Assembly: GCA_964612665.1 (NCBI GenBank)
Contig: CAZTCI010000001.1
Span: forward strand, 508,896 to 572,895
Reading direction: 5' to 3'
DNA length: 64,000 bases
Source of the DNA: an uncultured Planctomycetales bacterium
Lineage (GTDB): Bacteria > Omnitrophota > Gorgyraeia > Zapsychrales > JAHFFX01
Shown: positions 1 through 64,000 of the stretch, piece by piece
How the letters are laid out: every line of letters begins with the position of its first letter
How positions within the stretch are numbered: the first letter of the stretch is position 1
Program-made: the position numbers and the translations under genes
The notes under the pieces: generated by a model
Seen by the model: the letters and a program-made list of their open reading frames with translations, nothing else
Database searches by the model: none
What the model was told of the DNA's origin: nothing

Positions 1-3000
1 ATGCAGCACACTTCCTAAACTGTAGTAATTGGGAAGCGGTCGCGTTAAAACAGCGGTCAAGAGACCTTCGACCCAGGCGAGGCGAATGTCGACGTGCTCT
101 GTTAAAGAAGTGATTTGATAACCAGGCTGGCTTTTAATAAATTCCCACTGCTGCTTGATTTGACGCACAAATGAAACGACGCGGTCAAACACCGACTTGA
201 TTTCGCCAGCTATATTGTCGTGCTGTCTTTTAATTGTTTCGTTGATCTCTTTAATTAAGTCCATTAGGTTTTCATAACTGAACTCTTCTTTAATGGCCAA
301 TGAACTTTCTCTTTGAGTGGCAGCATCAGTTATCTCATCCCAATAAGACTGCACAGTTTCAGTAATAAGCTCCAGGGCGTTTCTCACATCATGCAAGCTG
401 AATAGCATTACTGCTTCAGTTTCTTTACCTTCTTCTTTATTCTCCGACGGAGGGATCTCCTCTCCAAAAAGACCGGCCACCAAATTACAGAGTCTTTCTC
501 GTCCAGCGATCTTCGGAATACGGATGACCTTACCTTTATAATCTTGGTTAGGTTCAACTTCAGTCCAGTATAAAGAATCTGTAATACCATACCCTCTAAA
601 ATCATAAGCCAGGATATCGTCGTCTTCACCACTTCGAATGATCATGGGATTAGGGAATCCGATTCTTTTCATTTCCACAATCAATTCAATGCCCGCATTA
701 TTCTTTCCCATCTGATTATCCGTCAACAATAAGTCAACGAGTTTTCCTTCTGCCAAAAGCTGATGATACGTTGATAAAGCCTTTTCCTTGTTGGCAGCCG
801 TATATACTTGATAACCTCTTTGTATTAAATCATTGGATATTGTCTCAAGCACGTCTTCGTCGTCGTCAACCAGCAAAATTAAGCGTTTATACGCCTGAAC
901 ATTGGGAGTTAAAATGGATAAAAGAACAATCATCATTAACCAATCTAACGACACAAAAATGCCTAATGTGGCTCTGGACTCCACTCGCGTTGAATTCTCC
1001 AACCCATTGAACCACCGTTCGACAATTAGCTCGAAATTCCGCAGTTTCGGATCGAATTGCGCTCTCATTTGGATCAGAAGCGATTGGATTTCCTCAATAT
1101 CTCTGAGCGAATTCATTCTAAAATCGGCTTCAAGAATTTTTCGTAAGGAATCAATTAGATATTGTTTCCCATCGGGGATAAAGGCCTTAAGTAATTCTAC
1201 GATTCTGGTCCTCGAGAATCCTCTATTCATCAAGCGCAAAACATGTTGGTTATTTAAAAAGGCCACAATATTAATTGCCGCAAGAATGTCGACATCTTCT
1301 AGGAGGAAAAGCATTTCGTTTAGTGAAATAAATTGCCCGGCTATTCTTAAATGCCAACTGAAAGAAGTCTTAAATTCTTCTTTTCTCGGCAGGCGATCCG
1401 CTTTATTTACAATCCGCATAAAACGCGCCAGCGAATTGATGCCCATTAGATAACCATCAAACGGTCCTTGTTTTAAGAGTTGCATTGCGAATATATCAGT
1501 CAAAAACTGCGGCGTAAGATCCTTTGTGTCCGTCGTCGAATAAAGTGGAGAGCTACGATTGAAAAGCTCTCGAAGGAACTCATAATAGGACAACACATTT
1601 TTCTGAATGTCCTGATAATCAGAAACTCCCGCATCAACAGCCAGCGCCACGGCCTGGCCAAGCAAAGCCAAGTACTGCGGCTGGCTGATTCCGACGGGTT
1701 CAGTGAGTCTCCATAAATCAGAAATTAGCGTGTCGACACTTACTGGAATATTATCTACCCCAATTATGTGCTTGAATCGATTGAAGCTGGCAGCGACCAG
1801 ATTCTCATCGTTCCTAGATTTATCCAACCAAACTTTCTGCCACTTTTCAACCGATGAGAAGAATTCCACCTGAACAGCCGCAGGTTGTCCAATATCAGCA
1901 TCTAAATTCTCCTCGAGAATACGACCGTTGCTCAACACCAAATAATTAACAGGAAGCATTCGGATATAATCCAAATACATCAAACGATCCTCATCCCTAA
2001 AATCTTCAATCGCCGGTTCGATGAGAATGATTTGGATCGGTACTTTGAGACCAAACACCGCCTGCATGAGGGCAATAGCAAACTTCTTAAAAATGCAGTC
2101 AAATGCGGTACTGCCGATCAAAAAGACAGTCAATTTCTTGGAGTCTCGCTCTTGATTTTCAATTAAAGATTTCAAAAACTGGGCGGTTGAATGTCGCGAA
2201 TTGCTTGCGTGCCAGCGCTGAATTATGCGGTCAGGGCCGACGGGAGGATTCTCCGATTCGATGGCCGAGGAGAGAATTTTGCAAGGTTGCTGTGCCACTG
2301 AAAGTTCTTTCACGTCAACCGTTTTTTGATTCCACAAAATGGAACGTAAAAGATTGCCTGCTATTTTTGCGGCACTTCCTTTTGGCGAAGCCGAATAATC
2401 ATTAACAACATCGATTCCAATGCCCCGTACCGCCGCGATAGCTCCTACTGATACGAACAAGCCTGTCACAGCGCTTAAAACTGTCGGCAAAATCTGCGCC
2501 AGCATCCATAGGAAGAAGGTTAGAATATCACCGTGGGGTAAAACGATCATTTCATAACTTTCTTCATCCGACGACATAAATAGTTCTTGACCTTCCAACT
2601 CTTCTTCTAACGATGACAGCCCTTGAAACTCCTGCGTCAGATGTTCCCAGCTAAGTGGTATCTGTCTTTCTTGTGCCTGTATCATGACCAACTTTGCTTT
2701 TTCTTCATCCACACCTAATTGTTGAGCCAGGGCTTTGGGATTATTAATTAGCTCGTACCATTGTTTTTCTGTTACTTGTTTTTGCAAACGCCAGTAGCGA
2801 AGTAATTCTTGGGAGTGACCAAATTTCGCTTCCAATAAGCGTTTAACCACGTTTCTAAAAACAGCTATTACCATGTTATAAGTTAACGCGCCTAGGGCCA
2901 TGAGATAAAATGAGAAATGGAAAGAATAAACTGCTTTTGCTTTTGCTTTTGCTTTATCTTTATCCATCTTGAACTCTGCATCGGTAAATGCCAGCAAATC

Positions 3001-6000
3001 TGTGAATATAGAAATTCTGACTTGCCATTGACTGGAAAGTTTATTCCACGCTGTTGGCTTGCCATCAAATGTAATGATTGATGGCAATTCGTAAGATTGG
3101 CCCTGGACTTCTGAAATCCAATATTGTCGTATCCGGGATTTACCGAGAAATGTTTCGTCACTTCCAACAACAACGAGTTCTTCGATCAGTAATATTTCGA
3201 TAAAAACTCCCTTATCTTTCGCATAATCCATAATAATAGCGGCGGCATTCAAGAGACAATCGCCATATTTCCCGCCGAGCAGAACAACCTGAATACCGTT
3301 TTCTTGGAGAAGGAGATCTAAGAATTTATAAATACGCTGACGGTCTTCTTTAGAAGATTCATGAATTTTTTCGGGCTTGGGTTCTTCTAATTCTTGAACT
3401 ACGATCCCACGCTTTTTTAATAAAGTAACCAAAGATTTAAAAATCGGCTGCATCTCTCTTCCCAAATCACCAGAAACGCTACGATAATCCCTAACTTCGA
3501 AAATTCCAATTGTGAGAGACCTGATTCGATTTATAGCTACAAAAGATTCTTGAGATGATGTGTATTGATTTCGGCGTTTTTGTCGTTGAATAATAATAAA
3601 CTTGCCAAATTCAAAGATAACTATGCCCAAAATAATACTAACCATTCCCACAGTAAATCCCAACATCCCGGCCGTTTCTTTGGTGGCCTTTAAATAAATA
3701 ACATCCGCCGATAAATCTTTATGACCACCCACATTGATAATCATCTGCTGTTCATACGCTAAAGAAAGCGCGGCCGCTTCGTTGATTTCAAATCCGGCGG
3801 ATTTGACCTGAGCGATCAGTTGGTCTTTAAGTTCGCCGAGCGGACCAAAGGATTCTTCAATCATTTCACCATTGAAGGAGACGAGATGTTTAGTTGCCTT
3901 AATAATATGTATTTCACCTCCATGGGAAAGGACGTTATAAACCTCAGATAAAACTATGGACGGCCTCGTCGATTCAAGCACGAAACTAAGCAAGGCCACA
4001 TCAAACGTCTCTGGCGCAAACGACAAATGCTGGGCGTCTCCATTCACCCAGAGACCATCGCTTACTGTGTGTTGCACGATGCGTATCTTTGAGAAATTAT
4101 TATCTAATCCAACAACGACATTCCCCTGTCTTCTTAACTTACCGGCGATGCCGCCGGAACCAGTACCTACATCCAAAATACGATGACCGCTCCCAATTTC
4201 CTGCAGATACCAAAACGAGAGCATAAAAGAATTATTAATAGTGTGCCGCAACAAATCCTCCAACGTTATGATGATGGGCTTACGCACGGCGGCAACAGAG
4301 ATCATTACTACAAGCAGCATCCATTTTATTAATCCGACGAACCAGATCATCGAAATCAAAGAATAAATATCTACATACAGCGAATTATATTGGCCTTGTT
4401 TATAATGTTCATTCGCACGCCTGATCAATTCTTCATGGATCCGATCACCAATCGGAATCATCCCTCGCCGGTGATTATCGGCCAAATATCCGAGCGCCTC
4501 TGCCAATGTTTGCGCGGCGATGCCGAAAAATAGGCGGACATCATTTGTGCCCATTATGCGGGCCGCGGGATTGGGCGCTGGGGGTTTTTCACGCGCGATA
4601 AACTGGCGGATTTCTTCCAGGACATTGAAGACTTCGGTGAGTTGTTTGAGTGTCTTGACCGATAAATGCGGTTGCGGTTCAACAAAGACAATTGAGTTGA
4701 CCAAGGCCAGCAGATGGTTTTGAATTTGATATGCATAATTATCCAGGTCTTTTATATTGGTCTGCTCGGCAACATGCATTTCATAATCTAAATCTTGATT
4801 AGGAAGATCAAGGATTTTGATCGACAACAGCCCTTTGTGTTGCATCTGTTCCAAAGCCGTGTACAAGGCGGCCATTGATTCCATGAAACCTTCACCCGAC
4901 GGAATATAAGTTTGATTCTTTAATTTCGGACCTTCGCTTCTCTTATCTTTCTTGGGCACAGACTCTTTCTGCGTGTAAGGTAAGAAAACGGCGCCTAATT
5001 TTTGGTTGTCTTTCTTGCCATAAAGGAAAAATTCAATCGCCAGCTGCGGAAAGACCCGGACCGTTTTGGGCAAAGCATCAATAGAAAATCTTTGTATTGT
5101 GACGTCCGCTTTCTTAATCGAGACATACTTGGGGTCCTTAAAGAAAATGACCGCTTCTCCATAATCCGTTGAAATCAGGAACTCAACCTTTTCGCCGGCT
5201 GCAAGATTTTGCTCAACCGCTTTCAAATTGATCGTCAATTCAGACTGGGAATTCTGTTCAAGTACTTCTTGTTGGGAGATCGGCTGTCGTCGAGGATGAT
5301 AAGAAGCAACGTCGAATGAACTTCCTTCCAGCAGCATAAGGATAGTTACGACCAAATAGATATTTTTGAAAAGTTGGAATGAAGATTTAAAGCGCGACGC
5401 GAAAACAGCAATTAAAACTAACACCGCGATAATTACCCAAAACTCTTGTGAATGAATAAGGGAAAAATTACTTCCCTCATCAACAGCATTCAAATCTCCA
5501 TTCTTGGCTCGAACTTCCCAAGTTTTATCAGCTTGTTGGTAAGAATTCTTTTGAATCGCCTCTCTAACTCTTTGAGTCAAATCATTTTCGTCGATGCCGC
5601 CAACGTCGATCCAATTCACGAAGGCAGCAATAATATGCTCCTGAAATTCCTCCGAACTTGCCGACATCCTCACTCCGATTTCCATAAATTCTTTGGCCGC
5701 CCTTTTGAGTTCTTCAATGGCTTGACTGCGTAATGACAAATCCTCGATGCTTCTCGCCAGCGTCCATCTCAGCTGATTGTTTAAATACCGTATGAACGTC
5801 TTTAATTTCTCCATATCTCCCTCGAGTAACTTAATTTTCCATAATTGATTGGCCAGCCGGCTGATCGTTTCAAATGCCTTTTGCCAGGTCTTTTCCGACG
5901 ATGAAAGCGAAAGACGCTCTGCCATTAAAAGCAAAGTCTCATCCAAATATTTCAACTCATTCGATGGATAAAAAAATAAATAGCTATCGTAATCATCCAT

Positions 6001-9000
6001 GCGTCCCATTGCGTGGCTATGATAAAGATCTCGCTCGGGAACAAGGGCGATATTCAAAACATAATCTCTGAACGGTGCTTTTTCATAACTGCAATTTTTT
6101 TCGTATCTAAGCCAACCATCGAGATTTTCCATCGCCATTGAAAAAGATCCACGAAGTCCCGGGTTCGCCCTCCAAGCAACGATTTTCAGTAAGAGCTCTT
6201 TCAGTTTGTGATTTTCAAGTAACCGGCCCGTCGCTTGTCCTTGCCAGTTTAGTTCTTCCACATTAAACAACATCTGCGCCAAATATTGCGGAATCGAATT
6301 TAGTCGCCCTTCGGTCCCCCAAAGATCCAGGGCATTTGTTGACTGAGGATCGTTCGAGATCGCAGGATCAAATGTTTTGAAGTCCAGCGCCTCTTTGAGC
6401 ATCCATAACGTTAGATCCTCATAAGTAAAATCGGAAAATCCGCCATTACGCAAAGACAACGGCTGCTGTAATTGTTCACTCATAACAAAATAAAGTCCGA
6501 TCAATCGTCGGAGGCCTTGAATCAGCGGCGGGAAGTCAATCGGATAAGTTCTTTCTTTATCAAAGTGCATTCCAATTGTTCGCACATGCAACAAAAAGAA
6601 TATCGATGTCCAGGCGGTTAACCATTGTTCTTTCAGTTGTCCACCTGCCCAAAACCACATTCGTCGGGTTCCTATTTCAAATGGTTCGACATCCTCAAGC
6701 GAAGCCAAGCGCACAATATCCTGATTGGGATGACCATACTTTGATAACCAGCCTCTGGCTTTCCAATACCGACGCAGACAATCGCCGATCAATGAAAGCT
6801 CTTGCTCCGAAAGTGGGAGCAAATGACCATCTCCTGTCTCACTATCCATTCTTTCAGAAGTAGCATTCACAATTAGATAACCTAAGAGCTTTGTGAAACG
6901 TTGACTCTCGTGAGTGAGAGAATCAAAAATGGTTGAAGCATTAGCATTATGCAGGCTATACAAAACATATCTTCTCTGCTTTTCGTTATAATGTTCCGTA
7001 TTCAAATCTATCTTAGAATCTAACGTAAATTCCCACGCAGGTGGAAGTAACATGCCTTGCGAATTGATATACCCTAGTTGAACAAGATCATTAAATAACT
7101 GTGGCAAGTCTTTGTCAGGAACAATCCCCTTAAAACTTTTCAAGCTTACCGCATCATATTGATCGAGGAGGTTTGTCAGTGTTTCGATCCATTGCGCAAC
7201 GGGCCGCGATGTATTCTGAGCATTGGAATCAGTTAAAGTAACTTTCTGCTGTCTGACTGAGAGACGACGCCAGAAACTCTCTCCCCATGACAACTTCAGC
7301 ATCATCAAAATCCCGAAGACAATCAGCGCAAGCCATCCCCAACTTCCTTCCGCACCCGTCGTTGGCCAGAGAATCAGATGGCTGCTCAATTCATTTCCCG
7401 ACGCTGATTGAGCACTCAACATCACGATCCCCATCGCAGCGGCAATCATTCCGCCGCGCAGGCGTCCCCAAAATCCTCGTACTAAGCGAATTGCTAACGT
7501 AACAACGAGACCCGCAGTAATGACGGTCAATAATCGATTGAGAATAGATTGCAAAAGGTTTGAAAAAATAGGGTTGTGCTGCAGGAAGGAAAGAAGCGGA
7601 GTATCTTTTTTGCCGACGGGCGGGGCGTTGGGCTGCATCTTAGCATAGTGCCACACAATCAAAATACTAACGCCAATTAAAATCAATAGATATTGCACGA
7701 GTGAGTAGGTGTCCATGTTGAAAATGTTATTTGTTTTAGTCTCCCGATCAAAACCTCCATCCCGTTCGGCGAGCATCAGAAAAGCCGTCTCGGCGATGTG
7801 CATGTCGCTGATGCCGTGATGCAGATAGATTTTATGCACGCTGCGCGTCGAAAGACCGTTTCTGACGAGGCCCAGGTCCCAAACGCCCTGTCCTAACCGC
7901 AACCGATCACCGATTCCAGCGAGAAACTCCGGCGATGCATCCGCGACGGTAACAACCGGGGTGAACTTCCGTTCAGTCTTTGGAATTAATTTTTCTAATT
8001 GTTCGAATAGATTTTCTCTTCCTAACCGTCCAAGAAGAAGATTGGGGCTCGTCACCACAATCACATTGGCGTAAATGGGATAATTTTTATGAAGTTTCAA
8101 AAGCTCGTCGGACGCGGACAAGGCGGCCTGGACCATAGGACCGATGGCGACGATGTTAACCACATTGTCATCGGGATGGTAATCAGGAAGATGGCTGTAA
8201 TCGACGAGCCGGTAACCGCCTTTGAGAATTTCTGGGCCGAGACGCTTGATGGCGGCGGGTTCATTAAGGCCGGAATAAGTTTTCTGTTCCCGCAACCGCC
8301 GGAACAATCCGCTGCGTTCAACCAACAGGCTCGATGCGCGGATATACACGGCGTTACGCCCGTGGTCATGGCCGGTCAACATAAGTTCAAAGGTTTTTTT
8401 CAATATATAATCTAACTCGTCAAGAAAAGCCGGTTCCCACATAACCGTGTTGGGCATCGCCCGGCCGATGTCCGCCGAGACACTCGATTGATGTTGAGCA
8501 CCGTCGGTGGCCAGCGTTGGGCCGGACGGTGTTCCGACAGCAATAAATTGTGAACCCCAGTACTGGGCGTAAAAAAATTGATCCAGCGCCCGGCGGAATA
8601 AAAACATATCATAGATCGTAACAACCGGAATCAAACGCACGCCAAACAAATCATAAGCCTTGCCAAAAGCCGCCGCCAAGGTCACGGCGTTCATTTCTGT
8701 AATGCCAATGCGTAAATGATTTCCCGCAAATGAATCGGCGCTGACAACACCTTGAGTGGCGCCAGGAGCAATCATTCCCGTAGATGATCCAACATCCGGA
8801 GAAATCGTGACCAACCGCGGCGCTATTTTCTGCCAGAAGCGATCGTCTTCGGAAAGGTCCGCCGCCGCCGATTGACTGAGTAGACCTTTCACCCTATTAA
8901 TCGACATACCCAGATATGTCTGCGTTGGAATTCTCCCGCGGGCCGGTGAATAAAGTTTTTCCGGCCAGATTTGATTCTTTAATTCTGCTTCAAACGCCGC

Positions 9001-12000
9001 GCGGTTTGCATCGATCATTTGCTGCGCTTCGGCGGCTTCATGATCTAAACGTGAACGGACATTCTTAAGTGTCTTAAACTCGACGGAAGTTTCATTGAAA
9101 TTGGGGAATGGATTATCTTGCGGCATGCCTAATTCGTTACGGACCTGCGCCAATTCTTCGGGAGTCAATAACTGCGAATGGTTTCCTTCCTGACCAATCA
9201 TCGGTCTTAGACCCCAGCCTTTGATCGTATGCGCAATAATTACCGTCGGGCGATCGCTGGCGCGGGCTTCGCTCAAGGCTTTGATTAACTCAACCAAATC
9301 ATGGCCGCCCAAATCGGTAAAGAGCTCATAGATTTTTTCATCGCTGTATTTCTTCAAGAACCGCTTTATTGGCCTTTTCCTTTCCAAAGAGAGTTTCTTA
9401 TTCTTATCATCCAAGGGAAAAGGCCTAATATTGACTTTTGTTTCTTCCTTTGGATTCACAAAAGTCAATAAAGAAGAACGTTGTTCGATCATCCAAGCGC
9501 GGATTCCGGCGCCGTTTTGAGCGGAAAGATTTTGGTAAACTTTCTGGTCGATTGTTTCCATAACTTTCCTAAAGACACTTCCCCCTCGTCGGGCAAAAGC
9601 CGCTTGCAATTTTCGGCCCCAGCGCAGTTCAACGACTTGCCATCCAGCCGCCGCGTACATTCCGCGCAGTTGATCCAATTTCCAGTTTTCGGTATTTCCG
9701 TCGAGTGATTGGCGGTTGTAATCGACAATATGCGTCACGCGGTCCAAGTTAAATTCTTTCACTAACGTCAGAATCTCCCGCAGGTTTCCTTCTTCAGATT
9801 CAGCATCACCCAAGACCGCGAAGAAATGCGAATCAGAAACCGCATGGCCATGCGCCTTGAGCCATTTCCAAACAACGTTAAGTGCTAAGGCAACCGCCGG
9901 CCCTATGCCAACCGAGCCCGTCGGAATTTTGACGCCGTCCGGGTCCGCCATTCCCGGATACGCGTGCAGGCCTGGTTTGTCTAATTCATCCGTGTTGACT
10001 TCCGGATGCTTGGCGATGAAGGCGGCTTTTAATTCTTCAAGTTCTTTTAAGACTTCTGGCGCAAGACGGCCCCTGATATCTTCAGCCCTGAAATCAACCG
10101 GCAGCCGGACAGCGTTATCACGCAAACGATAAAGTGTATCGACGGGTAATCGACCTAAAAGATATTGAATGGCATGATACACCGGCGCGGCGTGCGGTTT
10201 GTGGGCGACAAAATCATGACCGCGCATGACAGCCAGCTCGAGGGCGATCATAATGTGCAATGCAGACGCGGATGCAGCCTGGTGCCCGCCGGTTTTAGGC
10301 AGTTCATATTTAATTTTATTGGCTTCATCAATTTCACCGATTGAAATCCCAAGCGCCCGACGGGCGATGCTTTCTAAAGCTTCGATGTCCTTCGGTGCAA
10401 ATCCTTCCGGAATTTTATCATTTCTATTTCGGGGAGGCCGGTGTCCGGATGAGCTCATTGCAACAATCATCATCGTGGACAAGAACAACGCAGCCACATG
10501 TCCACCTACGAAGTAGGACACAGCCAATAGTCCATCCAGTGCCAGCGCGATGAGGACAAGCGCAGTTGCAAATACGGTGGAGAGGTTTTGATCTGAGCAT
10601 TCTTTTATTCCATTTTTTGTTTTTTTGGTTTCCTGAGCTGAAAACTTTTTCCACCAGGCAAACGTTTCACTCAAACCCGTCCCAATATTCTTTTGTCGTC
10701 TCAACTTGTTGACAATCAAAATGATTAATGTTATGTTGGCGTCGAAAAGATCATTGATCAATAATTGCGTGGCCCTCTTTGAAAGATGGGAGAATCGTAA
10801 GTGAAGATCTGGGAATTTGAATGGGACAACTGGAATATTGAGCATATTGCTAAACATTCCGTAAAATCTCAAGAGGTAGAAGAAGCTTGTTATCGCCGCC
10901 ACGTCGCTAAGAAAACTAAAGATGACATTTATCTTGTCTATGGTCAAACGTATTCTGGCCGTTATCTTTTCATCGTTATTAAATATAAATCTAAAGGAAT
11001 TGTTTACCCTATAACCGCTCGAGACATGACTGATTCTGAGCAGAGATTCTTCCTTAAACGGAGGTAACATATGATTAAGAAGTCTTCTGTAATCCCAAAA
11101 TTTAAGAATGTCGCCGATGCGGCTGAATTCTTCGATCAACATGATACGACCCAGTTTCTCGACGAATTGCAACCAGCGCATCTTAAGTTCCCTAAGCCCA
11201 AGCATCTTTTGATCACCTTGAAACCTAAACAAATAACGAGGCTCAGACGCTTGGCCGACAAAATGGGTAAACCTTCCGATCAAATTGTTGAGCAATGGAT
11301 CACCCAAAAACTTGCCGAAGGGTAATGATCTGCCCAATGTGGCACGGCTCAATTTCTTTACAATCTCTTTAAAAACGCCTTTCGCTTTATCTGAGGATTT
11401 GGTTCGAATCGTCAGTATCAACAGCAACACATCAACGGCCAACACAAGGAACATCAAATGTAATCCCGGTCCCGGAACAAAATATCCTTTAAACACAACC
11501 ACCGGACGTTCCTCATCAGGCAGAAAACCTAATTCCTCGCGGATCTCCTCGGGAGATATTCTTAAAATATGTATGGGCTGAGGATGATCTTCAAAATATT
11601 TTAAGAACAGGCTTGTAATCGTTTGTCCGTTATCAGAAGCAATATGAAGACGGCCCAGAATAAAAAACGTGTCTTTAGCAGCTTTTCGGCCGCGCGATAA
11701 GATATTGATCATATTGGGGAACATGAATGGTTCCCTTAGGTCAATAGCGAATCTAAAGTTCTCCGAGACATTGATCCCTTTCAAAATTTCTTGAACAGCG
11801 GGCTCGGCCTGGCCGACGACATGATTTTCGCGTTTGGCTCTGGCCATGAGGGCTTTTATAAAAACAACAGTCAAATCACGCCAAGTTGTCAAGTCTTTAA
11901 GCATGTCCGCTGAGTTATCCGGGGGCAATGTTACGATCGCGGAAAAAACGAGACTGTTCCGGGTGTTGTAATAAAGAGAAATGCGTCTGTATAACGTTGT

Positions 12001-15000
12001 AACAGGGTGCATATAGCCGGGAGGTAACCATTGGGCCAAATCCTGCCACGTGGGAAGGATGAACAAATTCAACGCAGAATGAATAAATCCTCTTTTTAGC
12101 GATTGCAGTTTATCTAAAGAAACCTTCGAAGGGTCGGACAGCCATTGTTCATATTGCAGATAGTCATCTAATCGGGTGGCCAATTCATAACTCAAAATCT
12201 CCTCGACGCCAAACAAATGTCCTTTGGTACTACGGTTAAAATGGGTCGACACATACCACAGTTCGTCTTCTTTAAACCGGGCCACTCCTTCGACACCCGC
12301 AAAGATTTTCTTGCGTGCGGCCAGGAGATGGATCTCTTCTCTAAATAATTCATGCTCGGGATTGGTATGGTTTTCCCCGATTAAAAACAATCGCGGTGCG
12401 GATTCGGGTTTCAGGCGGACAGCGAGGAAAATTAATGTGCTCAATAAAAACGTCAGGTTTAAACTATTATCGAAACCATGGACGGCAATAAAGAAGCTCT
12501 TGAAATTTTCAGTCTTTTCCAATTTTCTTGACGACAATTCTTTATTGATCTTGTTGCGTTCTGATGACACATAGGCCAGGACAGCATCCAAAAATTTTCG
12601 ATGGATTGAATCTGTGGGTTTTACAATACGGCCATATTCCGCATATAACGATACAGCTTTATCAAAGGAAACTTCCCAACGGAAGCTGACAGTCTTTTGC
12701 CAAACAATGATTTGGCCCCGCCCGACAGATGACAAGAAGGCATTGGCTTTCTCGTCCGACGGGTTTTTCCGCGCCTGCAGCAAAACACACTCTCCATTAA
12801 ATGGAGGATAAAGAACCATCCGGTAAATAAAACCCAAATCACCCCCAAATTTTTGTTTCCTAAATAAATTTTCCAGTGCCTTGAAATGATGTTGTCGGTT
12901 GGAAATATCTCCCCCTCCTTTAGGAAGATATCCGGCAGCAGCATTAATCTTTGACCAAATTGCTTGAACGGCTTTTTGTTTGACATTAAATCTTTCCGCT
13001 ATCTGTTGATCACTTAGACCTTCAACGAAACCATATAAAATATTCAATTGTTTTTCCGTAAATACTGGTTTTGCCACATCGAATTTTGGAAACGGAGGCC
13101 TCCGGTCGACAAGTCCTAACTTTCTCGCTTTTTTGATAAGTTCCCTTCGCTCCGACGTCACAGCCAACACTTTATAAAGTCTCGAAATCTTTGAGCGTAT
13201 ATTGATTGCCGGTGAACTCAGCGCCTGGCCGATCTCAATCGTAGTATTTCCTTTATTAAGCAATCTTAAGATATGAAGTTCAAGCTCACTTAGGATGAAC
13301 GCATGTTTTTTTGCGAAAAGTTGTTTAGGTTTAACCAGCCGCTCAGACGATCCGAAAATCGCCACGCGGTATTCTTCATGCTGATTGAAAAATTTCCAAA
13401 GAAGATAAGGGTAATCATTATTAAAGTCGCGGGGTCCGCTTTTAATTTCCAGATTTAAAAGTTGATGAATTTGGCTCCTTGACTTGCGGATGGTTTCGGA
13501 CCCTGTCTCAAGCTGAGCGGCAATGTCCTTGTCATTTAATCCAGCATAAAGGCCTTTTAGAATGGCTATGTGTCGCGAAGAGAGTTCTTCGACGGACGCA
13601 CAAGATTGAACGCTGCGCGCTATGGCCGCGAGGACAGCGACAAAGATAAAACTGAAATTGGATAAATAATCCGATGGATTTGTAAGGATAAAAAAGTTAT
13701 GCTCTCGCTGCAACCCTGGCAAAAGACTTTGATTATCTCTTTTACGAAAGACTTCAAAGGGTTGAACAAACATAAACTGCGCGCCCGCTGTTCCCCTGCT
13801 AGTTTTAAAAACTTCACTTTGCCTAATCTGATTATTCAACGCATCGAGCGCTTCTTTAAGCGGTTGCGAGGTAATCAAATCTTTCCAGCCTCTTAAGAAG
13901 CCTATCTGTTCGAGCGCGCCAAAGATCCATGGTTCTTCATCAAACACAATAATGGTATCACTAGACCTTAAATCCCTTAATGTATTAAGCAGCCTAACCA
14001 CGACTGGTTGATCGATCCAAAAAGTTCCTTTTAGAATAACAGTCACACTTTCTTGTCCAGCTCGACGTAGAAATTCGACAATATCATCCAGCGCGTTGTC
14101 GATGTGTAACGTTTCCTTAGGGTAAATTCTATTTAGCAAAATTTTTTCTGGCTCCATAAACTGATTCACGAATGATTGCAGCTCCTTATAAGCTCTTTGC
14201 CGGTCTTCATGGTCATAGAGCCGGTCAATTCCGAGGACCAATTGGGCCGGCAGCTCCGCCACAAAAATGTCAACGCCTATTGCGGGATAAATCCGATACG
14301 GTTTTAAGAGACCAACCGCCGCTAAGACTTCTAACTCTCGCCGCCAGGCCTCGGCCAATGGCCCATAATCAACGCTTCCCCGCGATGCCAACCGTCTGCC
14401 TTGTTCTTCAACTATCATGGAAATCGCTTGAATCTGCTGGAGAATTTCTTCTTCGGAAATTATTTTGCCTCCGGTCCGTCTTGTGCTCTTTCGTAACGCT
14501 CGAACCAAAAATATAACCAGCGCGCTAATTGAAATTAGAGCAGCTGCGGCATAAATAAAACCAGTATCAACTAACATCGACGATGATTCTGGATATTTCG
14601 CGTCATAAGTTTTCGCTAATTGATACAACGTCCGCTCTACACGGTCTTTAAGACGGAGGAATTGCCTTTCTGATAGGGTCAATGTCACCATTATCTCTGG
14701 CCAGGAGCATGTCAGAATATGATTATTATTGTTTTTCTCAGCGAAATCACTTTGGCTTGTATCACTGACCGCATCCATAAGGACTTCCAGTTCTAATAGC
14801 GCTTTGACAATTATCTGACTTGTTTCTTCACCTCGACGATAAACATCGGTCATATCTTGTTTGGTTGGCTCCAACCTTTCATCCGTTGAAGGTTCCGGAA
14901 CATTTTCAAGTTCCGTCTCAAAATCAAAAACTTGCTGCTCCAGTTCTCTTCCCTTCTTAACAGCCCAATCCAAGACCGACGCTTTATAAAACAAAAGTAC

Positions 15001-18000
15001 AAATTTCGGCCCGCGCAAATTATGCTTTAAAATATTTAAAATCCTTTCGGCTTCTTCTTGCATCTGGACATAAGAAATCTGGTCTTCATAAATCTGACCC
15101 ATGAGTATCTCAATCAGCTTTCGTTGATCTACATTTATTCTTTCCTCTCTCCAAATTCTCTCGAGGATTGAAGATGTTCCCGACAACTGGACAACCGGCA
15201 TCAGAGTCTCATAAAATTGAAACACCCTCTTTATCATTTCTGATATTTTTTCTGTTCTTTGTCCTTCATGCTGAGGCTTGAACCAAATATCGACTTCCGA
15301 CGTCACAATAAAATTCTTCATCTCTTCGTAATTGGTATTGATCTTTTCTCGAAAACTCTCAATCTTTTCTAATATAACGTTAAAGACTTTGTCCCACCCG
15401 ATTTCAGCTTCGGTTTTGTTTTCATCGGCCGATTTTGTGTCTCCCTCTCGATCCCCTGCTATGCCTTCCGAATGATTTTCAGTGACGATTACCACTATCA
15501 CTGCTCCCACCCACAACATAAAAGAAATGACCGAGAGATCTAAGAAGGAATGCTCATTGTTCCGGTTTCTGTTTCTGAAATTTCTCCTCCGGCCTGATGA
15601 ATTAAATCTTTCTGTCAACCGCCGTAGATCCTCTAAGTTTGCACTCATGCTCAAACCGTAGTCATTAAAAATATCTCTCAGCGTTTCGGTGACTTTGGAA
15701 ATTCCAGAAAAATCGACCTCTTGGCTCAATGAAAGCATTTCCAAGTTATATTGCCGCAGCCAGCCCTGAAATTCCGCGGGGGTGATTCCACGGGATTCCA
15801 AAGCCTCCCAAAGCCGGAGTAATACAATTCCCATTTCTTCGATTGTTTCCGATTGCTGCCGTTCTATTAAATATTCTCCGCTTGTCGCGGGTTCTGGCAA
15901 TCTTGCCGGTTTTTTTCTTGTTTTTTCCGGCCGGGGAATTCTATGGCGAGGAAAGGCATTGTAAACAGCGCGCTGTATATTTACGAGTTCAGTCACTCCG
16001 CTGCTGATGGCATTTTCAGCCGCATGCAATGCCTTTGTGAATTTACTCCGGCTGGAATTGAAAGACTCGAGGAGCCATGGAATAACTTGTTGGTTCAAAA
16101 TTTCTTCACCACGGCGTCTGGCTTCTTCGCTTAAATTAACCTGATGGGATAAAGAAATTCTCTTATTCATCCAGCGGTCTGCGACGACTAATCCTAAGAA
16201 TTTATATTCAGGATACTCATAAAGATAAACACTGTAACGCGGCTCGTCTTCATTCAATTCGACTAACCGGTATGACCTGCCTTCGCCCCGAAAATCTTCA
16301 TAAATTCCTTCACCCAAATCTCTCAAAGAAAACCAGACAAACTCTCCATCTCTAATCTTGAAGATATCCTCCAGCCATCTTCTTTCTTTTGTTATCTGAA
16401 CGAAATACTTTCCGGCCTGCAATTCTTTGGGGGTGGAATTTTGGGGATTAGGTTTCCGGCGTGTGACTAATGTAAACCACAGCCATTCACTCTGATCGCC
16501 GCGTGCCGTAACGATTTTGGCTTTCAGGGAAACATAACCTCGAGTTCCCCATGAATACCAAAGATCAGCGAATCCGCCTAAATACGCGTCTCCGACGTAA
16601 ATTTTATCTAAACGGTAAAGACCTGTAGATACTCTTGGGTCAACAGCTTCAATCCCTTGGCCTTTCTTAATAATCATGTCGAAACCCTTGCGGTGAAAAT
16701 CAGCGATGTCTTTTCTCACATGACTACTCCGCGCTTTAAGCAGCTTTTGTTGCTTTCCTTGAATGCCCCAATAGTGAAGAATCGGGGAACGTTGTAATTT
16801 TCCGCCGATATTTTCTTCAAACCATACCGCAACATACTCGGAATAAACTGAAGACCAGCGCAGCCCTAAGTTTCCATAACGCTTTCGGACTGTAAACGTC
16901 GAATATCTTTTTCCAAAGAGCGGAATCTTTCCGTCGGCGGTAGTTTTAACATTCTCAATCTTAAGCAATTCATATCCTTGGGCAGACCATCGCTGCGCCA
17001 GTTCAAGACTAATGACACTGTATTGGCCCAAATTTTTTTCACGTTGTCCTTCGCGTTTCGATCCTTTAACGACCAGAATTAAACGCTGTTGACGATCGAC
17101 CTCATGCAGCACCATTTCCTGCTTCACTCTTCTCCATAATTTTGTCCACAACCGTATCCAATCTCGACGGCGCGGATAAATCCGTCCAATTTCAATATCA
17201 TTAATAACTCTGGCACTAATGTCTGCCAAAAGGCCGGCGTCTTTTTGGGACATTCCTAATGACTCCCGCACGGCTTTTAATCTCTTCCCTGGTTCTTGAT
17301 AGAAGTGATCCAACAATATCTTCCAGTCTCGCACCCCCCATCTTACCCGTGCCCCTTTTTCTAATCCCTTAATTTTGAAAGGAGTGGTATTGGATAAGTC
17401 AGCGATTTTTTGCGGCGAGAGTTCTAATATATTCCTGAATAACTTTAACTCTCGTCGGGCTTCTTCATACATTGTATTCAACAATAATGCCAAATCATCG
17501 GCTTTCCATCTGGCATTCTTTGACTTTAAATCATTAATTCTATTTCTACTGATATGCGCAAGAGCCGCGAGTTCTTCTGGCGACATTCGCAAAGCTTCCC
17601 GCAATATCTTTAATTGCCGACCGGCCTCTTTATGCAGTTTATTCAATATAATATTCCAACGGTCAACACTCTCCCTAACATGACCATTCTCTAAAGCACT
17701 AATGCGTCTGGCCCTAACCTTGCTCAAAGCACCAACATCTTTTGCCGTCATTCTCAAAGACTTTCTTAATACCTTTAATTGCCGATGGGCCTCTTCATGC
17801 AGGTCCTCGAAGTTCCATAATTCCGATCGGGACATGTTGAGTAATTCTCTGGATCTCTCTAACAGTTCAATCGATTTTTTATCATCTTGCCCCTGTCTTT
17901 GGGAAGAAGCCGCCATGCCAAGAATCACTAAGGATAAAACGGAGTATACCATCCATAAATTGCTTATAATTTGAACAACCGTTAAGATAATAATCGTCGT

Positions 18001-21000
18001 CGGTAAAATGATCAAGATTTGGGCAGATGAGGTTTTGTCGCGATAAGTCTTTTCAAATTTTCTAAGTGATTTCTCGGTTTTAGAAAGGACGTCATTATAT
18101 GAAACAACCATGAAGACCGCTGCTGATACAAACATCAACAACGGCAAAACAAAATGCCCAGTTCCCCGGACACTTTCCCATCCGGTAAAGATCGGCACCA
18201 GAAAGGAATTTTCCACCTCAACATCGGAAGTTGAGGTCATTTTGCTCTGATTTTGCAGGATCCGAGCTATCCGGGAAAGATAGAGAACATAAATAACGCT
18301 TGCGAAACCAATAAGCAACGTGAACAATTCTCCATTGAAAGCAATCATTCCGAAACCAAACAACTTTGTACGATCTTCCATGAATGTTTTAAGGAAATCT
18401 CTCATCTTTTCTTGAATTTGAGATCGAAAGATATCCTGAACCCGGCGAGGCATAATATTCATACGGGTGCCCGCTTGTTTCCATGCTTCAAATTTTTCTT
18501 TGGTGAATTCTGCCATGAGCCATTGATCTTCTTCGATGGTCTTCAACATGCCACCTTTTTGGGGGTCAAACATTTCACCCAAAACTCTTGAAAAGTCATT
18601 CACATCAAAAGCGACCATGCGACCCAGCTTTCCATCATGAGAAAATGTCAGACCGTAATTTTCTCGCCAATTATGAAAATCGCGATCAACCAGTCCATAT
18701 GTCCAAATCCGACGCGTCAAATTCGAGAATTCGTTTTGAATGTGCCGAAGCTCCATTTGCAAAGCACTCACCTCATCCCACTGTTTATGTTTCTCAGAAA
18801 TCTTTATACGACGGGCAATGGCATCCAGCACTTCTCCAACGGGATGCACGCGTTCTTGAACAATCACATAAGGGAAACTGGTAAGTTTCTCATCCACGAC
18901 AATCGTCAAGTTATTTAAAATAGTCAACGTCATGGCAAAAAGATGGCCCAAATGTTCTTTAACCAATAGGTATCCAGGCAACACTTCTCTCTCGAAGTCC
19001 ACGTCGGCCTTCGGGACCTTGATAATAAGATTTGGAAACGCATAGGAGTAATATGCTTTCATCAGCCCGCCTTGGTCCAAATAATGAAAGGTATGACCTC
19101 GTAGAATACCTTCAACGGTGGTGATTCGAATGTGGTCAAGGTGTTCCTGTAAAACAGTATCCTCTATTCCCATTCTACGCCCCCATTGCATCAACCTTTC
19201 AGGCCAGCCCTCCATATAATTGTCCAATAGCGCTTCCAGAAGAGCATCTTTTAAATTGTTCCTGATCCGACGTGATATAGGTTGGAGGTGGCGTTGAATT
19301 AGTTTTTGATATAACCATCTGAGTATTAATATTAGAGTAACAGCAGTAACTGCGATCAACACCCCTACACGCCACCCATGCATCAGCTCGCTAGAAATAA
19401 GCTGGGCGTTGGATTTTTCCGTTGTTACATCAACCTGCGGGGCCGAAACAGATGAAAACATTTCATCCACCAGCCGTTTGGCTTCCTTGGCCGCATCCAT
19501 GCTTGAACTCATTTTTCCCGAAAAAATGGAAATCTCTCGCGGACTTAAATGCTGAACCGTCGTCGGCCGCGCCGCATTCTGAACCGAACTCACCAGAAAA
19601 TCTTTGAGGGTAAAGATCGAACCAATATGGATCGGATTGAAATCGTGGAAGAATCGATGAGCTTCTTCTTTGATTTGGTCAAATGCCGTCACCGTTGGAT
19701 TCCAGATGATATCGCGTCCCAGTAAATCTTTATACTCATCGGGAATTTCTGGAAATTTGCCAACGTTGAGATGATGAATCGAGTGCTTCACATGAGCGAT
19801 AAAGTGCGCATTATTGCCTAAAGGATTGATCCCGACAAACGGCCCGTCCATAATCAAAATACTTTTGCCCCGGAATGCCGGAGGAAGAAGGACGACAGGC
19901 AACTCAAAAACTTCGAATTGATAGTTTTGCTGATTGGCCGGTTCCGCAATGAACCGATTAATATCGCTGTAAACGGCGTAGACAACGGCATCATAGTTCT
20001 TTAATTTTTCCGGAGTTGCCTCCTGAATGAGCACCTGCACATTGAATTCCTTAAGTTTATCAACGGAGATCTCCGCCAGCTTGCGGATGTTCATAAAGTC
20101 TTCCCCAACAAGCAGCGATAATCCCACAGAATTTTGTTTTAACACCTCCGGATACTTTGTCTCGTAAGGCAAATTAAAACGATTTAATAAAGTCAAATAC
20201 TGCTCGGGCGTAACCGCGCTTCCTTCCGCGGCGATTGCATAGTATTGTTCCAAACTCAAAACCGCTTCACCGAAGACACTCAAAAAGCTTTCACGAGAAT
20301 TAATGACTTCTTGGACAGTTTCTGGACTGCGCGGGTGATGATAGCCGCGATGCAAGCGGCGATCCCAATTGCCGGACACGCCGCCGAAGAGTTTGTTGCG
20401 TTCATACAAAGTCACATCGTATCGAGAATCTTGAGCAATAAACCATGCGGCCGTGATCCCGAAGATTCCGCCTCCGATGACAGCGACTTTGCGTTTCGAT
20501 GGAGCAACAAACGCAGAACGGGACGCCGAAGGAGGTATCCCGGCATCGGCACTCAAATCGAAATCAAAGTATGGCTCCTCAAGCATGTCATCCAAATCGA
20601 TTCCCTCGAAGACCTCTCCCGAATTATCATTAGATTGAACAACTTTAGGATTCACGGGTTCTTCATCTTTCCAATTCCATCCGCCCGCTGCGATCTTTTC
20701 ATCAAACAACCGATGCGGATAACGCATAATGACCGCGTTGACGCCGGCGAATCCGCCCATGCCGTCGTGAACATCGTAACGGCCGCGGATGATGTATTCG
20801 CGATTCCAACGCACCGCTCCGTTTTTCTCGTGATAGCCTTGCGCCGCGTCGGGACTGTAGGTCAGCAATTCTTCCAGAGCATCGCGCCAGGCTTGCAAAG
20901 CTTGAATGTAAATGACCGCAGTGCCGATCCCGCCGACTTGCTTGCCTCGCACGCGATAATGATCGACCCGCGGATGTTTGGCCACAGCCAAGACCGATGG

Positions 21001-24000
21001 AATCGGCGCTCCGACGGAAAAATTAAATCTGACATTGCCATCGTTGTCCTGGATTCCTTCTCCAGCGAGCGTAAAGCGATTCGTCAGCGTCTGAACGTGT
21101 TCCAAAAATGTGCCTCGAAATTCCTGCGCGTCACCATGCTGAATCAAGTCGATCATCTCCGGCGTTAGTTTTTTCTGAATGCTCCAGATCACCGCGCCGA
21201 TGTAACGTCGAGTCACTGCCGAGCGAATCATTTTCCCATCGGCATCCAACGGGTGTTCGAAGACCTCCGCGACCACATGTCCCGTTGGGTGATTCAGAAT
21301 CATGGAACGAATTTGACGCGGACGGATCTGTTCGTAGGGCTGATTGACCCACGCGTCGTTATGAACCTGATAAAGTTCAAGGACATTCTCCAACGTCGGC
21401 CAGCGATACACAATCGTAATCCCCTGCTCCGGACGCTCCTCGCGCACGAACAGCGCCAGGTCGTCCAGCGGAATCTGCTCTATATTAGGAAAGAAGCGCT
21501 GCAGGGCATGATTCAATGTCGTGGGGATGTCTTGCCTTTGGAGCGCCAGCGGCGACGGAGCGGTGGACTCAAAATTCTTGATGCGGAATTGATAATATTC
21601 ATCTAAGGTGCTAAACCACGTTGAGAGCGGATGGCGATTGTTCTGGCGCCGAGCCGCTTCAAGAAGGCGGGAAGTTGAGCCAGAGAAGAACATCGTCGTC
21701 AAATGGCCGTTCAGATGGAGAGCTCTGGTATGAAGGATGGATACAACAAGGACTAAAATAATAGCCAAATTCAAAATCATCATCCATCCCCTGTCGTCAA
21801 AACCGTGGATGGCGAGGAAGTAGGTATGGGTGTTAGAATCGGCCGGACGAGTTACATAAGAACTCTGTCTAAGGACGGTCGCAATCAAAGCGAAGGCAAC
21901 GACAATGTATATATTAGAGAAGATACCTCGAACCTTTTTCTGATCTCCTCCGAACGCCTGCTCCATCGTTTTAGTCTCGAGACGGCCGGGATTGAATGGC
22001 GTCCGATCTTCCATCACTTTCCTTAGAATTCTCAACCGCCCGCCCAAGGCCAGTTCGCGGGATTGTCTGGCCGTAATGACATCCACATCCTGATCCGTAA
22101 ATCCGCGGGTTTGGAAATTGGAAATAGGATGCGCGTTAAAATTCTTGAGACGGGAATATTGTGCGTCGGTCAACCGGGCCTTGGCTTCATCCACATAACG
22201 GCCGGACGCAATCATTTGATCGGCTAATCCTTGAGGAGCAAAGACCCCGAATCGGGTCGGATGCTCCCAAACAACAATGATCACTCCCATTGGAAGACTC
22301 GCTAAAAATTCTTCTGTCCATCGCCGCGTCGATTCCAAGGGCGAAATGGTTCGATCGAGTTTGCGCGTTAGCCAAATATAAATATATTCATAAGCAAATT
22401 TTAAAAACACAACGTCCGCCGGCTTTATGTCTCGAACAAACGCTCTCATTTCATCTCTCGACATCAAATCACTCATATGATGATGAAGAGGCGCCAACTT
22501 TTCCAATCGCAGAATCGGATGACCGACGATCCCGACCAATTTTTCTTTCAGTCTTTTAAAACCCATCGTGATATCCCACTCACTCAGCCGATTGTCCACA
22601 GTTGTCATGGACGAAACATAATAACCGGCAAATAAATCAATCCCGGAAAGGATGTTGTGGAGTTGCGTATTGTTACGATTGAAGATCCCGATGGCGGAAA
22701 GGAGTTGTAATTGCAGGAAATAAATTCTGACTTTGATCGGAATCACGCTGTGTACGGTGAGCTGATCCTCACCGAGCCGAATCTGCTCTTCAATTTTACT
22801 GAGGATTTTTCGAACCGATTTTAGTGAATGGAGGAATTTAAATTTGAAAATGGAAACGACCATGAGTAACACGATGGCCAAATTCAAAATCATCATCCAT
22901 ACCCCGTCGTCAAAACCGTGAGTGCCGAGAAAATAGGCTTTGGTGTTGGAATTAGGAACCATGCACGGCATGTTCCACCCGATCATCATGTATCGGTTAA
23001 AAACAGCGATATCATGGTTCCCATCAGGTTTGACACCTCCAGTCATGTGTGTTATTCTTCCTTCACCGGAGGGGGACAACCAATGCATAAACGAAAGGAT
23101 AAAAACATGAACGCCATCAACATGACGGACATCGTCCGCAAGTCGATGCAAGAACTTGTTGTCCCTGAGTTGAAAATCTTGCAGGGTGATGTTCAGAGTC
23201 TCTAGAATGACAATCTTGAGATCAAGGCTGATCTTCGGATCCTCAATAACCGTGTCGACAATCTGGAAAAATCTTTGAACAGCCGGATGGATTCTCTCAA
23301 CAGCCGGATGGACTCCCTCGAGAAAAGGCTGGATAACTTGGATAAAAGGGTTGACGGCCTTGAAAGGCAAATTCATAGCATGCGCGAGGATTTTAAGCTC
23401 GCGCTCGATATTCATGAGCGGCTCACTGCGCTTGAAGTCAAAATTTCTCATCATAATTAGGCAGTGGTTTTGTTGACGAATCATCGCCGGGCCGATTTCC
23501 TCAAAGTTATATAAAGGAAATCGGCCCGTTGTTTTTTGGTTGCTGTATACGATTTTATAGAACGCCGTCACTGTCGAATCCCAGATCATATCGCGCCTAA
23601 GTAAGTCTTTATATCCCATCCCACCGGATTGACCATACCAAATGAAATAAACCAATGCCCATAAAACCAAGGCCACATCAATTCCAACCATGTATGATAA
23701 ATATGCCGATTGAACGCTGTTTTTATTTTGATCTGGCTCAAACGCAAACAAGCGCACGGACAGACGCGAATTCATATTCCTTAAAAGTTCATTTTGCTCA
23801 TTTATGATTTTTTCCAAATTCAACCGTCTCGCGATGGCCGCCGCGCCCACCAGTGCGACAATAACTTGGATCTCCCGTTGACCGGGCAGCCAGTTTTCCT
23901 GAAAATGCAGACGATTCATCTTCTTGATCAATTCTTTCTTCAAATTTAATTTTATTGATCGAATTTTGCCGGCCCGGGACGACAGAGGCACGTCAAAACT

Positions 24001-27000
24001 TTTGACTTCCACAAAAACTAATCGGTGGTTAGAGTCGATCAACACAGCGTCGATTTCGAACGACTTGTTTTCTCGATGGGGATCAGCGATTTCTTTATTC
24101 AAACTCACTACTTTGAAATGAAAATCCATCAGCAACTTGTGTACCGCCCGCAACTCATTGAGCGTGCCAAATCGTAACCCTTTTTTGATGCGGTAAAGAG
24201 CTTTCTCGATACCGTCCTCATTTAGGAATCTTTCCACCAACGAGGCCTCATTCACATTCAACGTCGGTTTCACCTCAGACCAAAGTTGTTGAATGTACGT
24301 TCGCCTGTCTTTCTGATGCTGTTTCCAAACCCGCTGATAAAATCCGCCATCAATCCATCCGTGCTCTAACGATAATCCCAGCCATCGCTCTTGTTTTTCC
24401 CACCGAGAAAAGATAAGCGGCTGGAAGAATTCTCGCGCCTGCAAAAAGGCCTGCACATCTTCATTGAGAAGCTCGTCGGAGTTCTTTAAAGGAGAAACAG
24501 CGCGGCTCAATTCATGCCGCAACAATAGCTTGAGCCATAACCGGCCGGTGCCAGGTTGCAATTTATTGAACATCTTCACAATCCTCTCGACCTGCCGGTG
24601 AATCAAAATGACGTGGTGTTGCGGATCATAGTCAGACATCAGGTCGATCAGTTCTCCCGTTGCTAATGGACACAGAATATGGTCTGCCCACAAAACCGTT
24701 GTAACCTTGGCCAAACGACTGTAATCCAAATTAAAGCTCTCAATGTCTTTAACAGCGATATCAAACCTTTCCGGAAAGTAAAACGCCTTCCCGTCGGAAA
24801 ACTTCAATGTAAAATGTTCTCGCCAGTTTCCTTCGGCCAATGAAACTCTCTGCGTATCTTCGTCGGTTGACGATGATAAGGCTTGTTGAATGTCGTTGAA
24901 CAACGCGTCCGTCGCTCGCAGCGACGGGCCTGATGGCGTCTTTAAATAAACCCCTTCACCTTCTTTAATCAACTCCGGCGCAACAGCCTCAGGCCATATC
25001 GCCCAGTGCCGATGAGACATCTGCACAGCCGCCGCAAGAGCGGCAGACATCAAAACAAGACTTACAATGCCAGCCCAATGCCAAACAATCATTACAACCG
25101 CCACAATTAAAATAATCCCCATGAATAAACTTTGATTTTGGTCTTCGTTCTTTTTATCGACGGATGCGCAGGATGCGTTATGACCGTTGCCATCCGCCAA
25201 AACCAATTTGTGCCGGCGCCAAAATTCATCGAGCTTCTCGGGATAGTTCACGACCGTTTTTACATCCAGCAGTGAGAATTCTTTGAATAAACTAAAGGCC
25301 ATATTGACCAATTGCTGTTCCGTGACTGGAAGTGACGGTTTATAAAAACTTAAAACCGCGTGTTTAAGCATCCCTTTTTTGCCGTCGGTCGCAAATCCGG
25401 ATTTTTTCTTCATATCCGTCAGCGCCTTGCGGATCGCCCAAATTAAATCCTGGTTGTTTTCAAAAGCCCTGGCTTCTTCCGTCGATATAAATACAGCCTC
25501 CTGAATAGGAACGATGATTGTTCCATCACCGTTCTCAAAAGGTCCTGTCAGTTTAAACAATTTCCGTTTTTGATCGACCTCATAAACCCTGGCCATCGCA
25601 TAAATATTCGTCATCACATAAATTGCCCATTGCCGGCTAATCAAATCTAAATCTTCCGCTGACAACCATAAATGAATAGGGAAAGACGGCTTATGTTCGT
25701 GGTAGCCCATCGAAATTTTATTGGGATTGCTTCTGCCTAGGATAGCGGCCGCTTGTTTATGGGTGATGCCGGGTAAAAAGGCTTTAATCAAACGGAAGCG
25801 CTCACGCATCCCCATCCATTTATCTAAGACCCTCAACGACGGCTGGCCGCTTGCAGCTCGTCGCTGGTTAATTTCCACCACCCAGTGTGCGATTGTTCGT
25901 TTAGGAATATTTGTCATCTGCGCGAGCTCTTCGGCCCAGGTGATGGTCAATTGTTCAGCCATGGATTCAACTAACTCTTGGCCCTGGGCATGTGTTGTTT
26001 GTGGACGTCTTTGTGATTGCTCAACCCATCGCTCTAAGAAAGCAGTATCCTCGGCGCTTAAGGTAATTTTTAAAATAGACAACAGGTTTTGGACAGCTTG
26101 CGGTTTCGGAATAGTAAAGCCTCTTTCCCATCGGTCGTATCTTGCTTTGCGGATTTCCATTCCGGGCATAGCATTGAGCATAAAGTCAAGCTGACGTCTC
26201 GATATAGTTTCGTCCTGGCGTTCTTTCTCGATGAGTTCGAAGACGCGTTTCAGGAAATCTCTGTATGCCGCATCCCGGGTCCACGGCAAGTTGCCGCGCG
26301 TCAATTCCACAACAGCCATTACCCAAAAGATACCAAGCCCGAGCAGTCTAACGCCCCAACCGCTCCCCAACGTCTCCCATCCAATCACCGCCTTCGCTTC
26401 ATGATCGGATTTTCTTTCATCGGAATCAACCGGCGAAATTGAAAAATGATTGGCGTTTATCGATGGGCCATTTTCAAAATCCAAATACTGAATAAACTGT
26501 TCAAATCGCTTCCAGAAAACAATGGTGACATCTATATTCTTCGTCGGATGATTGGCTTTGATAGTCCAGAATCCGAAGGCCGTGGTCCATTTCAATGACT
26601 CGATAATTTTAAAATCGCGGGACAAAACATGCTGCAAATGGTAGGCATCTTCCATAGAAAAATGCGCCATTTTTCCAAACTGATAAATGGGCCCTTCAAA
26701 CGGCAGATGGAATTCCCAATGTCCTTCGGAACTTTTCGGCAAATTCGCAAAAAGATCCGCCATTTGCGCACTCAAACATAAGCTATTATTACCGCCCACC
26801 ACAATAACATGGTGCGCGTAAGGCCATAGCTCGTCGGTTAAGTACTCTGATTTATAACCCGCATGACTTAAATAACTATCATCTCCGTTCAGATTCTCAC
26901 TGACATTTTCAAAAACGGCAGTGATCCTGGGATTCTCTAAAAGCTTATTGATAGACGAAGCGGCTGTCTTCAAAGGATCAAACTCTTCGTTAGTATGAAC

Positions 27001-30000
27001 GATCACCAACGTCCATGGGTTAGGAACTTTTTTAGACAAATGCGCGGACAAATGATCTGAAATGGTTTCTTCCAGCGCACTCTGCCAGATATATCGTTGA
27101 GAACGACCGGCAAGAAGTTCGATTCTTCTGGATGAAGAAACGATATTTATATTAAGAAAATCAACATTCTGTTGCCTGTGGATTTGCTGTGCCGCCAGCT
27201 GGACAACGCTATGTAGGATAAGGCCGGCTAACGCGGGTTGATTGTTCAGTTTCAAAAGACCGACGACAAATCTGCGGGGAAGATAAATGACGGGGCCATT
27301 GTCATTCCATTCCGTCGCAGCGACAGCCACATGACGCCAGTTGTCCGCATAAAGGAATGGTTGGCTCTCATCTTCGCGATCGCGAACCAAGATCAATTGA
27401 CTTCGAAGAAGGATGTCAAACAAATCGCTCGCCGCGACGAAATCAAACAATCCTCCCCGAATTTGATCCCACGGGATATTCATCAACGCACTTAAACTCG
27501 CGTCGAGAATTGAGCGATGCAACTCCATGTGAGTTAATAACGGTTCAACATAACGTTCATTCCTTCGACGAACTTTGTCGATTAGTTCCTGGATTTTCTT
27601 GTACTCTATATTCCATGCCTTCACTAACCTGCCGTTCTCATGATTTGTCATGACACCTGCGGCGGCCATCAGCATGAGGGAAGCCGTCACCGCAATGAGA
27701 CTAAAAGACCAACCACCGCCGAGCTGCTCCCATCCCAACAAAGCCTTCGCTTGATGATCTTTGTGATTAAATCTTTTATCGTCTGAATTAACCAGGGGCG
27801 TAATATCTTGAGCCATGGGCAGCGGCTCGATATGATTTCCGTTCGTGGATTTTTCTCTTGGCTCCCGTAAAAGTGAAGCCTCGTAGCCAATACCTCGATC
27901 TTTTCCATTATTTGGCCATAAACGATATTTCTGCAAGAACGAAGGGTCCTTAAGACTCTTTTTCAAATTTTGAATCATGATTCGACTCTTTATATCGCTT
28001 TTGAGAAATTCATTCCTTAACCTCAGAATGATATTCACAAACTGCTGTTGAGTTACAAGGACTCTTGTTTCTTTAAGCATCTGGTGTCCATAATATTTTA
28101 TGGCCATGCTGATGAGTTGCTTGATATCAGACTTTCCACCGTATGAATTCTCACTATATTCCTCAATAACTTTTCTGATCGCTTCGATCAAACCTGGATC
28201 ACCTTCCACCCGTCGATATTCTTCTTCTGTGATATAAACTGCATTCTCCTCGGGAAGCAGCATGACATCACCATTCGCAAACGGGCCTTCTATTTTTAAA
28301 AGACCGTCCCGCTTGGCTATCACGTGGCCAACTTTATAATAACGGTGTTCGACATATAAAACATCATTCTTAACGGGGTTAAAGCGGCGTCCAGGCATTT
28401 GAAAACGCCACAGAGGATATAAATTCTTTTCCAATTTTGAGATGATCTTAAGACTTATTGGATAGAGCGTATTCTTGCGAGGCAATCTCGCGCCACGGAT
28501 TTTCGCAACGGAAACTTCACATATCTGAACAAGACGCTTATCGGAGATCTCCATTATTTTGGGATTGTCCATAAGGCGATTGAGCGCTTCGCGCGCCTCG
28601 ATGAGTTGTTTAAGCACCGGCCGCATCTTGGCGATCACGTTTTCAGATGGAGTGGCTTTTTGTAGACGATATAGCTTGGCATCACGAGAAACTTTGGAAC
28701 GCTGATTGATCTCTGAATCCGTAATGCCCAGTTGGTTGGCTTGCGTGAGCAGTTGAACCAGTTCTATTCGAAGTTTTTTGAGATCTGGCCTTTGTTCTTT
28801 GAAATATTCCGTCAGGGCCATAAGCAATTTAGAGATAGTCGATGCGTGCGGCAACGTCCTATTTCCGGCTGCAATCATACTGATCGTGGTCTGATCCACC
28901 CCAGATAATTTTGCCAAACTCTCCTGATTTAATCCTTGCTCAAAAGCGTTCGTCATCAAGACGAGTACACTTCTAAATTGTTCCGCCGGAGATCCTGCCA
29001 TAGGCAGTCGATCCAATTTACTTTCAATCGATGCAATCGTATCTCGCCTTAATTGCGCCGGAGCCTCTCCTAATATTTTGCGCAGCGTTTTGTCATCAAT
29101 ACCCAATCTCGCCCGGATGGCCCGTCCCGAATATTGGCCTTCCTTATTAAGTCTCTTGATGTAATTCTGAAGGTCAACGGGAAGAATCACCATCACAGCC
29201 AATCCCGACAGGATTTTTAATACAATTATTATTCCTTTGAGGCCGATCAAAAGCCACGTGGATTCGAGGGTGATCGAGGAGAGTTTCTCCGTGTTTTCGT
29301 TTGAAGATTTTTTCCCAGGTTTGTCTTCATACTGCGCCACTTCTTTTAATTTCGACGCCAAACGATCAATATAGTCCTGAGCCTCGTCGGTGACGACGTA
29401 ACCCTGAGCTTCCAGGACATCCAAAACTTCCAGCACAAAAGCGGCCATCATCAAATAATGAATCAAATTTCTACTTTTCCAAGAAGACCATTCTCGAGGA
29501 GAATTTTCTTCTACATAGATCGGTTGAGGAATCGTTTCAACACGGCCTCCCACTTCTCTCAATTGCGAATGAATATTCTCAATCTTAGGAAGATAATCAA
29601 CATACCGCCACAACACATTTTCTTCTGTCTCGATATCCACCCCTTCGCGGAAATAATTCCAGGCCGTCACGATCATTTTCTGATCATAATCTCGCTTTGA
29701 AACGATTCCTTCCCGTCGAAAAACGTACTCACGATCAATCGTGCCCGAAATCATATGCATATAATACAGATCAATATATCGTCGGCCGCCGTTATTCCAT
29801 GGTTTTAAGTCCAAGTTGAATCGTTGATTGGCCTGGAAAATAACCTCGGGGTTAATCAATGTTCTATACAATAGAAGTTCCGTACCAATGGAATCGATGG
29901 TTCTCGTATCCGTGTCGATGAGTATAATTCGGTCTGTTTCCGGAGATAAAATCCCCTCGTCGTGCCAGTATTTGACAAAAAGGACCGCTTGAAGTGAATC

Positions 30001-33000
30001 TTGCCGAACGGCTTGGTCATTGTGCATTGTCGCCCAAACACTATGCATGCGCTCTTCAGGAAATTCTTCTGTAATTCTGGTGTAAATCTTTGACATTTCA
30101 AAAAGCGGTTCGGCTCCTGCTCGCAAGAACACAATACGCGTGTTCTTCCGGTATTGCTTATTCTCTTCGTGGGATCGAGGATATTCTTTGATACGCATGA
30201 ATACGTGTTGTATGAAATCCATCAATCCCAGTCTGCGCTCGGCGCCATGACCCAAAAATGTCGTCAAATGTTTAGTATCCAAATAGTGTTGATACGCTTT
30301 GGCAAACATTGCTTGATCCCCCGCAGAAAAGATTCGTCCGAGGGATTGAATACTCTGATTACGCGCGCGAACATTATCTTCATGTAATCTGAGTCGATTT
30401 AATCTAACCGAGGCAATGGCCGCAAATCCTGCCAGGATTTTAAAGATCAGCATTACACCCTTGATGCCGATTATGATCCACGCGGCGTCGAGGGTGAGGG
30501 CGGGAAGCTTTCCAACATCAGATGTTGGAAAGGGCGGGTTCAACCTGCGGGGTTGATGTCCGTTGGCATGCTTCTCTTGCGGATGGGTGAACTTTTCCGA
30601 GGAAAACTTCTTTATATCTTGGTCGCTCCACTCTTCTCCAAACACCTTTTTTAAATCCGATTTATTTCCGTTCTTTCCGTTCCTCTCCTTCTTTGCCAAA
30701 TCGTCATAGAATTTTTTCATGATCTCATCTTGCCGACGATCGAACTCCTCGGCGGAGAGAGACCAGTCATCTCGCTCTCGTTTGTATGCTTCCTCCGGTT
30801 TCCGATTCTGATTTAACCAAACGTCCTTAAGAACATCGTAGAGATTACACAACATGCGATTCCCCGCAAATTGCCTTAATCCCTCCCGATTGTCCTTATT
30901 CTTCAATATAATGCGGGCCATTTTAGTCTTCTCGAGATCCTGCTTGAGAAGGTGAACTAGGGCTTCATGGCGTCCGAGGTTTATTTTGGCCTCCCCGAAC
31001 ATGTCTTTCACAATTTGAACAAAAAGCTCAGGACCGATCTCCCTCATCGATAGCCAGGCATGCAAGACGATTTCTACTTTTTCTTCCTCGCTTTGAATAC
31101 GATGATGCCAAATCCAGATTTCATCAGAATTTTTGAGACCGCCAGAGGCATGGGAAGATCGAGAAAGGTCCCCATAGATCACACCGACGACGAAGAAGAC
31201 CACGATCAACATTTGTATCGGCGAGAGAACCGTCGACTCCACTCCCAATCCCAAGGCATTCATGGCCGTTGGTTTCCCGGGCCCGCGGAATGCTGTGAGT
31301 TCATTCAACCTGCGGGGTTGATGCCCGTCGGCAATTTCATTCGAAGACTTGATGTGGCGGAATCCTCGGTCGGAGATGTTCAATGTGAACCCATCCTCAT
31401 CAGAGAAACTACTGTAAAACAAAATCTCCCGGGCCAAATACGTTTCGTTAAACTCGATGACCAGCGCCTCACGCTTTTGGCCCATCTCCAACAGATCGTT
31501 CCACAAGAATGTTCTTGAAAAACGAAGTTCGCCAGCACCGATACGAAACGTAATGATGATGTCATTTCCGATGAGCCGGCCTTTCACAAAATAGATCCCT
31601 TGATCTTCCGTCACAATCCGGATTCTGGAATGTCTCAACAGCGTTGAAATCGGCAATTTGATTACTTCTCTGATATGATAAACTTTCTGGAGGGAATATT
31701 CGGCGTAGAAGGACAGCTCGTCTGCATCTGGAAGATGAAGGATAAAGTCATGAATCGGCGGCAATCCGCAGGCGGAATTGGTGAGCATGGCCATGATCAT
31801 AAAACGGATCAGCGTCGGGCTGCGAGTGAAACCAGCGACCTTAAGCCAGAATAGCCATACGATCATTGCCGTAATCAAAACGGCGAGGAAATATGCTAAG
31901 AAAGCAGCTGATAATTTCTCCTCAGAAGACGTCTTCCACCAGGTATATTTTTCCTTCATCTCATGATAGGAATTCAAAATAAGATTTAACGTTCCCTTCA
32001 CGCTTTGTTCCGTTGTCCCCCGCTCGGTGCTGATGTCTTGAATCGTCCATCCATTTAAGATCAGCGTAATAATCTCGCGCTGCGGCGGCGACATTTGATT
32101 CAATAGGGCCCGACGATGTGGATCCAATGATTGAGAATCGCGGATAATTTCGCCCAGGATTTGTTTCCGTTGAGAAGCACCCGCGCCTTGGAAATGAATG
32201 TTGATGCCTTCATGCAGCGGATATAATTCATCGCACCTTTCTTCCCGTTCAATTTGTTCTCTTAGGGGTTTCAAAGACAATTCGTTCTTAAGATCACGGT
32301 ATCTGAGTAATCCTCGACGGGCGGTGATGATCACCGTAGTCCACTTAATCTGCAATAGTCGGGCCACATCCGCCGGATGATAACCTGCAATGGCAAACGG
32401 AAGAATTTCTCGCTCCTTTTCCTCCAGCTGATCAAAGATCTCTCGATGGTCCAAGAGAAAATCTTGTTTAACCTCTCTGAGAATATTGATGAATTCTCGA
32501 CGGTTGGGAGATTTCAGGAAGAAATTGAATTCCGCATCTCGATCGTTGCGGATAACCATCATGGCCAACATGCCGGGTAAAAGGAGTATGACCAAAAAGT
32601 AAAGGCCCTGTATTTCTATAAAAATGATCTGTGTAAACGCGATCAAGACAAGCACGGACGGGAATACGGCGGAAAGTTTTTCCACCTTCCGATCTTGCGA
32701 TGTGGGGGCCAACTCTTTCTCAACAAGCTCCCCACGATATACCATCCGCTGAACAAGGCCCATCGGATAATTGATTTCTTTTAAGTCACCCTTATAGGCT
32801 TCACGCCGGATAACTTCATTGAGCAGGCGAAGTTTCTTTTTGATCTTTTGGACCTGATCTTTTTCTTGCGCACTTAAACTTTGATGATTAACGTATTTTT
32901 TGTGAAGTGTATAATCGTAAACGCTGAGCGAGATCGTCTGTTGTTCTTCTCCAACAATAACGACATTACCTTGATCCCCGGCTGGTTCGATGAAGAATTG

Positions 33001-36000
33001 ATACACAATTCCCTCAGCATAGAGATAATATTGGATTTGTGCATGGCTGTTATTAAAAATGCGGATATCATCAACCGAAAGATAATGCGGCCCATCAGGA
33101 TGATTGTGCAGGTCCAAATAAACGAGGGGATAATCTGGATTTAGTTCCGGACCGACGGAATCCTTATCGCCTTTGACGATACTGTAAAGGTCCCCTTCCA
33201 AGGATTGATGGGAAACTTCAAAAGGTAAATATCCAGAGGCGACGGTGTAAAAACGATCAATCGCGCGCCAGAACTCCGGCGTCCCGACGGCCGCGGCAAA
33301 TGGTCGAGCGCTGTAGCGTGTTCCTTCCTTCGCACTAATAATATCCTGCTTTATCTGATCGAGCGTCATGACTGGCCGACGCTGGATCCGGGAGATAAAC
33401 TTCCGACGGATGAATTCCTGGGCTTCCAGTTCATGGACGGCCATACCGATTATCGCGACCGCCGTCAGGCCGAGCAGGCTAAGCCAATCGGTATAGGCGG
33501 AAAGTTTTTCCACCTTCCCAACCCCGGAGGTTGGGGAGGATAATAATTTTTGGCTAAGATCTGCAGCCACATCCAAGTTTTCCAACACTTTCGTCGCATC
33601 TTTAGAACTTTTAATAAAGACAACCGCCTGAGAAACCGCCGCCGATATTGTTTCTATTTCGCCGATCATCGGAAAACTTCTCTTCCAAATAGCAAACTGG
33701 TGATTCCACGCAGCCAAACGCAGTTTGATGGCCAGATACCTCTTATCGGCCCATAACTCCTTCACTTGATCTCGGGCATGGACCATCGACGGGATTCGGT
33801 CCAAGGACAGGAGCAATCTTTCCTGATTTTCCCGTCGTTGTGCTTCCTGAAGTTCCCGTAATTCTTTTCTAATTTGCTGTAGTTCTTTTAAACTATGGAA
33901 CAATTGCTCAGTGGACGGGCCTTTAAGGACCGTCCGCGACATAGCTGCTGCCATTGCCCCCATCCCAGCAGAGAGCAATATCTTTCCGACGGGGATTCCA
34001 AACCATAACGCGGTCCCCCCATCTACACCTACGAGGTAAAGATGGATCCCCACTCCATACAACGCCAGTGCAATCATGACGGATGGAAATATGGCGAAAA
34101 GTTTTTCCACCTTCCCAACCCCGGGGGTTGGGGAGGATCTGAGGATCACCGCCAGCATTTCAATTAGTCCAACCAATCCCTTAAACACAATCCAAATCCA
34201 CACGGCTTCGATCGTGACGGCGGAGACGTTCTCGATGGGATTGTGATCGAATTCTTCTAGCGCATCGATTTTTCCGTATAAATATTGGGCCAAATGGCGG
34301 ATATCTTTTCGATAGTCGTGCGTCTTAACCAAATCCCAGAGGTTCAATTGTTCCCATTGATCGCCGGCAGCTTCGAGAGCTGCTTGGATTATCTTTAACC
34401 ATTCCTTCGCATAGAATTCTCGATGACGGAAATTGGACGCCACAATCCAGTGCAGTAATTCTTCTTCGGAAGATGTCTTCAACATCTCAATCGCGGCCCG
34501 GCGTTTGGCTGGCGAAGTGACCACCAAATCATTCATCCGCAAATGCTCGTTGAGAATGTGCTTCAGGCGCCGAGTCCTGGCAGAATTCGCCAAGCTGGTT
34601 TTATTTGTGAAGTCATCAAGAGAATTGAACGGATTGTTTAGCTTGCGAACCATCACCACAAATTCGGTCTGCGTCATTGTAAATCCACTCAAAAGAAAAT
34701 CCACCTCATCAGCGTAATTAAGGAAATATAGAATTTGTTTTTTGGTGTTTTTCGGGTGCTTCTGCAATTCTCGACGATGTTGCTCCGCATTTTCTTTCTT
34801 CTCTTTTCGTCTTTCGTTCTCTTTCTCTAAATCCGCCCGTGCCCTTTCACGAGGATTCTGAAATAGAATCTCTCGACGGTTTTCGGACGTTCGTTCCCAC
34901 GACATCGCAAAGACAAAGATATATGCCAGCAACATCCACGGACTGAACAGATAAGTACGAACTCCGGAATGATGGACGATTTGTTTCTGTGGAGTTTCTT
35001 CTTTAGTTGACAAGCCAACTTTCAGGGCTTGGGCGCGGCTGGCGGAGAGGTAAATCAACCGTTGAACAAACATGCCCGCGATCATCAGCACCGTAAAGAC
35101 ACTCATTCCCGTCGATAAATCGATCGTCACGGCGCGGTGTTTTTCGATATCAGAAGAACGACTTGGTGTTTTATCTTGTGCATTCAACCTGCGGGGTTGA
35201 ATGGACATCCTGTTCCCCTTCACACCTCCGAGGCGCGAAAGAGCATTATTTCTTAGCTTTTTACGAATACTTATAATTTTTAACACTGAACGAATATGCC
35301 ATTCTCTTAGCCCCAACCGCTCTTCCCGGATTTCTAATCTATCCCCAGGATATTTTTCAAAATCTGCAGTCACAATTTCGATAAGCCGTTCCCTTTTTTC
35401 TAGCTTTTCTCTTAAACGCACTCCCGCGGCTTTCTGCTTTAAGAACGTTAAATCATAATCCGGCCATATTTTGCTAATAATGTAATTCGACACTTGTTCA
35501 ATGTATTGATGCGATGATCCCATCTGTTCGACAATGATGCTTGATGATTGATCCAAAGCTATTTTGCGGACTAACACTTCTTTTTGCGGGAGCGTTAGTC
35601 CATACCTATCTCCTATATCGTTAAGGGTCCTTACAAGTCCTTCTTTAGTGATGGCATAGCCACTACTCTCCATAATGTCGCGAGCAAAACTTACTCTATT
35701 ACCATGCTCCATCGCTGTCTCCTGAGACGATAGAGAAGATCGGTATTCCTGGATCCCTTTTTGGCGATCTCGGTTTCGCGCATATGTATTTCGTTCGCCT
35801 CGAATTTTTAAATTAATTCCATTAACGACATATGTCAATAAGCCTACGCCATTGCGCCGATCAAATTTGATCACACTGCTGCGAATAGTTTTAATGAAGT
35901 CATCTGTTCTTTCCTTTAGGAAGGATCTATTCCATCTCTGTTTAACTAAGGGCATTTCTGTCAGACCGGCGATGAGGACTTCCATCGCCAAACCATCTTT

Positions 36001-39000
36001 CTTATCTTGAATAAGGTCAATTAAACGGCTCTGTTGCTCACGGCTTAAATATCCTCTGGAATGACGTGGCATGCCCAAGATCGTATTGACAGCGGCTTCA
36101 TCTCTTTGCTGAGGAGCCCAAATAATTTTAAGTTTAGACTCTTTAATAACCGGCACAGGAGGATTCAGCCCGTACCATTTCTTCATTTCATAAAGAATTT
36201 CTACTGAGCTTTTTCCTTTTAGATCGTGATTTTTTGCCCAGTTCAGCAGAAGCCCCTCTAAACATTTTCCTCCAAACCCTGGAATACCTGTATGAATAAT
36301 ATCGCCCACTTTTAAATCTACTATCTTCCCTGCACGGCGATGATTGGCTAGATGTTGAAGGATCGCCCATTGCAACCGCTCTTCAAGTTTGTCCCAGGAG
36401 AATTTCCTCGCCCGTCGGAATTGATCCAATACCGTTTCCAATTCTTCAAGGGTTACTGGTTTTTCTTCTGCCATCGTCATAAGAACAGCAGATGCGCAGA
36501 GGACTGCTATCCACGCTTCCGCACCTACGAGGTGCTGATGGGTAACCATGGCGACGAAAGCGGCGGAAATGATGATAAAGCGGAAGACTCCGTCGAGGAA
36601 ATCATTCAGTCGGCTGGGTTGAACAAATACAATTCGACGCAAAATGGAATTCACATTGTCTTGGCCGACATACGCAAGCGCCGCCGCAATTCCTACCAGA
36701 ACAAAAATCCATAAGGATGGACCAACGGCCATCAGTTTTATCTCTCGATCCCAAAACTGACTTGGCCCACACCGGCGGACAACAAATTTCTTTTCCAAAT
36801 CCTCTTTGACCGTCGTCACATCTTCTTGGACGATCGCGTCCGCCACACGTAAAGAAAATCCCATTTGCAGGGCCTGACGGCCGGGCATGGATGGGCTATA
36901 TCTCAAGCGAAGCCCCTGAATCAACGCGCGATAGGGCGCTTCCTGTCCCCGGAGAAACTTAAGGAAGGCAAACTGTTTGATTTCTTTGGTGGATACGGAG
37001 GTTTCAATATTATTTCTAAGATACGCTAAAAATTCTTTGTAATAACTGACCCAGTGCTCAAGGATTCTTTCCAGCCCCAACTCATTTAATTGTTTGTTCA
37101 AACGATTTGTGTTCCCAAAGACCAAATCTGTCGGTTTAAATTTATCAAATGTATCGGAGGTAATAGGACTCAATAAACAGCGCTCATTTAACGTTGATAC
37201 ACTGAGCTCATGCTTTTCGCCCCCGATTCTGACCCACCGCCCCAATCCCCGTCGGGCCAGGGCAATGAGATATTCGGGTTCGATATCAAATTGATCTTTC
37301 CCTTGATAATAAACGTGAATGTCCAGGTCCTTGATCATGGACCACAATGGGATTTGATTTTCGCTAAAAAGATAGGTCGAGGAGCCGGTGACCGTGATGA
37401 TCGGAGCCTCCACAATGGATAACGTAGCGACTTGCTTTAGAAGTTCGATTAAATCGACCGGCGGTAAAGCTGGATTGTCTGGCTGAACAATAAACTGGCG
37501 CTCAGGACGATAGTAGGAAATGTGTTCATCTTGGTCCACGATCAAAACAGGCCAATGCACTGTTTGGACCGCCGCCAGTAATATCAGCGCGTAGACCGCC
37601 TCGTTCAAACCGATCAGATCTCCGTGGGCCAAAAGACCGGATAAAGCCGCGAGGATGGCGATAGGGCGGAAGAGTTGTGCGATCAACCTGCGGGAGTGAA
37701 CAGACTTGATAAAGCGGAAAATTCCGTCGAGGAATAACATCACCCTCTCCGACGGCGGCGAAGTCTTGAGAAATTCGTAAAACGCGCGGAGGTTTTCAAG
37801 GATGACGCGGGATTTGGAGATTAGAACAGCGGCCATCAAAACAATAATGAGAATTTCCGCGAGGTGAAACACATTATTCGACGAAAAATTTGATTTTCTC
37901 GTCGGTCTTATCCGTGCAGTCGAAAGGAAATCGATTCGATGGGCGTTCAACGTCGCGGCATCTAATAATTCAAACCCTGGGAATGTTTGATCGACGATAT
38001 GTTTAATCAAATCCGCCAACTGATCCGCAGGGATTTTGATTAGATATCCTGGAATTCGGTGCATCTGCTGAGGACTAATTTCCCTCATCTCTTCTGCAGT
38101 CAAAAATTGAACCGCGGCCATCGATACAACCCGGCCTTCTAATCTGTTGACAGTCCATTTTCGCGACATTATACTTTGAATCGAAAAGGAGATAGATTGA
38201 TGACTTCTCTTCAAGATGCTATGAAAATCATTAAACCGCTTCAAAACCGTTTCAAGAAAAGCCATAAGTCCAGAAGAAAAACGAAGATTGCCGACGATCT
38301 TTTGGGTGCGTTCAAAGGTGCGACCGAAGGTAAATCTTCCAGTCAATGTGTTCGAGAATTGAGAAATTCTTCTTATGGTAAGTTTAAATAACCCTTCCTT
38401 GCTCTTGGACTCCGATGTCCTTGTCAGCTGGTTGACGCTCGAAGAAGATATTCTTACCCATAAAAAGCTCTGGGAAGCTCCCCACAAAATAATGACAATG
38501 GTTGAGGAAAATTCTTCTCTCGGTTGTTCAACGATTATCAATCTTATGGAAATCAGGTTTGTGTTGCGTGCTAAGAAGAAATTCAGTGAGCATAAGATTA
38601 CATCTTCTCTTAATAAACTCTCCGAGATTCTGAAGCTATTCATTCCAGATGAAATCAACCTATTAAAGGCGAATGAACTCCAGTCCAAATATCTTTCATT
38701 ATCGCCAACCGACGCTATCCTTCTGTCTGTGGCCACAACCCTAGACAATGTTGTCCTAATCACCCGCGATCGAGAATTATTGAAAGCTGCCTCAAAAATT
38801 GTCTCCGCATCAACTCCTGAAGAATTTCTGGCGAAACGCTGATCTCTTCTGTTCCAATAAAAATTCCCCACCAGCATTGCAATTAGCCCAACCACTCCCT
38901 TAAACACAATCCAAATAAAGCGGAAAATTCCGTCGAGGAATAACATCATCATCTTCGACGGCGGTGAGGTTTTAAGAAGTTCGTAGAACGCGCGGAGGTT

Positions 39001-42000
39001 TTCGAGGATGACGCGGGATTTGGATAGCAGAACAGCGGCAACCAAAATAATGATTAGAATTTCCGCGAAGTTAAAGGAGTTATTCGTTGGAGAATTCGAT
39101 TTACCCGTCGATCTCGTGGCGAGAGCTCTGCTGTCCTGAGATCTTCTTTCTGTGGTGACGAAAGTTCCTACCCTTCTTAAAATTTTGATAACTCTATCCC
39201 TTCCCTGAAGGTTATTAGAACTCTGTCGAGATTGGGGTTGTTCAACGATCGGCAAAGTGACGAAAAAGCTGGCGCCCTGGCCCAACTCGCTCTCCACATC
39301 AATCTCTCCATTGTGCGCCGTAATAATGCTTTTCACAATGTAAAGTCCCTGGCCGGTCCCGTCTTTTCCTTTCGTCGTGAAATATGGCTCGAAGATTTTA
39401 GAGACCAGCTCGGGCGCGATCCCGGGGCCATTGTCTTTCACCTCGAATTGCACGAGGGGCGCATTGTCGATTGGCGTGACGATCAACTCAATCTTTCCGT
39501 CTGGTATCTGCGCTAAGGTATACACCGCATTCTTTAGGAGATTGATAAACGCATGCGTCATCTGAATTTGTTCGACATCGATTCTAATCCCGGCGGCAGC
39601 GGAAAAATCAATCTGAAGTTGCTGTGGATCGAAGAGAGCGAAGATCTCTTCAAAATGTCCTCTAAGATTAGTCAAGAATTCCTCGACGGAAATGACTTTC
39701 TTCTTACCTTTCCCGGAATAACTGAGATAAAAATCAATGATTATTTTAAGCCGGTGGGTAACGCTGTGGAGGGTTTTGAGGACTTCACGCTTGGCTTTAG
39801 GCTCAACGATACCTTGATCGATATTTTTGTCTTGCGGATGCTGGCGGAAATCTTTGACGAGCTGCTTCCAGGCGCGATGAAACTTTTTCAGTTCAGGTAA
39901 ATCATCGAGAAGGATTTGCAACGCCAACATAATTAACCTTTCGCGCTGTTCTTGTGTAAACGGTTGGGCATAATTTTCAAGCACCTGTTGTAATGCCGGA
40001 TTGAATAACCCACCTATTGGCCTTTTCTCTCTTAAAGATAAGGTTGTTCTGTCATGCTCGGGGAGAAAAGGCCTAATACTAGACTTTTGCAATGCAAAAG
40101 TCAGTAATAACTCCGCTCGCTGTTCTCCTGTAAGCAGCTCAGCATATTTTTCAAGCATCGCCCGTTTTAATTCTGGGTTTGATAATGACTGAATATCGAC
40201 ATAAGGTTGATCAGATGCGGCATGGTTGCGAAGAATCTTCAAATCATTAATTTTCTCGAGAAGATTTAAATCCATAATATTCTCACTCAAAGATTGCATA
40301 GCGGATTTGAATGGTTCCGGCAAAATATCGGCATTACCGTTTGCCGGATCAAAGAATAAAGTAATCACGGTCAAATCATTGCCGATTTCATGCAGGAAGA
40401 CCGGCCCCAAATCAGCGATGATCCCCTGCCAATAATCTTCTTTTGGTATCCGCATTACCATAACGACAACCATCGATAGTCCCAGCAGCCAATTGAACGG
40501 CATAATGTATACGGCGTTTCTCTCGGTTGGGAGCTTCATAAATACATATTCCCTTCTGGCCACTGTCTGAATTTCAAGACCAAGCGGCTTTCGGTTTAAC
40601 GTTTTGAGCATTTGGGTGATAAAGTTTATCCGCCGCAAAACTGATGTGATCGGCATGCTGCTGCCATCACCCAACGTCGTCCCTGGTTTTTCTTCCAGCA
40701 GCATCTCCATGGTCTGCCCAATAACTGTCAAGGCCCCGGACAGATTTATGACGACGGGCCCGTCTGTAATAGAATTTCTAAACGCCGTCCCCATCACATT
40801 GCTTTTCCGCACTAAAGCGATCAAATCCTTGGCCTTTGGTGTCGTATCATTGCCAAACACAGGGTCGGATTCTGCCTCCTGCTTGACGTTTAGCATTGCT
40901 TCCAAAATCAATCTTGCGGACTCGCGTGCCCGTGTCGGATCTCCTAACGCTTCGCGTTGGCCATTAACAAATTTAACGAACTTAACCAGCTCCGTGCGCA
41001 GAGCCTTAATCCATTGCGGCCATTCTAGGTAATAAAATAATTGTTCCAGGACTGCCATAATAAGGAGCGTGCGTTCTCCGACGGGTTGGATTGGATTTCT
41101 AGATATTTGTTCTTCTTTCTGTTCAATGTCTAGAATCAAATGCCAGACTGGCTCTACAAATGCTTTCCTCTCAAGCAAGCCCCTTGTATATTTGAAGAAA
41201 TCATTCTGAGATTCATGATGACGCAATACTCGACGGGCAGCCAAACGGGCCATGGGATATTTCATGGAGCCGATTAAATCAGTCAACGTAAGATAATTTT
41301 TTACAAAGCTGCGCAATCCTGGCTCTTCAATCAATCCTTTAAACTCAATCAGCTCGGAAATAAAACGGAAATAGAAAACAAACCGTTCTCCGCCGGCCTT
41401 ATAAAGGATCCGTTTCCTTCCCGTGGCGGAAATAGGCCTATCATTTAAAACTTCGATCAGCCAAGCAGCGATCAAAAGTCTTAATGCCTCCATGTCCTCA
41501 TCCTCAACCGGCCCACTTAAAATCCACGCGCGTTTTTCGTCGGTGGAAAGGGCCAGGAGATTATCGAGACCAGTATACTGGCCGCGCACCGCCATCAAAA
41601 ATACCGGAGCGCTCAGCAACATCAAAGACATTCCCATCCATAAAACGGTTTTGATGGCGAGTATAACCAACATCAATCCGCCCACGGCGCCGACCAAGGC
41701 GATGGAATGCAATTTCTCCTCGAGCTGCGCGATTTTATTTTCTATTCCATTTGTCTTTTCAGATTCTTGGTCTTTCTTCCCGTTTCCATTCAATTCAGTG
41801 GAATACGCTGTCAGAGTGAATAATTCTTTTAAGTCCTCTTCCCATTGCTTATGAAAAGGAAGGCTCTCTGCATATTCCTGGAAGAGACCTGCGCGCAGCT
41901 GACGCCACACCATATGGTCGAGCAAGACCTGACCATTGATGACAAATGCCTGCGCAAAGTGTCTTAATTCCTCGACGTAGGCCGGATATTTCTGTGAGAT

Positions 42001-45000
42001 CTTTTGTAAAGAAGACAATTCCTCGGATAGAGAATCTTTCTTAAGCAAAGCATCCACGTATTGTTCAATCTGTTGGCTTTTAGCATAGTCATGGTCTTGC
42101 GATAAACGGATACGTTCTTCAATACGATCCGTGGCTGTTTCAAAAGCAATGATCCAATCGGCATCAGAACCGGAGAATTCCGAGACATAGCTTGATACCC
42201 TGGACTTTAATAAAAGCCTGTGCGTCGTCCCGGCCTCACCGTTACGGGCGATACGGGCCATGATTTGTCGCATATCACGTTTGGAAAAAAGAACGTTGTA
42301 AAGAACAGCCACAACGCCGGAGGCAACATTGGTCAAAATATTCACCCCTCGGCCTCCCATGGGACTGGTAATAAGAATCGTAATCTGTAAGCGGCCTTTC
42401 TGGTTAATAACATAACCGGCCTTTTCAAATTGACCGGCTTCTTCCCTGCGCTTTTCAGGATTTTGATCGATCCCTAAAACAGTCTCAATCTTGATATCAT
42501 TGTTGGGCCGGCCTCTTTCCAAGATGGCGTTTAATAGTTCCTTGACATGATGGGCCGAAGCGATATCTTCCGTCGCGATAAAAACCGGCCTTCCTGACAA
42601 TAAAGCATTCATAACAATTTCGATTAAGCTTTGGTCCATCTCTTCCACGGTCTCATATCCGATGGAGGAATGATCAACCCGGATGGATTTGATATCGGAG
42701 GGTTGAACATACACTTGCATGTTCAATCTTTTCTTTAAATGCTGTTCAATCGTCGGACTCATCTCTGAACCACTGACCGCGGCATAGCCATGTCTATACA
42801 ACTTTAAAAGGGAGTGATACGTCAAGGCCGCCAAAAGCCGGCGCGGATTCTTTTCATTGTCGATACCGGAACGCGCTTCTATCATACGTTGTACCTCGGG
42901 AGAATAAACACGCAAAATGTCCGGGCGTTTACTATCGTCGGGAATAGGCAATACATTTTCACGTTTAGCATCTAAACAAAAATCATGATCCTCTTTAAGG
43001 TTCCAGCCAATCACCGCAAAGTCCGCCAGCTGACGCAAATGCGCATCAGAGATTTCATCTAATTCCCGACGATTTCTAAGAAATTCCATAATCTTCCGCG
43101 GGTCACGCCAAACCACTTGTCTTCCCTGATCGGAAGAAATAATCTCTTCGGGATTCGTAGCCCAATCTTTCAACAAAAAGAAGACGTCCTTATCAAAACG
43201 ATGCCACGCTGTATAGGCTGCGATAATTCTCTTCACTAATTCTTTATCCTTACCGTTGACGATGATGTCGATCGACAGAGTATTCAAGACGGAGAAGATA
43301 TCCCAAAGATAATAATCCGCCTCATCCAATAAAGCCCGACGATCAATGGTCAATGGTTGTTCTAAACTTTTTCTGGTCGAAATTTCTCGCGCCAGGGCTG
43401 TTAAAGAAATATATCGGATCTGTGCTTTGCCGGCTTCAGCCCAGAGAGAGGAACCAAAAAATCTAGTGAACCTTTTTGACTGGCCCGGAATAAGTAGTGT
43501 ACGGGACCCTTCGGTGATGCAGCTTACGGAATGCCCCAAAGAAGCCAAAATCCCGGCCTGACTGTTAAAGCCGTCTTGGGCCAAATGATCTGTCGTGGTG
43601 ACGATATCCGTTGATACACCCATTTTCTCCAGAGCATCGGCCGCCATCGACAAGGCCATGGTTTTTCCGGCGCTGGTATCAAACTTGACAAAATATCCCC
43701 GCGATCCGTCTTCGGTCCTCGGTTGCATCAAGAGTTCAGCAGTTTTAAGTTGTGCGGGGCGGCGTTGATACTTAATCATAATATTCTTATCAGCCATCCT
43801 TCGACGCGCAATGACCTCAAATTCCTCTAATGATTCCCTAATTACGTCGGGAAAATATTCGCTCAAGGATAAAGGCAGATCGGTCCACGCCACGCCATTT
43901 TGTATCGATGTTTTAATAATTTCTTTTTGTTCACTGAATACGTTCAGTTGAGGGGTGGGAGTCTCGTCGATCTCCCCAATGATATTCGCGGGCGTAGATA
44001 AAGATTCCATCTGAAGTCTTTCTGCCTCCTCTTCCAACGGCGAAACTTTTTCCGGACGCTGGAACTCAAACGACATCTCGGGTTCAGGAGGCTGAAAAGC
44101 AATTCCAAAATAATGGGCGAGATGATGGACTGACTTAAAGAATCTTTCCATTGATATCTCAAATCTTCCTTGTTCATAATTCTTCACTGACGACTGGCTT
44201 AATTGTAGAATTTCGGCAAATTGAGTTTGAGATAAGTCCAGCTCCTTACGAAGATGGGTTAAATTCAAGAGATATTTTTTCAGTAAAGCATTCTGTTGGC
44301 TGTTTGGAGAGGATTTCGCTTCTTGTTGAACATCATTGATGAATTCTTTCACTTCCGTCGGGACCTCACTGGAAACATTGTCCATTAAGAAATCTATAAC
44401 CTTCTTCATTGACTTTGCGCTAAGTTTCCATGCCTTGGCAGAACTTGCGTGATCTACAATATATTTTTGCCCTCCCATCGACGCGATCATTGTCTCGACA
44501 GAGTATCTCTGCTTAAAACGATTTAGTAAATGCTTAATCGGCTCGCTCAATCTCTTAAAAATTTCGCGTCGTTCTTCTCTTGATGCACGCAAAGCTTGTG
44601 CATACAAAAGCTGTATCTGCTGCTTCCACTGCTTAATGTCTCGAGACCACTCACCAATGGGCTGAACATCCTCATTCTGCCCACCGAAAGTAGAGATGAT
44701 GATAGATTCATCGATGAGCTGAACATTCTCATTCTGCTCAAAAGCGATAGGAATCTCGTCCGCCTCTTGTAATGAAATCAAGCTAGAGATTGGCTTTTCT
44801 TCTTCAATGAACTGAGTATCCTCATTCTGCTTACCGATCAAACTTTCATCGACCTCAGGCAAAGTTAATTCAAAAGTCGTTTCTTCATCGCTTTCTGGAG
44901 TAAGGATGATGATAGATTCATCGATGAACTGAACATTCTCGTTCTGCTCAAAAGCGATAGGAATCTCGCCCATCTCCCCAATTCCATTCGTGGGCGGAGA

Positions 45001-48000
45001 TAAAGATTCCATCTGAGATATTTCCGCCTCCTCTTCCAACGGCGAGACTTTTCCCGGAAACTGGAACTCAAACTTCATCTCGGGCTCAGAAGGCTGAAAA
45101 GCAATTCCAAAATAATGGGCGAGATGATGGACTGATTGAAGAAATCTTTCCATTGGTATCCTAGATCTTCCCAGTTCATATTCCGACACTGACCACCGGC
45201 TTAATTTTAGAATTTCGGCAAATTGGGTTTGAGACAAGCCCAGCTTCTTACGAATGCGGGTTAAATCCGAAAAATATTTTTTCAGTAAAGCATTCTGTTG
45301 GCTGTTTGGAGAGGATTTCCCTTCTTGTTGAACATCATTGATGAATTCTTTCACTTCCCTTGGAACCTCACTGGAAACATTGTCCATTAAGAAATTGATG
45401 ACCTTCTCCATTGACTTTGCGCTAAGTGTCCCCGCATCGGCAGAACTTGCGCGATCTACGATATATTTTGTTACTCCCATCAACGCCATTTTCTCGACAG
45501 AGAATTCTTGCTTAAAGCGATCCAGTAAATGCTTAATGGGCTTGCTCAATCTCTTGCGTTGTTCTTCTCTCGACGCACGCAAAGCTTGGACATACAAAAG
45601 CTGCATCTGATGCTTCCACTCGTTAATGTCTTGAGACCACTCACCCATGGGCTGAACATCCTCTTCTTCTTTCCGTAGAATTTCTTCCGTCCGTTGGGAC
45701 TCAAACTTCGTTGCGGGCTCAGAAATCTGAAAAGAAATTATTGAAAACTTTTGAAAATAATTCTCCACAATTCTTTCTAATAACGGTGTTTCCTGCATCC
45801 TCCAAGGACGAATTGTTTTGCCTTTGTCCAAATCATTCTCATCGCGATGAGAAAACTTCGCCATCCCCAACATCACGCCCGCGAATCCCAGAAGATTAAT
45901 GAACGCGATGAAATCCATTGCATAAAAATGCGCCGTTCCGATCATGGCCAGGATGGATGCGATGATCTTTACAAAAATTCCGTTGATCATTGTAAACAGC
46001 ACCATCGCTCCCATAACGACCGACCAAACCACCCAACCACCGGCCACGTTGAGAAATACGATAGAAGACAATGTGCTTATCCCCGATGGGACCAATTCAA
46101 GTTGCTCTGGATTGGTTTGAGCAATATAAGATCTAAATATATATAGTTTCTCAAAGTAACTTTTATTTATGTCGGAAACGAGATAATCTAGACGATGATG
46201 ACTAATTCCCTTTAATCCTTCCAACCGTAACATCGCATTAACAAAATTCATGGCTAATGAATTATTGCCTTTGCGGAATAAAAACCATTGGCTCGATTCA
46301 TCGTGCCCAAAAGTGCCTAAATAGAAACCAAAAATGCGTTCAATACGACTATTGATATCCTTCTGTTGCTGACCGTCCTTGACCCATTCCCCCAGATGAT
46401 TCATCATCTTGAGAATCCGTCGATGAATATCCTCTTTGGATCTCGCTCTCAGTTCTCCTGCGACATTCAAGGCATAATCCTCACTTGGATAAAAGCGTTT
46501 TCCGTCCTTGCCTAACAGAAGAATGATATTAAAATTCTTAAGCCAAATTAAGAAATCTTGGGTCGTGGTTATACGGTCCGAGACGAAATTGAATAACAAA
46601 CGCAAAATCTCTCCTCGAACTTCGTGGGAATTAATCCAATAATTCCTCTGCTCATCCATCGACGGCCATATTGCTAAAGTCGAAGGATCCGGGTTTCTGA
46701 TCATTTCTTCTTTAGGTAGCTGTAAGGCATTTTCCCAATTCCAAGTCGGCATGGCCCGTTTGAACATCGCCAGTTCTTTTGTCGCCACATCAACAGAAAC
46801 ATCCCGGTCTTGCTGAAGAACCGGATCAAAAATCACAACAGTTGGATTTTCCGAAGTCCCCTTCACTGCCATCCTCACAGCACCCGCCATAACGATCGAT
46901 GCGATCCCCAGATAACCAATCATCGAATGCCCAAGCCAGGCAGCCGTCAATACCTCCAAAAGCCCGGTAATTCCGACGATAAGAACCCAGTGATACCACT
47001 TTGCTTGAGCCAATAGCTCATGGAAAAATTCCTTTGTGTCTTGAACGATGACCTTCCAACTCAGCCTGGTCCTCCATGCCCGTTTCCACTCCATGACCAA
47101 GATGAGGAATTGAATCAAAATAATCAGGCCTGTTACGATTGTGATGACAAGATCGGCCGTCGGTGAAAGTTCCTGTTGGGGCACCACATAGGCCGCCTCG
47201 GTCAAGCTTGGCAGAATCCCCTGCAAAAACAAAACGCCGGCAAGCACCAACAACAGCGCAATAGCCACGAATACGAAATCAAAAATTCCTGCTACCGTTA
47301 CCAGATCTCCAAATCTCTCAGAAAACTTCGAAGATAAAATCCGTGCATTCCAGCCAAACGGAGAAACGAGGCCTTCATCCCCTAGGTGGATTTCCGGTAA
47401 ACGTCTCAAATCCAAAATCAAATGATCCTGGCCAGCCACTTGGCGTTCTTTTATTTGGTAAATTCCTCTGAAAAAGTCATTGTTCCGTAAGAGAAGATAA
47501 TCAAATTGGGCGGCTAATGTTTTAAGGAAATTGTTTTCTGGTTTGAAGAAGTCCCGCGCTCGACGGTACATTCTTTGTTTGGCCTGCGTTTTGTTCAGTC
47601 CTTCATGTTTTTGATAATAGGCGCGCACGGCCTCGTGGTTATATCCGGCCATATGATAGACGCCGAGCTTAACGATCCTTTCGTTGAAATAAAGCTCAAG
47701 CGATACGAGACTTGACTCTTTAGATGATCCGAATAGATCAATCGAGACAAGATTTAAATTTTCATTAACCTCAATCTGTTGAACACCGTCCCAATCGTGA
47801 GTTAATTCCAAAACCCATTGCTTGAAGGATTCTGATAATTGATCATCATTAACAAATCGCATCGATGCCAGCGTCGAAGAATTTTGGTCCATCATTCCCG
47901 CGGTAACAAAAATCATCGCCCACAACACCCCGATTCCACCTACGAGGTGGAACGTGGTCCAAACGGCGATTAGGAAGGAAGGTATAACGGTGAAGCGGAA

Positions 48001-51000
48001 TAATTGATCGAACAGCGGCGCCGAAATCTTCGCCGGGACTTGGGTACGTTTGGCGGTATTTATAATCAACACAATAATGACAACCGCCAGCGCCAACATG
48101 GTAACAGCAAGAAATTTCTTATTTGTTGATTCAGGATTGCTTTTTTGGACCGATGGTAAGGATGTCCACGGCATTAAGACTCCATCGACTGAGAATCGCG
48201 CTGCCAAGGCTTCCGGCGACACGACGTAATTTTGCGGGAGAAATATATCCGCCAGAAAGTTCGGGTCTTTTTGACTTCGACCTTCTGCAGTTTCTACTCT
48301 GATCAGTAAAGAAAAGACATAAACCTGAAGAGGTATGACATTTATATCTGTCTTTGCGTCTTTCAAGACGGCTCCGATATGATGGAAACTAACAATCTTA
48401 TAAATTGTTTCATCATCAGAAAAAGCAGCCGTATCGTGGAGAACACCCGCCAACCATTCTCCATAACCGATACGCTTTTGAAGGTCCATGAGATGCTCGG
48501 ACCGGATGCCTCCAGCTTTCTCATATTTAATATCTTTGATATACCCTGCCCCTTCCATTCGCATAATTATAGCGGCCATCACTTTAATAAAGTCGCCAAA
48601 TAAAGTATGCGCCAAATCCTCCGACGGAATATCAGATACATTTCGAACACCTTTCTGAGCGTAATGTTCCAGTATGCTAAAAAAGGCCTTACGACCTTCT
48701 CTCAATGAGCGACCGAGATAAGGAAATTGAGTTAAATAATCGGCACCCGCCAGTTCCTTGACCAACATGCCAAGAAGAATCGTCTTTAAAATCTTGCTTT
48801 CTTCGCTCGAATCCTTTGTATAACGAATTAAAACAGGAATAATCCTCGGATTAATTAGAAAATCAAATTCAAGATATCCTTCACTGTTGATTGCGAATCC
48901 TTGATCTGTCATCTGGGGAACAATCGCGATGGGTGATTTGGAATCTCTGGGAAGAAAATCAAACTTACCGGTCATTCGCTTTAGGATTTCAGCCCAGCGC
49001 CGTTCGCGCTCATCGGAAGAATGAGCCCATTGAGCGGCTGTTGTCTGGAAAAATTGTCTAATAACCCGTTTAATTTCTTCGGGAGAATCAGGTAAAGATT
49101 CCTTTTCCTTGCGGGAAACAGCAGGAACGGAATTCGATGGTGCGGCAAATATGAGCGTTGATGTAAAGAGGAAATGAACGGCCGTCAGAAGAATCAAGAT
49201 CTTCTTAGAAATCGGCGGCGGTGAATTCTTCTGACGTTCAAAATAGCGTCGAAACTCGCTTAGACTCATCAATCCGCCGGCGAATCTTCTCCCAATAAAT
49301 ATAAGCATTACAACAACCACGCCCAGAATCGCATACCCATCTACACCCCGGAGGTGTAGATGGGTAACAGGATTTTTCTCTGACTCAAAATCACTTTCAG
49401 CAAAAGCACCTTCCAAAAGTGCGCCGACACGTTTCAGCCAAACATCAAAGTCAATCGCTTCATGCTGTGCCAACCACATAATGGCCTGCTCGAGCACTTT
49501 CACATGCCGAGGAAGTGCTTTTTGTTTCCAGGCCGGTAACGCGTTATAGGCCATGACATCCACTTGGACGCGGGCCGTTGTCCAATTTTCCTGTATGAGC
49601 AATGCGCGTACACTGCGCAAGACGTCTGCGCAATTTTCTATACCAATCGCATCAGTGAGAAATATGTCGATGTGCGTTGCATTCTCTTCTTGGGCTTCTA
49701 CCTTGGCCCATACATGAACAGCCGAAAGGTCGCGGTATTCAGCGACGACGGAATTCACCAGATCAATCAACGCGCTGCGGTCGTCGCGGTGCATGGTCAA
49801 TGCAATGTCCTGATTTTCCAAAACATCTTTGAGATGAAGCAGGAAGCTTACAACTTTATACGTGCCGGCCTGCGCAGCGAGTTCGATGCCTCTGGAGACA
49901 ATTTCCATGCGGACAACTGGATTGCGAAATTCAACAGCTGTCAGACCTAAAAGATCGTTGAGCGCAACAACGCTCGGTGATCTGTGAATCTCGTCGGATA
50001 ATTGATTCATAACAGTCAAGACACGATCCATTTCTTCTGTTTGAGCTTCGATAGCCGCTGACAAACCGTTAAGTATGTATAAAATCCAACGGAATTCTGG
50101 ATTATATTGCTTAGTCATCGCTGATACTATTGCCTTCGCCTGTCGAAGCGGCGCTCGAGCCAGATCTATTTGATCATTTGAATAGTGACTCCAGGCCAAG
50201 TACACGTAAGCAGCCACTTTTTGCGGTTCTAAAATATTTAATGATGTGATCGACGTCCAGCGTCTCACAGCTTCATCATATTCTTTTTGTTCAAAACTAA
50301 TTCTAGCCTGAGCGATTGCGGTCAAAGACAACACGCGGCCCTTTATGCCCAAATCGGAATACTGCTGGCTCCATGCTTTCAGAAGCCTGATTCTCTCGAC
50401 GGCAGATTCGAATTTCTGTTCCGTAATATCTATGATGATTCTGTAATAATTGGCCAGAATGTCCAACTCGATATAGCTAAAGTGGGGATGAAACTTCTGG
50501 GTCAGCATTGGCTGATAATGTGTCACATACCGATTGTTGATAGCGAGCGCCTGCACAAACGCTTGATTAGCTTCTACATAATGTTGCTGATCAAAATGAA
50601 TCATGCCTTTAAACAACGTAAACCATGCTTGTTCCAAGGAATCATCAGGGAATTTTTTGATCGCTTGATCGGCGGCCTGCAAAGCGGCTTCAAATTCTTC
50701 AAAAAGGGCCAAATGTAAGACCTTTCCAGTCAACTGCACAGACATGTCATCATCTTTTTCTGTCCTTTGTACCAAAACGCTCTGTTCCTGACGTGACAAC
50801 CATATCTCGACGGCATTTTGCACTTTCGCGACATCCAGGTTTTTCACTCTCGTCGCTTTCGAAAGAACAGCGCGTACCGTCGCTTCGTTTTGAATGCCAG
50901 CGACCAATGTTCTTAACTCCTGATCACTCGGCTGACCGCTTGGCAGATTCGGCAAAACATTCCGCAAGGCTCGACGCAGAGACGCATAATCTGTTTTGGG

Positions 51001-54000
51001 TCTGCCGGATGATATGGCCATGGCGAATATGAACATCAACAAGATAACCATCTCTAAAGACACAGGGTGGGCTTGCATCTGGTTGTTACCGTCGGCCAAT
51101 CGCATTGATCGGTTGTGTTGCGGATGTTTTGTTGCCAGGTTATTCTTTTGTGGACTGCCACTGACGACTTGTTCTGCCGCGATAAGACATTTCGTTCTGT
51201 CTTCTTTAGGTAGATACAAACACTTCACAACCAAATCAAGATACTGTCTGGCCAGCTCTGGATTATCAGAATTACTGCTCATTTGTCTAGTACGCTCGAG
51301 TACTATCCCCGCGAGAATGAGGGTTCCTTGTGGCCCTGTCCATAGAATGCGTCTGGCTTCCACGTTTTCTAATCTTTCTTCCGGTCGGAGAATTTGCCGC
51401 ACAAGAAAGCGGCCGGATTCAATCCAATCCAGCTCATCACGATTCCAGGCAATACTGCCATCCGCCGCCGCGTTCACGGCCCGGTAAGCGCGATTAAATG
51501 AGGTGTCTTTGCTATACCAAGGAATATTGCTCAAGATAATTGACCCGATGAAAAACACAACAACAGTCCTGCCGGTCATATTCAACAATCGTCTTATCGA
51601 TTCTCGCCATGACCATCCTAGCATCGTCGAGGGCCTCGCAAATTCCCGATGACTTTCGAAGTAATCAGAAAGCAGTAACCACACAACAAAAACCACAAAC
51701 AACCAAACACCATAGTGCTCAAAGAACGGCTGTATCAACTGTATATCGAAAAGATAATTCTTGTTTTCGACAACTTTGAAAATCTTCCAATCATGAGTTG
51801 AATAAGATCCTAAAGGATCTGTGCCGATAGACCCTTGGGCCACTTCTACCAATTGCCGTCGGGCTTTGTTAAGCAGTGTATTTAATTGATGCAGGTAGAC
51901 CTGAGTATCTTGCCATTCGATTGAAGATCTTTCTCCAGTTTGTTTATCGGTAACTTCCTCATAGTGCGTATACCATCCGACAATAAAATAACCGTTTAAT
52001 CTTAATATCCGCGCGATTGAATCAAGCATGCGTCTTTTAACGTCTTCCTTAATATAAGGACTCGAAAAAATGCTCATGGCAACGATTACAGCCACTGACT
52101 CTTTGCCTAACAAACTGTTTTCAAAATAAGCTTGAGCCCGTGGAAGGACCTGGAGTTTAGGCTCTCGGGCTGCACGGTTCTGCCAAATTTCATGGGAATT
52201 AATTTCTAGCGGATTGGCATCGGAATCATCGGAGGGTTGATAGATGATCAATTGATCGATGTGACAAAGAAGCATATCCTCCCATGGGATCTGATAAAAG
52301 TCTGACGGATTAGCGCTGGGTCCGATTGAAACCGCCCGCTCCCATCTGGATTTTTCAAGAGCGTTAATGGCGTTTCGCGCCCGCTGATAATACTCGGGGA
52401 CAAACCCGCTCGCCAAAAGTTCGCGTATACGAGTTCTCCTCTGCATTAGATCAATCCGCCTTTGCCGTCGAATTTCTTCCTGAAACTCTAAAATTGAACC
52501 TCGAGGATGTGCCCCTGTTATCCGTGCCCAAATATAATTCGCCCCAAGAACGAGGAAACCAAACACAATAATCAGGATTATTACTGCGGTTGAGTTATCA
52601 GGGATAACATTCTGCTGAATGAGAACATCCGTGATCGCTCCGGATGAGATGGCGCGATTAACTTGGGCGGTACGAGGAGAAGGAATCGGGATAATCTGCT
52701 CGCGCCATGCCATCAGCGGTTGATTAAACTCCACATTTGGATTTCGGAGTTGGACGGCTTCCCACATCATCTGTCTGATCTCTTCCTGCCTAAACTGACC
52801 ATCAAAATAATTATGTGAAATACCGTTGAGGTTATGAAGCCGCAATAAGGCGTTAACAAAATTCATAAATAAAGAGTTGTTACCTTTTATCATAAGGTTC
52901 ACGGCACGATTATTCAGATGTCTAGAAGAACCGATATATCCATTGATAATAAAATCAACGATTTCAGCCAATCTCAAATCGGAGGCTTCCGGAGTTAAAA
53001 TAGGAATGAAACGTTGCCAGATGGCTGCCGATAGTTGTAGAGAGAATTCTTTGGGATAACGTGTTGTTCCGGCGACGAAGCGGATGGAGCGTTCGTCCCG
53101 CTTTTGGGCGCCGATCATGGTGGGGGTGATGTAGTATGAATCGCCCAGTCCGATGATAACAATTTTGTTCAAGTACCGGAACCATTGCAGAATGTCTTCT
53201 GGACTGCCGATTGTTCCTTCGTTTTGTGCCAGAATCATCTTTAGAATTTCTGGCCTTACAGTTTTCTGATTTTTCCAGTAATTTTCTTGGTTGGGTGTTT
53301 CGGGCCTAATTTGACGTTCAGGAAGTCGAATAACTTCGTTCCAAGGCACCTCCAAGGCCTTTGTAAAATTAAAATAAGGGAATGCTTCTTGGAATCTCTT
53401 CGCCAGATTTTCATGGTCTTCTGCAGAATCCCCCGCAACACTACCGACGGCAACCGCCAATGCCGCTGCCCAAACCCAAGCGCCGGACAATCCGGCCGTC
53501 CATAACTTAATCAGTGCCATGATTACAGCAGTCACGGCAACCGGCCCTGCGCGAAGTTTGATTGTCAGGACGATAATCGCCAGAATAACGAGGAATCCGC
53601 CGATGAGATACGCCGATGATTCTTCTTTTTTGCTTGAAGTATTTTGAACGAGACTCGAAATCGATTGTGCCTTCTCTTCTTCCGCTTCCTTGCGCAAGCG
53701 TTGCCACATCCTTCGAGTTTGTGTTTGAAATCTGGGAGTTTGAACTCGTCGATATAATTTATTCAAAATATATTTGGCTTCCGATGATAACTGATGAGAT
53801 TGCTGCACCAACTCCCCTTGACGCAGGTTCAGCACATACTGCAAATCTTCTTCTCCTAATAAAAATGCAAAACGCAATTCTTGCAATAAAACATGCGGGT
53901 GGGCATGCATTTCTTCATAGTACCGTGACAGTAATCTCATTCTAGCCGCTCTTCCTCTTGACCAAGAAGGATTGAACACCTCATTCCAAATATTTCTAAA

Positions 54001-57000
54001 CGAATCAGAAATAATTTCTCTCCACGTTGTGCGATACGATAACTCCAGAATTCCGTTTCCGCGATAGCGCGTGTGATCGTAAACCATCTCAAATAGCTCA
54101 TGGACAAATGCAGCCTTGTCCCTATTGGGCGACGTCGGTTTGGGTTTCTGGTAATAGAATTGTCCCGATCTGAGGAATTGATTTTTGAGCGCAACCCAGA
54201 CTTGGCCTCCCTCAGTCACATAAAACATGTCACTCAAAAATGCGTACTCGGGTCCTTCCAAAAGAATGGCCCCTAACGTTTGGCCGAATTCATCGAAGCT
54301 CATCGCCTTGATCTCGTTGATCGTGCCCAGCCGCGCAATACGCAGCCAGGCCTGGTGAATCAAACGATCATCGTGGCGTTTCATTGGCCGATAATCTCTA
54401 AAGTACCAAAACAATAGCTGTGTCACGGATATCGCCAGAATATTAACGGAGAAAGGATAATTTTTAATTTCTTCCATAAGCAACGAAGCCATCGTCATGA
54501 TGATCGTCGGCGCGGTTAGGTGCGTCACACCCACTACGACGATGATGATAAGAATCGCTATCGAACAAACCCATAACATTCCATGCAGTTCCTGCTCGGA
54601 GGAATTTGTTTGAACCTTCTTCGCATTGGCGTTGAATTGTTTTCCAAACACCTTCTCCTGCGCCTCTTGAGCAGAAACTTTGTCGGCGCGCAGATTAATA
54701 TATTCGAGCGCGAGATCTATTTGATGACCACTCAATTCCCACGCGATGCCGGCGAGGATCAGGCCGTAGGCTTCTTCGTGATTTTCGATATCGTTCAGCA
54801 CCTTCTTAATGACGGCTTCCCGTTGATCCACATCTCTGATTCCCGCCAAGGTCATGGCGGTCTCAATTAACTCACGGTCTTCTTCCGGTTCGATTGTGTT
54901 CAATCCATCAATGGCCATCCATTGCACATATGTACGGGCATGCTTGTAGGGATCCGTGATCTCCTGCGCCCAGGAGACTTTGCTAGACAACACAAAGGTA
55001 GCAATTAGAAGTAGCAATTCTCGACGATGAAATGCAGATCTATTTTTTGTGCTGATAGAAGATGTATTCGTGATTGTAGTTGATCGGGTGTAAGATTTGA
55101 GGAGCCAAAGAAGAAGGACAATCAGCAGGAGATCAATACCTAACGAAACTATCCAGACTTTTTGTTTTAATAAATCTTCAAAATCCGAAAGACCATCATC
55201 TTCCTCATCAATTTCTAAATTATTCTTACTTCTCGCCATCGAGATCATACTCATCGTTTGGTTAAACAATACCTCTGATCTCCGCTCTTCCTCTTCTTTC
55301 TGTGTCAAAACTTTGGGCCGCAGTTGCTGCTGTTCGGCGATCGCCATTAATGTTCCAAAATAAATCGGATAAAGTGAAGATGATTCTCTAAGAATCAGCA
55401 TGCCGTGACCATCATGGAATTCTCTATTTTTGAGCTGCTGAATCTGACTTAATGTTGCCAGGGCATTCATCGCTTGAACAGTGAACGGCTCATCGTATTC
55501 AATCGCCTGTTGAACAAATTCTGCCTTCAAAATTGGACTGTCAGCGTACGCATGAGGATTCGGTAAAATGATCTCAACTTGGATATTACTTTCTGCATCC
55601 TGATAAATAAATCGTGTGGCTCCATCCACTATCTCCTGAGTTAACTGATCAAACCTGATGTCATGACGCAGATTTTCTGTCGTATAAATCATGACATCGT
55701 TATAAAGGGTGAGGACGGCTCTTGAGATTTGACTGAGCGCATAACGGCCCCCAATGTCATCCATTTCAAGATCAGACCCATCCAGAACTTGAGTTTCATC
55801 CGCATCAGATCGTGGAGCATTAAATTCAGCGATTAGACTTTCTATTCCAAACTTTACCATTCCGAAAATTTCATCCAAATCCGCCTGACGAACTTTCACA
55901 TCAAATTGGCGTCCTGAAGAATATATACTTGAGGCTCTTTTTAAAAAGTAATCGATAAACTCTTGCTTATCAACTCCTGTATTTAAATCTTCAAAATTTT
56001 CTTTCCTATTAAGAAATACTTCCCAGCTGTCTTTAATAAAAGAATTCATCTTCTTGATTAATGAAGGTAAGGTCAATGTAGAGCTTGACCATATTTGGTG
56101 AGGATAAAATTCCGTATTGAAAAATTCTTTCCGATAATCATTCAAATATTGATTTAAAACAGGGACACTTAAAACGAGGCCATTGCCACCTAAGACTTTG
56201 CGCAAAATATCATGGATAATCCGCCCGCCGTTATTTTCTCCCATTTTTATAAAATAAATGTCTCTAAAGGTCGGCGGTACATTGTGGTTTGTGTAATTCA
56301 TATTCATCAGTGTCAACAAGGCACGAACTCTAGAGATTGTTTCTGCGCGACTTTGATTTTTTTCTAGCGCCGGTAAAAATCTGCTGGCGAGGTTCGGATA
56401 ATTCATGATTCCATCAAAAGAACGTTTACCAGCAATGGACACTTGAAATGCAAAATGTTCACTGGTCATAATCATCTTTCGAATTGCGTATCCCTTGACG
56501 AACCAATTTTGTTCAATCAGTTCTTCTCGAGCCGGAACATAAACAATTAACATCTCAATGATCAGTTCAGCCATGGCCAAATTCTGTTCAAACAAAGCAT
56601 CCTGTTCTGGATACATCCGACGGGATAGAATGACAGTATGTTGCAGCGCTGAAAGAATTCTAACGGCCGGCCAATGATCGATGCTAAGCAATGCGGTTCT
56701 CAATTGCCTGACCTCCTCGATCAAATTAGACAGATAAGACATTTTTGAAATTTCTGGATATTCTCCGACAATCGCTTCCAACTCCTGAAGAAGCGGCTCG
56801 ATGAATTCCGGGATAACATAATACCGTTCGTAGGTCGGTTTATTCTTCGTCCGCGTTAGAGTCACCATCCGTTTCTCTTGCTGGCGCTGTCGCTGTCTTA
56901 AATGATTCACGATCGGACCGTAGTCATTTTGAATTCCTTTAAAACGAGAGACCGTTTTGGATGAAAGGGGCGTCGTCGTTTCTAAGGTCACGACAGCGTC

Positions 57001-60000
57001 GAGAATGGATTTCAAACTCTCTAATACATGTTCGGTCTGCGTCAAAACGTCCGATTCCTCGGCTTCAAGCTTATCGGCCTCAGCCATTAATTCTTCAACC
57101 TTATAGGCTGGAGCCCTATGCGTTTTTAAAGCTGCCTCCATGTGAACCATTCTCGTCCTGGCCGCATCAATGAGTGCGATGGCTCGTTTTTCTGAAACCT
57201 CTTGCATGTATTGGGTCAATGTCTTCCCGAGTGCGTCCTGATCACTGGCTAATGTTTGTAATTCATTCCGTCCTTCCTCGGAAATCTTGGATTGATGAAC
57301 GGTGATGGCACTGATCGTCAGCGCTGCTTTACTCACATCATCCGTCATCGTCTTAAGCCTCTGATAAAGATCATTAAACTCCGTCAACAAGACGCCCATA
57401 TTATCATCACTGACGATTAGTGTCTTCTTTAGATAAGTGGCTACGGATGCATTGATCTCTAAAGACACAACGTTGCGCATCTGCGTCAATCGATCCTTCG
57501 TTTTTTCCATTAAATCTTCGAGCGTAATAAATCGATGACCAGCTTCAAAAGAGTCCTGAAGCAAGATCATTTGCGTCTCTTGCGTTCCTTGATAGACATT
57601 GCGGGTCTCCTCAATCAGCGTCTCAATGGATTGAGGATCTTGCTGCAGAATTTGGGCCGCTCTTCTTATTTCCGCCACGGCCAGCGTCCAGAGATCCTCG
57701 TCGGCCTGATCCATCAAACGTTGCGCCCAAGCGATAAATTCAAATTCCATCAACTCTTGATTCCAAGACGAACTCAATTCGTGAATCAATTTAATCGTTT
57801 CAAATTCGGGAGACTCTTTTAAATAATCTCGTCGAACCATTCTTAAAATACGTGCCTCGATGACATCGAATTCATCCCAATTAGAAATTTGTCGATCAAT
57901 GAGGAACTCGGCGACCTCATCCAGCGTTTTGAGTTTTACGATCGCCGTCAACAATTCTCGCTCTTGTTTCGATTCTGTCTTCTCTTCTTGTTGCAAGTTT
58001 TCGTTCGATTCTCCGTTTGCACGGAAAAGTTCGTTATGCTTTGCAGATCCTTCTTCGATCGATTCGTTAATGGCATTCGCCAATACTCGTCGGGTGTTTG
58101 GATCAAAAGCCACATTGTCCGGGAGATCTCTGCGCATGCTAAAGTAAACAAATAATATTTCGCGCCGTTCTCCTTCCCGCCAGCTATATCTGAAAAAGAT
58201 TCGATATGGTTTCCAATGAAGTTCTTGTAAGTTCAAGTAATTAATTCCAAATCCCATAATCACCTTGCCCAACGCCTTCCCATGCTCAATTTGCGATGCC
58301 GACGTCATCCATCGATCGATCTCATCCAGTAAACGCTTCTTTTCTTTCTCGTTGAGTTCGGATATGTTTTCATAAAATTCTTCCGAGGCCCTAGCTCGTA
58401 AACGTTTCAATGATGTGCTGCCATTGGCATAAATTGCTGTGCCGACAATAATGCCAAGGATAAACATCCATGAAAACGACGTGTCGATCATAATCCCCAC
58501 CACCGCTCCGATGAGAATCATGCGGAAGAGGTGATCCGCCGTGAGATGGTAGAGATGACGAAGGACGTAGGCGGAGACGCCGATAAAGAGGATGCTAATG
58601 AGCAACACTGGCGAGATCGCTTTGAGATTATGATGTTTCGACGGGTTTAACTCACCAGCCTTCTCATCCAAATGCTGAGTGATGTCTTCAACGGGAATGG
58701 CAAGACCATAATAACGTATAATTTCTGATAAATTGACAAAAGTGGTTTGGGCTTCATCCCATTGTTTCAGAGTTTGAATCTGTGATACCTGTTGCGCCAG
58801 TTGATGAATCTCTTCGACCATAACATCATGCAGCGCGTCTTTCCGAATGGCTTGACGGCGAGATTCAATCTCGTCGATCATCTCTTGGAAGGTCTGACGA
58901 TAAGCATCCAGAGCTTCCTTTGTCGATTGATATTGATCATCCAGCAAGGATTGCTGTTTTTGTAAACGCGACTGCAACAATCGTACGCGCTCAAGGGGAT
59001 CTTGAGGATGACGTCGCTTCGCCTTCGCTTTGGATATCGTTTTCCGCCCATGAGGATATCCTACAAATTTTTGATCACGAATCACGCGCCGGACGGCTTT
59101 CCCCTGCGTTTCTCCTCGCTGATTCTTTCCGGTGATGAACTGAATCGCACTTCGCCTTTTATTCCAGATGTTATCCGAACTGATTTCAACCGGCAAACTG
59201 ACTCTGATGGCACTGTTGGGCCAGATGCCTTCGGAGGTATCAATTCCAAAAGACAGCCGGATGATTTCAGCGGCCGCCGAATCTTTCCCTTGCAACTCCG
59301 CATATCTTAAACGCATCGCCTCAGCCTCGGGAGTATCGATCTCACCGCGGAAAACCTTTCTCAATTCCAAATCTCGCGCATTCAACACGACCGCTTTTTG
59401 CTTAATCGCCAGAACCTCCTTTTTCCTGGCCTCAGGCAGAAGCAAGATGGTTGACAACGGAACATTGAAAGCTGCGGCAAATTGAGGCAACGCACTGATC
59501 GAAAGCGTGCCGTCTCTCATTTGCTTCTGAAGATTTTGATAAAACATCCCGATCCGCTTGGCAAAATCTTCTTCGGTTAAATCGCGTTCCAGGCGAAGGA
59601 CCAGAAGATTGGCGAAGATTAAGCGTACAAATTCTTTTCCATCCGTCGGGCCGATGAACGGATACTCGGCTTCGTCTAAATTATCCAAAAAGAAAAGCAA
59701 TGGATTTCGCTGCAAGATATTCGCTATCTGGACAATTTTCGCCACCTGCGTGAATTGCAAATTATTTTCAATCCGGCGAATAGAATTCCCCGACATTCCC
59801 AGTTTTGTCGCGAGCCCTTGACGGGCTAAATCTGATGACGATGCTTCACGATATTTTTCAACCTGAGCGCCCACCCATTGACCATAGCGTTCAATTTCTT
59901 CCAATTTCTCGGGAGTGAAAATACTCGTCCTCGACTTCCTATCCACTCTGGCCATCCCGGCGAGGAACATCAGGTTAAGACCAAGGGCGGTGAGGGATAG

Positions 60001-63000
60001 CGATGAGAACAACATCCCCATTCCCGTCGATAATCCGGAAATGATTTTGGCGAGGGCGAGAACGGTGATCACAACAGGGGTCAATGCGACAAGGCTCAAA
60101 CGGCTTTCGGTGATCGATGGAACTGGATCGAATCTCGCTTCTCGCCGCGGAAACTTTTTGCGCAATTTCTCTAAAATCGATTCCAGCGTTTCATTCTTCG
60201 GTAATCTTTGGATAGTAAGGCAAAGGCGGCCTTCCTCAACTCCTTTTAATACCTCGACGAGGTAACACGCGGAGGGTGGCTTGAGGATCTTTCTTAAAAT
60301 GAATGGGAGTCTTTCTTTATCTGATAACGTCAGGCCGGGCGCCGCTTTAATCTCCTGTAAAATTTCTTCGAGCGTGCCCTGGAATTTGAAGGACTGAATT
60401 TTGAGGTGTGGATTTTCTTGTGTCCCAGCATCCGGCGCAGAGGTTTCGAGATAAACATTGATAGAACTATCATTGGAAGGGACCATCGCGGATTCGTTCG
60501 GCACCGTGACAAGGAAACGAACAACCGCCGCATGCAGTGCTAAACTCAACATCAACGCCAGGATATTCACTTTGCGGTCGGATAAAATTCTCAACGAAGA
60601 TGCAAAGATACGCGACATCCGCTGCGTCGGTGACCGGATCATGCCCGCCACAAAATACAAAACGAGGAACAATCCGATGATAAGGATGCCCGCCCAAGAA
60701 AGATTATTGAATCCTTCTCCAATGAAATAGGCCTTCAGTTTTTCCTGCTGGGCTTGATCCAAATTCGATTCTGATCTCACGCGGATCGGCAACAGATTTT
60801 CATGCTGGGCAATTTCCTTGAGCATGCCCAAGGCAGCTTCTGATTCGACTGATCCCTTCTTTAGTAAACCATCTTCACCTTGCAGTTCATTGTGCTGATG
60901 AAGGAAAAACATTTGATAAATCGTCCCGGCAAACAAAGCGCGCTGAGTAAACTCTGGATGCATCGTGGCCGCGGATTTAAATATGCGCTGCTCTTCTGTT
61001 TCTTCAGACTCCGATGAAGGCGATGAATCATCGCGGGAAACTTGATAGGCTCTCCAATCTTCCACAATAAAGCCGACATGGACAAATTCGTTCTCAAAAT
61101 AAAATCGCGTTGACTTACCGTCGGAGTCTGAAATTTCTATGTCCTCATACTTGACACCCAAATGCGGTCGCAACATATAGTGTTGTACCTGGACGTAAGT
61201 ATCAATAAGCACTCTGACAACCTTGAGTAAATTCTTTCTGGCTGTAAGAATTTCCAATCCAGCCAGATCGCCCTCACTTTCCATCTTTGCCTGCAGTTTC
61301 GCAATGGTTTCCCCCACACCTTCTTTCTTATCCAGCATATTTTTGGTTGTATTCAGGATAATTTTTCTATTGTATGGATAACGTAAGTGCTTTTTGAATA
61401 CCTCAAAGCCGTTGGGGACCAATCCAGTCTTGTTGTAATCTTCAATAAATTCGTGCCATATTGCAAGGGCCTCATTAATCACCTCCGGAATTTCATAACT
61501 CGACCGCGGTCTTCTAACATGCGGCAGATTCTTATTGCGAAAGGCGGACAAAATTCCAGTCTTTTTCTTTTTTAATTTTGGATCAACCCACTCCAACTCT
61601 GGGAACAGTTGCAATCGTTTTAAAAAGAATAAATAAATGCTCATCATAAATGGACCAAGATCCATATCGTGATAATAGGAGGTAATCAAAACCATAGGTT
61701 CAATGCCAAAAATGATCATGGCCATTTCTCGAGCAATAAATCTGGCTCTATTTAACTGAGTCGCCAGATTTTTATTAAATGTCATCGCTGGTTTTAATAA
61801 ATTTGAAATATTAACTCTACAATAAATCAATGCTTCAAATTCTTCATCTGTAGAAATGGTCTTTATTTTTTGAATGATCCCAACGTTGATTTTCTCCGCT
61901 CCCTCAAAACGAACGATTCTCGCTCTCGCCATGGCATATTCTTGAAGCATTTCCACAGCCAGCATGGATATGGCGATGCGGCCACTTAGCTCATCTAGAT
62001 ATTCCTGTAGCTCAATGCCCTGGCTAATCGCTTGCTTTTCAAGTTCGTTTCTTACTAAAGGATTGATTTCATCGAGAGTCTTAAATTTCTGTTCAATAAC
62101 ATCATCATCAAATCCAAGGAAATACAAGATACGCTCCAAAGCAGCACGCAAAACGTCAAGAGGGGCAAATGAATCTGCATCGTCGAGATGACGCAGCGAT
62201 TCTCTAAAATCCTCAACGTCAATGAATAAATTCATCGACGAAGAGAAGAGTGTCAGTGTGGGGGCAAACCGGATGGTGTCTTCAATGACCTGAATGGCTT
62301 CTTCGACCAATGGAGGAATGGAATAATAACGATCAAAACTGGACTCATCGGCGACTTTCTTCTTTTGAAGTTGATTCAACTTAGTCGTGAAGTCTTTTTG
62401 CTGGGCCTTGAATTGTGCGGCGAGCTCTCCATATTGTAATTCCAAAGTGTTAATCCGGGTTTTGGTGGCATCAGAAACCTTTTGTTGATCTTGCTTTATG
62501 ATATTTAATAATCCTCGGCTCCATCGCATCAAAACTTCGCATTTTTCCACAAATCTTTTCTGCGATTCAATAATGGCATTCACATCTTGTAAATCTGTTT
62601 CGGTGATTGTCGGCTGACCATGTCTCAAAATTATTAAGAACTGGCCTGCTTGCATTTCAAAAGCTTCAATTTCCAACGCCACGATCGCTTCATACCCGGC
62701 GGTGATGACTTGTTGAACAGAAGCGGTCAACTGCGCAAATTCATTTTGAATGACAGAAATATCTTCGGTCCAGCCATTCTCAATCCCCGTCGCAATTTCT
62801 TTTAACAAAGCAACCGCGTGGCCGATTGATTGCAAATGATTCTTAACTTCTGTCTGCCTCCCTTCGATCACATCCATTTGATCCAAAACGTCTTTTTGTT
62901 CGCTCCAGGGCTTTGTCGGATCGATATGGCGTGTCAGCTGCACAACAGGCCAGCTGGCCACGACAGTGGATAACGTTTGAATTTCCGTCTGAGTTCTTGC

Positions 63001-64000
63001 GATCAGTCCGGAAATTGAAATCTTTTCTTGTGACTCCAAACGAAATGGATCTCTCACCAATACATCCATATCCTTCGGTTCCGACGGATTAGCCGCCTCC
63101 AACGCTTCTTGAATCAACGCGCTCACCGCGGATTCATCCATTTCCAGAATTTTTCCGGCTTCTTCAATTTCCAACGACGCCACGGCGATCAAATCTGAAT
63201 CCCCTTCGGTATTTTTATAACTCAACAATCGGCTGCCCCATAATGTAAATTCATGTTCAATCAGCGTGCTTAAAAAGATCGACTCGCTGTGATCGATGAT
63301 GGATTTTAGACGTTGGAATTCCGATGAGCTCGGATTGCGAAAGGCCTCGCGAATGCGTTTGGCGGCGCGTCGTTCAACAAATGCGGCTTCTTCACCTTCC
63401 ACATATTGCCTGAGGAAGAACTGTTCGACATCCTCAATACTCTGCATGGCCTTGACGCTTTGAACCAATGCCTCAGATAAATTCGCATTTGGCATTGAAT
63501 CTCCATTGGTCTCAGAGATATCTTCAACCTGGATATATCTCAACAACCGCTCATCCAATCGACGAATCATGTCGACTTCACTCACGGGATCGAGAATATC
63601 CCCGAGCACTCTCATAAGAATATCATTTATTCCTATCTTGGCGCGGGGGCTGTTAATGTCTTTCCTAAGCGTGTAATACAATAAAGTGATCTCCCGTTGG
63701 CGCCATTCGTATTGGAAAAAAATGCGATGGTCGCTCCACGGCAATTCCTGAATATGAGTCTCTGCGAAAATACTTGTGAACGCCTTTCCGATACTTTTCG
63801 GCTCGATCATCTGATTAACCCCACTGATCCAACGGGCGAGTTGATCCAAAATTTGATTTGTTTGATCGGCTGTCAATTCGTTAAACATCTGGCGATAAAA
63901 CGCAAGCGAATACCGCAGGGTTAATGGTAGAATCGCCGTCGTTCGAATCTCCGACGATTCATGGACCTGACCATTTCCATTATTTTTGATCGATTCTTTT
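1..64000 (-). CDS. Fragment of one giant ORF, open at both window edges (about 21,333 codons in-window); multi-domain, multi-transmembrane giant protein
   Basis: The phase is the reverse-strand one whose codons coincide with + triplets 1-3, 4-6 ... (first full codon 63999-63997). I hand-translated well over 100 sixty-nt lines spread over the window (e.g. 1-1500, 2401-2520, 3901-4200, 7741-7800, 9481-10440, 10621-11400, 20701-21660, 22921-23580, 38101-38880, 42301-43740, 51001-51360, 62641-63999). None contained a TTA/CTA/TCA triplet in this phase, i.e. no stop. All domains listed below are in this same phase. Independent support: none of the 33 minus-strand ORFs in the supplied track is in this phase (their end coordinates are all 1 or 2 mod 3). 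That is expected from an ORF caller that needs a terminating stop if this phase never terminates in the window. Confidence 0.9.
556..888 (-). other. Receiver (REC)-like domain of the giant ORF
   Basis: Translation of 541-900: KRLILLVDDDEDVLETISNDLIQRGYQVYTAANKEKALSTYHQLLAEGKLVDLLLTDNQMGKNNAGIELIVEMKRIGFPNPMIIRSGEDDD. It has the acidic pocket (VDDD), a phospho-acceptor-like Asp (LLLTD) and a conserved Ser (IIRSG). It is preceded by a TM helix (GIFVSLDWLMMIVLLSILTP, about 905-965). Confidence 0.7.
3850..4260 (-). other. Class I SAM-dependent methyltransferase domain of the giant ORF
   Basis: Translation of 3901-4200: EIGSGHRILDVGTGSGGIAGKLRRQGNVVVGLDNNFSKIRIVQHTVSDGLWVNGDAQHLSFAPETFDVALLSFVLESTRPSIVLSEVYNVLSHGGEIHII. 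Motif I (ILDVGTGSG) lies at 4153-4179, followed by the acidic post-I residue (GLD) and the DAQHL / FDV motif pattern of Methyltransf_11/25-type enzymes. Confidence 0.8.
7750..10440 (-). other. Full-length AceE-like TPP-dependent E1 (homodimeric pyruvate/2-oxoacid dehydrogenase E1, transketolase-like) embedded in the giant ORF
   Basis: Hand translation shows three matching blocks. The first is LPKTGGHQAASASALHIMIALELAVMRGHDFVAHKPHAAPVYHAIQYLLGRL (compare AceE GGH..S..S.A.L..V..NHFF ... GH.SP..YA). The second is the TPP motif AVLGDAESEEGNLREILTLVKEFNLDRVTHIVDYNRQSLDG (compare GDGE...N.N.QRLDG). The third is a C-terminal block ending ...GLSTRSVHKIYLHHGISDMHIAETAFLMLAE. There is no start or stop of its own. 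It is flanked by TM segments at about 10450-10600 and 7290-7720. Confidence 0.8.
10709..10737 (+). promoter_or_regulatory. Sigma70-type promoter of the nested brnTA cassette (TTGACA-N17-TATGTT)
   Basis: TTGACA at 10709-14, a 17-nt spacer, then TATGTT at 10732-37. It lies 64 nt upstream of the brnT GTG start. A GGGAGA ribosome-binding site sits at 10788-10793. Confidence 0.55.
10753..10762. promoter_or_regulatory. Perfect 10-bp palindrome ATTGATCAAT between the -10 element and the RBS of brnTA (candidate operator)
   Basis: The palindrome is read directly from the sequence. It sits between the promoter and the RBS, where type II toxin-antitoxin (TA) autoregulatory operators usually lie. Its function is inferred only. 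Confidence 0.3.
10801..11067 (+). CDS. brnT: BrnT-family (DUF497) ribonuclease toxin
   Basis: The 88-aa ORF starts at GTG with an RBS 7 nt upstream. (M)KIWEFEWDNWNIEHIAKHSVKSQEVEEA...YLVYGQTYSGRYLFIVIKYKSKGIVYPITARDMTDSEQRFF matches the BrnT pattern (FEWD..N..KH.V...E..E ... G..l.vv......iriISAR.a...E...Y). The toxin-first gene order is typical of brnTA. It ends in TAA. It lies antisense to, and codon-aligned with, the giant ORF. Confidence 0.85.
   Translation: MKIWEFEWDNWNIEHIAKHSVKSQEVEEACYRRHVAKKTKDDIYLVYGQTYSGRYLFIVIKYKSKGIVYPITARDMTDSEQRFFLKRR
11071..11325 (+). CDS. brnA: BrnA-family antitoxin (RHH/CopG-like C-terminus)
   Basis: The 84-aa ORF starts 3 nt after the brnT stop. IPKFKNVADAAEFFDQHDTTQFLDELQPAHLKFPKPKHLLITLKPKQITRLRRLADKMGKPSDQIVEQWITQKL matches the BrnA pattern (IP.F.seeE.aeFwd.HDst.y.d... 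then a ribbon-helix-helix segment). It ends TAA TGA. Confidence 0.85.
   Translation: MIKKSSVIPKFKNVADAAEFFDQHDTTQFLDELQPAHLKFPKPKHLLITLKPKQITRLRRLADKMGKPSDQIVEQWITQKLAEG
12940..13610 (-). other. Three tandem LuxR/GerE-type HTH domains of the giant ORF
   Basis: Translation gives three units. Unit 1: SRHIAILKGLYAGLNDKDIAAQLETGSETIRKSRSQIHQLL. Unit 2: LSELELHILRLLNKGNTTIEIGQALSSPAINIRSKISRLYKVLAV. Unit 3: FTEKQLNILYGFVEGLSDQQIAERFNVKQKAVQAIWSKI. Each has the LuxR pattern (L..rE..vl.l...G.s..eIa..l.is..TVk.h...i..Kl). Confidence 0.75.
17170..17830 (-). other. Four tandem XRE (Cro/C1)-type HTH domains of the giant ORF
   Basis: Translation gives four units. Unit 1: RQLKVLRKSLRMTAKDVGALSKVRARRISALENGH. 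Unit 2: RQLKILREALRMSPEELAALAHISRNRINDLKS. Unit 3: RELKLFRNILELSPQKIADLSNTTPFKIKGLEKG. Unit 4: KRLKAVRESLGMSQKDAGLLADISARVINDIEIG. The repeat period is about 50 aa. Confidence 0.75.
18590..19260 (-). other. Possible atypical protein-kinase-like fold (RIO/Kdo-like) in the giant ORF
   Basis: The motifs, in order, are: LIIKVPKAD (VAIK-like Lys), VIVQERVHPV (hinge-like), GLVDRDFHNWRENYGL (D..... N spacing like HGDLSEYNI) and RMVAFDVNDF (DFG-like Asp). This rests on weak motif-level evidence only. Confidence 0.35.
19620..20500 (-). other. FAD/NAD(P)-binding oxidoreductase (DAO-like) domain of the giant ORF
   Basis: Translation of 20401-20520: KRKVAVIGGGIFGITAAWFIAQDSRYDVTLYE (a GxGxxG Rossmann motif plus an acidic residue at the end of beta-2), followed by RNKLFGGVSGNWDRRLHRGYHHPRS. 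Confidence 0.7.
23030..23058 (+). promoter_or_regulatory. Sigma70-type promoter of the nested coiled-coil cassette (TTGACA-N17-TATTCT)
   Basis: TTGACA at 23030-35, a 17-nt spacer, then TATTCT at 23053-58. A GGAGG RBS at 23068-72 precedes the ATG at 23083. Confidence 0.5.
23083..23460 (+). pseudogene. Small coiled-coil protein gene interrupted by one in-frame TAG (23203-23205), nested antisense in the giant ORF
   Basis: ATG at 23083: MHKRKDKNMNAINMTDIVRKSMQELVVPELKILQGDVQSL-TAG-NDNLEIKADLRILNNRVDNLEKSLNSRMDSLNSRMDSLEKRLDNLDKRVDGLERQIHSMREDFKLALDIHERLTALEVKISHHN-TAG. The heptad-like repeat continues in the same frame across the TAG. A 21-bp tandem duplication lies at 23278-23319. Promoter, RBS and terminator are all present. 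The gene is codon-aligned with the giant ORF, in which the TAG reads as CTA (Leu). Confidence 0.5.
23488..23539 (+). terminator. Rho-independent terminator of the nested coiled-coil cassette
   Basis: A perfect 13-bp stem (CGGGCCGATTTCC at 23488-23500 pairing with GGAAATCGGCCCG at 23516-23528) has a 15-nt loop and is followed by TTGTTTTTTG. There is no U-tract in the minus-strand orientation, so it should act only on + strand transcripts. The giant ORF reads straight through it (...TAFYKIVYSNQKTTGRFPLYNFEEIGPAM...). Confidence 0.75.
23960..24190 (-). other. PD-(D/E)xK nuclease-fold motif (YraN/UPF0102-like) in the giant ORF
   Basis: Translation of 24001-24180: GTLNELRAVHKLLMDFHFKVVSLNKEIADPHRENKSFEIDAVLIDSNHRLVFVEVKS. 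This matches the pattern G...E..a...L...g..v...n.......EIDlia.....lvFVEVK. Confidence 0.5.
25250..26260 (-). other. Supermodule B: three HTH-like units plus a small conserved domain (paralog of 28020-29160)
   Basis: The HTH-like segments are ...MEIRKARYDRWERGFTIPKPQAVQNLLSIL, AEELAQMTNIPKRTIAHWVVE and ITHKQAAAILGRSNPNKISMGYHE. They are followed by ...LFKLTGPFENGDGTIIVPIQEAVFISTEEARAFENNQDLIWAIRKAL, which aligns with the 28.0-28.5 kb module. Confidence 0.5.
28020..29160 (-). other. Supermodule A: three XRE-like HTH units plus a small conserved domain (paralog of 25250-26260)
   Basis: Translation includes SLAKLSGVDQTTISMIAAGN (28861-28920, a classic XRE HTH), IRARLGIDDKTLRKILG and ITDSEINQRSKVSRDAKLYRLQKA. 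It then continues LLKIEGPFANGDVMLLPEENAVYITEEEYRRVEGDPGLIEAIRKVI. Confidence 0.6.
31975..32430 (-). other. Two LuxR / sigma-70 region-4-type HTH units of the giant ORF
   Basis: Translation gives LEEKEREILPFAIAGYHPADVARLLQIKWTTVIITARRGLLRYRDL and MSPPQREIITLILNGWTIQDISTERGTTEQSVKGTLNLIL. Confidence 0.65.
33513..33539. repeat. Junction hairpin: 11-bp stem (one G-T pair), loop CCGGA
   Basis: CCTTCCCAACC ccgga GGTTGGGGAGG. It is read in the giant ORF as SSPTSGVGKV and lies just upstream of a TM helix. A near-identical copy at 34110-34136 has loop CCGGG. Confidence 0.8.
34110..34136. repeat. Junction hairpin, second copy (loop CCGGG)
   Basis: CCTTCCCAACC ccggg GGTTGGGGAGG. The flanking sequence GAAAAGTTTTTCCACCTT is shared with the copies at 33497 and 32674. 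Confidence 0.8.
35181..35203. repeat. Junction hairpin: 9-bp perfect stem, loop TGCGG (QPRRLN family)
   Basis: CATTCAACC tgcgg GGTTGAATG. Shorter copies with 6-bp stems lie at 30540-30556 and 31305-31321. All three are read as QPRRLN, 10-20 codons upstream of a TM helix. Confidence 0.8.
35470..36080 (-). other. Sigma-70-family-like domain (regions 2 and 4) of the giant ORF
   Basis: Translation gives a region 2-like segment, SSVIKFDRRNGVGLLTYVVNGINLKIRG (compare fd...g..F.tYa...I...i.r), and a region 4-like segment, LTLPQKEVLVRKIALDQSSSIIVEQMGSSHQYIEQVSNYIISKI. Confidence 0.6.
36484..36600 (-). other. Representative TM-turn-TM junction (FLDGVFRF-TM1-HQHLVG-TM2)
   Basis: Translation of 36481-36600: FLDGVFRFIIISAAFVAMVTHQHLVGAEAWIAVLCASAVL. 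The same architecture occurs at 47893-48000 (FRFTVIPSFLIAVWTTFHLVGGIGVLWAMIFVTAG), at 33960-34130 and at 10450-10600. By eye, about 45-60 hydrophobic TM-like segments occur across the window (an approximate count). Confidence 0.7.
37711..37905. repeat. Left copy of an approximately 195-bp direct repeat bracketing the vapBC-like cassette
   Basis: It aligns with 38917-39111 at an offset of 1206 nt (a multiple of 3) and roughly 80 percent identity by eye; the first 32 nt are identical (AAAGCGGAAAATTCCGTCGAGGAATAACATCA). It encodes ...AEILIIVLMAAVLISKSRVILENLRAFYEFLKTSPPS..MLFLDGIFRFI. Confidence 0.8.
38147..38175 (+). promoter_or_regulatory. Sigma70-type promoter of the nested antitoxin/PIN cassette (TTGACA-N17-TATACT)
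   Basis: TTGACA at 38147-52, a 17-nt spacer, then TATACT at 38170-75. An AAGGAG RBS at 38186-91 sits 8 nt before the ATG at 38200. Confidence 0.6.
38200..38391 (+). CDS. Putative type II antitoxin (VapB-like small ORF) upstream of the PIN toxin
   Basis: The ATG at 38200 has a consensus RBS. The track's upstream TTG start at 38176 overlaps the -10/RBS region and is unlikely. The 63-aa product MTSLQDAMKIIKPLQNRFKK...LLGAFKGATEGKSSSQCVRELRNSSYGKFK overlaps the PIN ORF by 17 nt. The call rests on position and size rather than strong similarity. Confidence 0.5.
   Translation: MTSLQDAMKIIKPLQNRFKKSHKSRRKTKIADDLLGAFKGATEGKSSSQCVRELRNSSYGKFK
38375..38842 (+). CDS. vapC: PIN-domain ribonuclease toxin (VapC-like)
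   Basis: The 155-aa ORF carries the PIN acidic signature in order: LLLDSDVLVSW, TLEED, SPTDAILLSVATTLDNVVLITRDRELL. It ends in TGA. It is the only nested ORF that is not codon-aligned with the giant ORF (+ frame 2), yet the giant phase stays open across it. Confidence 0.8.
   Translation: MVSLNNPSLLLDSDVLVSWLTLEEDILTHKKLWEAPHKIMTMVEENSSLGCSTIINLMEIRFVLRAKKKFSEHKITSSLNKLSEILKLFIPDEINLLKANELQSKYLSLSPTDAILLSVATTLDNVVLITRDRELLKAASKIVSASTPEEFLAKR
38917..39111. repeat. Right copy of the approximately 195-bp direct repeat bracketing the vapBC-like cassette
   Basis: See 37711-37905. It encodes ...AEILIIILVAAVLLSKSRVILENLRAFYELLKTSPPSKMMMLFLDGIFRFI. Confidence 0.8.
39225..39800 (-). other. Histidine-kinase-like module: possible H-box plus HATPase_c catalytic domain
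   Basis: Translation gives an N box (HAFINLLKNAVYT), a G1 box (EVKDNGPGIAPE), an F box (KIFEPYFTTK) and a G2 box (GTGQGLYIVKSIITAHNGEI), followed by SELGQGASFFVTLP. The upstream segment LKTLHSVTHRLKIIIDF (39721-39780) may be the phospho-acceptor helix. Confidence 0.8.
42230..43800 (-). other. Divergent SecA DEAD-like motor ATPase domain of the giant ORF
   Basis: Four blocks match SecA. FVKFDTSAGKTMALSMAADALEKMGVSTDIVTTTDHLAQDGF compares with SecA EMRTGEGKTL...GKGVHVVTVNDYLAQRD. ALLDEADYYLWD is a DEAD box at about 43318-43329. FIATEDIASAHHVKELL follows. ITSPMGGRGVNIL compares with SecA IATNMAGRGTDI. Confidence 0.8.
44040..45680. repeat. Tandem duplication with a period of about 1 kb (copies about 44040-44680 and 45040-45670), each encoding an XRE HTH; short acidic sub-repeats lie between the copies
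   Basis: About 620 bp align at high identity by eye, with offsets of 1002 nt at one end and 990 nt at the other (a 12-nt in-frame indel). Each copy encodes ...LLKKY..L..(I/L)RK.L.LSQTQFAEIL.LS..SV..YE.GR..I.MERF..SVHHLAHYFGIAFQP.EPEM.FEFQ. The sub-repeat IPIAFEQNENVQ(F/L)IDESIII is encoded at about 44698-44760 and 44903-44975. Confidence 0.85.
49334..49366. repeat. Junction hairpin: 14-bp perfect stem, loop CCGGA
   Basis: TACCCATCTACACC ccgga GGTGTAGATGGGTA, with every pair checked base by base. It is read in the giant ORF as THLHLRGVDG and is immediately followed by the TM helix YAILGVVVVMLIFIG. Confidence 0.9.
49500..50700 (-). other. TPR-like helical repeat region of the giant ORF
   Basis: Translation includes SLEQAWFTLFKGMIHFDQQHYVEANQAFVQALAINNRYVT, ...YYRIIIDITEQKFESAVERIRLLKAW... 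and ...AQARISFEQKEYDEAVRRWTSI... The repeats are about 34 aa long with the A/F/Y..A pattern. Confidence 0.55.
59440..59850 (-). other. Two XRE-type HTH units of the giant ORF
   Basis: Translation gives QGLATKLGMSGNSIRRIENN (59761-59820) and LTEEDFAKRIGMFYQNLQKQMRDGTLSISALPQFAAAFNVPLSTIL (about 59440-59580). Confidence 0.7.

Follow-up and report, generated by a model that had tools for sequence, protein, structure and literature searches.

Giant ORFs in bacteria have already been catalogued in the thousands by published surveys. In Omnitrophota, giants identified as single ORFs of >90,000 bp (>30,000 aa) contain numerous TM regions and a divergent SecA_DEAD domain, which is overlapped by the SecA preprotein-binding domain PF01043 and has no scaffold/wing, with a signal peptide and either a C39 or an S8 peptidase in the N-terminal region (West-Roberts et al. 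2023, bioRxiv 10.1101/2023.11.21.568195). The Archaeovorins have as type sequence a protein from Velamenicoccus archaeovorus LiM with 39,678 aa (West-Roberts et al. 2023; Seymour et al. 2023, PMC10066038), and they consistently contain glycosyltransferases, methyltransferases, glycoside hydrolases, peptidases, SAM-dependent methylases, NUDIX hydrolases, and HEAT repeats (West-Roberts et al. 2023). According to Seymour et al. (2023, PMC10066038), these giants are poorly conserved and have few annotated domains. Peptides derived from the giant ORF of V. archaeovorus have been found, which do not settle whether the protein is processed (West-Roberts 2023; Seymour 2023, PMC10066038). Actinobacteriota also contain giants with SecA_DEAD and preprotein-binding domains, no scaffold/wing, and CheY-like receivers (West-Roberts et al. 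2023), and proteins of at least 30 kAA occur in Verrucomicrobiota (Nielsen and Lui 2026, bioRxiv 10.64898/2026.06.07.730766). In the latter survey, the protein SA1420A_u42255795_1875 has 122,534 aa and 331 TM helices (about one TM per 370 aa), 80% of long-protein clusters are singletons, and 65% of the catalogue contains a repeated Pfam family (Nielsen and Lui 2026).

The window analyzed here is a stretch of DNA of 64,000 nucleotides, which the earlier note described as a single stop-free reverse-strand ORF, proposing that stops be counted in the phase starting at 63999. We translated the reverse complement in this minus-strand phase (first codon at window base 63999) and found 0 stops over 21,333 codons, so that the frame is open at both window edges. 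The five other frames contain 849, 906, 1,222, 1,344, and 1,212 stops, and the longest stop-free run in them is 325 codons. Calculated with the lowest background stop frequency observed (~4% per codon), the probability of 21,333 stop-free codons arising by chance is 0.96^21333, or ~1e-378, in agreement with the claim that such openness is not accidental. The supplied ORF track lists exactly 33 minus-strand ORFs (at least 60 aa) and none in the giant phase, as had been stated and as our recount found. The giant ORF is missing from the track because the ORF lister omits ORFs running off either source end, which is an artefact and not biology.

Several observations indicate that this frame is coding throughout. 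The G1-G2 periodicity is maximal in the ORF phase in all 21 of 21 consecutive 3-kb blocks, the amino-acid composition is protein-like, and dN/dS between internal paralogous blocks is 0.19-0.61. All matches in Pfam, NCBIfam, and the PDB lie in the giant frame, from aa 1379 through aa 21141, consistent with the earlier statement that it carries every recognisable domain. These data confirm that the window is one real, continuously coding piece of a single giant bacterial gene, that is, an internal fragment of one CDS (1..63999, minus strand; all features below are also on the minus strand). The gene very probably extends past both edges, since a conserved duplicated module is already under way at aa ~20 and would be cut short by a start at the first in-frame Met; 21,333 aa is therefore a lower bound. 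Reassignment of stop codons was rejected because all three stop codons are missing, which no genetic code accounts for. A eukaryotic origin was likewise rejected, as the modules are of bacterial types (sigma-70 region 4, GerE, XRE, SecA, and histidine kinase/receiver).

A divergent SecA-type ATPase motor spans NBD1 to NBD2 at aa 6747-7346 (41962..43761), as defined by Pfam, the PDB, and motif alignment. The SecA DEAD-like domain proposed from the letters alone is thus present: Pfam SecA_DEAD (PF07517) scores 25.1-25.7 bits, just over its GA of 24.6, and solved SecA structures are the best PDB relatives (E = 1.4e-8, identity 21-25%). The P-loop_SecA profile reaches 23 bits, under its GA of 27, and NCBIfam secA (TIGR00963) reaches 42.1 bits against an equivalog cut-off of 800. 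Like canonical SecA and SecA2, the motor keeps the NBD1 to NBD2 order, with Walker A DTSAGKT (GKT), Walker B LLDEAD (DEAD box), GGRGVNI (GRG motif), and RQIMARIARNGEAG retained, as are the arginine-finger (motif VI) arginines. The motor is probably an active ATPase, judging from the retention of the Walker A Lys/Thr, the DEAD box, and the motif-VI arginines. Unlike canonical SecA, whose full-length architecture is NBD1-PPXD-NBD2-HSD-HWD, it is preceded by ~6,750 residues of a much longer chain, and neither PPXD (PF01043) nor scaffold/wing (PF07516) gave a match in the motor at E <= 10. All 165 SecA-like matches fall within aa 6665-7346, and every SecA alignment is over by aa ~7346. The best motor match among 1.84 billion representatives shows 24% identity. 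The predicted structure of the motor, aligned with the relative P0001, is poor (mean pLDDT 34).

P0001 is the closest normal-length relative of the motor by BLAST (23% identity over 560 aa, E = 2e-17), a stand-alone, truncated SecA-like ATPase from two-partner-secretion loci (L002 and L003). It likewise has no scaffold/wing, and the stretch between NBD1 and NBD2 of the window motor aligns weakly with it. Unlike the window motor, P0001 is encoded by a separate 658-aa gene, has a detectable PPXD, and is not fused into its presumed substrate. Its locus is dedicated to secretion: the operon also encodes ShlB/TpsB and HlyD-like adaptors, and the locus includes an exoprotein with a TPS domain and a length of at least 3,219 aa. 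This tie to a very large exoprotein may offer a functional analogy for the window motor.

The numerous TM segments reported earlier were also recovered. On the Kyte-Doolittle scale, the window protein contains 38, 68, and 85 hydrophobic 19-mers at thresholds of 2.2, 1.8, and 1.6, respectively, compared with about 20 segments in the shuffled sequence at 1.8. The TM-like segments are spread all along the protein, with a spacing of ~1 per 260-560 aa. In a crude TM-parity test, no threshold put every cytoplasmic-type domain on one side, and the outcome was threshold-dependent.

Outside the motor, the protein is a non-repetitive mosaic with ~10 non-redundant domain types above gathering scores, including PF08241, PF02518, and PF00072. 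About 87% of the protein has no recognisable domain, which bears out the description of its content as largely uncharacterised. A histidine-kinase-type catalytic ATPase at aa 8069-8256 (39232..39795; HATPase_c, 78.8 bits) contains N, G1, and G2 boxes, matches solved histidine kinases (E = 1e-17) and an AtoS-like NCBIfam family (101 bits), and is accompanied by a candidate H-box-like THRLK upstream of the boxes (aa 8082-8086). A response-regulator receiver at aa 21041-21141 (577..879; Response_reg, 37.8 bits, GA 30.2) has the acidic pair DD, and the Asp in LLLTDNQM is its candidate phospho-acceptor. A ThDP enzyme module of the homodimeric pyruvate-dehydrogenase E1 (AceE)/transketolase type at aa ~18004-18647 (8059..9990; Transketolase_N at 81 bits, Transket_pyr, PDH_E1_M) contains the cofactor motif GDA...N and matches E. 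coli E1 (1l8a, E = 3e-29); its NCBIfam aceE score of 157 bits is far under the 860-bit equivalog cut-off. A class I SAM-dependent methyltransferase is located at aa 19934-20038 (3886..4200; Methyltransf_11, 52-54 bits, GA 21.2), and an FAD/NAD(P)-binding Rossmann beta-alpha-beta motif at aa 14504-14566 (20302..20490; DAO 38.1 and NAD_binding_8 35.9 bits), where the DAO profile is matched over its N-terminal 65 positions only. TPR-like repeats at aa ~4430-4625 (50125..50712) remain below GA (TPR_2, 26.4 vs 27; TPR_16, 26.6 vs 32.7). Condensation, adenylation, KS, AT, and carrier-protein families were not found in Pfam or NCBIfam searches, and an NRPS/PKS megasynthase was rejected.

HTH domains of DNA-binding type are unusually numerous, at least 13 in total counting XRE, sigma region 4, and LuxR types. 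XRE-type HTH_3 domains account for at least nine copies in the window protein; they include aa 1379-1433 (59701..59865; 28.7 bits, GA 23) and, as Pfam matches, aa 11681-11733 (28801..28959) and aa 12590-12646 (26062..26232). Four tandem XRE-type HTH lie at aa 15407-15624 (17128..17781; HTH_31, 64.1 bits) and are tandem paralogues with dN/dS of 0.19. A sigma-70 region 4 type HTH is found at aa 10631-10671 (31987..32109; Sigma70_r4_2, 37.1 bits, GA 25.7). A LuxR/GerE-type HTH (aa 16805-16850; GerE, 54.2 bits over 3 stretches) and a sigma-70/ECF region-4-like HTH (aa 16982-17018; sigma70-ECF, 31.5 bits, sub-cut-off) share the interval 12946..13587.

The protein also contains internal duplications of different ages. 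The old duplicated blocks aa 20-620 and aa 1860-2450 show 24-27% identity and contain a paralogous "dark" module, with copy 1 at aa 20-125 (63625..63942) and copy 2 at aa 1860-1965 (58105..58422). Copy 1 carries a RelE/ParE-like motif, W..RIFF.Y.WR..REI..Y..R.D, and copy 2 matches the ParE_toxin profile below threshold (E = 0.047); the aa 20-125 module is a candidate RelE/ParE domain at most. An AF2 model of this module aligned with its paralogue has low confidence (mean pLDDT 41), and profiles of the paralogous dark modules A1, A3, A5, and A6 gave no significant match in the PDB. The most recent duplication comprises aa 6109-6349 and aa 6439-6683 (43951..45663), with 76% amino-acid and ~85% nucleotide identity and dN/dS of 0.61; each copy contains an XRE-type HTH_3 according to Pfam (aa 6245-6297 and aa 6579-6631, within 43951..45663). 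Three paralogous TM-preceding modules (32668..34138) have in common a nucleotide-identical 23-nt core, GGAAGGTGGAAAAACTTTYCGCC, and two of the three share a 46-nt island at 96% identity, which folds into two adjacent hairpins and codes for SSPT(P/S)GVGKVEKL(F/S)A. A tandem-repeat giant (titin-like, RCC1-type, or RTX/adhesin-type) was rejected, as Tandem Repeats Finder detected one trivial 42-bp repeat only and self-comparison a handful of two-copy blocks.

Close relatives of the window protein are absent from every collection searched. Apart from matches to the SecA motor, one relative, P0152, was found with the stretches searched (aa 1-5000, 6690-7400, and 17300-19800), and it is the sole match to aa 1-5000 among 5.8 billion clusters. 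P0152 is a 6,035-aa partial protein annotated as "Candidatus Omnitrophota bacterium" (GCA_042567325.1), whose ORF fills an 18-kb contig. It matches the module at aa 3850-4078 (51766..52452) with 30% identity across 254 aa (pairwise E = 2e-19), and this module has no Pfam or PDB match. The search with aa 6690-7400 gave 1 weak match, and the search with aa 17300-19800 gave no relative. The best matches of the SecA module are taxonomically scattered (Logan and JGI contigs, Delongbacteria, Sedimentisphaerales, and Xenobia). Another SecA-module match is P0018, a 5,059-aa partial Omnitrophota protein with its SecA module deep inside; it and P0152 are the only long relatives that carry a taxon name. 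No confirmed related locus was found in GTDB genomes, Omnitrophota representatives included, with the N-terminal end and a profile of the P0152-related module, or in JGI metagenomes with the C-terminal end and a profile of the duplicated module. IMG/VR searched with the SecA region and the 23-nt island, and plasmids and phages searched by megablast with 25 kb of the window, gave no match.

Comparison with the published giants shows that the window protein belongs to an already described class of giant, TM-rich, poorly conserved mosaic proteins with SecA-like domains. Like the Archaeovorins, it is part of a single ORF of tens of kb that encodes dozens of TM helices and is for the most part unannotated and poorly conserved, and it has an embedded divergent SecA_DEAD motor without scaffold/wing, with methyltransferase, HATPase_c, and TPR among its scattered modules. 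It also resembles the Class 1 multi-enzyme/module-1 regulatory giants of Nielsen and Lui (2026), in that many Pfam families tile the chain, including the markers PF08241 and PF02518 as well as PF00072, and it is like the giants of that survey in its singleton sequence, similar TM spacing, and lack of nucleotide tandem repeats. Since HTH_3 recurs at least nine times, the window protein also has a repeated Pfam family, like 65% of that catalogue. This likeness is by description. HTH, sigma, and transketolase/E1 content is unmentioned in the Nielsen and Lui 2026 text; HTH-type modules are also unmentioned in West-Roberts 2023 and Seymour 2023. Unlike the Omnitrophota giants (West-Roberts 2023), the window has no detectable PF01043. 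Unlike the Archaeovorins, it gave no Pfam or NCBIfam match to glycosyltransferase, glycoside hydrolase, peptidase, NUDIX, or HEAT families in 21,333 aa and of this kind of content shows only the methyltransferase PF08241 and sub-threshold TPRs, with the remaining gene lying outside the window. Homology to Omnitrophota giants is detectable solely in one 230-aa module and the SecA motor.

Therefore, we believe it likely that the window is an internal piece of a real giant gene of this known membrane-threaded mosaic class, from an uncultivated bacterium that is most probably a member of Omnitrophota. The assignment to this phylum is based on the two weak domain-level relatives (P0152 and P0018) and on the architecture, as the window contains no marker gene. 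We infer a long, mostly alpha-helical, non-repetitive chain that would be inserted co-translationally and anchored in the cytoplasmic membrane through several dozen TM helices or hairpins, ~1 per 300 residues. Scattered along this chain would be the scaffold-less SecA motor, the histidine-kinase ATPase, the receiver, the AceE-type enzyme, the SAM methyltransferase, TPRs, and many HTH. The SecA-like motor may help to translocate or thread the extracytoplasmic loops of the giant protein itself, or may cooperate with SecYEG. On the cytoplasmic side, the HTH modules and the cofactor-dependent ones could serve as regulators and enzymes tethered to the membrane, perhaps once the chain has been processed by proteolysis.

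It is possible, but rather unlikely, that the same kind of giant mosaic gene comes from a host outside Omnitrophota, such as another PVC-group lineage, Actinobacteriota, or a candidate phylum. The window GC of 42-48% speaks against Actinobacteriota, for most of which such values are atypical. The combination of TM segments and a SecA domain, which the earlier note cited as reported for the Omnitrophota giants, is indeed reported for them (West-Roberts et al. 2023), but it is no proof of phylum because SecA-bearing giants, with CheY-like receivers, occur in Actinobacteriota as well (West-Roberts et al. 2023). Verrucomicrobiota proteins of at least 30 kAA (Nielsen and Lui 2026), the taxonomic scatter of the top SecA-module matches, and the absence of the window from GTDB representative genomes, Omnitrophota ones included, are also consistent with another host. 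However, the only non-SecA relative (P0152) and one of the few long SecA-bearing matches (P0018) are both annotated as "Candidatus Omnitrophota bacterium", and ORFs this long are overwhelmingly from Omnitrophota in published surveys.

The modules resemble a string of independent bacterial proteins with TM hairpins between them, and the ORF, while real, might encode a polyprotein cleaved into smaller membrane-anchored proteins or be expressed from starts within it, with the modules working as separate proteins. We consider this unlikely, as the window contains no protease domain or recurrent cleavage motif, and removal of every stop over 64 kb argues for selection for read-through translation. 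The detected peptides of the V. archaeovorus giant ORF also speak against it, although they are silent on processing. In a 20-kb sample (22-42 kb), promoter-like sites are not enriched (27 vs 30 +/- 4.3) and terminator-like sites are at chance level as well (21 vs 22 +/- 5.5), and an internal promoter/terminator structure was rejected within this sample. Embedded RNA genes were also rejected, as no Rfam family or tRNA gene was found in the window.

Alternatively, the segment could be an extracellular effector of prey adhesion and cell-wall degradation, as proposed for Archaeovorins, which we regard as distinctly unlikely. The cysteine content of 0.16% is extremely low, as is often seen in exported bacterial proteins, and together with the TPR-like repeats it would fit this reading, as would the function proposed for Omnitrophota giants (West-Roberts 2023; Seymour 2023, PMC10066038). 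However, Pfam and NCBIfam searches of the 21,333 aa found no carbohydrate-active or peptidase domain and no lytic transglycosylase, dockerin, lectin, or adhesin domain, and Pfam gave no match to dockerin (PF00404) or TSP3 (PF18884) repeats in the window. The modules that are present need ATP, SAM, ThDP, FAD/NAD, or DNA, which are cytoplasmic requirements. That all modules are cytoplasmic, regulatory, or cofactor-dependent, and none carbohydrate-active or adhesin, argues against a uniform "extracellular cell-wall-degrading" reading and favors the reading put forward for the TM-only class, namely anchoring in the inner membrane with the cytoplasm as the facing side.

It is very unlikely that the window represents a distinct architectural class, a membrane-threaded "regulatory polyprotein" with its own SecA-type motor, an HTH/sigma battery, and toxin-antitoxin-like modules, from a host possibly beyond sampled lineages. 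If this were true, the HTH/sigma-type domains (at least 13) would either hold the chromosome, or foreign DNA, at the membrane or be freed by regulated proteolysis as a set of transcription factors, and the kinase and receiver would form a pair 13,000 residues apart. The RelE/ParE-like motif and XRE/MqsA-type HTH would then be toxin-antitoxin-like modules, and the nucleotide-identical double-hairpin islands within the diverged paralogous modules would be functional mRNA elements, for example translation pauses coordinating TM insertion.

That the stop-free frame stems from assembly or polishing, through a chimeric contig, repeat collapse, or stop/frameshift "correction" of several genes, is extremely improbable: although no independent copy of the window for comparison was found in the collections searched, there is one 42-bp tandem repeat, the nearest dispersed repeats are at most 85-90% identical across at most 300 nt, GC content and skew are uniform along the window, coding periodicity stays in one phase in 21/21 blocks, roughly 1,000 expected stops are beyond any polishing tool's removal, and such ORFs are routinely recovered by independent long-read and short-read studies.

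Provided that the contig is sound, the favored reading of an internal piece of a membrane-threaded mosaic giant adds another protein of >21,000 residues, more than half as long as titin, in an uncultivated bacterium. The window protein opens no new category, as giant TM-rich SecA-bearing ORFs are documented (Seymour 2023; West-Roberts 2023; Nielsen and Lui 2026). A set of about 15 billion predicted proteins contains essentially no relative of its sequence, which is further evidence that giant membrane-threaded mosaic proteins make up a large share of bacterial gene space, one that evolves fast and lacks a functional explanation. A similar arrangement is seen in P0037, a 6,657-aa JGI metagenomic fragment with abundant TM hairpins and 4.8 hydrophobic segments per 1,000 aa, compared with 3.3 in the window. 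The SecA module alone aligns between the two proteins (24% identity), and in P0037 this internal SecA_DEAD module adjoins a sigma-factor domain (Sigma70_r2), with methyltransferase-like stretches readable in the sequence.

The earlier note held that one stop-free ORF fills the minus strand of the window. Translation of the reverse strand, beginning at window base 63999, bears this out: the stop count gave 0 TAA, TAG or TGA in 21,333 codons, against 849-1,344 stops in each of the remaining five frames, where the longest open run is at most 325 codons. Given that 4-6% of background codons are stops, a stop-free frame of this length is expected by chance at ~1e-378 or less. G1-minus-G2 codon periodicity reaches its maximum in the ORF phase in 21 of 21 consecutive 3-kb blocks, the composition resembles that of a protein (Leu 11.3%, Glu 7.5%, Cys 0.16%), and recognisable domains range from aa 1379 to aa 21141 (positions in the window translation; features are on the minus strand unless stated). 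In the five internal paralogous blocks compared, synonymous differences exceed non-synonymous ones. Their dN/dS of 0.19-0.61, taken from blocks with unsaturated dS only, indicates that purifying selection has acted on the protein sequence. The giant frame is coding over the full window length. It is open at both window edges, and a conserved duplicated module begins at about aa 20, ahead of the first Met. Continuation of the gene past both edges is therefore very probable. The ORF track lists 33 minus-strand ORFs, none in this phase, as had been pointed out. This absence is a technical artefact, because the lister omits ORFs running off the source ends. Among ORFs in the other frames the largest, of 307 aa (window 20245-21168, plus strand), runs antisense to the giant gene. 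Long ORFs of this kind are frequent on the strand opposite a long coding region.

No sign of repeat-driven misassembly or of a chimera was found in the window by sequence-level checks. Tandem Repeats Finder detects a single trivial repeat of 42 bp, and the most similar dispersed repeats share 81-90% identity over at most 300 nt. The window is uniform in GC content (0.42-0.48) and GC skew. No Rfam families or tRNAs were found in it, and promoter-like and terminator-like sites are at shuffle level in its central 20 kb.

The interpretation as a giant protein with TM segments and a divergent SecA DEAD-like domain is also supported. The SecA-like module (aa ~6747-7346) is matched by Pfam SecA_DEAD at 25.1-25.7 bits (gathering score 24.6) and by P-loop_SecA at 22-23 bits. 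Its PDB matches are SecA structures only (phmmer, best E = 1.4e-8), and NCBIfam secA gives 42 bits (cut-off 800). Alignment to P0001, a 658-aa protein that is the closest normal-length relative of the motor, spans NBD1 to NBD2. Walker A (DTSAGKT; DTGEGKT in P0001), Walker B (LLDEAD) and GGRGVNI (AGRGTDV in P0001) are kept, as are two motif-VI arginines in RQIMARIARNGEAG. The ATPase is probably active, because these catalytic residues are conserved. PPXD (PF01043) and scaffold/wing (PF07516) gave no match in the module even at E <= 10, and P0001 is likewise without scaffold/wing.

The P0001 gene lies in two Logan loci (SRR34066069 and SRR34065980; L002 4091-6067 and L003 2001-3977). It is accompanied by genes for HlyD/CzcB-like adaptors and an M50-peptidase/PqqD-like protein, and by those for a ShlB/TpsB transporter and a TPS-domain exoprotein of 3,219 aa or more. 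P0001 looks like an accessory SecA dedicated to a two-partner secretion system. This circumstantial evidence suggests that truncated SecA motors of this kind help to export very large substrates.

When 1.84 billion representative proteins were scanned exhaustively with HMMER, only 165 matched at E <= 1e-3, all within the SecA-like module (best: 24% identity, E = 8.6e-12). Three of the 165 are long proteins with a deeply internal SecA module: P0018 (5,059 aa, 'partial [Candidatus Omnitrophota bacterium]'), P0037 (6,657 aa, JGI metagenome, 20,910-bp contig) and P0002 (1,932 aa). P0037 is rich in TM hairpins and carries SecA_DEAD (85.8 bits) followed by a Sigma70_r2 domain, so a SecA-like motor beside sigma/HTH modules in long multi-TM proteins is not unique to the window. 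One hairpin module recurs in P0037 (GGIKRVKGIVG...NGGWTGSNLWL), which also has methyltransferase-like stretches.

At Kyte-Doolittle thresholds of 2.2, 2.0, 1.8 and 1.6, the window protein contains 38, 49, 68 and 85 hydrophobic 19-mers, respectively; shuffled sequence gives ~20 at 1.8. The density is ~1 segment per 250-560 residues, and many segments are paired as hairpins 20-45 residues apart. In a crude parity test the cytoplasmic-type modules never all fell on one membrane side, at any hydropathy threshold. West-Roberts et al. 2023 (bioRxiv 10.1101/2023.11.21.568195) faced the same difficulty with topology. Cysteine accounts for 35 of the 21,333 residues (0.16%). It is likewise low in the long SecA-bearing relatives P0018 (0.14%) and P0002 (0.10%), and has a median of 0.67% in SecA-like matches of ordinary length.

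Only ~13% of residues fall in recognisable modules, in agreement with the earlier description of the domain content as largely uncharacterised. Among these modules are at least nine HTH_3 domains of the XRE type, with four in direct tandem (17128-17781, aa 15407-15624) and others at 59701-59865, 45109-45267, 44107-44265, 28801-28959 and 26062-26232. There are also a sigma-70 region 4 HTH (31987-32109, aa 10631-10671) and a LuxR/GerE HTH (aa 16805-16850) with an ECF-region-4-like HTH (together 12946-13587). Several HTH domains are related by NCBIfam to type II antitoxins (MqsA, HipB/Y4mF, PezA). A histidine-kinase catalytic domain (39232-39795, aa 8069-8256; HATPase_c 78.8 bits) has N, G1 and G2 boxes and matches solved histidine kinases at E = 1e-17. 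No HisKA/DHp Pfam match was found for this kinase module; an H-box-like THRLK is present at aa 8082-8086. A receiver domain with an acidic pocket and a candidate phospho-acceptor Asp (577-879, aa 21041-21141) lies ~13,000 residues away in the same polypeptide. The ThDP enzyme module most resembles homodimeric pyruvate dehydrogenase E1 (E. coli E1, 1l8a, E = 3e-29), and its 157 bits to NCBIfam aceE are far under the equivalog cut-off. Further modules are a Rossmann FAD/NAD motif (aa 14504-14566), a class I SAM methyltransferase (aa 19934-20038) and sub-threshold TPRs (aa ~4430-4625). The richness in HTH domains and the regulatory, cytoplasmic-type flavour of the modules are the most distinctive points of the window protein.

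The window protein is not a repeat protein, and self-comparison shows a handful of two-copy blocks only. These pair aa 20-620 with 1860-2450 (~25% aa identity), 3535-3735 with 5745-5940, 6109-6349 with 6439-6683 (76%), 8294-8365 with 8696-8768, 11880-12007 with 12792-12917, 13683-13724 with 14054-14095, and 15390-15492 with 15493-15603. The most recent duplication (window 43951-45663; ~1-kb spacing, 85-91% nt and 76% aa identity, dN/dS 0.61) has one HTH_3 per copy and adjoins the SecA-like motor on its upstream side. The old ~600-aa module starts in both copies with the motif W..RIFF.Y.WR..REI..Y..R.D (aa 20-125, 63625-63942; aa 1860-1965, 58105-58422), which bears a tentative resemblance to the C-terminal strands of RelE/ParE toxins. 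Pfam ParE_toxin reaches E = 0.047 only, on copy 2, and a PDB profile search with this start gave no match. Paralogue profiles of the dark modules, the blocks with no recognisable domain, found nothing in PDB. An AF2 model of the ParE-like start shows three helices and a beta-hairpin at pLDDT 41, and the motor model reaches 34; these AlphaFold models are poor because homologues are lacking.

No close relatives were confirmed in GTDB representative genomes, JGI metagenomes, IMG/VR, plasmids or phages, with queries taken from both ends of the window, from the SecA region and from two module profiles (plasmids and phages by megablast). When ~8,200 aa of the protein were compared with 5.8 billion protein clusters, two matches were found in total, P0001 through the SecA module and P0152 through aa 3850-4078 (30% identity, pairwise E = 2e-19); aa 17300-19800 had no match. 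P0152, a 6,035-aa partial protein, is from 'Candidatus Omnitrophota bacterium' (GCA_042567325.1). The P0152 ORF takes up the whole of an 18,140-bp contig, and its sugar-metabolism content (GT5, epimerases, M20/M28) is typical of giant proteins. At the sequence level the window protein is essentially an orphan.

The window protein is a sequence-orphan giant membrane-threaded mosaic with an embedded SecA-like motor, and it belongs to a known class. Seymour et al. 2023 (PMC10066038) reported ORFs >20 kb in most Omnitrophota classes, with 'few annotated domains' and poor conservation, including a 39,678-aa ORF with 42 predicted TM helices in V. archaeovorus LiM. West-Roberts et al. curated 46 Omnitrophota genes >90 kb (maximum 85,804 aa) and found SecA-bearing giants in Actinobacteriota too. 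Nielsen and Lui 2026 (bioRxiv 10.64898/2026.06.07.730766) catalogued 5,761 proteins of at least 10 kAA (maximum 147,155 aa), 80% sequence singletons and 94% membrane-targeted. Their 'module 1' combines methyltransferase PF08241 with HATPase_c PF02518, and their TM-only class is read as inner-membrane-anchored with cytoplasmic domains. The window fits the described class in every testable architectural respect, and an Omnitrophota host is the most likely. This giant is striking, but no surprise to specialists since the 2023 and 2026 surveys. There are also differences. Unlike Archaeovorins, the Omnitrophota giant-protein type with the V. archaeovorus LiM protein as its type sequence, the window has no carbohydrate-active, peptidase, NUDIX or HEAT content; unlike described SecA-bearing giants, it has no detectable PPXD. 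Its abundant HTH, sigma and LuxR modules and E1-type ThDP enzyme are unmentioned in the text of either preprint.

We propose that the chain may thread into the cytoplasmic membrane as it is translated. Its embedded motor would help translocate the protein's own loops, by analogy with the P0001 locus and the proposal of West-Roberts et al. The modules that depend on ATP, SAM, ThDP, FAD or DNA would form a membrane-tethered array facing the cytoplasm, and the chain may be processed into pieces.

A 46-nt island occurs in three copies (34093-34138, 33496-33541 and 32668-32713; aa ~9955-9969, 10154-10168 and 10430-10444). Two copies are 96% identical, and all three share the 23-nt core GGAAGGTGGAAAAACTTTYCGCC without a mismatch; zero matches are expected by chance. 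The host modules are paralogous (30-37% protein identity), with flanks unalignable as DNA, and the 23-nt island had no match in IMG/VR. The island reflects either local gene conversion or a constraint at the nucleotide (mRNA) level. Two copies fold into a pair of neighbouring hairpins (-22 to -24 kcal/mol, z = -2.0 and -3.4). The island encodes SSPT(P/S)GVGKVEKL(F/S)A directly ahead of a hydrophobic helix.

Follow-up and report, generated by a model that had tools for sequence, protein, structure and literature searches.

One open reading frame spans the window

The window, i.e. the whole 64,000-nt stretch of DNA analyzed here, consists of an internal slice of one giant open reading frame (ORF) on the minus strand, together with two small antisense cassettes nested within it. 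A six-frame stop count finds no stops among the 21,333 codons of the minus-strand frame at offset 1, over all 64,000 nt, compared with 849–1344 stops in each of the other five frames.

1..64000, minus strand: giant ORF, internal slice of 21,333 codons, stop-free and open at both window ends

With at least 21,333 codons, the slice shows the single ORF expected of giant transmembrane (TM) proteins of the Omnitrophota type. Since the frame is stop-free, we reject an assembly artefact or a series of several genes. Codon-usage log-odds stay positive throughout, the two nested cassettes being the only exception. The codon score dips a third time at aa 4204–4319, where no alternative-frame gene is present.

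Modules that can be annotated make up 14% of the residues, while the remaining 86% is unannotated and has no detectable homologue; among the 5.8 billion proteins searched, none is homologous to the unannotated segments. Searches for relatives of the giant protein (GTDB genome scans, an exact 50-mer in JGI metagenomes, and word-seeded and exhaustive HMMER protein searches) return only remote SecA-like fragments, with neither the source contig nor a close relative in these collections, and the GTDB genome scan with alignment returns only ordinary SecA genes. For aa 1–16800, matches in a PDB sequence search are limited to SecA and a Rossmann motif. AlphaFold2 run without alignments gives a pLDDT of 45 for aa 16174–16480 and of 36 for aa 1859–2948, and these low-confidence models are all-helical. 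Self-BLAST reveals only 12 pairs of internally similar segments, and there is one 42-nt tandem repeat. Scans of the window for tRNA and Rfam families give nothing. Outside the cassettes, alternative-frame ORFs of at least 72 aa have no family match, except for a generic coiled-coil match of 23206–23457; the antisense stretches 20191–21165 (325 codons) and 50990–51484 (165 codons) look like non-coding translation and were rejected as genes.

Signaling, DNA-binding, and enzyme modules

Modules were called with Pfam or NCBIfam profiles on 1000-aa tiles. Those with signaling or helix-turn-helix (HTH) character are as follows.

577..885, minus strand: response-regulator receiver (aa 21039–21141); PF00072, 39.2 bits
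12895..13629, minus strand: two LuxR/GerE HTH units (aa 16791–16862 and 16962–17035); PF00196, 54 bits over 2 stretches, and in-window HMM
17086..17802, minus strand: four tandem Xre-type HTH units (aa 15400–15638); HTH_31 64 bits, HTH_3 49 bits, in-window HMM iteration
25729..29154, minus strand: HTH units at aa 11616–11749, 12582–12663, and 12732–12757, each near a TM helix; HTH_3 and weak IS21/Cbp1-type HTH
31948..32154, minus strand: sigma-70 region 4 HTH (aa 10616–10684); PF08281, 32.5 bits
39247..39819, minus strand: histidine-kinase DHp and catalytic ATPase (aa 8061–8251); HATPase_c, 80 bits
44041..45549, minus strand: internal duplication with Xre/MqsA-like HTH units; self-BLAST, HTH_3 32 bits each, TIGR03830
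59443..59886, minus strand: two Xre-type HTH units (aa 1372–1519) between two TM pairs; HTH_3 28 bits, HTH_26 weak

The HATPase_c match of the kinase covers aa 8144–8251 with its N, G1, F, and G2 boxes present, and the PhoR and AtoS models span both DHp and CA. The receiver (Response_reg match at aa 21041–21141), which carries the acidic DDD and LLLTD residues, begins 9 aa downstream of a TM helix, and the sigma-4 unit (Sigma70_r4_2 match at aa 10631–10671) ends 16 aa upstream of a strong single TM. The internal duplication is a recent one, with copies at aa 6151–6347 and 6484–6681 that are 76% identical. Profile searches and the in-window HMM together give 11 Xre-type, 3 LuxR/sigma-4-type, and 2–3 weak HTH units; this total of 14–17 falls short of the "at least 20" counted in the first-pass annotation. 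Several of these units have their best scores against antitoxin families (MqsA, HipB-partner, and PezA).

The second group comprises a SecA-like motor, enzyme modules, and two marginal matches.

3880..4200, minus strand: class I SAM methyltransferase (aa 19934–20040); Methyltransf_11, 53 bits, DVGTGSG motif
7780..10302, minus strand: AceE-type homodimeric TPP-dependent E1 (aa 17900–18740); Transketolase_N 84 bits, Transket_pyr 40, PDH_E1_M 33
20302..20490, minus strand: FAD/NAD(P) Rossmann motif (aa 14504–14566); DAO 38 bits, NAD_binding_8 36 bits
23989..24099, minus strand: NERD or PD-(D/E)xK-like motif (aa 13301–13337); PF08378, sub-threshold
42157..43713, minus strand: SecA-like DEAD motor, NBD1 and NBD2 (aa 6763–7281); PF07517 25.7 bits, PF21090, TIGR00963 44 bits
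50131..50610, minus strand: TPR-like repeats (aa 4464–4623); TPR_2 26.3 bits (cut-off 27), TPR_16 weak, marginal

The motor matches SecA in the PDB (E = 9e-8) and carries the motifs SAGKT, LDEAD, and GGRGVN. It thus shares the NBD1/NBD2 ATPase motifs with canonical SecA, whereas the helical scaffold, wing, and C-terminal linker of the latter have no match here: SecA_SW is not found, and the alignment ends at about SecA residue 540. Its distant relatives are contig-filling fragments of giant ORFs with many TM pairs, and it is 24% identical to the SecA-like parts of two of them (P0009 and P0042). The E1 module scores 158 bits with the aceE model (TIGR00759) and has the TPP motif GDAE-x26-NRQSLDG. 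In the FAD/NAD(P) Rossmann module, which includes a GGGIFG motif and has LkcE as its PDB match, only the N-terminal ~65 residues match. The methyltransferase is flanked by two isolated TMs (aa 19882–19900 and 20111–20129). PD-(D/E)xK is represented solely by a sub-threshold NERD match on FEIDAVLIDSNHRLVFVEVK, aa 13301–13337 (E = 7.9e-4; 20.4 against a cut-off of 22.1 bits).

Nearly all modules named in the first-pass annotation are therefore confirmed by profiles with intact cofactor motifs, while TPR and PD-(D/E)xK remain marginal. All recognizable modules are of kinds that need ATP, SAM, TPP, FAD/NAD, DNA, or phosphotransfer partners, and their binding motifs are intact. The nameable modules are of cytoplasmic type and probably functional.

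Toxin–antitoxin operons are nested antisense within the giant frame

Both nested cassettes are intact type II toxin–antitoxin (TA) operons, and each shows a codon signal on the plus strand and has a promoter-like site directly upstream.

10801..11325, plus strand: antisense brnT-brnA operon (brnT 10801–11067, brnA 11071–11325); PF04365 E = 9e-7, PF12441 37 bits
38176..38842, plus strand: PIN (VapC-like) toxin ORF (38375–38842) with an overlapping upstream 71-aa ORF; PF01850 36.4 bits, E = 9.5e-9

The BrnT match covers the full-length PF04365 profile, as does the antitoxin match with the BrnA/CopG profile, and BrnT shows 37–43% identity to annotated BrnT toxins in tblastn; the toxin gene comes first, a 3-nt gap separates it from brnA, and a promoter-like site lies at 10709–10737. 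The PIN toxin is 31–35% identical to annotated VapC genes and has the four acidic residues. Its upstream 71-aa ORF, a candidate VapB-like antitoxin, has no family match, and a promoter-like site (11/12) is located at 38147–38175. A direct repeat of ~109 nt flanks this cassette; its copies share 80% of positions over 109 nt and, as protein, 78% over 67 aa, and their spacing of 1206 nt is in frame. The cassettes thus share with BrnTA and VapBC operons the adjacent layout on one strand, the family matches, and the promoter-like sites. Unlike ordinary operons of these types, they sit antisense within another ORF that is kept stop-free.

The giant frame reads through both cassettes, where its codon score drops to the two lowest values of the whole frame (−0.036 and −0.016; mean 0.262). 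For cassettes encoding these TA proteins, the probability of the frame being open across them is only ~1e-4, which again argues against an assembly artefact or several genes. We tentatively suggest that in-frame capture of mobile cassettes is tolerated by the giant ORF and may contribute to its growth. With the frame open across these operons, some of the "dark" protein would then stem from reading other genes in antisense; the nested TA modules could protect the gene from deletion, and antisense transcription could influence its expression. In these respects, the operons bear on how giant genes evolve and stay intact.

A rival reading takes the ORF as a product of accretion that grows by capturing foreign DNA in frame and puts up with any insert that leaves the frame open. 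Many modules would then be remnants of captured genes, and the unannotated sequence would largely be filler instead of belonging to one integrated machine. It is favored by the two intact antisense operons over which the giant codon signature is lost, by the in-frame direct repeats around the PIN cassette, by the HTH units that score best with antitoxin families, by the lack of homologues of the unannotated segments, and by GC3, which is overdispersed along the window. Yet the enzyme modules keep their cofactor and catalytic motifs although overall similarity is very low, which points to selection for function; the giant frame has a normal coding signal outside the cassettes; and the named modules are not compositionally distinct, with no consistent difference in GC3 from the rest. 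We consider this reading quite unlikely.

Membrane helices form tight hairpins and isolated spans

The TM scale uses the Hessa 2005 values and, combined with positive-inside scoring, is a crude stand-in for DeepTMHMM. At rising thresholds, we find 24, 46, 66, and 81 hydrophobic 19-mers, compared with 1.6, 4.6, 11.8, and 23.4 in shuffled sequences. The 66 segments at dG ≤ 3 (11.8 in shuffles) correspond to ~1 TM per 350 aa, and the window holds about 55–65 membrane helices. These include 8 tight hairpins (loop ≤8 aa), ~16 wider adjacent pairs, and 23 isolated helices, 17 of which have no candidate partner within 80 aa.

10456..10575, minus strand: tight TM hairpin (aa 17809–17848) with a 2-aa turn and K/R on both flanks
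36475..36600, minus strand: example hairpin FLDGVFRF-TM-THQH-LVG-TM (aa 9134–9175)
14503..15537, minus strand: strong isolated TMs (aa 16155–16173 and 16481–16499) around a 307-aa acidic unannotated segment
29176..34140, minus strand: five copies of SSPTxGVGKVEKLSA directly N-terminal of a TM helix (aa 9954–11608)

Besides the hairpin at aa 17809–17848, seven others are tight, at aa 1302, 3462, 5671, 9134, 10443, 12958, and 15328. The flanks of all eight hold 39 K+R (29 expected), and the turns of 1–8 aa hold 2 K+R in 29 residues; Lys/Arg-rich flanks with nearly uncharged turns are what marks a tether whose two ends are both inside. The FRF-TM1-HLVG-TM2 hairpin quoted in the first-pass annotation is indeed present, as FRF-TM-HQHLVG-TM (aa 9128–9175). 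The wider statement made there that many junctions are hairpins is true in number, with 8 tight and some wider pairs, but this architecture is not general, given 17–23 strong isolated helices.

These isolated helices enclose segments of 170–700 aa. At least 17 of them are strong and force alternation, which must place some of the long unannotated segments across the membrane. Both aa 16174–16480 and the methyltransferase, for example, lie between two single helices, and the charge pattern puts the former on the predicted outer side. However, K/R residues of isolated helices are found mostly on the C-terminal side (65 vs 35, P = 0.0035; net-charge sign test 15:3), a bias that alternating single spans should not produce.

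That common orientation with K/R after the helix, awkward for a continuous chain, is easy to explain for separate units. The window could encode a polyprotein that is cut near its junctions into many units, each held in the membrane by a hairpin or by one helix at its N-terminus (N-out, C-in) and each with its bulk in the cytoplasm. Consistent with this, four recurrent motif families directly precede TM helices (SSPTxGVGKVEKLSA ×5, YFLxxHGFDD ×3, FLDGIFRF ×3, and GWExLGxGW ×2), and two single helices that are paralogs, at aa 12099 and 12546, would have to be inserted in opposite directions if the chain were left uncut. For related giants, peptidase domains of the C39 or S8 type at the N-terminus have been proposed to do the cutting (West-Roberts et al., 10.1101/2023.11.21.568195). 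Against processing, the Pfam/NCBIfam tiles reveal no protease family in the window, and the junction motifs reflect region-specific paralogy, not one shared site. We also rejected internal translation starts before TM clusters; because neither Met codons nor Shine–Dalgarno-like sequences are enriched there, separate initiation is not supported.

Membrane-integrated viral polyproteins, such as those of the Flaviviridae, weave through the membrane by means of internal signal and stop-transfer helices and have their enzyme modules on the cytoplasmic side. The likeness is one of analogy only: the window likewise encodes a long membrane-weaving chain with enzyme modules that would be cytoplasmic, but it is cellular, 10–50 times longer, and contains neither a protease module nor defined cleavage sites that we could find. 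Overall, we regard a processed polyprotein as unlikely.

Sidedness of the modules

Constrained positive-inside optimization with all 15 anchor modules inside scores 146.5, close to the free optimum of 151.9 and far above the 122.1 obtained with all of them outside. However, 9 of 60 sets of random pseudo-anchors reach the observed inside advantage, i.e. they perform about as well as the real anchors. Of the 11 intervals from one anchor to the next, 2–8 contain an even number of helices, depending on the threshold, which is the level expected by chance, and unconstrained prediction places 6–11 of 16 anchors inside, varying with the weights. Locally, even counts are found from sigma-4 to the HTH at aa 11616 and on to the HTH at aa 12582 (4 and 2 helices), and from E1 to the methyltransferase to the receiver (6 and 4, with every hydrophobic segment included in the count). 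When all anchors are kept inside, ~6,900 aa in ~20 unannotated segments still end up outside.

Sequence-based topology thus cannot settle sidedness, which we infer from cofactor logic and charge bias. The proposal of a membrane-tethered cytoplasmic chain, made in the first-pass annotation, stands insofar as the modules are of cofactor-dependent type and the tight hairpins are flanked by K/R; it does not stand where isolated helices force alternation, and the topology tests are at chance. At best, a "chain of cytoplasmic modules" is a valid description of the nameable 14%.

As has been proposed for Omnitrophota giants, most of the chain, enzymes included, might instead be exported to act on the envelopes of prey or host, and the SecA-like motor would power its own export. 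For some weights, the free optimum does put the methyltransferase, receiver, and GerE units outside. Outside the cell, ATP-, SAM-, TPP-, and FAD-dependent modules and DNA-binding HTHs have no known function and no known source of cofactors, and here such modules keep intact motifs. No adhesin, Ig, dockerin, beta-helix, or CAZyme family is found at E ≤ 0.01 with Pfam/NCBIfam over the whole window, nor does Pfam reveal tandem Ig, cadherin, TSP3, dockerin, or lectin repeats; matches to lectins, glycoside hydrolases, and lyases are likewise absent from the window, and internal repeats are few. The contrast with adhesin or glycan-degrading content drawn in the first-pass annotation therefore holds for the window, but is not new. 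TMHMM-based localization in West-Roberts et al. (10.1101/2023.11.21.568195) put most domains of such giants outside, although the authors themselves call these localizations unreliable, and giants with a signal peptide and TMs (SP+TM) have been read as outward-facing (Nielsen and Lui, 10.64898/2026.06.07.730766). For the window, we find a surface effector of this kind very improbable.

Our preferred explanation, to which we give roughly even chances, is that the window comes from the interior of a single giant gene for a polytopic inner-membrane protein of the Omnitrophota kind, with modules on the cytoplasmic face and a chain that weaves through the membrane. The chain combines a divergent SecA-like motor and ~1 TM per 350 residues with a patchwork of unrelated modules. 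The kinase and receiver, ~15 HTH, E1, Rossmann, methyltransferase, NERD-like, and SecA-like modules would most likely lie on the cytoplasmic face. In some places, tight helix-turn-helix membrane hairpins would tether them, and elsewhere single helices would take intervening stretches, unannotated and apparently helical, across to the outer face, so that the chain would weave through the membrane and not lie wholly inside. Tight hairpins, set against isolated helices with a one-sided charge bias, offer a concrete handle on the topology of giant proteins.

Comparison with known giant proteins

The content of the window speaks to the question of what bacterial giant proteins do. The cytoplasmic-module interpretation is partly supported here and was largely anticipated by two preprints. 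West-Roberts et al. 2023 (10.1101/2023.11.21.568195) describe Omnitrophota giants of the "Archaeovorin" type. A further Omnitrophota giant is the V. archaeovorus protein of 39,678 aa. The window has in common with these giants an ORF of tens of kb, numerous TMs, a divergent SecA_DEAD without scaffold and wing, HATPase_c, SAM methyltransferase, and TPR, and mostly unannotated, poorly conserved sequence. Archaeovorin differs in having HEAT repeats, glycosyltransferases, glycoside hydrolases, NUDIX, and peptidase domains; in the 21-kAA slice, neither HEAT repeats, GT5/GT1 glycosyltransferases, glycosyl hydrolases, nor NUDIX are found at E ≤ 0.01, and a peptidase domain is likewise not seen. Conversely, the HTH, sigma-4, and LuxR units and the AceE-type E1 of the window are not mentioned in the main text of that study.

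Nielsen and Lui 2026 (10.64898/2026.06.07.730766) define class 1 "multi-enzyme" giants, a Pfam Module 1 (signal transduction), and a TM-only topology class, and put forward the "inner-membrane-anchored cytoplasmic-domain" hypothesis. Hairpin tethers, HTH content, junction motifs, and nested antisense genes are features of the window that they do not discuss. PF08241 and PF02518 of their Module 1 and PF00072 of their Module 2 all co-occur in the window, and their 122-kAA example has ~1 TM per 370 residues, similar to the density seen here; their proteins are likewise unique in sequence. The window adds a case in which everything recognizable is regulatory or metabolic and dependent on cytoplasmic cofactors, which supports the existing hypothesis of inner-membrane-anchored cytoplasmic enzymes.

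A giant frame with two nested operons

The minus-strand giant frame runs through 21,333 codons with no stop in the 64,000-nt window, as determined by counting stops in all six frames, while the remaining five frames contain 849–1344 each. Since the frame is open at both window ends, the gene must exceed 64 kb. Its codon-usage log-odds, scored with a model trained on the giant frame itself, are positive throughout (mean 0.262, SD 0.08 per 80 codons), apart from two sharp drops that coincide with cassettes on the opposite strand. These nested cassettes, which turned up in a scan of alternative-frame ORFs, are the most surprising feature of the window, and both are predicted to be type II toxin-antitoxin operons.

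Features of the nested cassettes (window coordinates)
10709-10737, plus strand: brnTA promoter-like site, just upstream (sigma-70-like, 10/12 with TG)
10801-11067, plus strand: brnT (PF04365 over the full profile, E 9e-7)
11071-11325, plus strand: brnA, 3 nt after brnT (PF12441, 37 bits, over cut-off)
38147-38175, plus strand: PIN-cassette promoter-like site, just upstream (sigma-70-like, 11/12)
within 38143-38842, plus strand: 71-aa ORF upstream of the PIN ORF, overlapping its start
38375-38842, plus strand: PIN (VapC-like) ORF (PF01850, 36.4 bits, E 9.5e-9), four acidic residues present

The brnT-brnA operon is intact and lies antisense to giant aa ~17560-17733 (aa numbers are positions in the giant frame), and its BrnT is 37–43% identical to annotated plasmid BrnT toxins over >90% of the length. 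The PIN ORF shares 31–35% identity with annotated VapC genes, and its cassette (38143-38842) is antisense to giant aa ~8387-8609. Direct repeats of a TM-junction unit that belongs to the giant gene itself flank this cassette (37800-37908 and 39006-39114; 109 nt at 80% identity, or 67 aa at 78%, aa 8698-8764 and 8296-8362). The two copies are spaced 1206 nt apart—i.e. 402 codons, in frame—and recombination between them would remove the cassette in frame.

Over the nested cassettes, the giant-frame codon score drops to its global minima (-0.016 and -0.036), the global maxima of the plus-strand frames are found, and GC falls to 0.405. Giant-frame translation across them looks like antisense filler, and it contains no stop in either cassette. 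If the toxin-antitoxin proteins are kept unchanged while their codons are redrawn according to local usage, the giant frame would be open across the cassettes with a probability of 0.17 x 0.038 x 0.032 x 0.53 (~1e-4), and with a lower one still under generic antisense stop densities. The simplest reading is that mobile cassettes were inserted into the giant gene and that only frame-preserving states survived, which implies strong selection for an unbroken ORF along with tolerance of junk linkers. Such insertion would also support a rival view, that part of the giant ORF's mosaic content is accreted cargo.

The third-lowest giant-frame codon score (-0.034) is found at 51043-51390 (aa 4204-4319), where the other frames hold no convincing gene. 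GC3 per 150 codons varies between 0.27 and 0.67 across the whole window (SD 0.059 vs. ~0.041 expected at third codon positions), which suggests a compositional mosaic that does not track the named modules. A further plus-strand stretch (23206-23457) is open for 84 codons antisense to the giant gene, encodes a heptad-like coiled coil that matches generic coiled-coil families, and overlaps the sole tandem repeat of the window (21 nt x2); the giant-frame codon score is normal here, so the open stretch probably arises as the mirror of a region that codes for a coiled coil. Scans of the window for tRNA and Rfam families gave no match, and sizeable tandem repeats are absent from it. Self-comparison of the giant ORF recovers a dozen internal similarities only, and it is thus not a repeat protein.

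Cytoplasm-type modules

The first-pass annotation had described a string of regulators and enzymes that normally work in the cytoplasm, and this mostly holds: most of the modules are there, whereas the count of at least 20 HTH units is not confirmed. The domain scan used 24 overlapping 1000-aa tiles against Pfam and NCBIfam. The SecA-type ATPase is a SecA-like DEAD motor (aa 6763-7281; SecA_DEAD over cut-off, TIGR00963 at 44 bits, PDB SecA chains at E 9e-8) with intact SAGKT, LDEAD, and GGRGVN motifs; its matches stop near SecA residue 540, so the scaffold and wing are absent. The histidine kinase comprises DHp and ATPase domains at aa 8061-8251 (HATPase_c, 80 bits), and reading of the sequence finds its N, G1, F, and G2 boxes all intact. 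Profile searches recover the receiver (aa 21041-21141; DDD and LLLTD intact), Sigma-70 region 4 (aa 10631-10671), and two GerE/LuxR units. Also present are the TPP-dependent E1 (aa 17900-18740; best score, 158 bits, against homodimeric AceE; GDAE-x26-NRQSLDG intact), the FAD/NAD Rossmann start of the oxidoreductase (aa 14504-14566; GGGIFG followed by an acidic residue), and a class I SAM methyltransferase (aa 19934-20040; DVGTGSG intact).

Other assignments are weaker. TPR is marginal (26.3 bits vs. a cut-off of 27), and the PD-(D/E)xK motif can be read at aa 13301-13337 (FEIDAVLIDSNHRLVFVEVK), but the corresponding NERD match is sub-threshold (E 7.9e-4). HTH units were counted with iterated HMMs built from the window and controlled with reversed sequence; 14 are solid (11 Xre-type and 3 LuxR/sigma-4-type) and 2–3 more are weak, short of the claimed 20 or more. 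Adhesin, lectin, dockerin, beta-helix, and carbohydrate-active families are lacking at E<=0.01 in the tiles of the window.

Just upstream of the SecA-like motor lies a 198-aa internal duplication (aa 6151-6347 and 6484-6681; window 44041-45549), which is 76% identical and recent, and whose two units carry Xre/MqsA-like HTH units.

Membrane topology

Membrane helices were detected with a 19-residue window and Hessa biological hydrophobicity values, the scale being approximate. Hydrophobic segments number 24/46/66/81 at dG <= 0/1.5/3/4.5, compared with 1.6/4.6/11.8/23.4 in shuffled sequence, an excess that indicates ~55–65 real helices, or ~1 per 350 residues. They form 52 clusters (32 singles, 13 pairs, 5 triples, and 2 quadruples).

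Under the positive-inside rule, a tether whose two ends are both cytoplasmic should have K/R-rich flanks on either side. Eight tight hairpins, with turns of 1–8 residues, have this pattern: their turns contain 2 K+R in 29 residues, and their outer flanks 22 and 17, against 14.7 expected per side. The hairpin singled out earlier as an example is present at aa 9128-9175. The same-side claim is supported for these hairpins but does not extend to all junctions, because a single membrane helix switches the chain to the opposite side and isolated helices are frequent: 23 at dG <= 2.5, of which 17 lack any candidate partner within 80 residues, also when the scanning width is reduced to 13 residues.

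Isolated helices and junction motifs (giant frame)
aa 4313, 13700, 14878, 16481, 17513, 20111, minus strand: examples of isolated TM helices (n=23 along the ORF)
aa 9954-11608, 13690-14089, 17170-17196, 8296-9175, 12085-12564, minus strand: four junction-motif families recurring immediately before TM helices

Two strong single helices flank aa 16174-16480, with Arg/Asn-rich sequence before the first, acidic sequence after it, and six K/R after the second; the methyltransferase is likewise bracketed by two single helices. Across the isolated helices, K+R is concentrated on the C-terminal flank (65 vs. 35; binomial P = 0.0035), and a net-charge sign test gives 15:3 in the same direction. This same-orientation bias is unexpected for alternating single spans in one continuous chain. 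It could stem from cryptic partner helices, from cleavage of the product into separate N-out/C-in units, or from limits of the positive-inside rule in such proteins. The motifs directly before helices (SSPTxGVGKVEKLSA x5, YFLxxHGFDD x3, FLDGIFRF x3, and GWExLGxGW x2) recur, which indicates that junctions were duplicated along with their helices; they may simply be left over from the duplication of units, or they are candidate recognition or cleavage sites. Protease families are absent from the Pfam/NCBIfam tiles of the window. Independent translation starts are not supported, as neither Met codons nor Shine-Dalgarno-like sequence is enriched upstream.

The named modules were also used as anchors in a TOPPRED-like dynamic programme, in which positive-inside scoring decides both the helices and their sides. 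Depending on weights, its free optimum places 6–11 of 16 cytoplasm-type anchors inside. Forcing all 15 anchors inside costs 5 score units relative to that optimum, compared with 30 for forcing all outside; random pseudo-anchors behave similarly, 9 of 60 reaching the advantage seen with real ones. The all-inside solution still leaves ~6,900 residues outside, in ~20 unannotated segments, and an even number of helices separates neighbouring anchors in 2–8 of 11 intervals, depending on threshold. By dynamic programme, forced placement, and parity, a membrane-tethered chain of cytoplasmic modules is not separable from chance, and cytoplasmic placement of the named modules is not refuted by any of the three. 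Parity is neat in places—e.g. sigma-4, four helices, HTH, two helices, HTH—a stretch laid out much like a series of one-component regulators tethered to the membrane, with loops on the outer side.

Unannotated sequence and relatives

All named modules combined cover 14% of residues, and the other 86% is orphan sequence. Unannotated segments joined into a 4,222-aa query had no match among 5.8 billion proteins, and PDB sequence searches with aa 1-16800 returned SecA and a Rossmann motif only. With aa 6101-7300 as query, an exhaustive HMMER search of 1.84 billion representatives reached E 5e-12 at best; the sole informative hits are SecA-like regions, at 24% identity, in two proteins of 1932 and 6657 aa that fill their short contigs (5.9 and 20.9 kb, respectively), and the larger protein also abounds in TM pairs. 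The contig that holds the window is missing from the metagenome and GTDB collections.

Because there are no homologues, AlphaFold2 was run on single sequences (pLDDT 45 for aa 16174-16480 and 36 for aa 1859-2948), and the models are too poor for fold searches. Both are almost wholly helical, at most a hint against beta-rich adhesin material in the unannotated sequence; the composition agrees (L, E, A, R, K, Q, and M together make up 45%).

Comparison with known giant proteins

Omnitrophota ORFs reach 85,804 aa and carry numerous TM helices (West-Roberts et al. 2023, bioRxiv 10.1101/2023.11.21.568195). These giants have divergent SecA DEAD domains without scaffold and wing, and their frequent domains include HATPase_c, methyltransferase, and TPR; predicted localisations are considered unreliable, and proteolytic processing has been proposed (West-Roberts et al. 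2023). In a catalogue of 916 long proteins, a signal-transduction module consists of PF08241 and PF02518, a sugar-metabolism module includes PF00072, and a TM-only 122-kAA protein has ~1 helix per 370 residues (Nielsen and Lui 2026, bioRxiv 10.64898/2026.06.07.730766). The central idea of the first-pass annotation is already in print, and its interpretation, which the analysis supports in part, is not new in kind. The HTH-rich content, the distinction between hairpins and single helices, and the junction motifs are apparently undiscussed in these two preprints, and neither mentions nested or antisense genes. The present slice differs from Archaeovorin, having none of its hallmark domains (HEAT, GT5/GT1, GH, and NUDIX). 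On the grounds of architecture and literature, not phylogeny, we file the window with the Omnitrophota-type giant membrane proteins.

Follow-up and report, generated by a model that had tools for sequence, protein, structure and literature searches.

Regulatory and enzymatic modules along a stop-free 64-kb reading frame that encodes part of a giant, probably membrane-anchored mosaic protein

The 64,000-nucleotide stretch of DNA analysed here (the window) raises the question of why parts of two-component systems and transcription factors should be scattered along a single polypeptide, and whether these parts are genuine. One minus-strand frame spans the whole window (1..63999) with 0 stops in 21,333 codons, against 849 to 1344 stops in each of the other five frames, which bears out the proposal of the first-pass annotation that all of the parts belong to one polypeptide. 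Its codons are those ending at 63999, residue i beginning at window coordinate 64002-3i, and neither window end closes the ORF; it represents part of a giant gene whose protein product has at least 21,333 aa. The base composition of the frame (GC1/2/3: 0.52/0.35/0.47) is of coding type with mild GC3 heterogeneity, and each of the ~25 independent Pfam domain matches falls in this frame. A Shine-Dalgarno sequence combined with ATG occurs at 9/523 sites in frame versus 25/643 out of frame, so that in-frame sites are not enriched in the way expected of hidden separate genes. Scans of the window for tRNAs and Rfam families found neither, and the only tandem repeat is a trivial one of 21 nt. Database searches returned no homologues outside the individual modules, and the polypeptide diverges extremely from all database proteins. 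The domain folds are real, and cofactor and nucleotide motifs are intact wherever checked, namely the Walker A/B motifs and arginine finger of a SecA-like module, the TPP motif, SAM motif I, the GxGxxG motif, the kinase N, G1, F and G2 boxes and the Asp pocket of the receiver.

Nine XRE-type helix-turn-helix (HTH) units are supported by Pfam and by an in-window HMM that gave 0 matches in shuffled and reversed control sequences, with at least one unit at each of the six loci where XRE arrays had been proposed. Three units (aa 15404-15458, 15459-15513 and 15570-15623; 17131..17790, minus strand, as for all features below) form a tandemly paralogous array (36% identity; HTH_31: 75 bits over three stretches; HTH_3: 55.9 bits; HTH_25: 29.1 bits) with unit net charges of +9, +2 and +7, beginning 37 aa past a cluster of three hydrophobic segments (15323-15367). 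Single units are located at aa 12586-12648 (26056..26244; HTH_3: 29.5 bits, E=8e-7 on a short piece) and aa 11680-11735 (28795..28962; HTH_3: 30.7-46.6 bits), both also found by the in-window HMM, while a pair at aa 1376-1432 and 1461-1516 (59452..59874) matches HTH_3 (33.8 bits over two stretches), HTH_31 (29 bits) and HTH_26 (21.2 bits). The remaining two lie in a duplicated module, of which copy 1 (197 aa, aa 6151-6347; 44959..45549) carries an XRE HTH at aa 6242-6302 (45.09-45.28 kb; HTH_3: 32.7 bits) and copy 2 (198 aa, aa 6484-6681; 43957..44550), immediately upstream of the SecA-like module, carries one at aa 6576-6636 (44.09-44.27 kb; HTH_3: 32.6 bits; HTH_19: 30 bits). For copy 1, an NCBIfam MqsA-family HTH model furthermore matches over two stretches (57.6 bits).

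The two copies share 76% identity; helix 2 (LSQTQFAEIL) is identical between them and the recognition helix differs at 4/9 positions (SRWSVSEYE vs SQSSVKNYE). The comparison of dN/dS between paralogs, which had been proposed as a check, gave a divided answer: older paralogues in the window are under purifying selection (0.28-0.29), and the young HTH-bearing duplicates reach 0.61 over the entire module and 0.79 within the HTH unit. The latter are compatible with relaxed constraint and count against the explanation favoured below.

Five further HTH units are of the LuxR/sigma-region-4 type, and are distributed over both loci (12.9-13.6 and 32.0-32.4 kb) at which LuxR HTHs had been called. At 12916..13593, three LuxR/GerE units (aa 16803-16854, 16900-16951 and 16977-17028) begin 9 aa past a hydrophobic segment (16778-16794) and together score 51.5 bits against Pfam GerE over three stretches (singly 27.7, 24.2 and 22.7 bits; cutoff: 23.5); an in-window HMM, with 0 matches in controls, also finds them. 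The second locus (31966..32436), supported by Pfam and the in-window HMM, combines a sigma-70 region-4-type HTH at aa 10633-10678 (Sigma70_r4_2: 33.6-35.1 bits; cutoff: 25.7; TIGR02937: 21 bits, under its cutoff) with a weaker LuxR-like unit at aa 10522-10572 (GerE: 14.8-16.3 bits), and has a hydrophobic pair (10442-10483) on one side and a hydrophobic segment (10696-10719) on the other. The supported total is therefore 14, to which ~3 sub-threshold matches (two HTH_23 and one PhyR_sigma-like) may be added, short of the more than 20 units first counted. HMM scans support HTHs at 8/8 of the loci listed by the first-pass annotation and the units are genuine XRE and LuxR folds, not degenerate helical linkers. 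Their net charge averages +4.4 per 100 aa, compared to -0.14 for the whole protein.

A sigma-70-like module had also been proposed at 35.5-36.1 kb. The helical region concerned (aa 9290-9520; 35440..36132) has no Pfam match even at E<=5, no NCBIfam sigma model match and no PDB sequence match, leaving motif-level resemblance (VIKFDRRNGVGLLTYVVNGI; LTLPQKEVLVRKIALDQSSSIIVEQMGSSHQYIEQV) alone; its AlphaFold model is unusable (pLDDT 42), and its best local match to a genuine sigma region 2, that of giant protein P0034, has an E-value of 0.085. P0034 (6,657 aa), another giant with a SecA-like domain, carries a bona fide C-terminal Sigma70_r2 (48 bits), and transcription-factor parts therefore recur among giant proteins of this class.

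The histidine-kinase ATPase called at 39.2-39.8 kb is confirmed as a DHp-like helical hairpin with a CA (ATP-binding) domain (aa 8016-8255; 39235..39954). Pfam HATPase_c matches aa 8144-8251 (window 39247-39570; Bitscore: 80.7; e-value: 1.4e-22), the N, G1, F and G2 boxes can be read directly in the CA domain, and NCBIfam AtoS/ZraS/PhoR-type kinase models also match. AlphaFold assigns the CA domain a pLDDT of 85-98 and helices 167-204 and 218-248 of the model values of 55-73, and the top Foldseek matches are the DHp-CA structures of HK853, WalK and ZraS (TM-score 0.75). Pfam HisKA finds no match in the kinase region, and the canonical phospho-acceptor position, a column in which His is 90% conserved across 54 homologues, is occupied by Leu8031. 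An H-box-like motif, FLHEIGNDLTVI (aa 7868-7879; 40363..40398), read from the sequence, is located 19 aa past a hydrophobic segment (7828-7849) and precedes the canonical His position by ~160 aa; it is matched, in a secondary local alignment, by the H-box HEIGNPL of the PAS-kinase P0189, and model confidence around it is low (pLDDT 33-38). Given the leucine, a classical hybrid relay is unlikely, and an ATP-binding or pseudo-kinase role would be more probable than that of donor in a His-Asp relay to a distant receiver, except if the kinase were to use the upstream H-box-like His7870.

The receiver (REC) expected at 0.56-0.89 kb is likewise present (aa 21041-21141; 577..879), beginning directly past a hydrophobic segment (21010-21037). 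It matches Response_reg (38.9-39.1 bits; cutoff: 30.2) over model positions 1-95 of 111, as well as NCBIfam response-regulator models, and alignment with the B. subtilis PhoP receiver (1mvo) indicates that the acidic pair (VDDDED) and phospho-acceptor Asp (LLLTD) are kept, the conserved Lys lying outside the aligned part. It is found 12,790 aa downstream of the kinase in the same ORF, in agreement with the ~12,800 aa first estimated. With this distance, more than 30 intervening hydrophobic segments and Leu in place of His in the DHp helix, the two are unlikely to be a cognate hybrid pair; the receiver, with its Asp pocket kept, could be phosphorylated by another kinase.

Enzyme-like and other modules share the polypeptide. 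A divergent SecA-like motor ATPase (aa 6760-7330; 42010..43722) is identified by SecA_DEAD (26 bits; cutoff: 24.6), P-loop_SecA (19.7 bits), a partial NCBIfam secA match (~52 bits) and the motifs SAGKT (Walker A), DEAD (Walker B) and GGRG (arginine finger); its best match among 1.84 billion representative proteins reaches only E=1e-11 at 24% identity. A full-length pyruvate-dehydrogenase-E1 (AceE)-like TPP enzyme (aa 17871-18750; 7750..10389) matches Transketolase_N (85.5 bits), Transket_pyr (39.5 bits) and PDH_E1_M (29.8 bits) and retains the motif GDA..EEGN..NRQSLDG. Its nearest relatives (42-49% identity) lie inside ORFs of 1.5 to >=5 kaa in Omnitrophota MAGs, with completely different domain sets, while ordinary E1 proteins share ~33% identity. 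There is furthermore a class-I SAM methyltransferase (aa 19930-20080; 3760..4212; Methyltransf_11: 54.8 bits; motif I LDVGTGSG), which follows a hydrophobic segment (19878-19905), a DAO-like FAD/NAD(P)-binding Rossmann module (aa 14504-14850; 19450..20490; NAD_binding_8: 36.2 bits; DAO: 38.6 bits, over only the N-terminal 65 of 353 model positions) with GGGIFG and a downstream acidic residue, and a set of TPR repeats (aa 4464-4623; 50131..50610; TPR_2: 28.1 bits; TPR_16: 27.5 bits).

The membrane tethering proposed for these domains is supported by about 55-65 hydrophobic, TM-like segments along the chain, approximately one per 330-390 aa, comparable to published giants with up to one TM per 370 aa. 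In the typical arrangement, a soluble domain comes within about 10-70 residues after a single or paired hydrophobic anchor. At no threshold did a crude TM-parity test put all cofactor-dependent modules on one side. The flanks after the segments are systematically more positive (net +38) than those before (-7; Wilcoxon p about 0.01-0.08), a pattern not easily squared with one chain whose spans strictly alternate. [quoted passage not shown] TMHMM predictions in an earlier study place most of the domains detected in Omnitrophota giants outside the cell, but the authors themselves regard some of these localisations as 'highly unlikely' and TM predictions as unreliable (bioRxiv 10.1101/2023.11.21.568195).

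We suggest, with moderate confidence, that the window encodes an internal part of a giant mosaic protein of Omnitrophota type that is anchored in the membrane and bears tethered, cytoplasm-facing regulatory and enzymatic modules. The assignment to Omnitrophota is an indirect one, as homologues are confined to the individual modules. The scaffold would be a string of modules, comprising XRE or LuxR/sigma-4 HTHs, a DHp-CA kinase, a receiver, a SecA-like ATPase, E1, a methyltransferase and a flavin/NAD domain, in which the net-positive HTH units, diverging fastest in the recognition helix, may serve as putative docking modules close to the membrane, whose partners would be nucleic acid, as in ToxR or CadC, or proteins, as in RodZ.

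A rather unlikely alternative is that a single translation product of the giant ORF is subsequently cleaved, with the modules working separately, either anchored by their own hydrophobic segment or released under regulation, like membrane-tethered sigma/anti-sigma or SREBP-type systems. The succession of hydrophobic segment and complete domain (e.g. REC, H-box, methyltransferase, GerE array and XRE array) fits such a polyprotein, as do the flank charges, unlike those of strictly alternating spans, the lack of a common side for the cofactor modules in the parity test, and the resemblance of modules to complete stand-alone proteins, with ordinary E1 proteins covering 97-100% of the E1 module. 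Pfam, however, detects no protease domain within the window, no short cleavage-like motif recurs, GG being unenriched (60 observed vs 56.5 expected), and the peptide data published for a related giant are too scarce to settle the matter (bioRxiv 10.1101/2023.11.21.568195).

It is unlikely that the ORF has grown by capture and duplication of gene pieces, with the HTHs, kinase and receiver as passengers of little or no present function, kept since the frame must stay open. The dN/dS of the young duplicates, the kinase without its canonical His, the partial DAO and REC matches (the latter 95/111 positions, without the conserved Lys), the extreme divergence and the wholly different ORFs around the E1 relatives are consistent with accretion, and 'integrative-element passenger genes' survive as a hypothesis in the literature (10.64898/2026.06.07.730766). 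Against it stand the intact nucleotide and cofactor motifs, the purifying selection on older paralogues, the clustering of the duplicate's changes in the recognition helix with the HTH scaffold spared, and the 64 kb without a stop, the last of which implies selection on translation of the whole frame.

Capture of nucleic acid outside the cell or in the periplasm, with outward-facing HTH arrays binding DNA of hosts or prey at the surface, the least likely of the three functions first proposed because the neighbouring modules need ATP, TPP, SAM and FAD/NAD and hence a cytoplasmic location, is very unlikely. XRE and LuxR HTHs (Pfam clan CL0123) are sequence-specific dimeric operators and not general DNA scavengers, and here they share a chain with intact cofactor sites and a phospho-receiver. 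Such capture would suit the positive charge of the units, the parity test with its lack of a common side for the cofactor modules, the published outside predictions and the episymbiotic or predatory habit of the organisms, but these predictions were doubted by their authors in 2023 (bioRxiv 10.1101/2023.11.21.568195) and a later study finds the regulatory content compatible with a TM-anchored position at the cytoplasmic face (10.64898/2026.06.07.730766). That the frame is an assembly chimera, or is not made as a single protein, is extremely improbable given 0 stops against about 850-1,340 in each other frame, the coding-type composition, the ~25 domain matches in one frame and the unenriched start sites.

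The initial observation is thus partly confirmed, the ORF, kinase, REC and XRE/LuxR loci standing and the count of more than 20 HTHs and the sigma-70-like module not being supported. As regards its interpretation, the HTH folds, kinase core, receiver and tethering hold, and the supposed oddness is weaker, because giant proteins of this Omnitrophota type have been described before. In the literature, its counterpart is the 'Archaeovorin-type' or the 'multi-enzyme / signal-transduction module' class. The glycosyltransferase, glycoside hydrolase, peptidase and NUDIX domains of the Archaeovorin set are all absent from the window by Pfam, which counts against the mosaic reading, and HTH richness is discussed in neither of the two studies (bioRxiv 10.1101/2023.11.21.568195; 10.64898/2026.06.07.730766). 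Omnitrophota giants repeatedly carry HATPase_c, Response_reg, methyltransferase and SecA_DEAD domains (bioRxiv 10.1101/2023.11.21.568195; 10.64898/2026.06.07.730766), a divergent SecA_DEAD domain being their hallmark (bioRxiv 10.1101/2023.11.21.568195), and HATPase_c, Response_reg and Methyltransf_11 rank with the Pfams that recur most in 916 Omnitrophota long proteins, a content that the authors take to be compatible with a TM-anchored topology at the cytoplasmic face (10.64898/2026.06.07.730766). The window protein shares with these published giants HATPase_c, Response_reg, Methyltransf_11, SecA_DEAD and the spacing of TM segments.

On the minus strand, one frame (codons ending at position 63999) is free of stops over all 21,333 codons of the window, the other five frames being interrupted by 849-1344 stops each, and no long gene is found on the plus strand of the 64-kb stretch. 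As neither end of this frame is closed within the 64 kb, the window represents an internal piece of a gene larger than 64 kb. Published sets of giant proteins apply cutoffs of at least 10,000 aa, or of more than 30,000 aa (>90 kb), and the at least 21,333 codons present here surpass the former giant-length criterion. The GC contents at the three codon positions (GC1/2/3: 0.52/0.35/0.47) are typical of coding sequence, with only mild variation of GC3 along the frame, and the window contains neither tRNAs nor Rfam families. Separate genes hidden within the frame were rejected, as in-frame Shine-Dalgarno plus ATG sites show no enrichment, and so was a recent horizontal gain of the modules, the GC3 of which falls inside the mild heterogeneity of the ORF.

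Self-comparison of the protein identified 16 paralogous segment pairs in an otherwise nearly repeat-free sequence, the youngest pairs being a 197-aa module (76% identity; aa 6151-6347 and 6484-6681) and a 67-aa segment (78% identity). Cysteine is very scarce, at 0.16% of the residues of the frame and 0-3 per 1,000. The sole nucleotide tandem repeat in the 64 kb is a trivial one at 23278-23319 (21 nt x 2; 90% match), which is in frame (7 codons). The longest ORF listed outside the giant frame is an antisense ORF of 307 aa at 20245-21168 (+), for which a Pfam scan returned no family match. It overlaps the part of the giant ORF with the highest GC3 (0.61; aa 14101-14400), where this composition leaves fewer antisense stops, and is probably spurious.

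The frame was scanned with Pfam in 5,000-aa chunks, 760-aa overlapping tiles and short targeted pieces, and selected pieces were compared against NCBIfam. The histidine-kinase ATPase which the first-pass annotation, made from the sequence alone, had placed at 39.2-39.8 kb was recovered as a HATPase_c domain (80.7 bits; aa 8144-8251; window 39247-39570), while the proposed receiver (REC) at 0.56-0.89 kb corresponds to a Response_reg domain (39 bits; aa 21041-21141; window 577-879). The two are, as had been claimed, located far apart on one frame, with a gap of 12,790 residues between them. All boxes of the ATP-binding (CA) domain are intact, namely NLLKNA (N), DNGPGI (G1), FEPYFTTK (F) and GTGQGL (G2), and AlphaFold modelling with a 55-sequence alignment gave a pLDDT of 85-98 for this domain and of 55-73 for a two-helix hairpin which precedes it (aa 8016-8053 and 8067-8097). 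In Foldseek, the hairpin and CA domain together matched the hairpin-ATPase (DHp-CA) structures of HK853, WalK and ZraS (TM-score: 0.75). The phospho-acceptor His column, conserved in 90% of the homologues, is occupied by Leu8031 in the query (AHEIGNPL aligned with LLDDLPEL), and HisKA has no Pfam match in the kinase region. An H-box-like motif, FLHEIGNDL, occurs 160 residues upstream of the canonical His position, immediately after a hydrophobic segment and in a poorly modelled region. It is separated from the DHp-like hairpin by a tandem repeat of ~60 aa (window 39900-40180 (-); aa 7941-8031; NPELKRAMLEKYAELLTGEQRAELLLTFALQ / NPALQQVLENYAQPFTQEQRERLIMLALQ), which may represent an insertion that split an ancestral DHp. 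As the ATP boxes are intact and the acceptor His is replaced by Leu, we read the DHp-CA module as a predicted ATP-binding module with a kinase fold, and not as a canonical autokinase.

Alignment of the receiver with PhoP indicates that the acidic DD pair and the phospho-acceptor Asp (LLLTD) are kept, and the Ser in MIIRSG is also present; the alignment extends over model positions 1-95 of 111, with the conserved Lys region falling outside the aligned part. BLASTP of the receiver against an E. coli CheY sequence gave no match, and the PhoP alignment comes from a PDB search. The interval between kinase and receiver harbors more than 30 hydrophobic segments which, together with the length of the gap, suggests that the two are better seen as independent modules than as parts of a hybrid kinase.

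The helix-turn-helix (HTH) domains on the chain fall into two main types. At all six loci annotated at first pass as XRE (17.2-17.8, 25.7-26.3, 28.6-29.2, 44.2, 45.2 and 59.4-59.9 kb), HTH_3 or HTH_31 scored above the gathering cutoff (Pfam; whole-piece scores), and an HMM built from the XRE units converged on nine, with no matches in shuffled or reversed controls. One of the XRE units also passes the RodZ-type HTH_25 model (29.1 bits; cutoff 24.6). The LuxR-type locus at 12.9-13.6 kb comprises three GerE units (27.7, 24.2 and 22.7 bits; cutoff 23.5), the array as a whole scoring 51.5 bits (PF00196). The second proposed LuxR-type locus, at 32.0-32.4 kb, was upheld in part: it contains a Sigma70_r4_2 unit (31.97-32.10 kb; 33.6-35.1 bits; cutoff 25.7), the adjoining GerE-like unit being weak only. 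The first-pass annotation is mostly correct. A failure of most HTH calls in the HMM scans, which would have refuted it, did not occur, and the initial estimate of more than 20 units is reduced to 14 that are supportable (nine XRE and five LuxR/sigma-4) and three sub-threshold matches; iteration of the in-window HMMs added no unit to either group. The units retain the XRE or LuxR core pattern and are on average net positive (+4.4 per 100 aa, versus -0.14 for the whole protein).

A sigma-70-like module had furthermore been placed at 35.5-36.1 kb, for which none of the searches provided support. Pfam at E<=5, NCBIfam (TIGR02937 absent), phmmer against the PDB and the in-window LuxR/sigma-4 HMMs were negative or uninformative for this region, and its single-sequence AlphaFold model has a pLDDT of 42. 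Motifs resembling sigma regions 2.2 and 4 can be seen there by eye, and it is on precisely such a motif that the best local match to the sigma region 2 of P0034, a 6,657-aa protein with a SecA-like domain, lands, at E=0.085 only. Sigma70_r2 (PF04542) matches nowhere along the 64 kb, nor does it at E<=5 in the 35.4-36.1 kb region, and sigma region 4 (PF04545 / PF08281) is represented by the single Sigma70_r4_2 unit, which sits away from the proposed sigma module and has a fold common to LuxR-type HTHs.

Further modules with a predicted motor or enzymatic function are part of the same chain. A divergent SecA-like motor (aa 6760-7330) is identified by SecA_DEAD (26 bits; cutoff 24.6) and P-loop_SecA, with intact Walker A (SAGKT), Walker B (DEAD) and arginine finger (GGRG) motifs. 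NCBIfam secA matches reach model positions ~297-491 only, and the motor is without the SecA scaffold and wing. A full-length pyruvate-dehydrogenase-E1-like module with an intact TPP motif is located at aa 17871-18750 (window 7750-10389) and is covered over 97-100% by ordinary E1 proteins; a complete AceE-type enzyme is embedded in the giant frame. Also present are a class-I SAM methyltransferase (motif I: LDVGTGSG), a FAD/NAD Rossmann module (GGGIFG) and TPR repeats found in the profile scans. No glycosyltransferase, glycoside hydrolase, peptidase, NUDIX or HEAT domains are found in the window, leaving the methyltransferase and TPR as the only representatives of the 'Archaeovorin' domain set in this internal piece of the gene.

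Searches with window peptides against the GTDB representative genomes and JGI metagenomes returned no relative, and a word-indexed search of 5.8 billion proteins with the SecA-like region gave nothing at E<=1e-5. An exhaustive HMMER search of 1.84 billion representative proteins produced distant SecA-type matches only (best E=1e-11); a weak SecA-like match was also seen to a fragment of 5,059 aa from Omnitrophota. Phage genomes, searched by megablast with 25 kb of the window, gave no match. The E1 module has closer relatives, its best database match (42% identity; E ~1e-142; versus ~33% for ordinary E1) being a 1,202-aa ORF that takes up the whole of a 3.6-kb contig from a 'Candidatus Omnitrophota' MAG. 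Among GTDB representatives, the closest E1 modules share 46-49% identity and are embedded in ORFs that range from 1,459 aa to at least 4,969 aa, in MAGs of Omnitrophota (loci L002 and L005) and in two labelled 'uncultured Planctomycetales' (L003 and L006). L004, likewise from an Omnitrophota MAG, is also among the best relatives of the module. The long E1-bearing ORFs are enzyme mosaics, encoding Peptidase_M3, GAPDH, PRK, CYTH, HD and methyltransferase domains, and signal-peptide-like N-termini are found in those of L002, L003, L005 and L006. When compared by BLASTP with the whole frame, the proteins P0001, P0014, P0034 and P0271 aligned with the SecA-like or E1 module only, and the long ORFs of L002, L003, L005 and L006 likewise gave no alignment outside these two modules.

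No XRE or LuxR units were matched in the long ORFs of L003 and L005 or in the first 3,400 aa of P0034, the only HTH traces there being weak HTH_24 and weak HTH_8. P0034 is a multi-TM protein encoded at positions 1-14665 of locus L008, on the 309-kb JGI metagenome contig Ga0082335_1000071. It has a clear Sigma70_r2 domain (48 bits) near the C-terminus, downstream of the SecA-like domain, and a repeated, weakly HTH_8-like module pair (15.6 bits) just upstream of the latter. On these profile matches, transcription-factor parts are not unique to the window. P0034 also contains a P-loop module, methyltransferase-like parts and a recurring 'GRKKHPIFLKSL + hydrophobic' motif.

The modules of the window are separated by long, unannotated and mostly helical stretches, and the frame contains ~55-66 hydrophobic TM-like segments, many of them paired, at ~1 per 330-390 aa (Kyte-Doolittle, uncharged-run and Hessa-scale scans, all crude predictors). 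In a recurring layout, a hydrophobic anchor is followed within ~10-70 residues by a soluble domain, as for the receiver, the H-box-like motif, the methyltransferase, the GerE array, the triple XRE array and the sigma-4 pair. Three sequence families of hydrophobic segments can be observed: 'WIWIVFKG.VGLI' (aa 8357-8383, 9932-9953, 11172-11198 and 11589-11608), 'HGFDD.GVWMMILNLAI' (aa 13699-13718 and 14071-14091) and 'KVEKLSA.FPSV' (aa 9967-9992, 10442-10461 and 10696-10719). That the segments fall into such small families suggests that the anchors were duplicated along with their modules. TM-parity, calculated with the crude predictors, never placed the cofactor-dependent modules all on the same side at any hydrophobicity threshold. 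Furthermore, the flanks after hydrophobic segments are systematically more positive than those before, with a net charge of ~+38 in the 15 residues after isolated segments and of -7 in the 15 residues before (Wilcoxon p 0.01-0.08, depending on the threshold), and the first charged residue following a segment is K/R in 22/31 cases. As a one-directional flank charge is unexpected for strictly alternating spans, this keeps alive the alternative that the giant chain is a polyprotein, processed into separate proteins, against which stand the absence of any protease domain found in the window and, across the whole frame, of a recurrent short cleavage-like motif or an enrichment of GG.

The youngest duplication bears on a second alternative. 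Between the two copies of the 197-aa XRE-bearing module (copy 1: aa 6151-6347; copy 2: aa 6484-6681), helix 2 (LSQTQFAEIL) is kept, as are the C-terminal helices, and the recognition helix differs at 4/9 positions. The dN/dS is 0.61 for the whole module and 0.79, with a wide error, for the 61-codon HTH unit, older paralogous segments showing values of 0.28-0.29. Diversified binding specificity and relaxed constraint would fit this pattern equally well. The high dN/dS of the young duplicate would also be compatible with the regulatory domains being evolutionary passengers, left as debris of accretion, a reading which is in play and is weakened by the intact active-site motifs along the chain. 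An outward-facing role, in which the chain would bind prey DNA, is the least compatible, given that the cofactor-dependent modules point to the cytoplasm.

The window contains one open frame with real folds, intact cofactor and nucleotide sites, and anchors interleaved with domains. On the basis of this architecture and of one homology link, the E1 module, it is read as a new, highly divergent member of the giant Omnitrophota-type mosaic membrane proteins, the taxonomic placement being indirect. Because the phospho-receiver and the modules dependent on ATP, TPP, SAM and FAD/NAD require a cytoplasmic setting, the regulatory modules on the same chain most likely also lie on the cytoplasmic side, held at the membrane. 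There, the HTH units would serve as docking modules for DNA or proteins, and the kinase-like and receiver modules would work as local switches and would not make up a self-contained relay. It appears improbable that the polypeptide holds a complete membrane-tethered regulatory circuit, comprising the HTH arrays, sigma-4 and sigma-like parts, kinase-like module and receiver beside the SecA-like motor. In such a circuit, the HTH/sigma modules would fasten the chromosome to the membrane of an ultrasmall cell and organise it there, or else be freed through controlled proteolysis, for instance upon contact with a host, and then reprogramme transcription. Were such a circuit to exist, the recurrence in P0034, an unrelated giant, of an upstream module pair and a downstream sigma part would mark a conserved regulatory core around the SecA-like domain.

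Bacterial giants above 10,000 aa form a recently recognised protein class which is functionally unexplained. The fragment indicates that one such protein can hold a dense set of transcription-factor-type modules together with kinase-like and receiver modules and intact cofactor enzymes, which argues that large parts of these giants face the cytoplasm. It raises the question whether they are membrane-bound scaffolds for regulation and metabolism, polyproteins, or graveyards of domains, and two-component and HTH matches inside such ORFs should not be taken for ordinary regulators. Defined pieces are provided by the HTH arrays (aa 15404-15623 and 16803-17028), the DHp-CA module (aa 8016-8255) and the receiver (aa 21041-21141).

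As in hybrid histidine kinases, one polypeptide bears both a DHp-CA fold and a receiver that has an Asp pocket, but the receiver of hybrid kinases follows the CA domain within ~100-200 aa, whereas here the gap is 12,790 aa and the canonical His is Leu. The pseudo-histidine kinase DivL has Tyr at the acceptor site and a degenerate ATP site. The window module shares with DivL-type proteins a DHp-CA fold with a non-His acceptor, DivL (PDB 4q20) being among the structural matches, and differs in its intact ATP boxes and the H-box-like motif 160 aa upstream. P0034 and the window have SecA-like modules of one divergent subtype (24% identity; blocks GSRGY / GKT.AL / DEAD / GRPV / RG.NI in common). 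As in the window, P0034 has many hydrophobic segments, and a repeated module pair upstream and a transcription-factor part downstream of the SecA-like domain. The homology is, however, confined to the SecA-like module, and the sigma region 2 is clear in P0034, its counterpart in the window being unsupported. ToxR and CadC are membrane-tethered factors which are still able to bind DNA. The membrane-anchored XRE HTH of RodZ binds a protein, MreB, rather than DNA (PMC3599482). The HTH domains of the window adjoin membrane anchors as in these three proteins; unlike them, small and bitopic with one HTH each, it has 14 units in arrays on a >21,000-aa protein, and no homology to RodZ, ToxR or CadC beyond the HTH fold was found.

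The closest likeness is to the Omnitrophota giants. West-Roberts et al. (bioRxiv 10.1101/2023.11.21.568195) described full-length giant genes of up to 85,804 aa, all with numerous transmembrane regions and most with divergent SecA DEAD domains lacking scaffold and wing, HATPase_c being among the top-20 domains. Nielsen and Lui (10.64898/2026.06.07.730766) compiled 916 proteins of 10 kaa or more from Omnitrophota, in which Methyltransf_11 (137 proteins), HATPase_c (136) and Response_reg (105) are among the most recurrent domains, TM helices are as dense as one per 370 residues and 80% of the sequence clusters are singletons; the regulatory and metabolic content was read as compatible with a TM-anchored, cytoplasmic-face topology. 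The text of neither study mentions XRE, LuxR or sigma-4 HTH units. Unlike the published giants, the window is an internal fragment and is without GT, GH, peptidase, NUDIX and HEAT domains. Like these giants of 'Archaeovorin' type, it has an ORF which is stop-free over tens of kb, TM-like segments, a divergent SecA_DEAD-like domain, and HATPase_c, Response_reg, Methyltransf_11 and TPR scattered amid long unannotated stretches, in a unique and almost non-repetitive sequence whose E1 module is closest to Omnitrophota MAG ORFs. The recurrence of kinase, receiver, methyltransferase and SecA-like domains in such proteins is already known, and the useful new content of the window is its density of XRE and LuxR/sigma-4 HTH units together with the non-canonical kinase module.

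Follow-up and report, generated by a model that had tools for sequence, protein, structure and literature searches.

A giant open reading frame with an embedded E1-like domain

The window, by which we mean the whole 64-kb stretch of DNA that was analyzed, is occupied by a single stop-free frame on the minus strand (positions 1..63999, frame start at 63999; 0 stops in 21,333 codons), and the remaining five frames contain 849-1344 stops. This portion of a giant ORF is open at both ends and belongs to a protein of >21,000 residues, with ~100 hydrophobic segments and ~40 soluble "beads", and its GC content by codon position is 0.517/0.353/0.471. Most of the sequence is without homologues, and the matches are to many different Pfams with no one repeat dominating. 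Pfam and NCBIfam scans identified beads of the HTH, sigma-70 region 4, HATPase_c, response regulator, methyltransferase and FAD Rossmann types, with regulatory beads (XRE/LuxR/sigma HTH, HATPase_c and receiver) being numerous near the E1-like bead described below. DNA-binding HTH domains are unusually many in the window.

An E1-like ThDP enzyme domain of the homodimeric PDH-E1/transketolase fold was delimited by homology to its nearest relatives at 7753..10413 (887 aa, residues 17863-18749; minus strand, as are all features below). A sequence-only reading of the same DNA had proposed a complete E1-type domain of about 890 aa at 7750-10440, fused in frame and lacking its own start and stop; both proposals are borne out. 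Since the frame is stop-free, no stop codon terminates the E1-like region, which lies within an ORF that leaves the window at both ends; the in-frame ATGs just 5' of the domain fall within a hydrophobic hairpin and none has a Shine-Dalgarno-like sequence. Only one E1 copy is present in the window. Codon usage in the bead does not stand out within the ORF (rank 42 of 103 by RSCU distance). Its GC content is somewhat above that of its neighbours.

Domain identity and predicted structure

The bead was matched by the Pfam models Transketolase_N (1.3e-23), Transket_pyr (5e-10) and PDH_E1_M (7e-8), and among NCBIfam models by aceE (TIGR00759) at 7e-48; the aceE profile check proposed in the sequence-only reading thus returned a match, but one of 163 bits, far under the equivalog cut-off of 860 bits. 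In profile searches against the PDB, E. coli E1p scored 3e-66 and transketolases 1e-28. An AlphaFold (AF2) model of the bead (pLDDT 86.6, pTM 0.88) had E. coli E1p as its top Foldseek match (TM 0.71/0.78), making E1p (AceE; PDB 1L8A/2G25/4QOY) the best PDB match both by sequence profile and by fold. The bead shares the PP/Pyr/C fold with E1p and, as had been proposed, is collinear with it through the C-terminal region (about residues 56-886), at only 24.5% identity. The superfamily and overall fold are also common to transketolase (PF00456/PF02779/PF02780; Foldseek TM ~0.6/0.82), yet the bead is clearly farther from transketolase than from E1p by profile and is ~250 aa longer, carrying E1-type insertions.

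By alignment and in the model, the three-domain fold is complete. The PP (diphosphate-binding) domain (8962..10437, aa 17855-18346) corresponds to E. coli E1p 56-470 and holds a helical insertion that is also found in P0001, P0002 and P0004, relatives of the bead. The expected N-terminal GGH...S.S block is present as GGHQAASASALH (10255..10290), in which the His aligns with E. coli H106. The ThDP/Mg2+ motif, GDAE-x26-N-R-Q (GDAESEEGN-x-NRQSLDG; 9709..9810), had been described as GDxE...N.N...LDG; the motif is there, but its second part reads N-x-Q, matching N260/Q262 of E. coli, and not N-x-N. Also within this domain are an insertion of ~33 aa specific to the bead (the FVNPKEETKVNIRPFPLDDKNKKLSLERKR region, 9373..9471), which is of low confidence in the model and missing from all relatives, and a shortened inner loop with an invariant Asn-His (9178..9183), whose His probably corresponds to E. 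coli H407. The Pyr (aminopyrimidine-binding) domain (8254..8961, aa 18347-18582) contains the catalytic Glu equivalent to E. coli E571 (8695-8697) and the equivalent of H640 (8491-8493), is the site at which the outer loop has been lost, and is followed by the C-terminal transketolase-like domain (7711..8253, aa 18583-18763).

The catalytic-residue alignment gave no sign of a loss of TPP- or Mg-binding or catalytic residues: H106, H142, Y177, D230, E235, N260, Q262, D521, E571, Y599, F602, R606 and H640 (E. coli numbering) are all kept. The substitutions that were found (S109A, Q140K, V192G, M194V, G231A/S, N258D and E522V) occur across the clade to which the bead belongs and hence do not represent decay. 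We infer that the bead binds ThDP and Mg2+, and catalysis is predicted from the residues kept.

Flanking hairpins and topology

Hydrophobic segments flank the bead on both sides, as the sequence-only reading had noted. The upstream hairpin (10456..10590, aa 17804-17848) consists of two helices with a short LDG turn, and its outer flanks are both K/R-rich; the downstream hairpin (7480..7710, aa 18764-18786 and 18822-18840) has a loop of ~35 aa, and beyond it come an Arg-rich stretch and two more weak hydrophobic segments. [quoted passage not shown]

An AceE-like clade distinct from PDH-complex E1

Over 5,800 proteins in the databases, ~790-1,030 aa long, form an AceE-like orphan clade, the named members of which are from Planctomycetota, Bdellovibrionota and Chloroflexota. 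These proteins are often annotated automatically as "pyruvate dehydrogenase E1 component". All of the relatives that were tested scored 127-221 bits against the aceE model, far under its cut-off. The bead is similar to clade members over its full length (31-40% identity, 92-97% coverage, E 1e-102 to 1e-146) and has in common with them the active-site substitutions, the shortened inner loop and the missing N-terminus; it differs in that the members are free-standing genes of soluble size, and in that a loop of 17-23 residues, absent from the bead, is retained in them. On these comparisons, the bead belongs to this large and uncharacterised AceE-like clade, which is distinct from the PDH-complex E1.

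The nearest relatives are two stand-alone proteins, P0001 (1,428 aa, GCA_964583975.1) and P0002 (1,591 aa), to which the bead is 48% identical by BLAST and ~53% identical on trimmed columns. The PP insertion and the deletion of the outer mobile loop (E. coli 541-557) are common to all three, which form one subclade. Given identities of 52.7% (bead-P0001), 53.2% (bead-P0002) and 54.6% (P0001-P0002), the bead is no more diverged from the free genes than they are from each other. Both relatives have an Omnitrophota-type architecture of "N-module - E1-like - C-module", with a signal-peptide-like start, a conserved N-module of ~330 aa and a shared C-module, none of which was found anywhere in the giant ORF within the window. 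The P0001 N-module had 1,228 matches, and those named by organism were nearly all from Candidatus Omnitrophica/Omnitrophota. By inspection, the starts of P0001 and P0002 resemble Sec signal peptides (MKRS...SYA/AP and ...SFA/QT), which hints that the subclade may function outside the cytoplasm, against the topology proposed for the bead.

Relation to Omnitrophota giant proteins

Omnitrophota giants that combine TM helices with numerous distinct enzyme Pfams were known before (10.64898/2026.06.07.730766), with giant proteins of this phylum being treated by West-Roberts et al. 2023, Seymour et al. 2023 and Nielsen & Lui 2026. The ORF resembles the class 1 "multi-enzyme"/Module 1 signal-transduction giants in its size (>10 kAA), in having ~1 TM segment per few hundred residues, in its diverse Pfams, lack of a dominant repeat and mostly homologue-free sequence, and in the presence of PF08241 methyltransferase, PF02518 HATPase_c and PF00072 receiver domains and a weak SecA_DEAD-like match; it differs in being unusually HTH-rich, and its origin in Omnitrophota is presumed. 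The sequence-only reading had considered a central-metabolism enzyme fold within a giant membrane protein to be unexpected. This is less surprising given that multi-enzyme TM giants had already been described; the searched text of the three accounts makes no mention of a transketolase/PDH-E1 domain in giants.

Interpretation

We consider it fairly probable, from sequence and the structural model, that the bead is a full-length, likely active ThDP enzyme that is independent of a PDH complex and forms a membrane-tethered part of a multi-enzyme giant. It would be translated as one unit of the giant multi-domain membrane protein, bind ThDP/Mg2+, and decarboxylate, or transfer a unit from, a 2-oxo substrate without a lipoyl-E2 core, with the TM hairpins anchoring it to the membrane, probably on its cytoplasmic side. 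The active sites of the E1/transketolase fold form between two subunits, so activity would require that two giant proteins pair, or alternatively that an undetected second E1 copy lies beyond the window.

This dimer problem would be removed if the giant ORF were a precursor from which proteolysis freed the bead, with or without its TM hairpins, to dimerise as an ordinary enzyme. The closest relatives are indeed free-standing genes, and post-translational cleavage of Omnitrophota giants was inferred by West-Roberts et al. from internal, C39-like peptidase domains. However, no peptidase domain was detected in the 21,333 aa that the window encodes (the gene extends further), the bead flanks have no recognisable cleavage motif, and bracketing by TM hairpins suggests tethering over release; we regard such processing as unlikely. 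A location on the outward-facing side of the membrane, where the bead would act on environmental or host/prey 2-oxo or keto-sugar compounds, is suggested by the signal-peptide-like starts and Omnitrophota N-module of P0001/P0002 and by the view of Nielsen & Lui that giants with both SP and TM segments present their enzymes to the periplasm or the outside of the cell. We judge this decidedly unlikely in light of the K/R-rich bead-side flanks of both hairpins, which favour the cytoplasm, and of the other beads in the window, which are of cytoplasmic types using DNA, ATP, SAM or FAD. We know of no description of an exported ThDP enzyme, and loading of the cofactor outside the cell would be problematic.

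The sequence-only reading had also raised co-option for a non-metabolic role, and the loss of the outer loop, the plentiful regulatory beads nearby and the ability of an obligate-dimer fold to pair two giant chains would suit a role as scaffold, as dimerisation module or as a sensor whose ligand is ThDP or a 2-oxoacid. Nevertheless, every ThDP/Mg2+ ligand and catalytic Glu/His that was checked is kept and divergence is like that among free relatives, which argues for selection on catalysis and leaves a non-catalytic bead highly unlikely; of the two ideas in that reading, localisation of a 2-oxoacid-type ThDP enzyme at the membrane is more plausible than co-option. As to a captured AceE, also part of that reading, the closeness to E. 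coli E1p in structure and top NCBIfam model is outweighed by the score of 163 against 860 bits, the low identity, the orphan-clade membership, the three-residue shortening of the inner loop, the deleted outer loop, an active site lined by E522V, Q140K and N258D, and the missing N-terminal stretch (E. coli 1-55), the N-terminal region of E1p being the docking site for the peripheral subunit-binding domain of E2 (PMC6270654). The bead was rejected as an aceE orthologue. That it serves as the E1p of a PDH complex whose E2 and E3 genes lie in another part of the genome is very improbable: as the sequence-only reading had it for the vicinity, no lipoyl, 2-oxoacid_dh or E3-type domain turned up anywhere in the window in Pfam and NCBIfam scans, no E2/E3 genes adjoined AceE-like clade members at the 7 loci examined, and Omnitrophota have been reported to oxidise pyruvate via PFOR, with OGDH missing in 176/176 genomes. 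Least credible of all is a misassembly or sequencing error that fused an ordinary E1-like gene with unrelated DNA. The higher GC content of the bead could be read in its favour, but indels create stops and do not remove them, so a 64 kb stop-free frame cannot come from error, and the bead has codon usage typical of the ORF, no start/RBS or stop of its own, and a junction with TM hairpins on both sides. The bead would have originated from a lineage-specific stand-alone E1-like gene that was fused into the giant ORF.

Architecture of the giant protein

No stop codon was present in window 1–63999 (minus strand) across the 21,333 codons of the frame starting at window 63999, which was open at both ends; each of the other five frames had 849–1344 stops. 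From the absence of stops and a codon-position GC that is typical of coding DNA (0.517/0.353/0.471), it follows that the window lies inside a single giant ORF, and since the frame exits the window at both ends, the complete gene is longer than 64 kb. The encoded protein has at least 21,333 residues, above the 10,000-aa minimum set for Omnitrophota giants, and carries ~64–103 hydrophobic segments along its chain (by two crude hydropathy criteria) that separate ~40 soluble segments, referred to here as beads. Internal repeats are few and no single repeat is dominant, and at least 12 Pfam families were identified in the window. These included the following: HTH_3/19/31, Sigma70_r4_2, GerE, HATPase_c, Response_reg, DAO/NAD_binding_8, Methyltransf_11/25 (SAM methyltransferase), Transketolase_N, Transket_pyr and TPR_16.

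This protein fits the published description of Omnitrophota giants, with which it shares its size class, many TM segments, many Pfam families and a largely homologue-poor sequence. The V. archaeovorus ORF has 39,678 aa and 42 TM helices and is supported by peptide evidence (PMC10066038), and numerous TM regions have been described in Omnitrophota giants, with divergent SecA domains in "most" (10.1101/2023.11.21.568195). In a further study one class of giants was termed "multi-enzyme", a signal-transduction Pfam module was found to include PF08241 and PF02518, giants with only TM regions made up 46% and were read as membrane-anchored cytoplasmic domains, and 80% of giants were sequence singletons (10.64898/2026.06.07.730766). 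No transketolase or PDH-E1 domain is mentioned in the portions consulted of these three sources.

Identification of an E1-like bead

One bead (aa 17849–18763, window 7711–10455, minus strand, delimited by hydropathy scan) resembles homodimeric pyruvate dehydrogenase E1 (E1p/AceE). BLAST against its closest relatives defined a homologous core of 887 aa (aa 17863–18749, window 7753–10413, minus strand), and the position and size given for an E1 enzyme in the sequence-only reading were thus accurate. The further proposal that this enzyme is embedded in the giant protein was borne out by the stop-free frame and the complete, collinear fold. A separate E1 gene was rejected, as there is no stop and the in-frame ATGs have no RBS and are inside a TM helix; the in-frame fusion, without a start or stop of its own, therefore holds. 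Promoter-like and terminator-like sites occurred at the level of shuffled sequence, and neither a tRNA nor any Rfam match that might split the ORF was found in the window. A recent horizontal insertion or chimera was also rejected, given that the codon usage of the bead is no outlier (RSCU distance rank 42/103); its GC3 is ~1 standard deviation above the mean.

The bead matched the transketolase-like ThDP (thiamine diphosphate) superfamily (PF00456 and PF02779) above the gathering scores and in the N-to-C order of its domains. Transketolase_N was matched at 1.3e-23 (83.9 bits, cut-off 22) and was followed towards the C-terminus, as expected, by Transket_pyr (5e-10, 39.6 bits, cut-off 27), and PDH_E1_M was matched at 7e-8 (32.5 bits, cut-off 23.2). 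The nearest solved relative is E. coli E1p, which aligned in three collinear blocks, and a 60-sequence profile of the bead matched E1p at 3e-66 versus 1e-28 for transketolases. An AlphaFold (AF2) model built on the 60-sequence alignment had a pLDDT of 86.6 and a pTM of 0.88, and Foldseek placed E. coli E1p structures as its best matches (TM 0.71/0.78), with transketolases next. Taken together, the profile, AlphaFold and Foldseek results indicate that the predicted fold is complete and of the homodimeric-E1 type, having PP, Pyr and C-terminal domains in one ~890-aa chain. An internal repeat search of the giant ORF identified no second E1 copy within the window.

The top NCBIfam model for the bead was aceE (TIGR00759), at 163.2 bits versus a curated equivalog cut-off of 859.9. 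With a score so far below the cut-off, the bead is not the captured central-metabolism AceE that had been supposed. The surprise voiced in the sequence-only reading at an enzyme captured in a giant protein was justified in part: the E1-like bead is real, but it is not AceE and multi-domain giants have already been described.

Relatives of the bead

Among 8000 database candidates scored, 5815 matched the bead. The best two matches, P0001 (1,428 aa) and P0002 (1,591 aa), each encoded by a separate gene, had 48% identity to it and were followed by ~1,020-aa proteins at 36% identity and then by thousands of proteins of 790–945 aa at 31–34% identity. Where the latter were named, they belonged to Planctomycetota, Bdellovibrionota and Chloroflexota and were auto-annotated as "pyruvate dehydrogenase E1". 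Matches of the bead to clade members had E values from 1e-102 to 1e-254 with coverage of 92–97%, and the relatives tested scored 127–221 bits against the aceE model, versus the 860-bit cut-off. A scan of the bead against GTDB representative genomes and JGI metagenomes gave one distant match in each (26–27%). The best 120 E1 matches were all 1,591 aa or shorter and so included no giant relative carrying the bead. Examples of the matches ranked below the best two (P0003–P0120) are at L005:6001–8616, L010:6001–8712 and L011:503–3145, and this family spans 790–1,030 aa and has no E2-binding N-terminus where tested.

A neighbour-joining tree grouped the bead with P0001 and P0002. Pairwise identities were 52.7% for bead and P0001, 53.2% for bead and P0002, 54.6% for P0001 and P0002, and 24.5% for bead and E. 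coli AceE. That the bead has diverged no more than the two free proteins have from one another argues for continued selection on it. By sequence, we place the bead in an orphan clade of putative AceE-like ThDP enzymes, nearest to stand-alone proteins that bear an Omnitrophota-type module. No published name for this clade was found, nor was anything relevant in the literature on "AceE-like" paralogues.

By inspection, P0001 and P0002 both have signal-peptide-like starts and share N-terminal and C-terminal modules. The N-module (~330 aa; P0001 residues 27–353, L002:10001–11200; also the P0002 N-terminus) alone retrieved at least 1,228 proteins, of which those with organism names were nearly all from Candidatus Omnitrophica/Omnitrophota, often several per MAG. 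Its presence in the closest E1 relatives provides the one indirect link of the giant protein to an Omnitrophota genome. Its cargo varies and includes E1-like, HAD hydrolase, HEAT-repeat and methyltransferase domains. The C-module common to both proteins contains "GGID.N...P.II.IVPI". Neither module has a Pfam model, and neither was present in the giant ORF.

Catalytic residues and features of the PDH complex

For assessment of the active site we used 25 residues, with their E. coli E1p numbers, that we take to be functional. All 25 agreed with the E. coli E1p sequence at those positions, showing that the numbering is valid. The thiamine-diphosphate motif noticed previously is present as GDAE...NRQ, in which the equivalents of G229-D230, N260 and Q262 are conserved and G231 is replaced by Ala. 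Alignment of the catalytic residues, which had been proposed as a check, revealed that H106, H142, H640 and the cofactor-activating Glu E571 are retained, as are Y177, E235, D521, Y599, F602 and R606, with E522 replaced by Val. The substitutions S109A, Q140K, V192G, M194V, G231A, N258D and E522V were common to all eight relatives aligned and are thus clade characters, not decay. The position of H407 falls in a gapped loop of the alignment, where an invariant Asn-His is the predicted and probable equivalent. The catalytic machinery of the bead appears, from its residues, to be intact.

Several features of a PDH-complex E1 are absent. [quoted passage not shown] E. coli residues 1–55 have no counterpart in the bead, where five unrelated residues align. 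Across the clade the inner loop (401–413) is shorter by three residues and contains an invariant Asn-His-Ser, and the outer loop (541–557) is wholly deleted in the bead, P0001 and P0002, with 17–23 residues there in other clade members. AceE works with E2 (lipoyl acetyltransferase) and E3, whose genes are usually adjacent to its own. As had been remarked from the sequence, no E2 or E3 partner is nearby: domain scans of the 64-kb window detected no lipoyl, 2-oxoacid_dh (E2-catalytic) or E3 domain, and there were no E2/E3 neighbours at any of seven clade loci inspected. Since the clade has neither the E2-binding region nor E2/E3 partners, its annotation as PDH E1 is probably wrong, and the family is probably mis-annotated systematically, across thousands of genomes. 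Omnitrophota are described as oxidizing pyruvate by PFOR, with OGDH absent (giant-protein papers, including PMC10066038).

Two candidate partners within the giant protein were considered. The flavoprotein-like bead (window 18349–20799, aa ~14400–15217, minus strand; DAO 8.7e-9, NAD_binding_8 5e-8) was dismissed as an E3, as only its N-terminal dinucleotide-binding motif is recognisable and this Rossmann start matches NCBIfam models of the amine-oxidase/phytoene-desaturase type, not lipoamide dehydrogenase. A hidden E2-like partner was sought in the first bead downstream, an orphan (window 5446–7281), for which a single-sequence AlphaFold model had an unusable pLDDT of 38.5. A search of 5.8 billion proteins with this bead and the one after it (1,032 aa; aa 18841–19872, window 4384–7479, minus strand) yielded no homologue at E <= 0.001.

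Predicted membrane topology and possible function

Upstream of the E1-like bead is a hydrophobic hairpin with a turn of three residues and K/R-rich outer flanks on both sides. Downstream are two clear helices joined by a ~35-aa loop; these are followed by an Arg-rich stretch and, after two weaker hydrophobic segments, by a further basic region. From these basic flanks and the positive-inside rule we infer that the bead and its neighbours would be on the cytoplasmic face, a location that suits domains requiring ThDP, ATP, SAM, FAD or DNA. The main evidence against this placement is the predicted signal peptides of P0001 and P0002, in view of which the bead may instead be extracytoplasmic. It may also be non-catalytic, or polyprotein processing may release it from the giant chain. 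In our assessment, the bead is most likely a membrane-tethered ThDP decarboxylase or transferase that would act on a 2-oxo substrate independently of a PDH complex. Its activity would require the pairing of two giant chains, since homodimeric E1 has its active sites at the subunit interface.

A more far-reaching reading starts from the subclade of the bead, P0001 and P0002, which has neither the E2-docking N-terminus nor the outer gating loop and keeps the ThDP catalytic residues, and which could represent a novel type of ThDP enzyme. It would work at or beyond the Omnitrophota membrane on 2-oxoacids or keto-sugars of a host or prey, with P0001 and P0002 exported behind their signal peptides and the bead strung on a giant TM protein. 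We regard this as improbable; if true, it would be the first known case of a ThDP enzyme outside the cytoplasm or displayed at the surface, and giant proteins would contribute directly to metabolism in episymbiosis. Omnitrophota giants are mostly "dark" sequence, and the bead is one of a small number of segments whose fold can be assigned with confidence. Because stand-alone relatives of 48–53% identity exist, it can be expressed alone, and together with the assignable fold and apparently intact machinery this makes three questions about the enzyme beads of giant proteins accessible to experiment: their activity, their side of the membrane and their need to pair.

Other domains of the giant protein

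A SecA-like bead (window 42310–44052, aa 6650–7230, minus strand) was indicated by two Pfam matches below the gathering score (SecA_DEAD, 23.2 bits versus a cut-off of 24.6; P-loop_SecA, 19.7 versus 27), and an exhaustive search of 1.84 billion representatives gave weak matches (E >= 1e-9). This bead may correspond to the divergent SecA-like module described in Omnitrophota giants.

A histidine-kinase-type ATPase, HATPase_c (window 39247–39570, aa 8144–8251, minus strand, 8.8e-22), and a response-regulator receiver (window 577–879, aa 21041–21141, minus strand, 1.1e-9) are in the same polypeptide with ~13,000 residues between them. Within the window, GC3 reaches its maximum in the flavoprotein-like bead. 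The longest alternative-frame ORF (window 20245–21168, plus strand, 307 aa, TTG start) lies antisense to a GC-richer stretch immediately upstream of that FAD-type domain; a Pfam scan of plus-strand antisense ORFs gave no matches, and composition is the most likely reason for its existence.

At least seven DNA-binding HTH domains (XRE/HTH_3, Sigma70_r4_2 and GerE) are present in this one protein with ~100 hydrophobic segments (minus strand; aa 1382–1433, 6248–6285, 6581–6633, 10631–10671, 11687–11729, 15571–15617 and 16805–16850). DNA-binding domains on a membrane-tethered giant are odd, and HTH domains in giants are not discussed in the portions consulted of the Omnitrophota giant-protein papers. 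A duplication of ~198 aa at 76% identity, which we call recent, comprises aa 6151–6347 and 6484–6681 (window 43957–44550 and 44959–45549, minus strand), each copy bearing one XRE-type HTH domain. A second repeat pair comprises aa 8296–8362 and 8698–8764 at 78% identity (window 38914–39114 and 37708–37908).

Follow-up and report, generated by a model that had tools for sequence, protein, structure and literature searches.

Small toxin-antitoxin (TA) cassettes bearing their own promoters occur among the long module arrays of Vibrio superintegrons, and are credited there with guarding against large deletions. In narnaviruses, DeRisi et al. (2019) reportedly found a reverse open reading frame (ORF) that shares its codon boundaries with the RdRp ORF and stays open through exclusion of the three stop-complement codons. 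Among bacterial TA systems, the BrnTA family has been described as having a T/A gene order and an RHH antitoxin, with transcription of brnTA regulated by BrnA (PMC11980606). Giant genes have been reported from the Omnitrophota in two preprints (West-Roberts et al. 2023, bioRxiv 10.1101/2023.11.21.568195; bioRxiv 10.64898/2026.06.07.730766); SecA DEAD-like and peptidase domains are reported to be common in these giants, and term searches of the two texts turned up nothing on genes that are nested, antisense or on the opposite strand, or on TA modules in giant ORFs.

We analyzed a 64,000-nt stretch of DNA, referred to here as the window, whose minus strand forms a single giant ORF. The original prediction was that a complete brnT-brnA operon is nested antisense within this ORF without interrupting it. 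A plus-strand promoter, a ribosome binding site (RBS), a BrnT of 88 aa and a BrnA of 84 aa, both with normal stops, are all present at 10709-11325, and the giant frame continues through them with 0 stops across 1-63999 (codons at 3k+1..3k+3; 21,333 codons), remaining open at both window ends. With a probability that we put at roughly 0.8, 10709-11325 would be a live, independently expressed type II TA operon through which the giant ORF reads, its antisense strand being kept stop-free. The features on which this reading is built are as follows:

1-63999, minus strand: giant ORF, no stops; hydrophobic TM-like segments abundant, enzyme and regulator domains sparse.
11392-11481, minus strand: TM-like hydrophobic helix, KD19 maximum 2.69, immediately N-terminal of the cassette-derived segment.
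10708-11325, minus strand: cassette-antisense segment of the giant ORF, 206 codons, the reverse complement of the cassette.
10453-10587, minus strand: TM-like hydrophobic hairpin by hydropathy, immediately C-terminal of the cassette-derived segment.
10709-10737, plus strand: sigma-70-type promoter, TTGACA-N17-TATGTT with TG upstream of the -10 hexamer, score 10/12.
10753-10762, no strand assigned: perfect 10-nt palindrome ATTGATCAAT, an inverted repeat between the -10 hexamer and the RBS.
10788-10792, plus strand: brnT RBS GGGAG, 8 nt upstream of the GTG start.
10801-11067, plus strand: brnT, 88 aa, GTG start, TAA stop (11065-11067), predicted ribonuclease toxin of the BrnT/BECR fold.
11060-11064, plus strand: brnA RBS GGAGG, within the 3' end of brnT.
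11071-11325, plus strand: brnA, 84 aa, ATG start, TAA stop (11323-11325), CopG/RHH antitoxin.

The recognition of brnT and brnA as genes rests on homology and not on their open frames, since similar open stretches are common on this strand: plus-strand frame 1 of the window contains 45 of at least 70 codons, and stretches of 85-90 codons are ordinary. Both genes draw support from Pfam. BrnA matches PF12441 (CopG_antitoxin) over profile positions 3-78 of 79 with 37.2 bits against a cut-off of 28, and has a weak match to the NCBIfam model BrnA_antitoxin_add (20.4 bits, cut-off 60). The window BrnT aligns with the whole of PF04365 (BrnT_toxin, profile 1-77 of 77) at E 9.2e-7, but its 29.5 bits fall under the gathering score of 34.5. 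Against PF04365, two cassette relatives score 27.8 bits (L003) and, exceeding the cut-off, 37.8 bits (L004); database homologs carrying PF04365 reach 65% identity to the window BrnT, and the BrnT homologs each have a CopG-type antitoxin gene next. Sequence-only searches of the PDB with BrnT and BrnA were uninformative (E about 0.8-0.9), so a fold search was needed. The AF2 model of BrnT has a pLDDT of 92.5 and a pTM of 0.82, and a Foldseek search of the PDB with this model ranks 7vd7_A and the Brucella BrnT 3u97 highest, both at a probability of 1.00 (TM 0.64-0.76, rmsd 2.5-3.1); subsequent matches have E >0.3. The operon is bicistronic with the toxin first (T/A), and the palindrome is a candidate operator for autoregulation by BrnA. 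The exact BrnA sequence has no record in the public gene collection, and no terminator-like site was found 3' of brnA. This last result, together with the BrnT score under the Pfam gathering threshold, would fit a relic, that is, a dead insertion absorbed as a linker of the giant protein with its expression lost. However, the confident model and the BrnT-fold match argue against a relic, and the comparison of related copies described below bears on the same question.

The host reading frame is rich in predicted membrane segments, with 127 hydropathy windows of KD19 >=1.6 distributed along the full ORF. The residues encoded opposite the operon had been placed in a linker between a TM helix and a TM hairpin, and the hydrophobic segments at 11392-11481 and 10453-10587 agree with this placement; a PDH-E1/transketolase-like module comes after the hairpin in the giant protein. 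A Pfam scan covering window positions 1-60000 (roughly 20,000 residues) gave matches to Transketolase/PDH-E1, methyltransferase, GerE, Response_reg, HTH_3, DAO, HATPase_c and Sigma70_r4; SecA DEAD-like and peptidase domains were not among the matches in this part of a gene that is truncated at both ends, and such domains could be encoded beyond the window. When a 1,500-aa fragment of the giant protein across the site was searched against 8,000 candidates, no giant-ORF ortholog was matched at E <=1e-3, a result to which the word-index limits of the tool may contribute, and thus there is no empty site to show insertion directly.

Both genes lie in plus-strand frame 1 with a 3-nt spacer between them and are codon-aligned with the giant ORF. 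As originally observed, brnT and brnA contain no TTA, CTA or TCA, and the promoter and leader are likewise free of them in that frame, whereas the giant ORF uses these codons 849 times (4.0% of its codons); this background rate predicts about 8 of them for the 206-codon segment. Given the BrnT and BrnA protein sequences and giant-ORF codon usage, the probability that the antisense frame is open is 0.0069. The corresponding values for related copies, given protein and host codon usage, are 0.0002 (L001), 0.0016 (L003) and <1e-4 (L004), although these per-copy probabilities are not fully independent because the copies have common ancestry. Among 46 free-standing brnTA loci of similar GC (<0.52), just 1 is without TTA, CTA and TCA, the median being 5.5 per locus. 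An open antisense phase is therefore not common by this permutation-type test. When relatives were ranked on BrnT identity alone, without regard to embedding, the six nearest (55-66%) were all without the three codons, and BrnT relatives at <=53% identity mostly do contain them. A Fisher-type contrast of embedded with free loci was dropped as circular, because embedding already implies the absence of antisense stops. Exclusion of TTA, CTA and TCA over the overlap exceeds chance.

It could nevertheless be argued that the antisense frame is open by coincidence, or that the cassette simply lies between two genes that are expressed separately. Chance leaves the codon-aligned antisense frame open more often than any other (27 of 79 brnT genes are antisense-open over brnT alone), and a single-copy probability of 0.007 is small but not negligible. 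However, it is not brnT alone that is open in the window but the promoter, the leader, the spacer and both genes, with the genes in one frame, and the 64 kb are stop-free well outside the cassette. The rarity of the property in the control loci and its repetition in the six nearest relatives, despite near-saturated synonymous sites, also speak against coincidence.

The surroundings of these relatives bear on the same alternative. Of the six nearest, five are embedded in antisense ORFs that are long or span their contig, and two of these five come from Omnitrophota MAGs. The best genome-resolved relatives of the cassette, at 61% and 55% identity, belong to Omnitrophota MAGs and sit within giant ORFs. 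The antisense ORF of L003, from an Omnitrophota MAG, has 5,419 codons on a 16,259-nt contig that is open throughout; for L004, which comes from an Omnitrophica MAG, at least 6,696 antisense codons run without a stop; the contigs of L001, L082 and L083 are open edge to edge in this frame; and L088, a more distant relative, shows an open stretch of at least 2,263 codons in it. L084 differs in having an in-frame stop between an upstream ORF and a 247-aa ORF antisense to the cassette. This 247-aa ORF crosses the whole cassette and ends shortly beyond it, so that the cassette is bounded by stops, but the antisense frame is still open. An arrangement between separate genes, which the original prediction named as an outcome that would count against it, fits L084 in part, whereas most close relatives sit inside long antisense ORFs. 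None of the outcomes so named applied outright. With five of the six nearest relatives and the more distant L088 all within long ORFs, we regard coincidence or separate flanking genes as an extremely improbable explanation of the window locus.

The expression signals of the operon are conserved among the same copies. A -35 hexamer, 17 nt and a -10-like hexamer are found upstream of brnT in L001, L003 and L004 and, as read by eye, in L082, L083, L084 and L088 as well. Eight copies retain promoter hexamers, an RBS of the GGAG type and either GTG or TTG as start codon, and GATGGGAGAAT at the brnT RBS is also kept in L082. The flanks of the cassette copies are unrelated, similarity from one giant ORF to another being essentially limited to the cassette. 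No target-site duplication, terminal inverted repeats or mobility gene was found flanking the window cassette, where the only repeats are short two-copy matches at chance level. A short conserved repeat brackets each antisense TA cassette in L004 and L001; this delimiter, GCCGCCTCGCC, reads as AASP in the giant frame. AASP was rejected as a delimiter for the window giant ORF, which has 1 match in 21,333 aa. The giant ORFs of L004 and L001 resemble in-frame cassette arrays delimited by GCCGCCTCGCC, and such arrays might point to cassette capture or processing as a way in which giant genes are built.

Comparison of the copies also separated the constraints on the two strands. Differences between copies at plus-strand codon positions 1, 2 and 3 number, for example, 22, 22 and 51. 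The plus-strand pN/pS is 0.23-0.57, with a pS of 0.70-0.93 that places synonymous sites near saturation, and in the same copies the antisense-frame pN/pS is 0.85-1.84. Amino-acid identity between copies is 15-49% in the antisense frame versus 37-74% on the plus strand. Amino-acid-level selection is seen on the plus strand only; the minus strand is open and otherwise unconstrained. The proposal that about 620 bp are coding on both strands was therefore upheld as far as openness is concerned, but amino-acid selection is seen on one strand only. These values also count against a relic, as do the starts, stops, RBSs and promoter hexamers that remain intact in eight copies at synonymous near-saturation. 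A relic would lose its plus-strand start and stop signals and approach host codon usage, whereas the cassette looks more foreign than any other stretch of the window: brnT forms the deepest wrong-strand codon-usage trough in the 64 kb (z -3.7), on a strand score computed excluding stop-complement codons, which otherwise dominate it. We take this trough, together with the unrelated flanks, as the foreign nature of the cassette, and consider loss of expression very improbable.

A different alternative is true dual coding, in which the cassette-antisense polypeptide would be functional, for instance as a membrane-proximal segment, and selected beyond the absence of stops. The window segment does sit between hydrophobic segments and has hydrophobic stretches of its own (10870-10926 and 10708-10767). 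In L084 the antisense 247-aa ORF has its own ATG and a signal-peptide-like N-terminus, and because its frame stays open despite being cut off from the upstream ORF, the antisense product might itself have a function. However, the antisense translation of the cassette matches no Pfam or NCBIfam family, the antisense pN/pS values given above show no amino-acid constraint, and antisense identity is about half of that on the plus strand. Even this weak antisense similarity is expected anyway from the reverse complement of a conserved gene. We therefore consider dual coding in this strict sense unlikely.

Our preferred reading, a live operon inside a giant ORF that reads through it, can be set out as follows. 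The promoter, probable operator, brnT and brnA would make up an operon opposite a TM-rich giant ORF of the Omnitrophota kind, and the giant ORF would read through this operon via the codon-aligned antisense frame. Such read-through would be possible because brnT and brnA lie in one frame with a 3-nt spacer, because the promoter, the leader and both genes are without TTA, CTA and TCA in that frame, and because the segment is a whole number of codons (206). Selection would then act at two levels, conserving the amino acids of BrnT and BrnA and keeping the antisense frame merely stop-free. Since the antisense would be kept only stop-free, about 205 residues of unconstrained spacer would lie between membrane segments of the giant protein. 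Only an antisense orientation lets the operon retain its own starts and stops while the host ORF stays open, which would explain why the cassettes are antisense. From the sequence we infer that both strands are expressed. The cassette may be mobile between giant ORFs or may be a long resident there, and it presumably serves as an addiction or defense module for which the giant gene is a tolerant harbor, possibly one that is stabilized against deletion.

The original prediction spoke of cassettes in the plural, and a second TA operon is indeed present antisense in the giant ORF:

38176-38842, plus strand: vapBC-like operon, the second TA operon antisense in the giant ORF.
38176-38391, plus strand: vapBC-like upstream ORF, 71 aa, overlapping the PIN-domain toxin ORF.
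38375-38842, plus strand: PIN-domain toxin, 155 aa; PIN PF01850, 36.2 bits against a cut-off of 23.6.

The closest homologs of this operon are on contigs with one stop-free antisense frame. Two MNT-HEPN operons lie antisense within the L004 giant ORF, and L003 or L004 has a HicB-like match on its antisense strand. The plural did not extend to the plus-strand ORFs at 20191-21165 (325 codons) and 21169-21603, which were rejected as a further cassette for want of a Pfam match. The minus strand opposite them encodes a DAO/FAD-binding domain, and the 325-codon ORF is most likely a shadow ORF opposite this FAD-domain region. Eight other long plus-strand ORFs of the window gave 0 Pfam matches. We tentatively suggest that a guild of TA cassettes (BrnTA, VapBC-like, MNT-HEPN and HicAB-like) may systematically colonize Omnitrophota giant genes via stop-free reverse complements, protecting them from deletion as addiction modules or tuning them by head-on transcription, though we would not yet favor this broader view.

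The locus is a rare bacterial case in which complete opposite-strand genes overlap over about 620 nt and selection is measurable on both, for protein on one and for openness on the other. Antisense operons may be dropped once a gene caller has accepted the giant ORF; as such operons are possibly discarded, and as the window BrnA is without a record, the TA and defense repertoires of Omnitrophota may be under-counted. A six-frame scan opposite every giant ORF is predicted to reveal many further cassettes. The toleration of a 205-residue unconstrained insert would mark inter-membrane loops as permissive linkers, and permissive linkers bear on whether giant proteins act as one chain or as processed modules. 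If the cassettes stabilize giant genes, they would help to explain the persistence of frames of at least 60 kb in small genomes.

The host gene resembles the giant genes published from the Omnitrophota (West-Roberts et al. 2023; bioRxiv 10.64898/2026.06.07.730766) in being an ORF of tens of kb with many TM segments and scattered enzyme domains, and the nearest relatives of its cassette are in Omnitrophota MAGs; it is unlike them in that the SecA-DEAD domains common in the published giants are without a match in the roughly 20,000 residues scanned. The bracketing of antisense TA cassettes by a short conserved repeat in L004 and L001 recalls integron arrays, but neither an integrase nor an attC-like structure was seen, the giant ORF, unlike an integron array, is one continuous frame, and the window is without a bracketing repeat. 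The operon itself shares with BrnTA (Brucella abortus brnTA; PF04365, PF12441) the toxin-first bicistron, the BECR/RelE-like BrnT fold and the CopG/RHH antitoxin, and its promoter carries a palindrome at the place expected for an autoregulatory operator (PMC11980606). However, canonical BrnTA loci are free-standing, whereas the window operon and its promoter lie inside an opposite-strand reading frame that constrains their codon choice. In keeping a long ORF open opposite a conserved gene, on its reverse complement, the locus is like the ambigrammatic narnaviruses (PMC8316113). Those are RNA viruses with one gene per strand, whereas the window is bacterial DNA with a two-gene operon under its own promoter, and the open partner of that operon is a small part of a >64-kb gene that extends far on both sides.

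The minus-strand frame 3k+1..3k+3 has no stop codon across 1-63999, an open run of 21,333 codons that extends past both window ends; each of the remaining frames of the window contains 849-1,344 stops. As the original prediction held, a complete brnT-brnA toxin-antitoxin (TA) operon lies antisense in this uninterrupted giant ORF, with promoter, ribosome-binding sites (RBSs) and both genes intact:

10709-10737, + strand, promoter TTGACA-N17-TATGTT with TG upstream
10753-10762, perfect palindrome ATTGATCAAT
10788-10792, + strand, brnT RBS GGGAG
10801-11067, + strand, brnT, GTG start, TAA stop, 88 aa
11060-11064, + strand, brnA RBS GGAGG
11071-11325, + strand, brnA, ATG start, TAA stop, 84 aa

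Profile searches support the family assignments, with a borderline score for the toxin. BrnA matches CopG_antitoxin at 37.2 bits (cut-off 28), and BrnT covers the whole Pfam BrnT_toxin profile with an E of 9e-7, at 29.5 bits below the gathering cut-off of 34.5. The AlphaFold model of BrnT, a five-sequence model, is confident (pLDDT 92.5), and its top two PDB fold matches are the Salmonella toxin 7vd7_A and Brucella BrnT 3u97 (probability 1.00 each, TM 0.64-0.76), with a clear gap to the remaining fold matches. The BrnTA family is characterized by toxin-first order and an RHH antitoxin (reviewed in PMC11980606), and the operon in the window shares both. By sequence and predicted structure, we classify the operon as a BrnTA module by family, on fold, antitoxin family and gene order, with a borderline toxin profile score. 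A search of the window around the cassette turned up neither a target duplication nor terminal repeats, and no mobility gene.

The plus-strand codons TTA, CTA and TCA give stops in a codon-aligned antisense frame. They make up 4.0% of giant-ORF codons (26% of its Leu and 16% of its Ser codons), and a codon count confirmed that brnT and brnA, both codon-aligned with the giant ORF, contain none. With the BrnT and BrnA proteins held fixed and synonymous codons drawn from giant-ORF usage, the probability of zero antisense stops in the cassette was 0.0069, or 0.0018 under uniform synonymous usage. Since this is modest for one locus, we looked for relatives, and gathered 140 brnT loci by protein and contig searches. 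Ranked solely on BrnT identity to the window, the nearest were:

L082, 66%
L001, 65%
L083, 64%
L003, 61%
L084, 58%
L004, 55%

All six lack TTA, CTA and TCA in brnT plus brnA, and carry both genes in one frame. The probability of openness was 0.0002 for L001, 0.0016 for L003 and <1e-4 for L004. Free-standing brnTA controls with GC <0.52 (n=46) had a median of 5.5 such codons, and only 1/46 had none; an open antisense phase is thus uncommon by chance, as had been expected. L003, an Omnitrophota MAG contig of 16,259 nt, is stop-free end to end in the aligned antisense frame (5,419 codons); in L004, within a 63.6-kb Omnitrophica MAG contig, this frame runs without a stop for at least 6,696 codons, and in the short contigs L001, L082 and L083 it is open edge to edge. 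The antisense ORF around the more distant L088 copy (45% identity) is rich in TM segments and at least 2,263 codons long. In 8/8 copies brnT starts with GTG or TTG and is preceded by -35 and -10-like hexamers 17 nt apart and by a GGAG-type RBS.

Codon alignments of the window, L001, L003 and L004 were compared to see which strand is selected. Differences gather at plus-strand third positions (22, 22 and 51 at positions 1, 2 and 3 for brnT of the window vs. L001), and plus-strand pN/pS is 0.23-0.57, with pS near saturation at 0.70-0.93; BrnT and BrnA are therefore conserved as proteins. Read in the antisense frame, these columns yield a pN/pS of 0.85-1.84, and amino-acid identity is 15-49% in that frame vs. 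37-74% on the plus strand. A score of giant-strand vs. opposite-strand codon usage that leaves out stop-related codons falls to its lowest point in the whole window at the brnT segment, a trough of z = -3.7. Judged from these alignments, the giant-frame product of the cassette is not conserved as a protein, and its frame is open despite synonymous turnover, a combination that marks selection as acting against antisense stops alone. The earlier claim that about 620 bp are protein-coding on both strands stands in part: the giant frame is kept open, but protein sequence is selected on the plus strand alone. The data show that the BrnTA operon is intact and evolves under purifying selection; the giant ORF runs through it without a break, and codon avoidance keeps the giant frame open there.

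Under a minority reading, the antisense product would itself be functional. In its favor, the antisense frame of L084 (256 open codons) forms a separate 247-aa ORF at 1517-2260 on the minus strand, which carries an ATG of its own, has an N-terminus resembling a signal peptide and ends just past the cassette promoter; in-frame stops part it from an upstream 392-aa ORF. L084 also comes closest to a cassette between two separate genes, the arrangement named beforehand as contrary to the prediction, yet its antisense frame is open. L084 shows that stop avoidance belongs to the cassette lineage and does not depend on present context alone.

The window and L082, the closest relative, share similarity from the leader upstream of the brnT RBS to the brnA C-terminus, with a wobble-position pattern throughout. 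The antisense-cassette segment (giant residues 17562-17756 of the window) is the sole collinear protein match between giant ORFs, and flanks are unrelated in all pairs, except that L004 and the window share two weak matches, which are not collinear. These matches fit two readings: movement of the cassette from one giant ORF to another, or linkers that diverge far faster than the cassette they surround.

The giant-ORF translation has TM-like hydrophobic segments all along (127 windows with KD19 >=1.6) and sparse domain matches, all on the minus strand: PDH-E1/transketolase, methyltransferase, GerE/LuxR, response-regulator receiver, several XRE-type HTH_3, DAO/FAD, histidine-kinase ATPase and sigma-70 region 4. 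The HTH_3 domains, at least four in number, are in sense orientation, spread over 15001-30000, 30001-45000 and 45001-60000, and may be what is left of regulators or antitoxins that were fused in frame. A 1,500-aa piece of the giant protein (9001-13500, minus strand) has a clear Pfam transketolase/PDH-E1 match and no homolog at E <=1e-3 in a search of 5.8 billion proteins, so the giant ORF is very divergent or sparsely represented, or else the word index missed it. The palindrome-like 17-mer TCAACCTGCGGGGTTGA, which reads QPRRLN in the giant frame, occurs 5-6 times in the window vs. 0.12 expected, with unrelated flanks (19430, 30540, 31305, 35184 and 37683, plus strand; 33518, minus strand). 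Three exact copies of the 18-mer AAAGTTTTTCCACCTTCC lie inside 1.5 kb vs. 0.06 expected (32673, 33501 and 34098, plus strand) and probably reflect repeated giant-ORF modules. Codon-aligned open stretches of 325 and then 145 codons at 20191-21603 (plus strand), opposite the DAO/FAD-binding region, match no family and are most likely shadow ORFs, not cassettes.

A second antisense operon lies in the same giant ORF, where a 71-aa ORF (38176-38391, plus strand) overlaps a 155-aa PIN-domain toxin (38375-38842, plus strand; 36.2 bits vs. a cut-off of 23.6) that is out of codon alignment with the giant frame. The nearest homologs of this toxin (55-56% identical) are on L143, L144 and L145, each a contig stop-free over its full length in one antisense frame; the 46%-identical homolog on L146 is not embedded. 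Antisense in the giant ORF of L004, two further TA pairs adjoin the brnTA copy:

354-755 with 677-1117, + strand, MNT (NTP_transf_2) and HEPN
9180-9533 with 9506-9904, + strand, MNT (NTP_transf_2) and HEPN

HicB-like and DUF6722 matches are also found on the antisense strand of L003 or L004. The 11-mer GGCGAGGCGGC has 28 copies in L004 (1-20264) vs. 0.17 expected, all on the strand opposite the giant ORF (e.g. 309, 1128, 9081 and 9918), and sites in L001 at 125-140, 191-206 and 848-863; it is absent from the window. It encodes AASP in the giant frame, is conserved at synonymous positions too, and has copies on either side of every antisense TA cassette and of many modules in sense orientation, much as a putative delimiter of an in-frame cassette array might.

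In the model we propose, the operon's own promoter would drive brnTA transcription head-on to that of the giant gene, with probable autorepression at the palindrome. Transcription and translation of the giant gene would continue through the cassette, which would add a stretch of about 205 unconstrained residues to the giant protein, after the TM helix at 11392-11481 and before the TM hairpin at 10453-10587. An antisense stop in the cassette would truncate the giant protein and, given transcription-translation coupling, would also make the long transcript subject to polarity; both effects would select for an open frame. Antisense would be the sole layout that keeps the cassette's own stops while the host frame stays open. 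The cassette could be a selfish addiction module that exploits a permissive target of very large size; it could also serve in defence or, by analogy with TA cassettes in chromosomal integrons, stabilize the giant gene against deletion.

Giant membrane-associated ORFs are known from Omnitrophota, as described in two preprints (bioRxiv 10.1101/2023.11.21.568195; bioRxiv 10.64898/2026.06.07.730766), the second of which includes a multi-enzyme architectural class among giant genes, and the giant ORF of the window is of the same giant, membrane-associated kind. Term searches of both preprints returned no mention of antisense, nested or opposite-strand genes, and a broader text search yielded no account of a TA operon embedded antisense within a second gene. 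Giant Omnitrophota genes are known, and antisense-nested TA operons in them appear so far undescribed, in agreement with the original prediction. The observation itself is confirmed and its interpretation supported, with the refinement that the giant strand is selected for openness, not protein sequence. The evidence for selection is internal and replicated; the phenomenon itself covers several TA families and lineages and is directly testable. Ambigrammatic narnaviruses exclude the same three codons. They are the nearest architectural precedent (PMC8316113), from which the cassette in the window differs in all but the codon exclusion.
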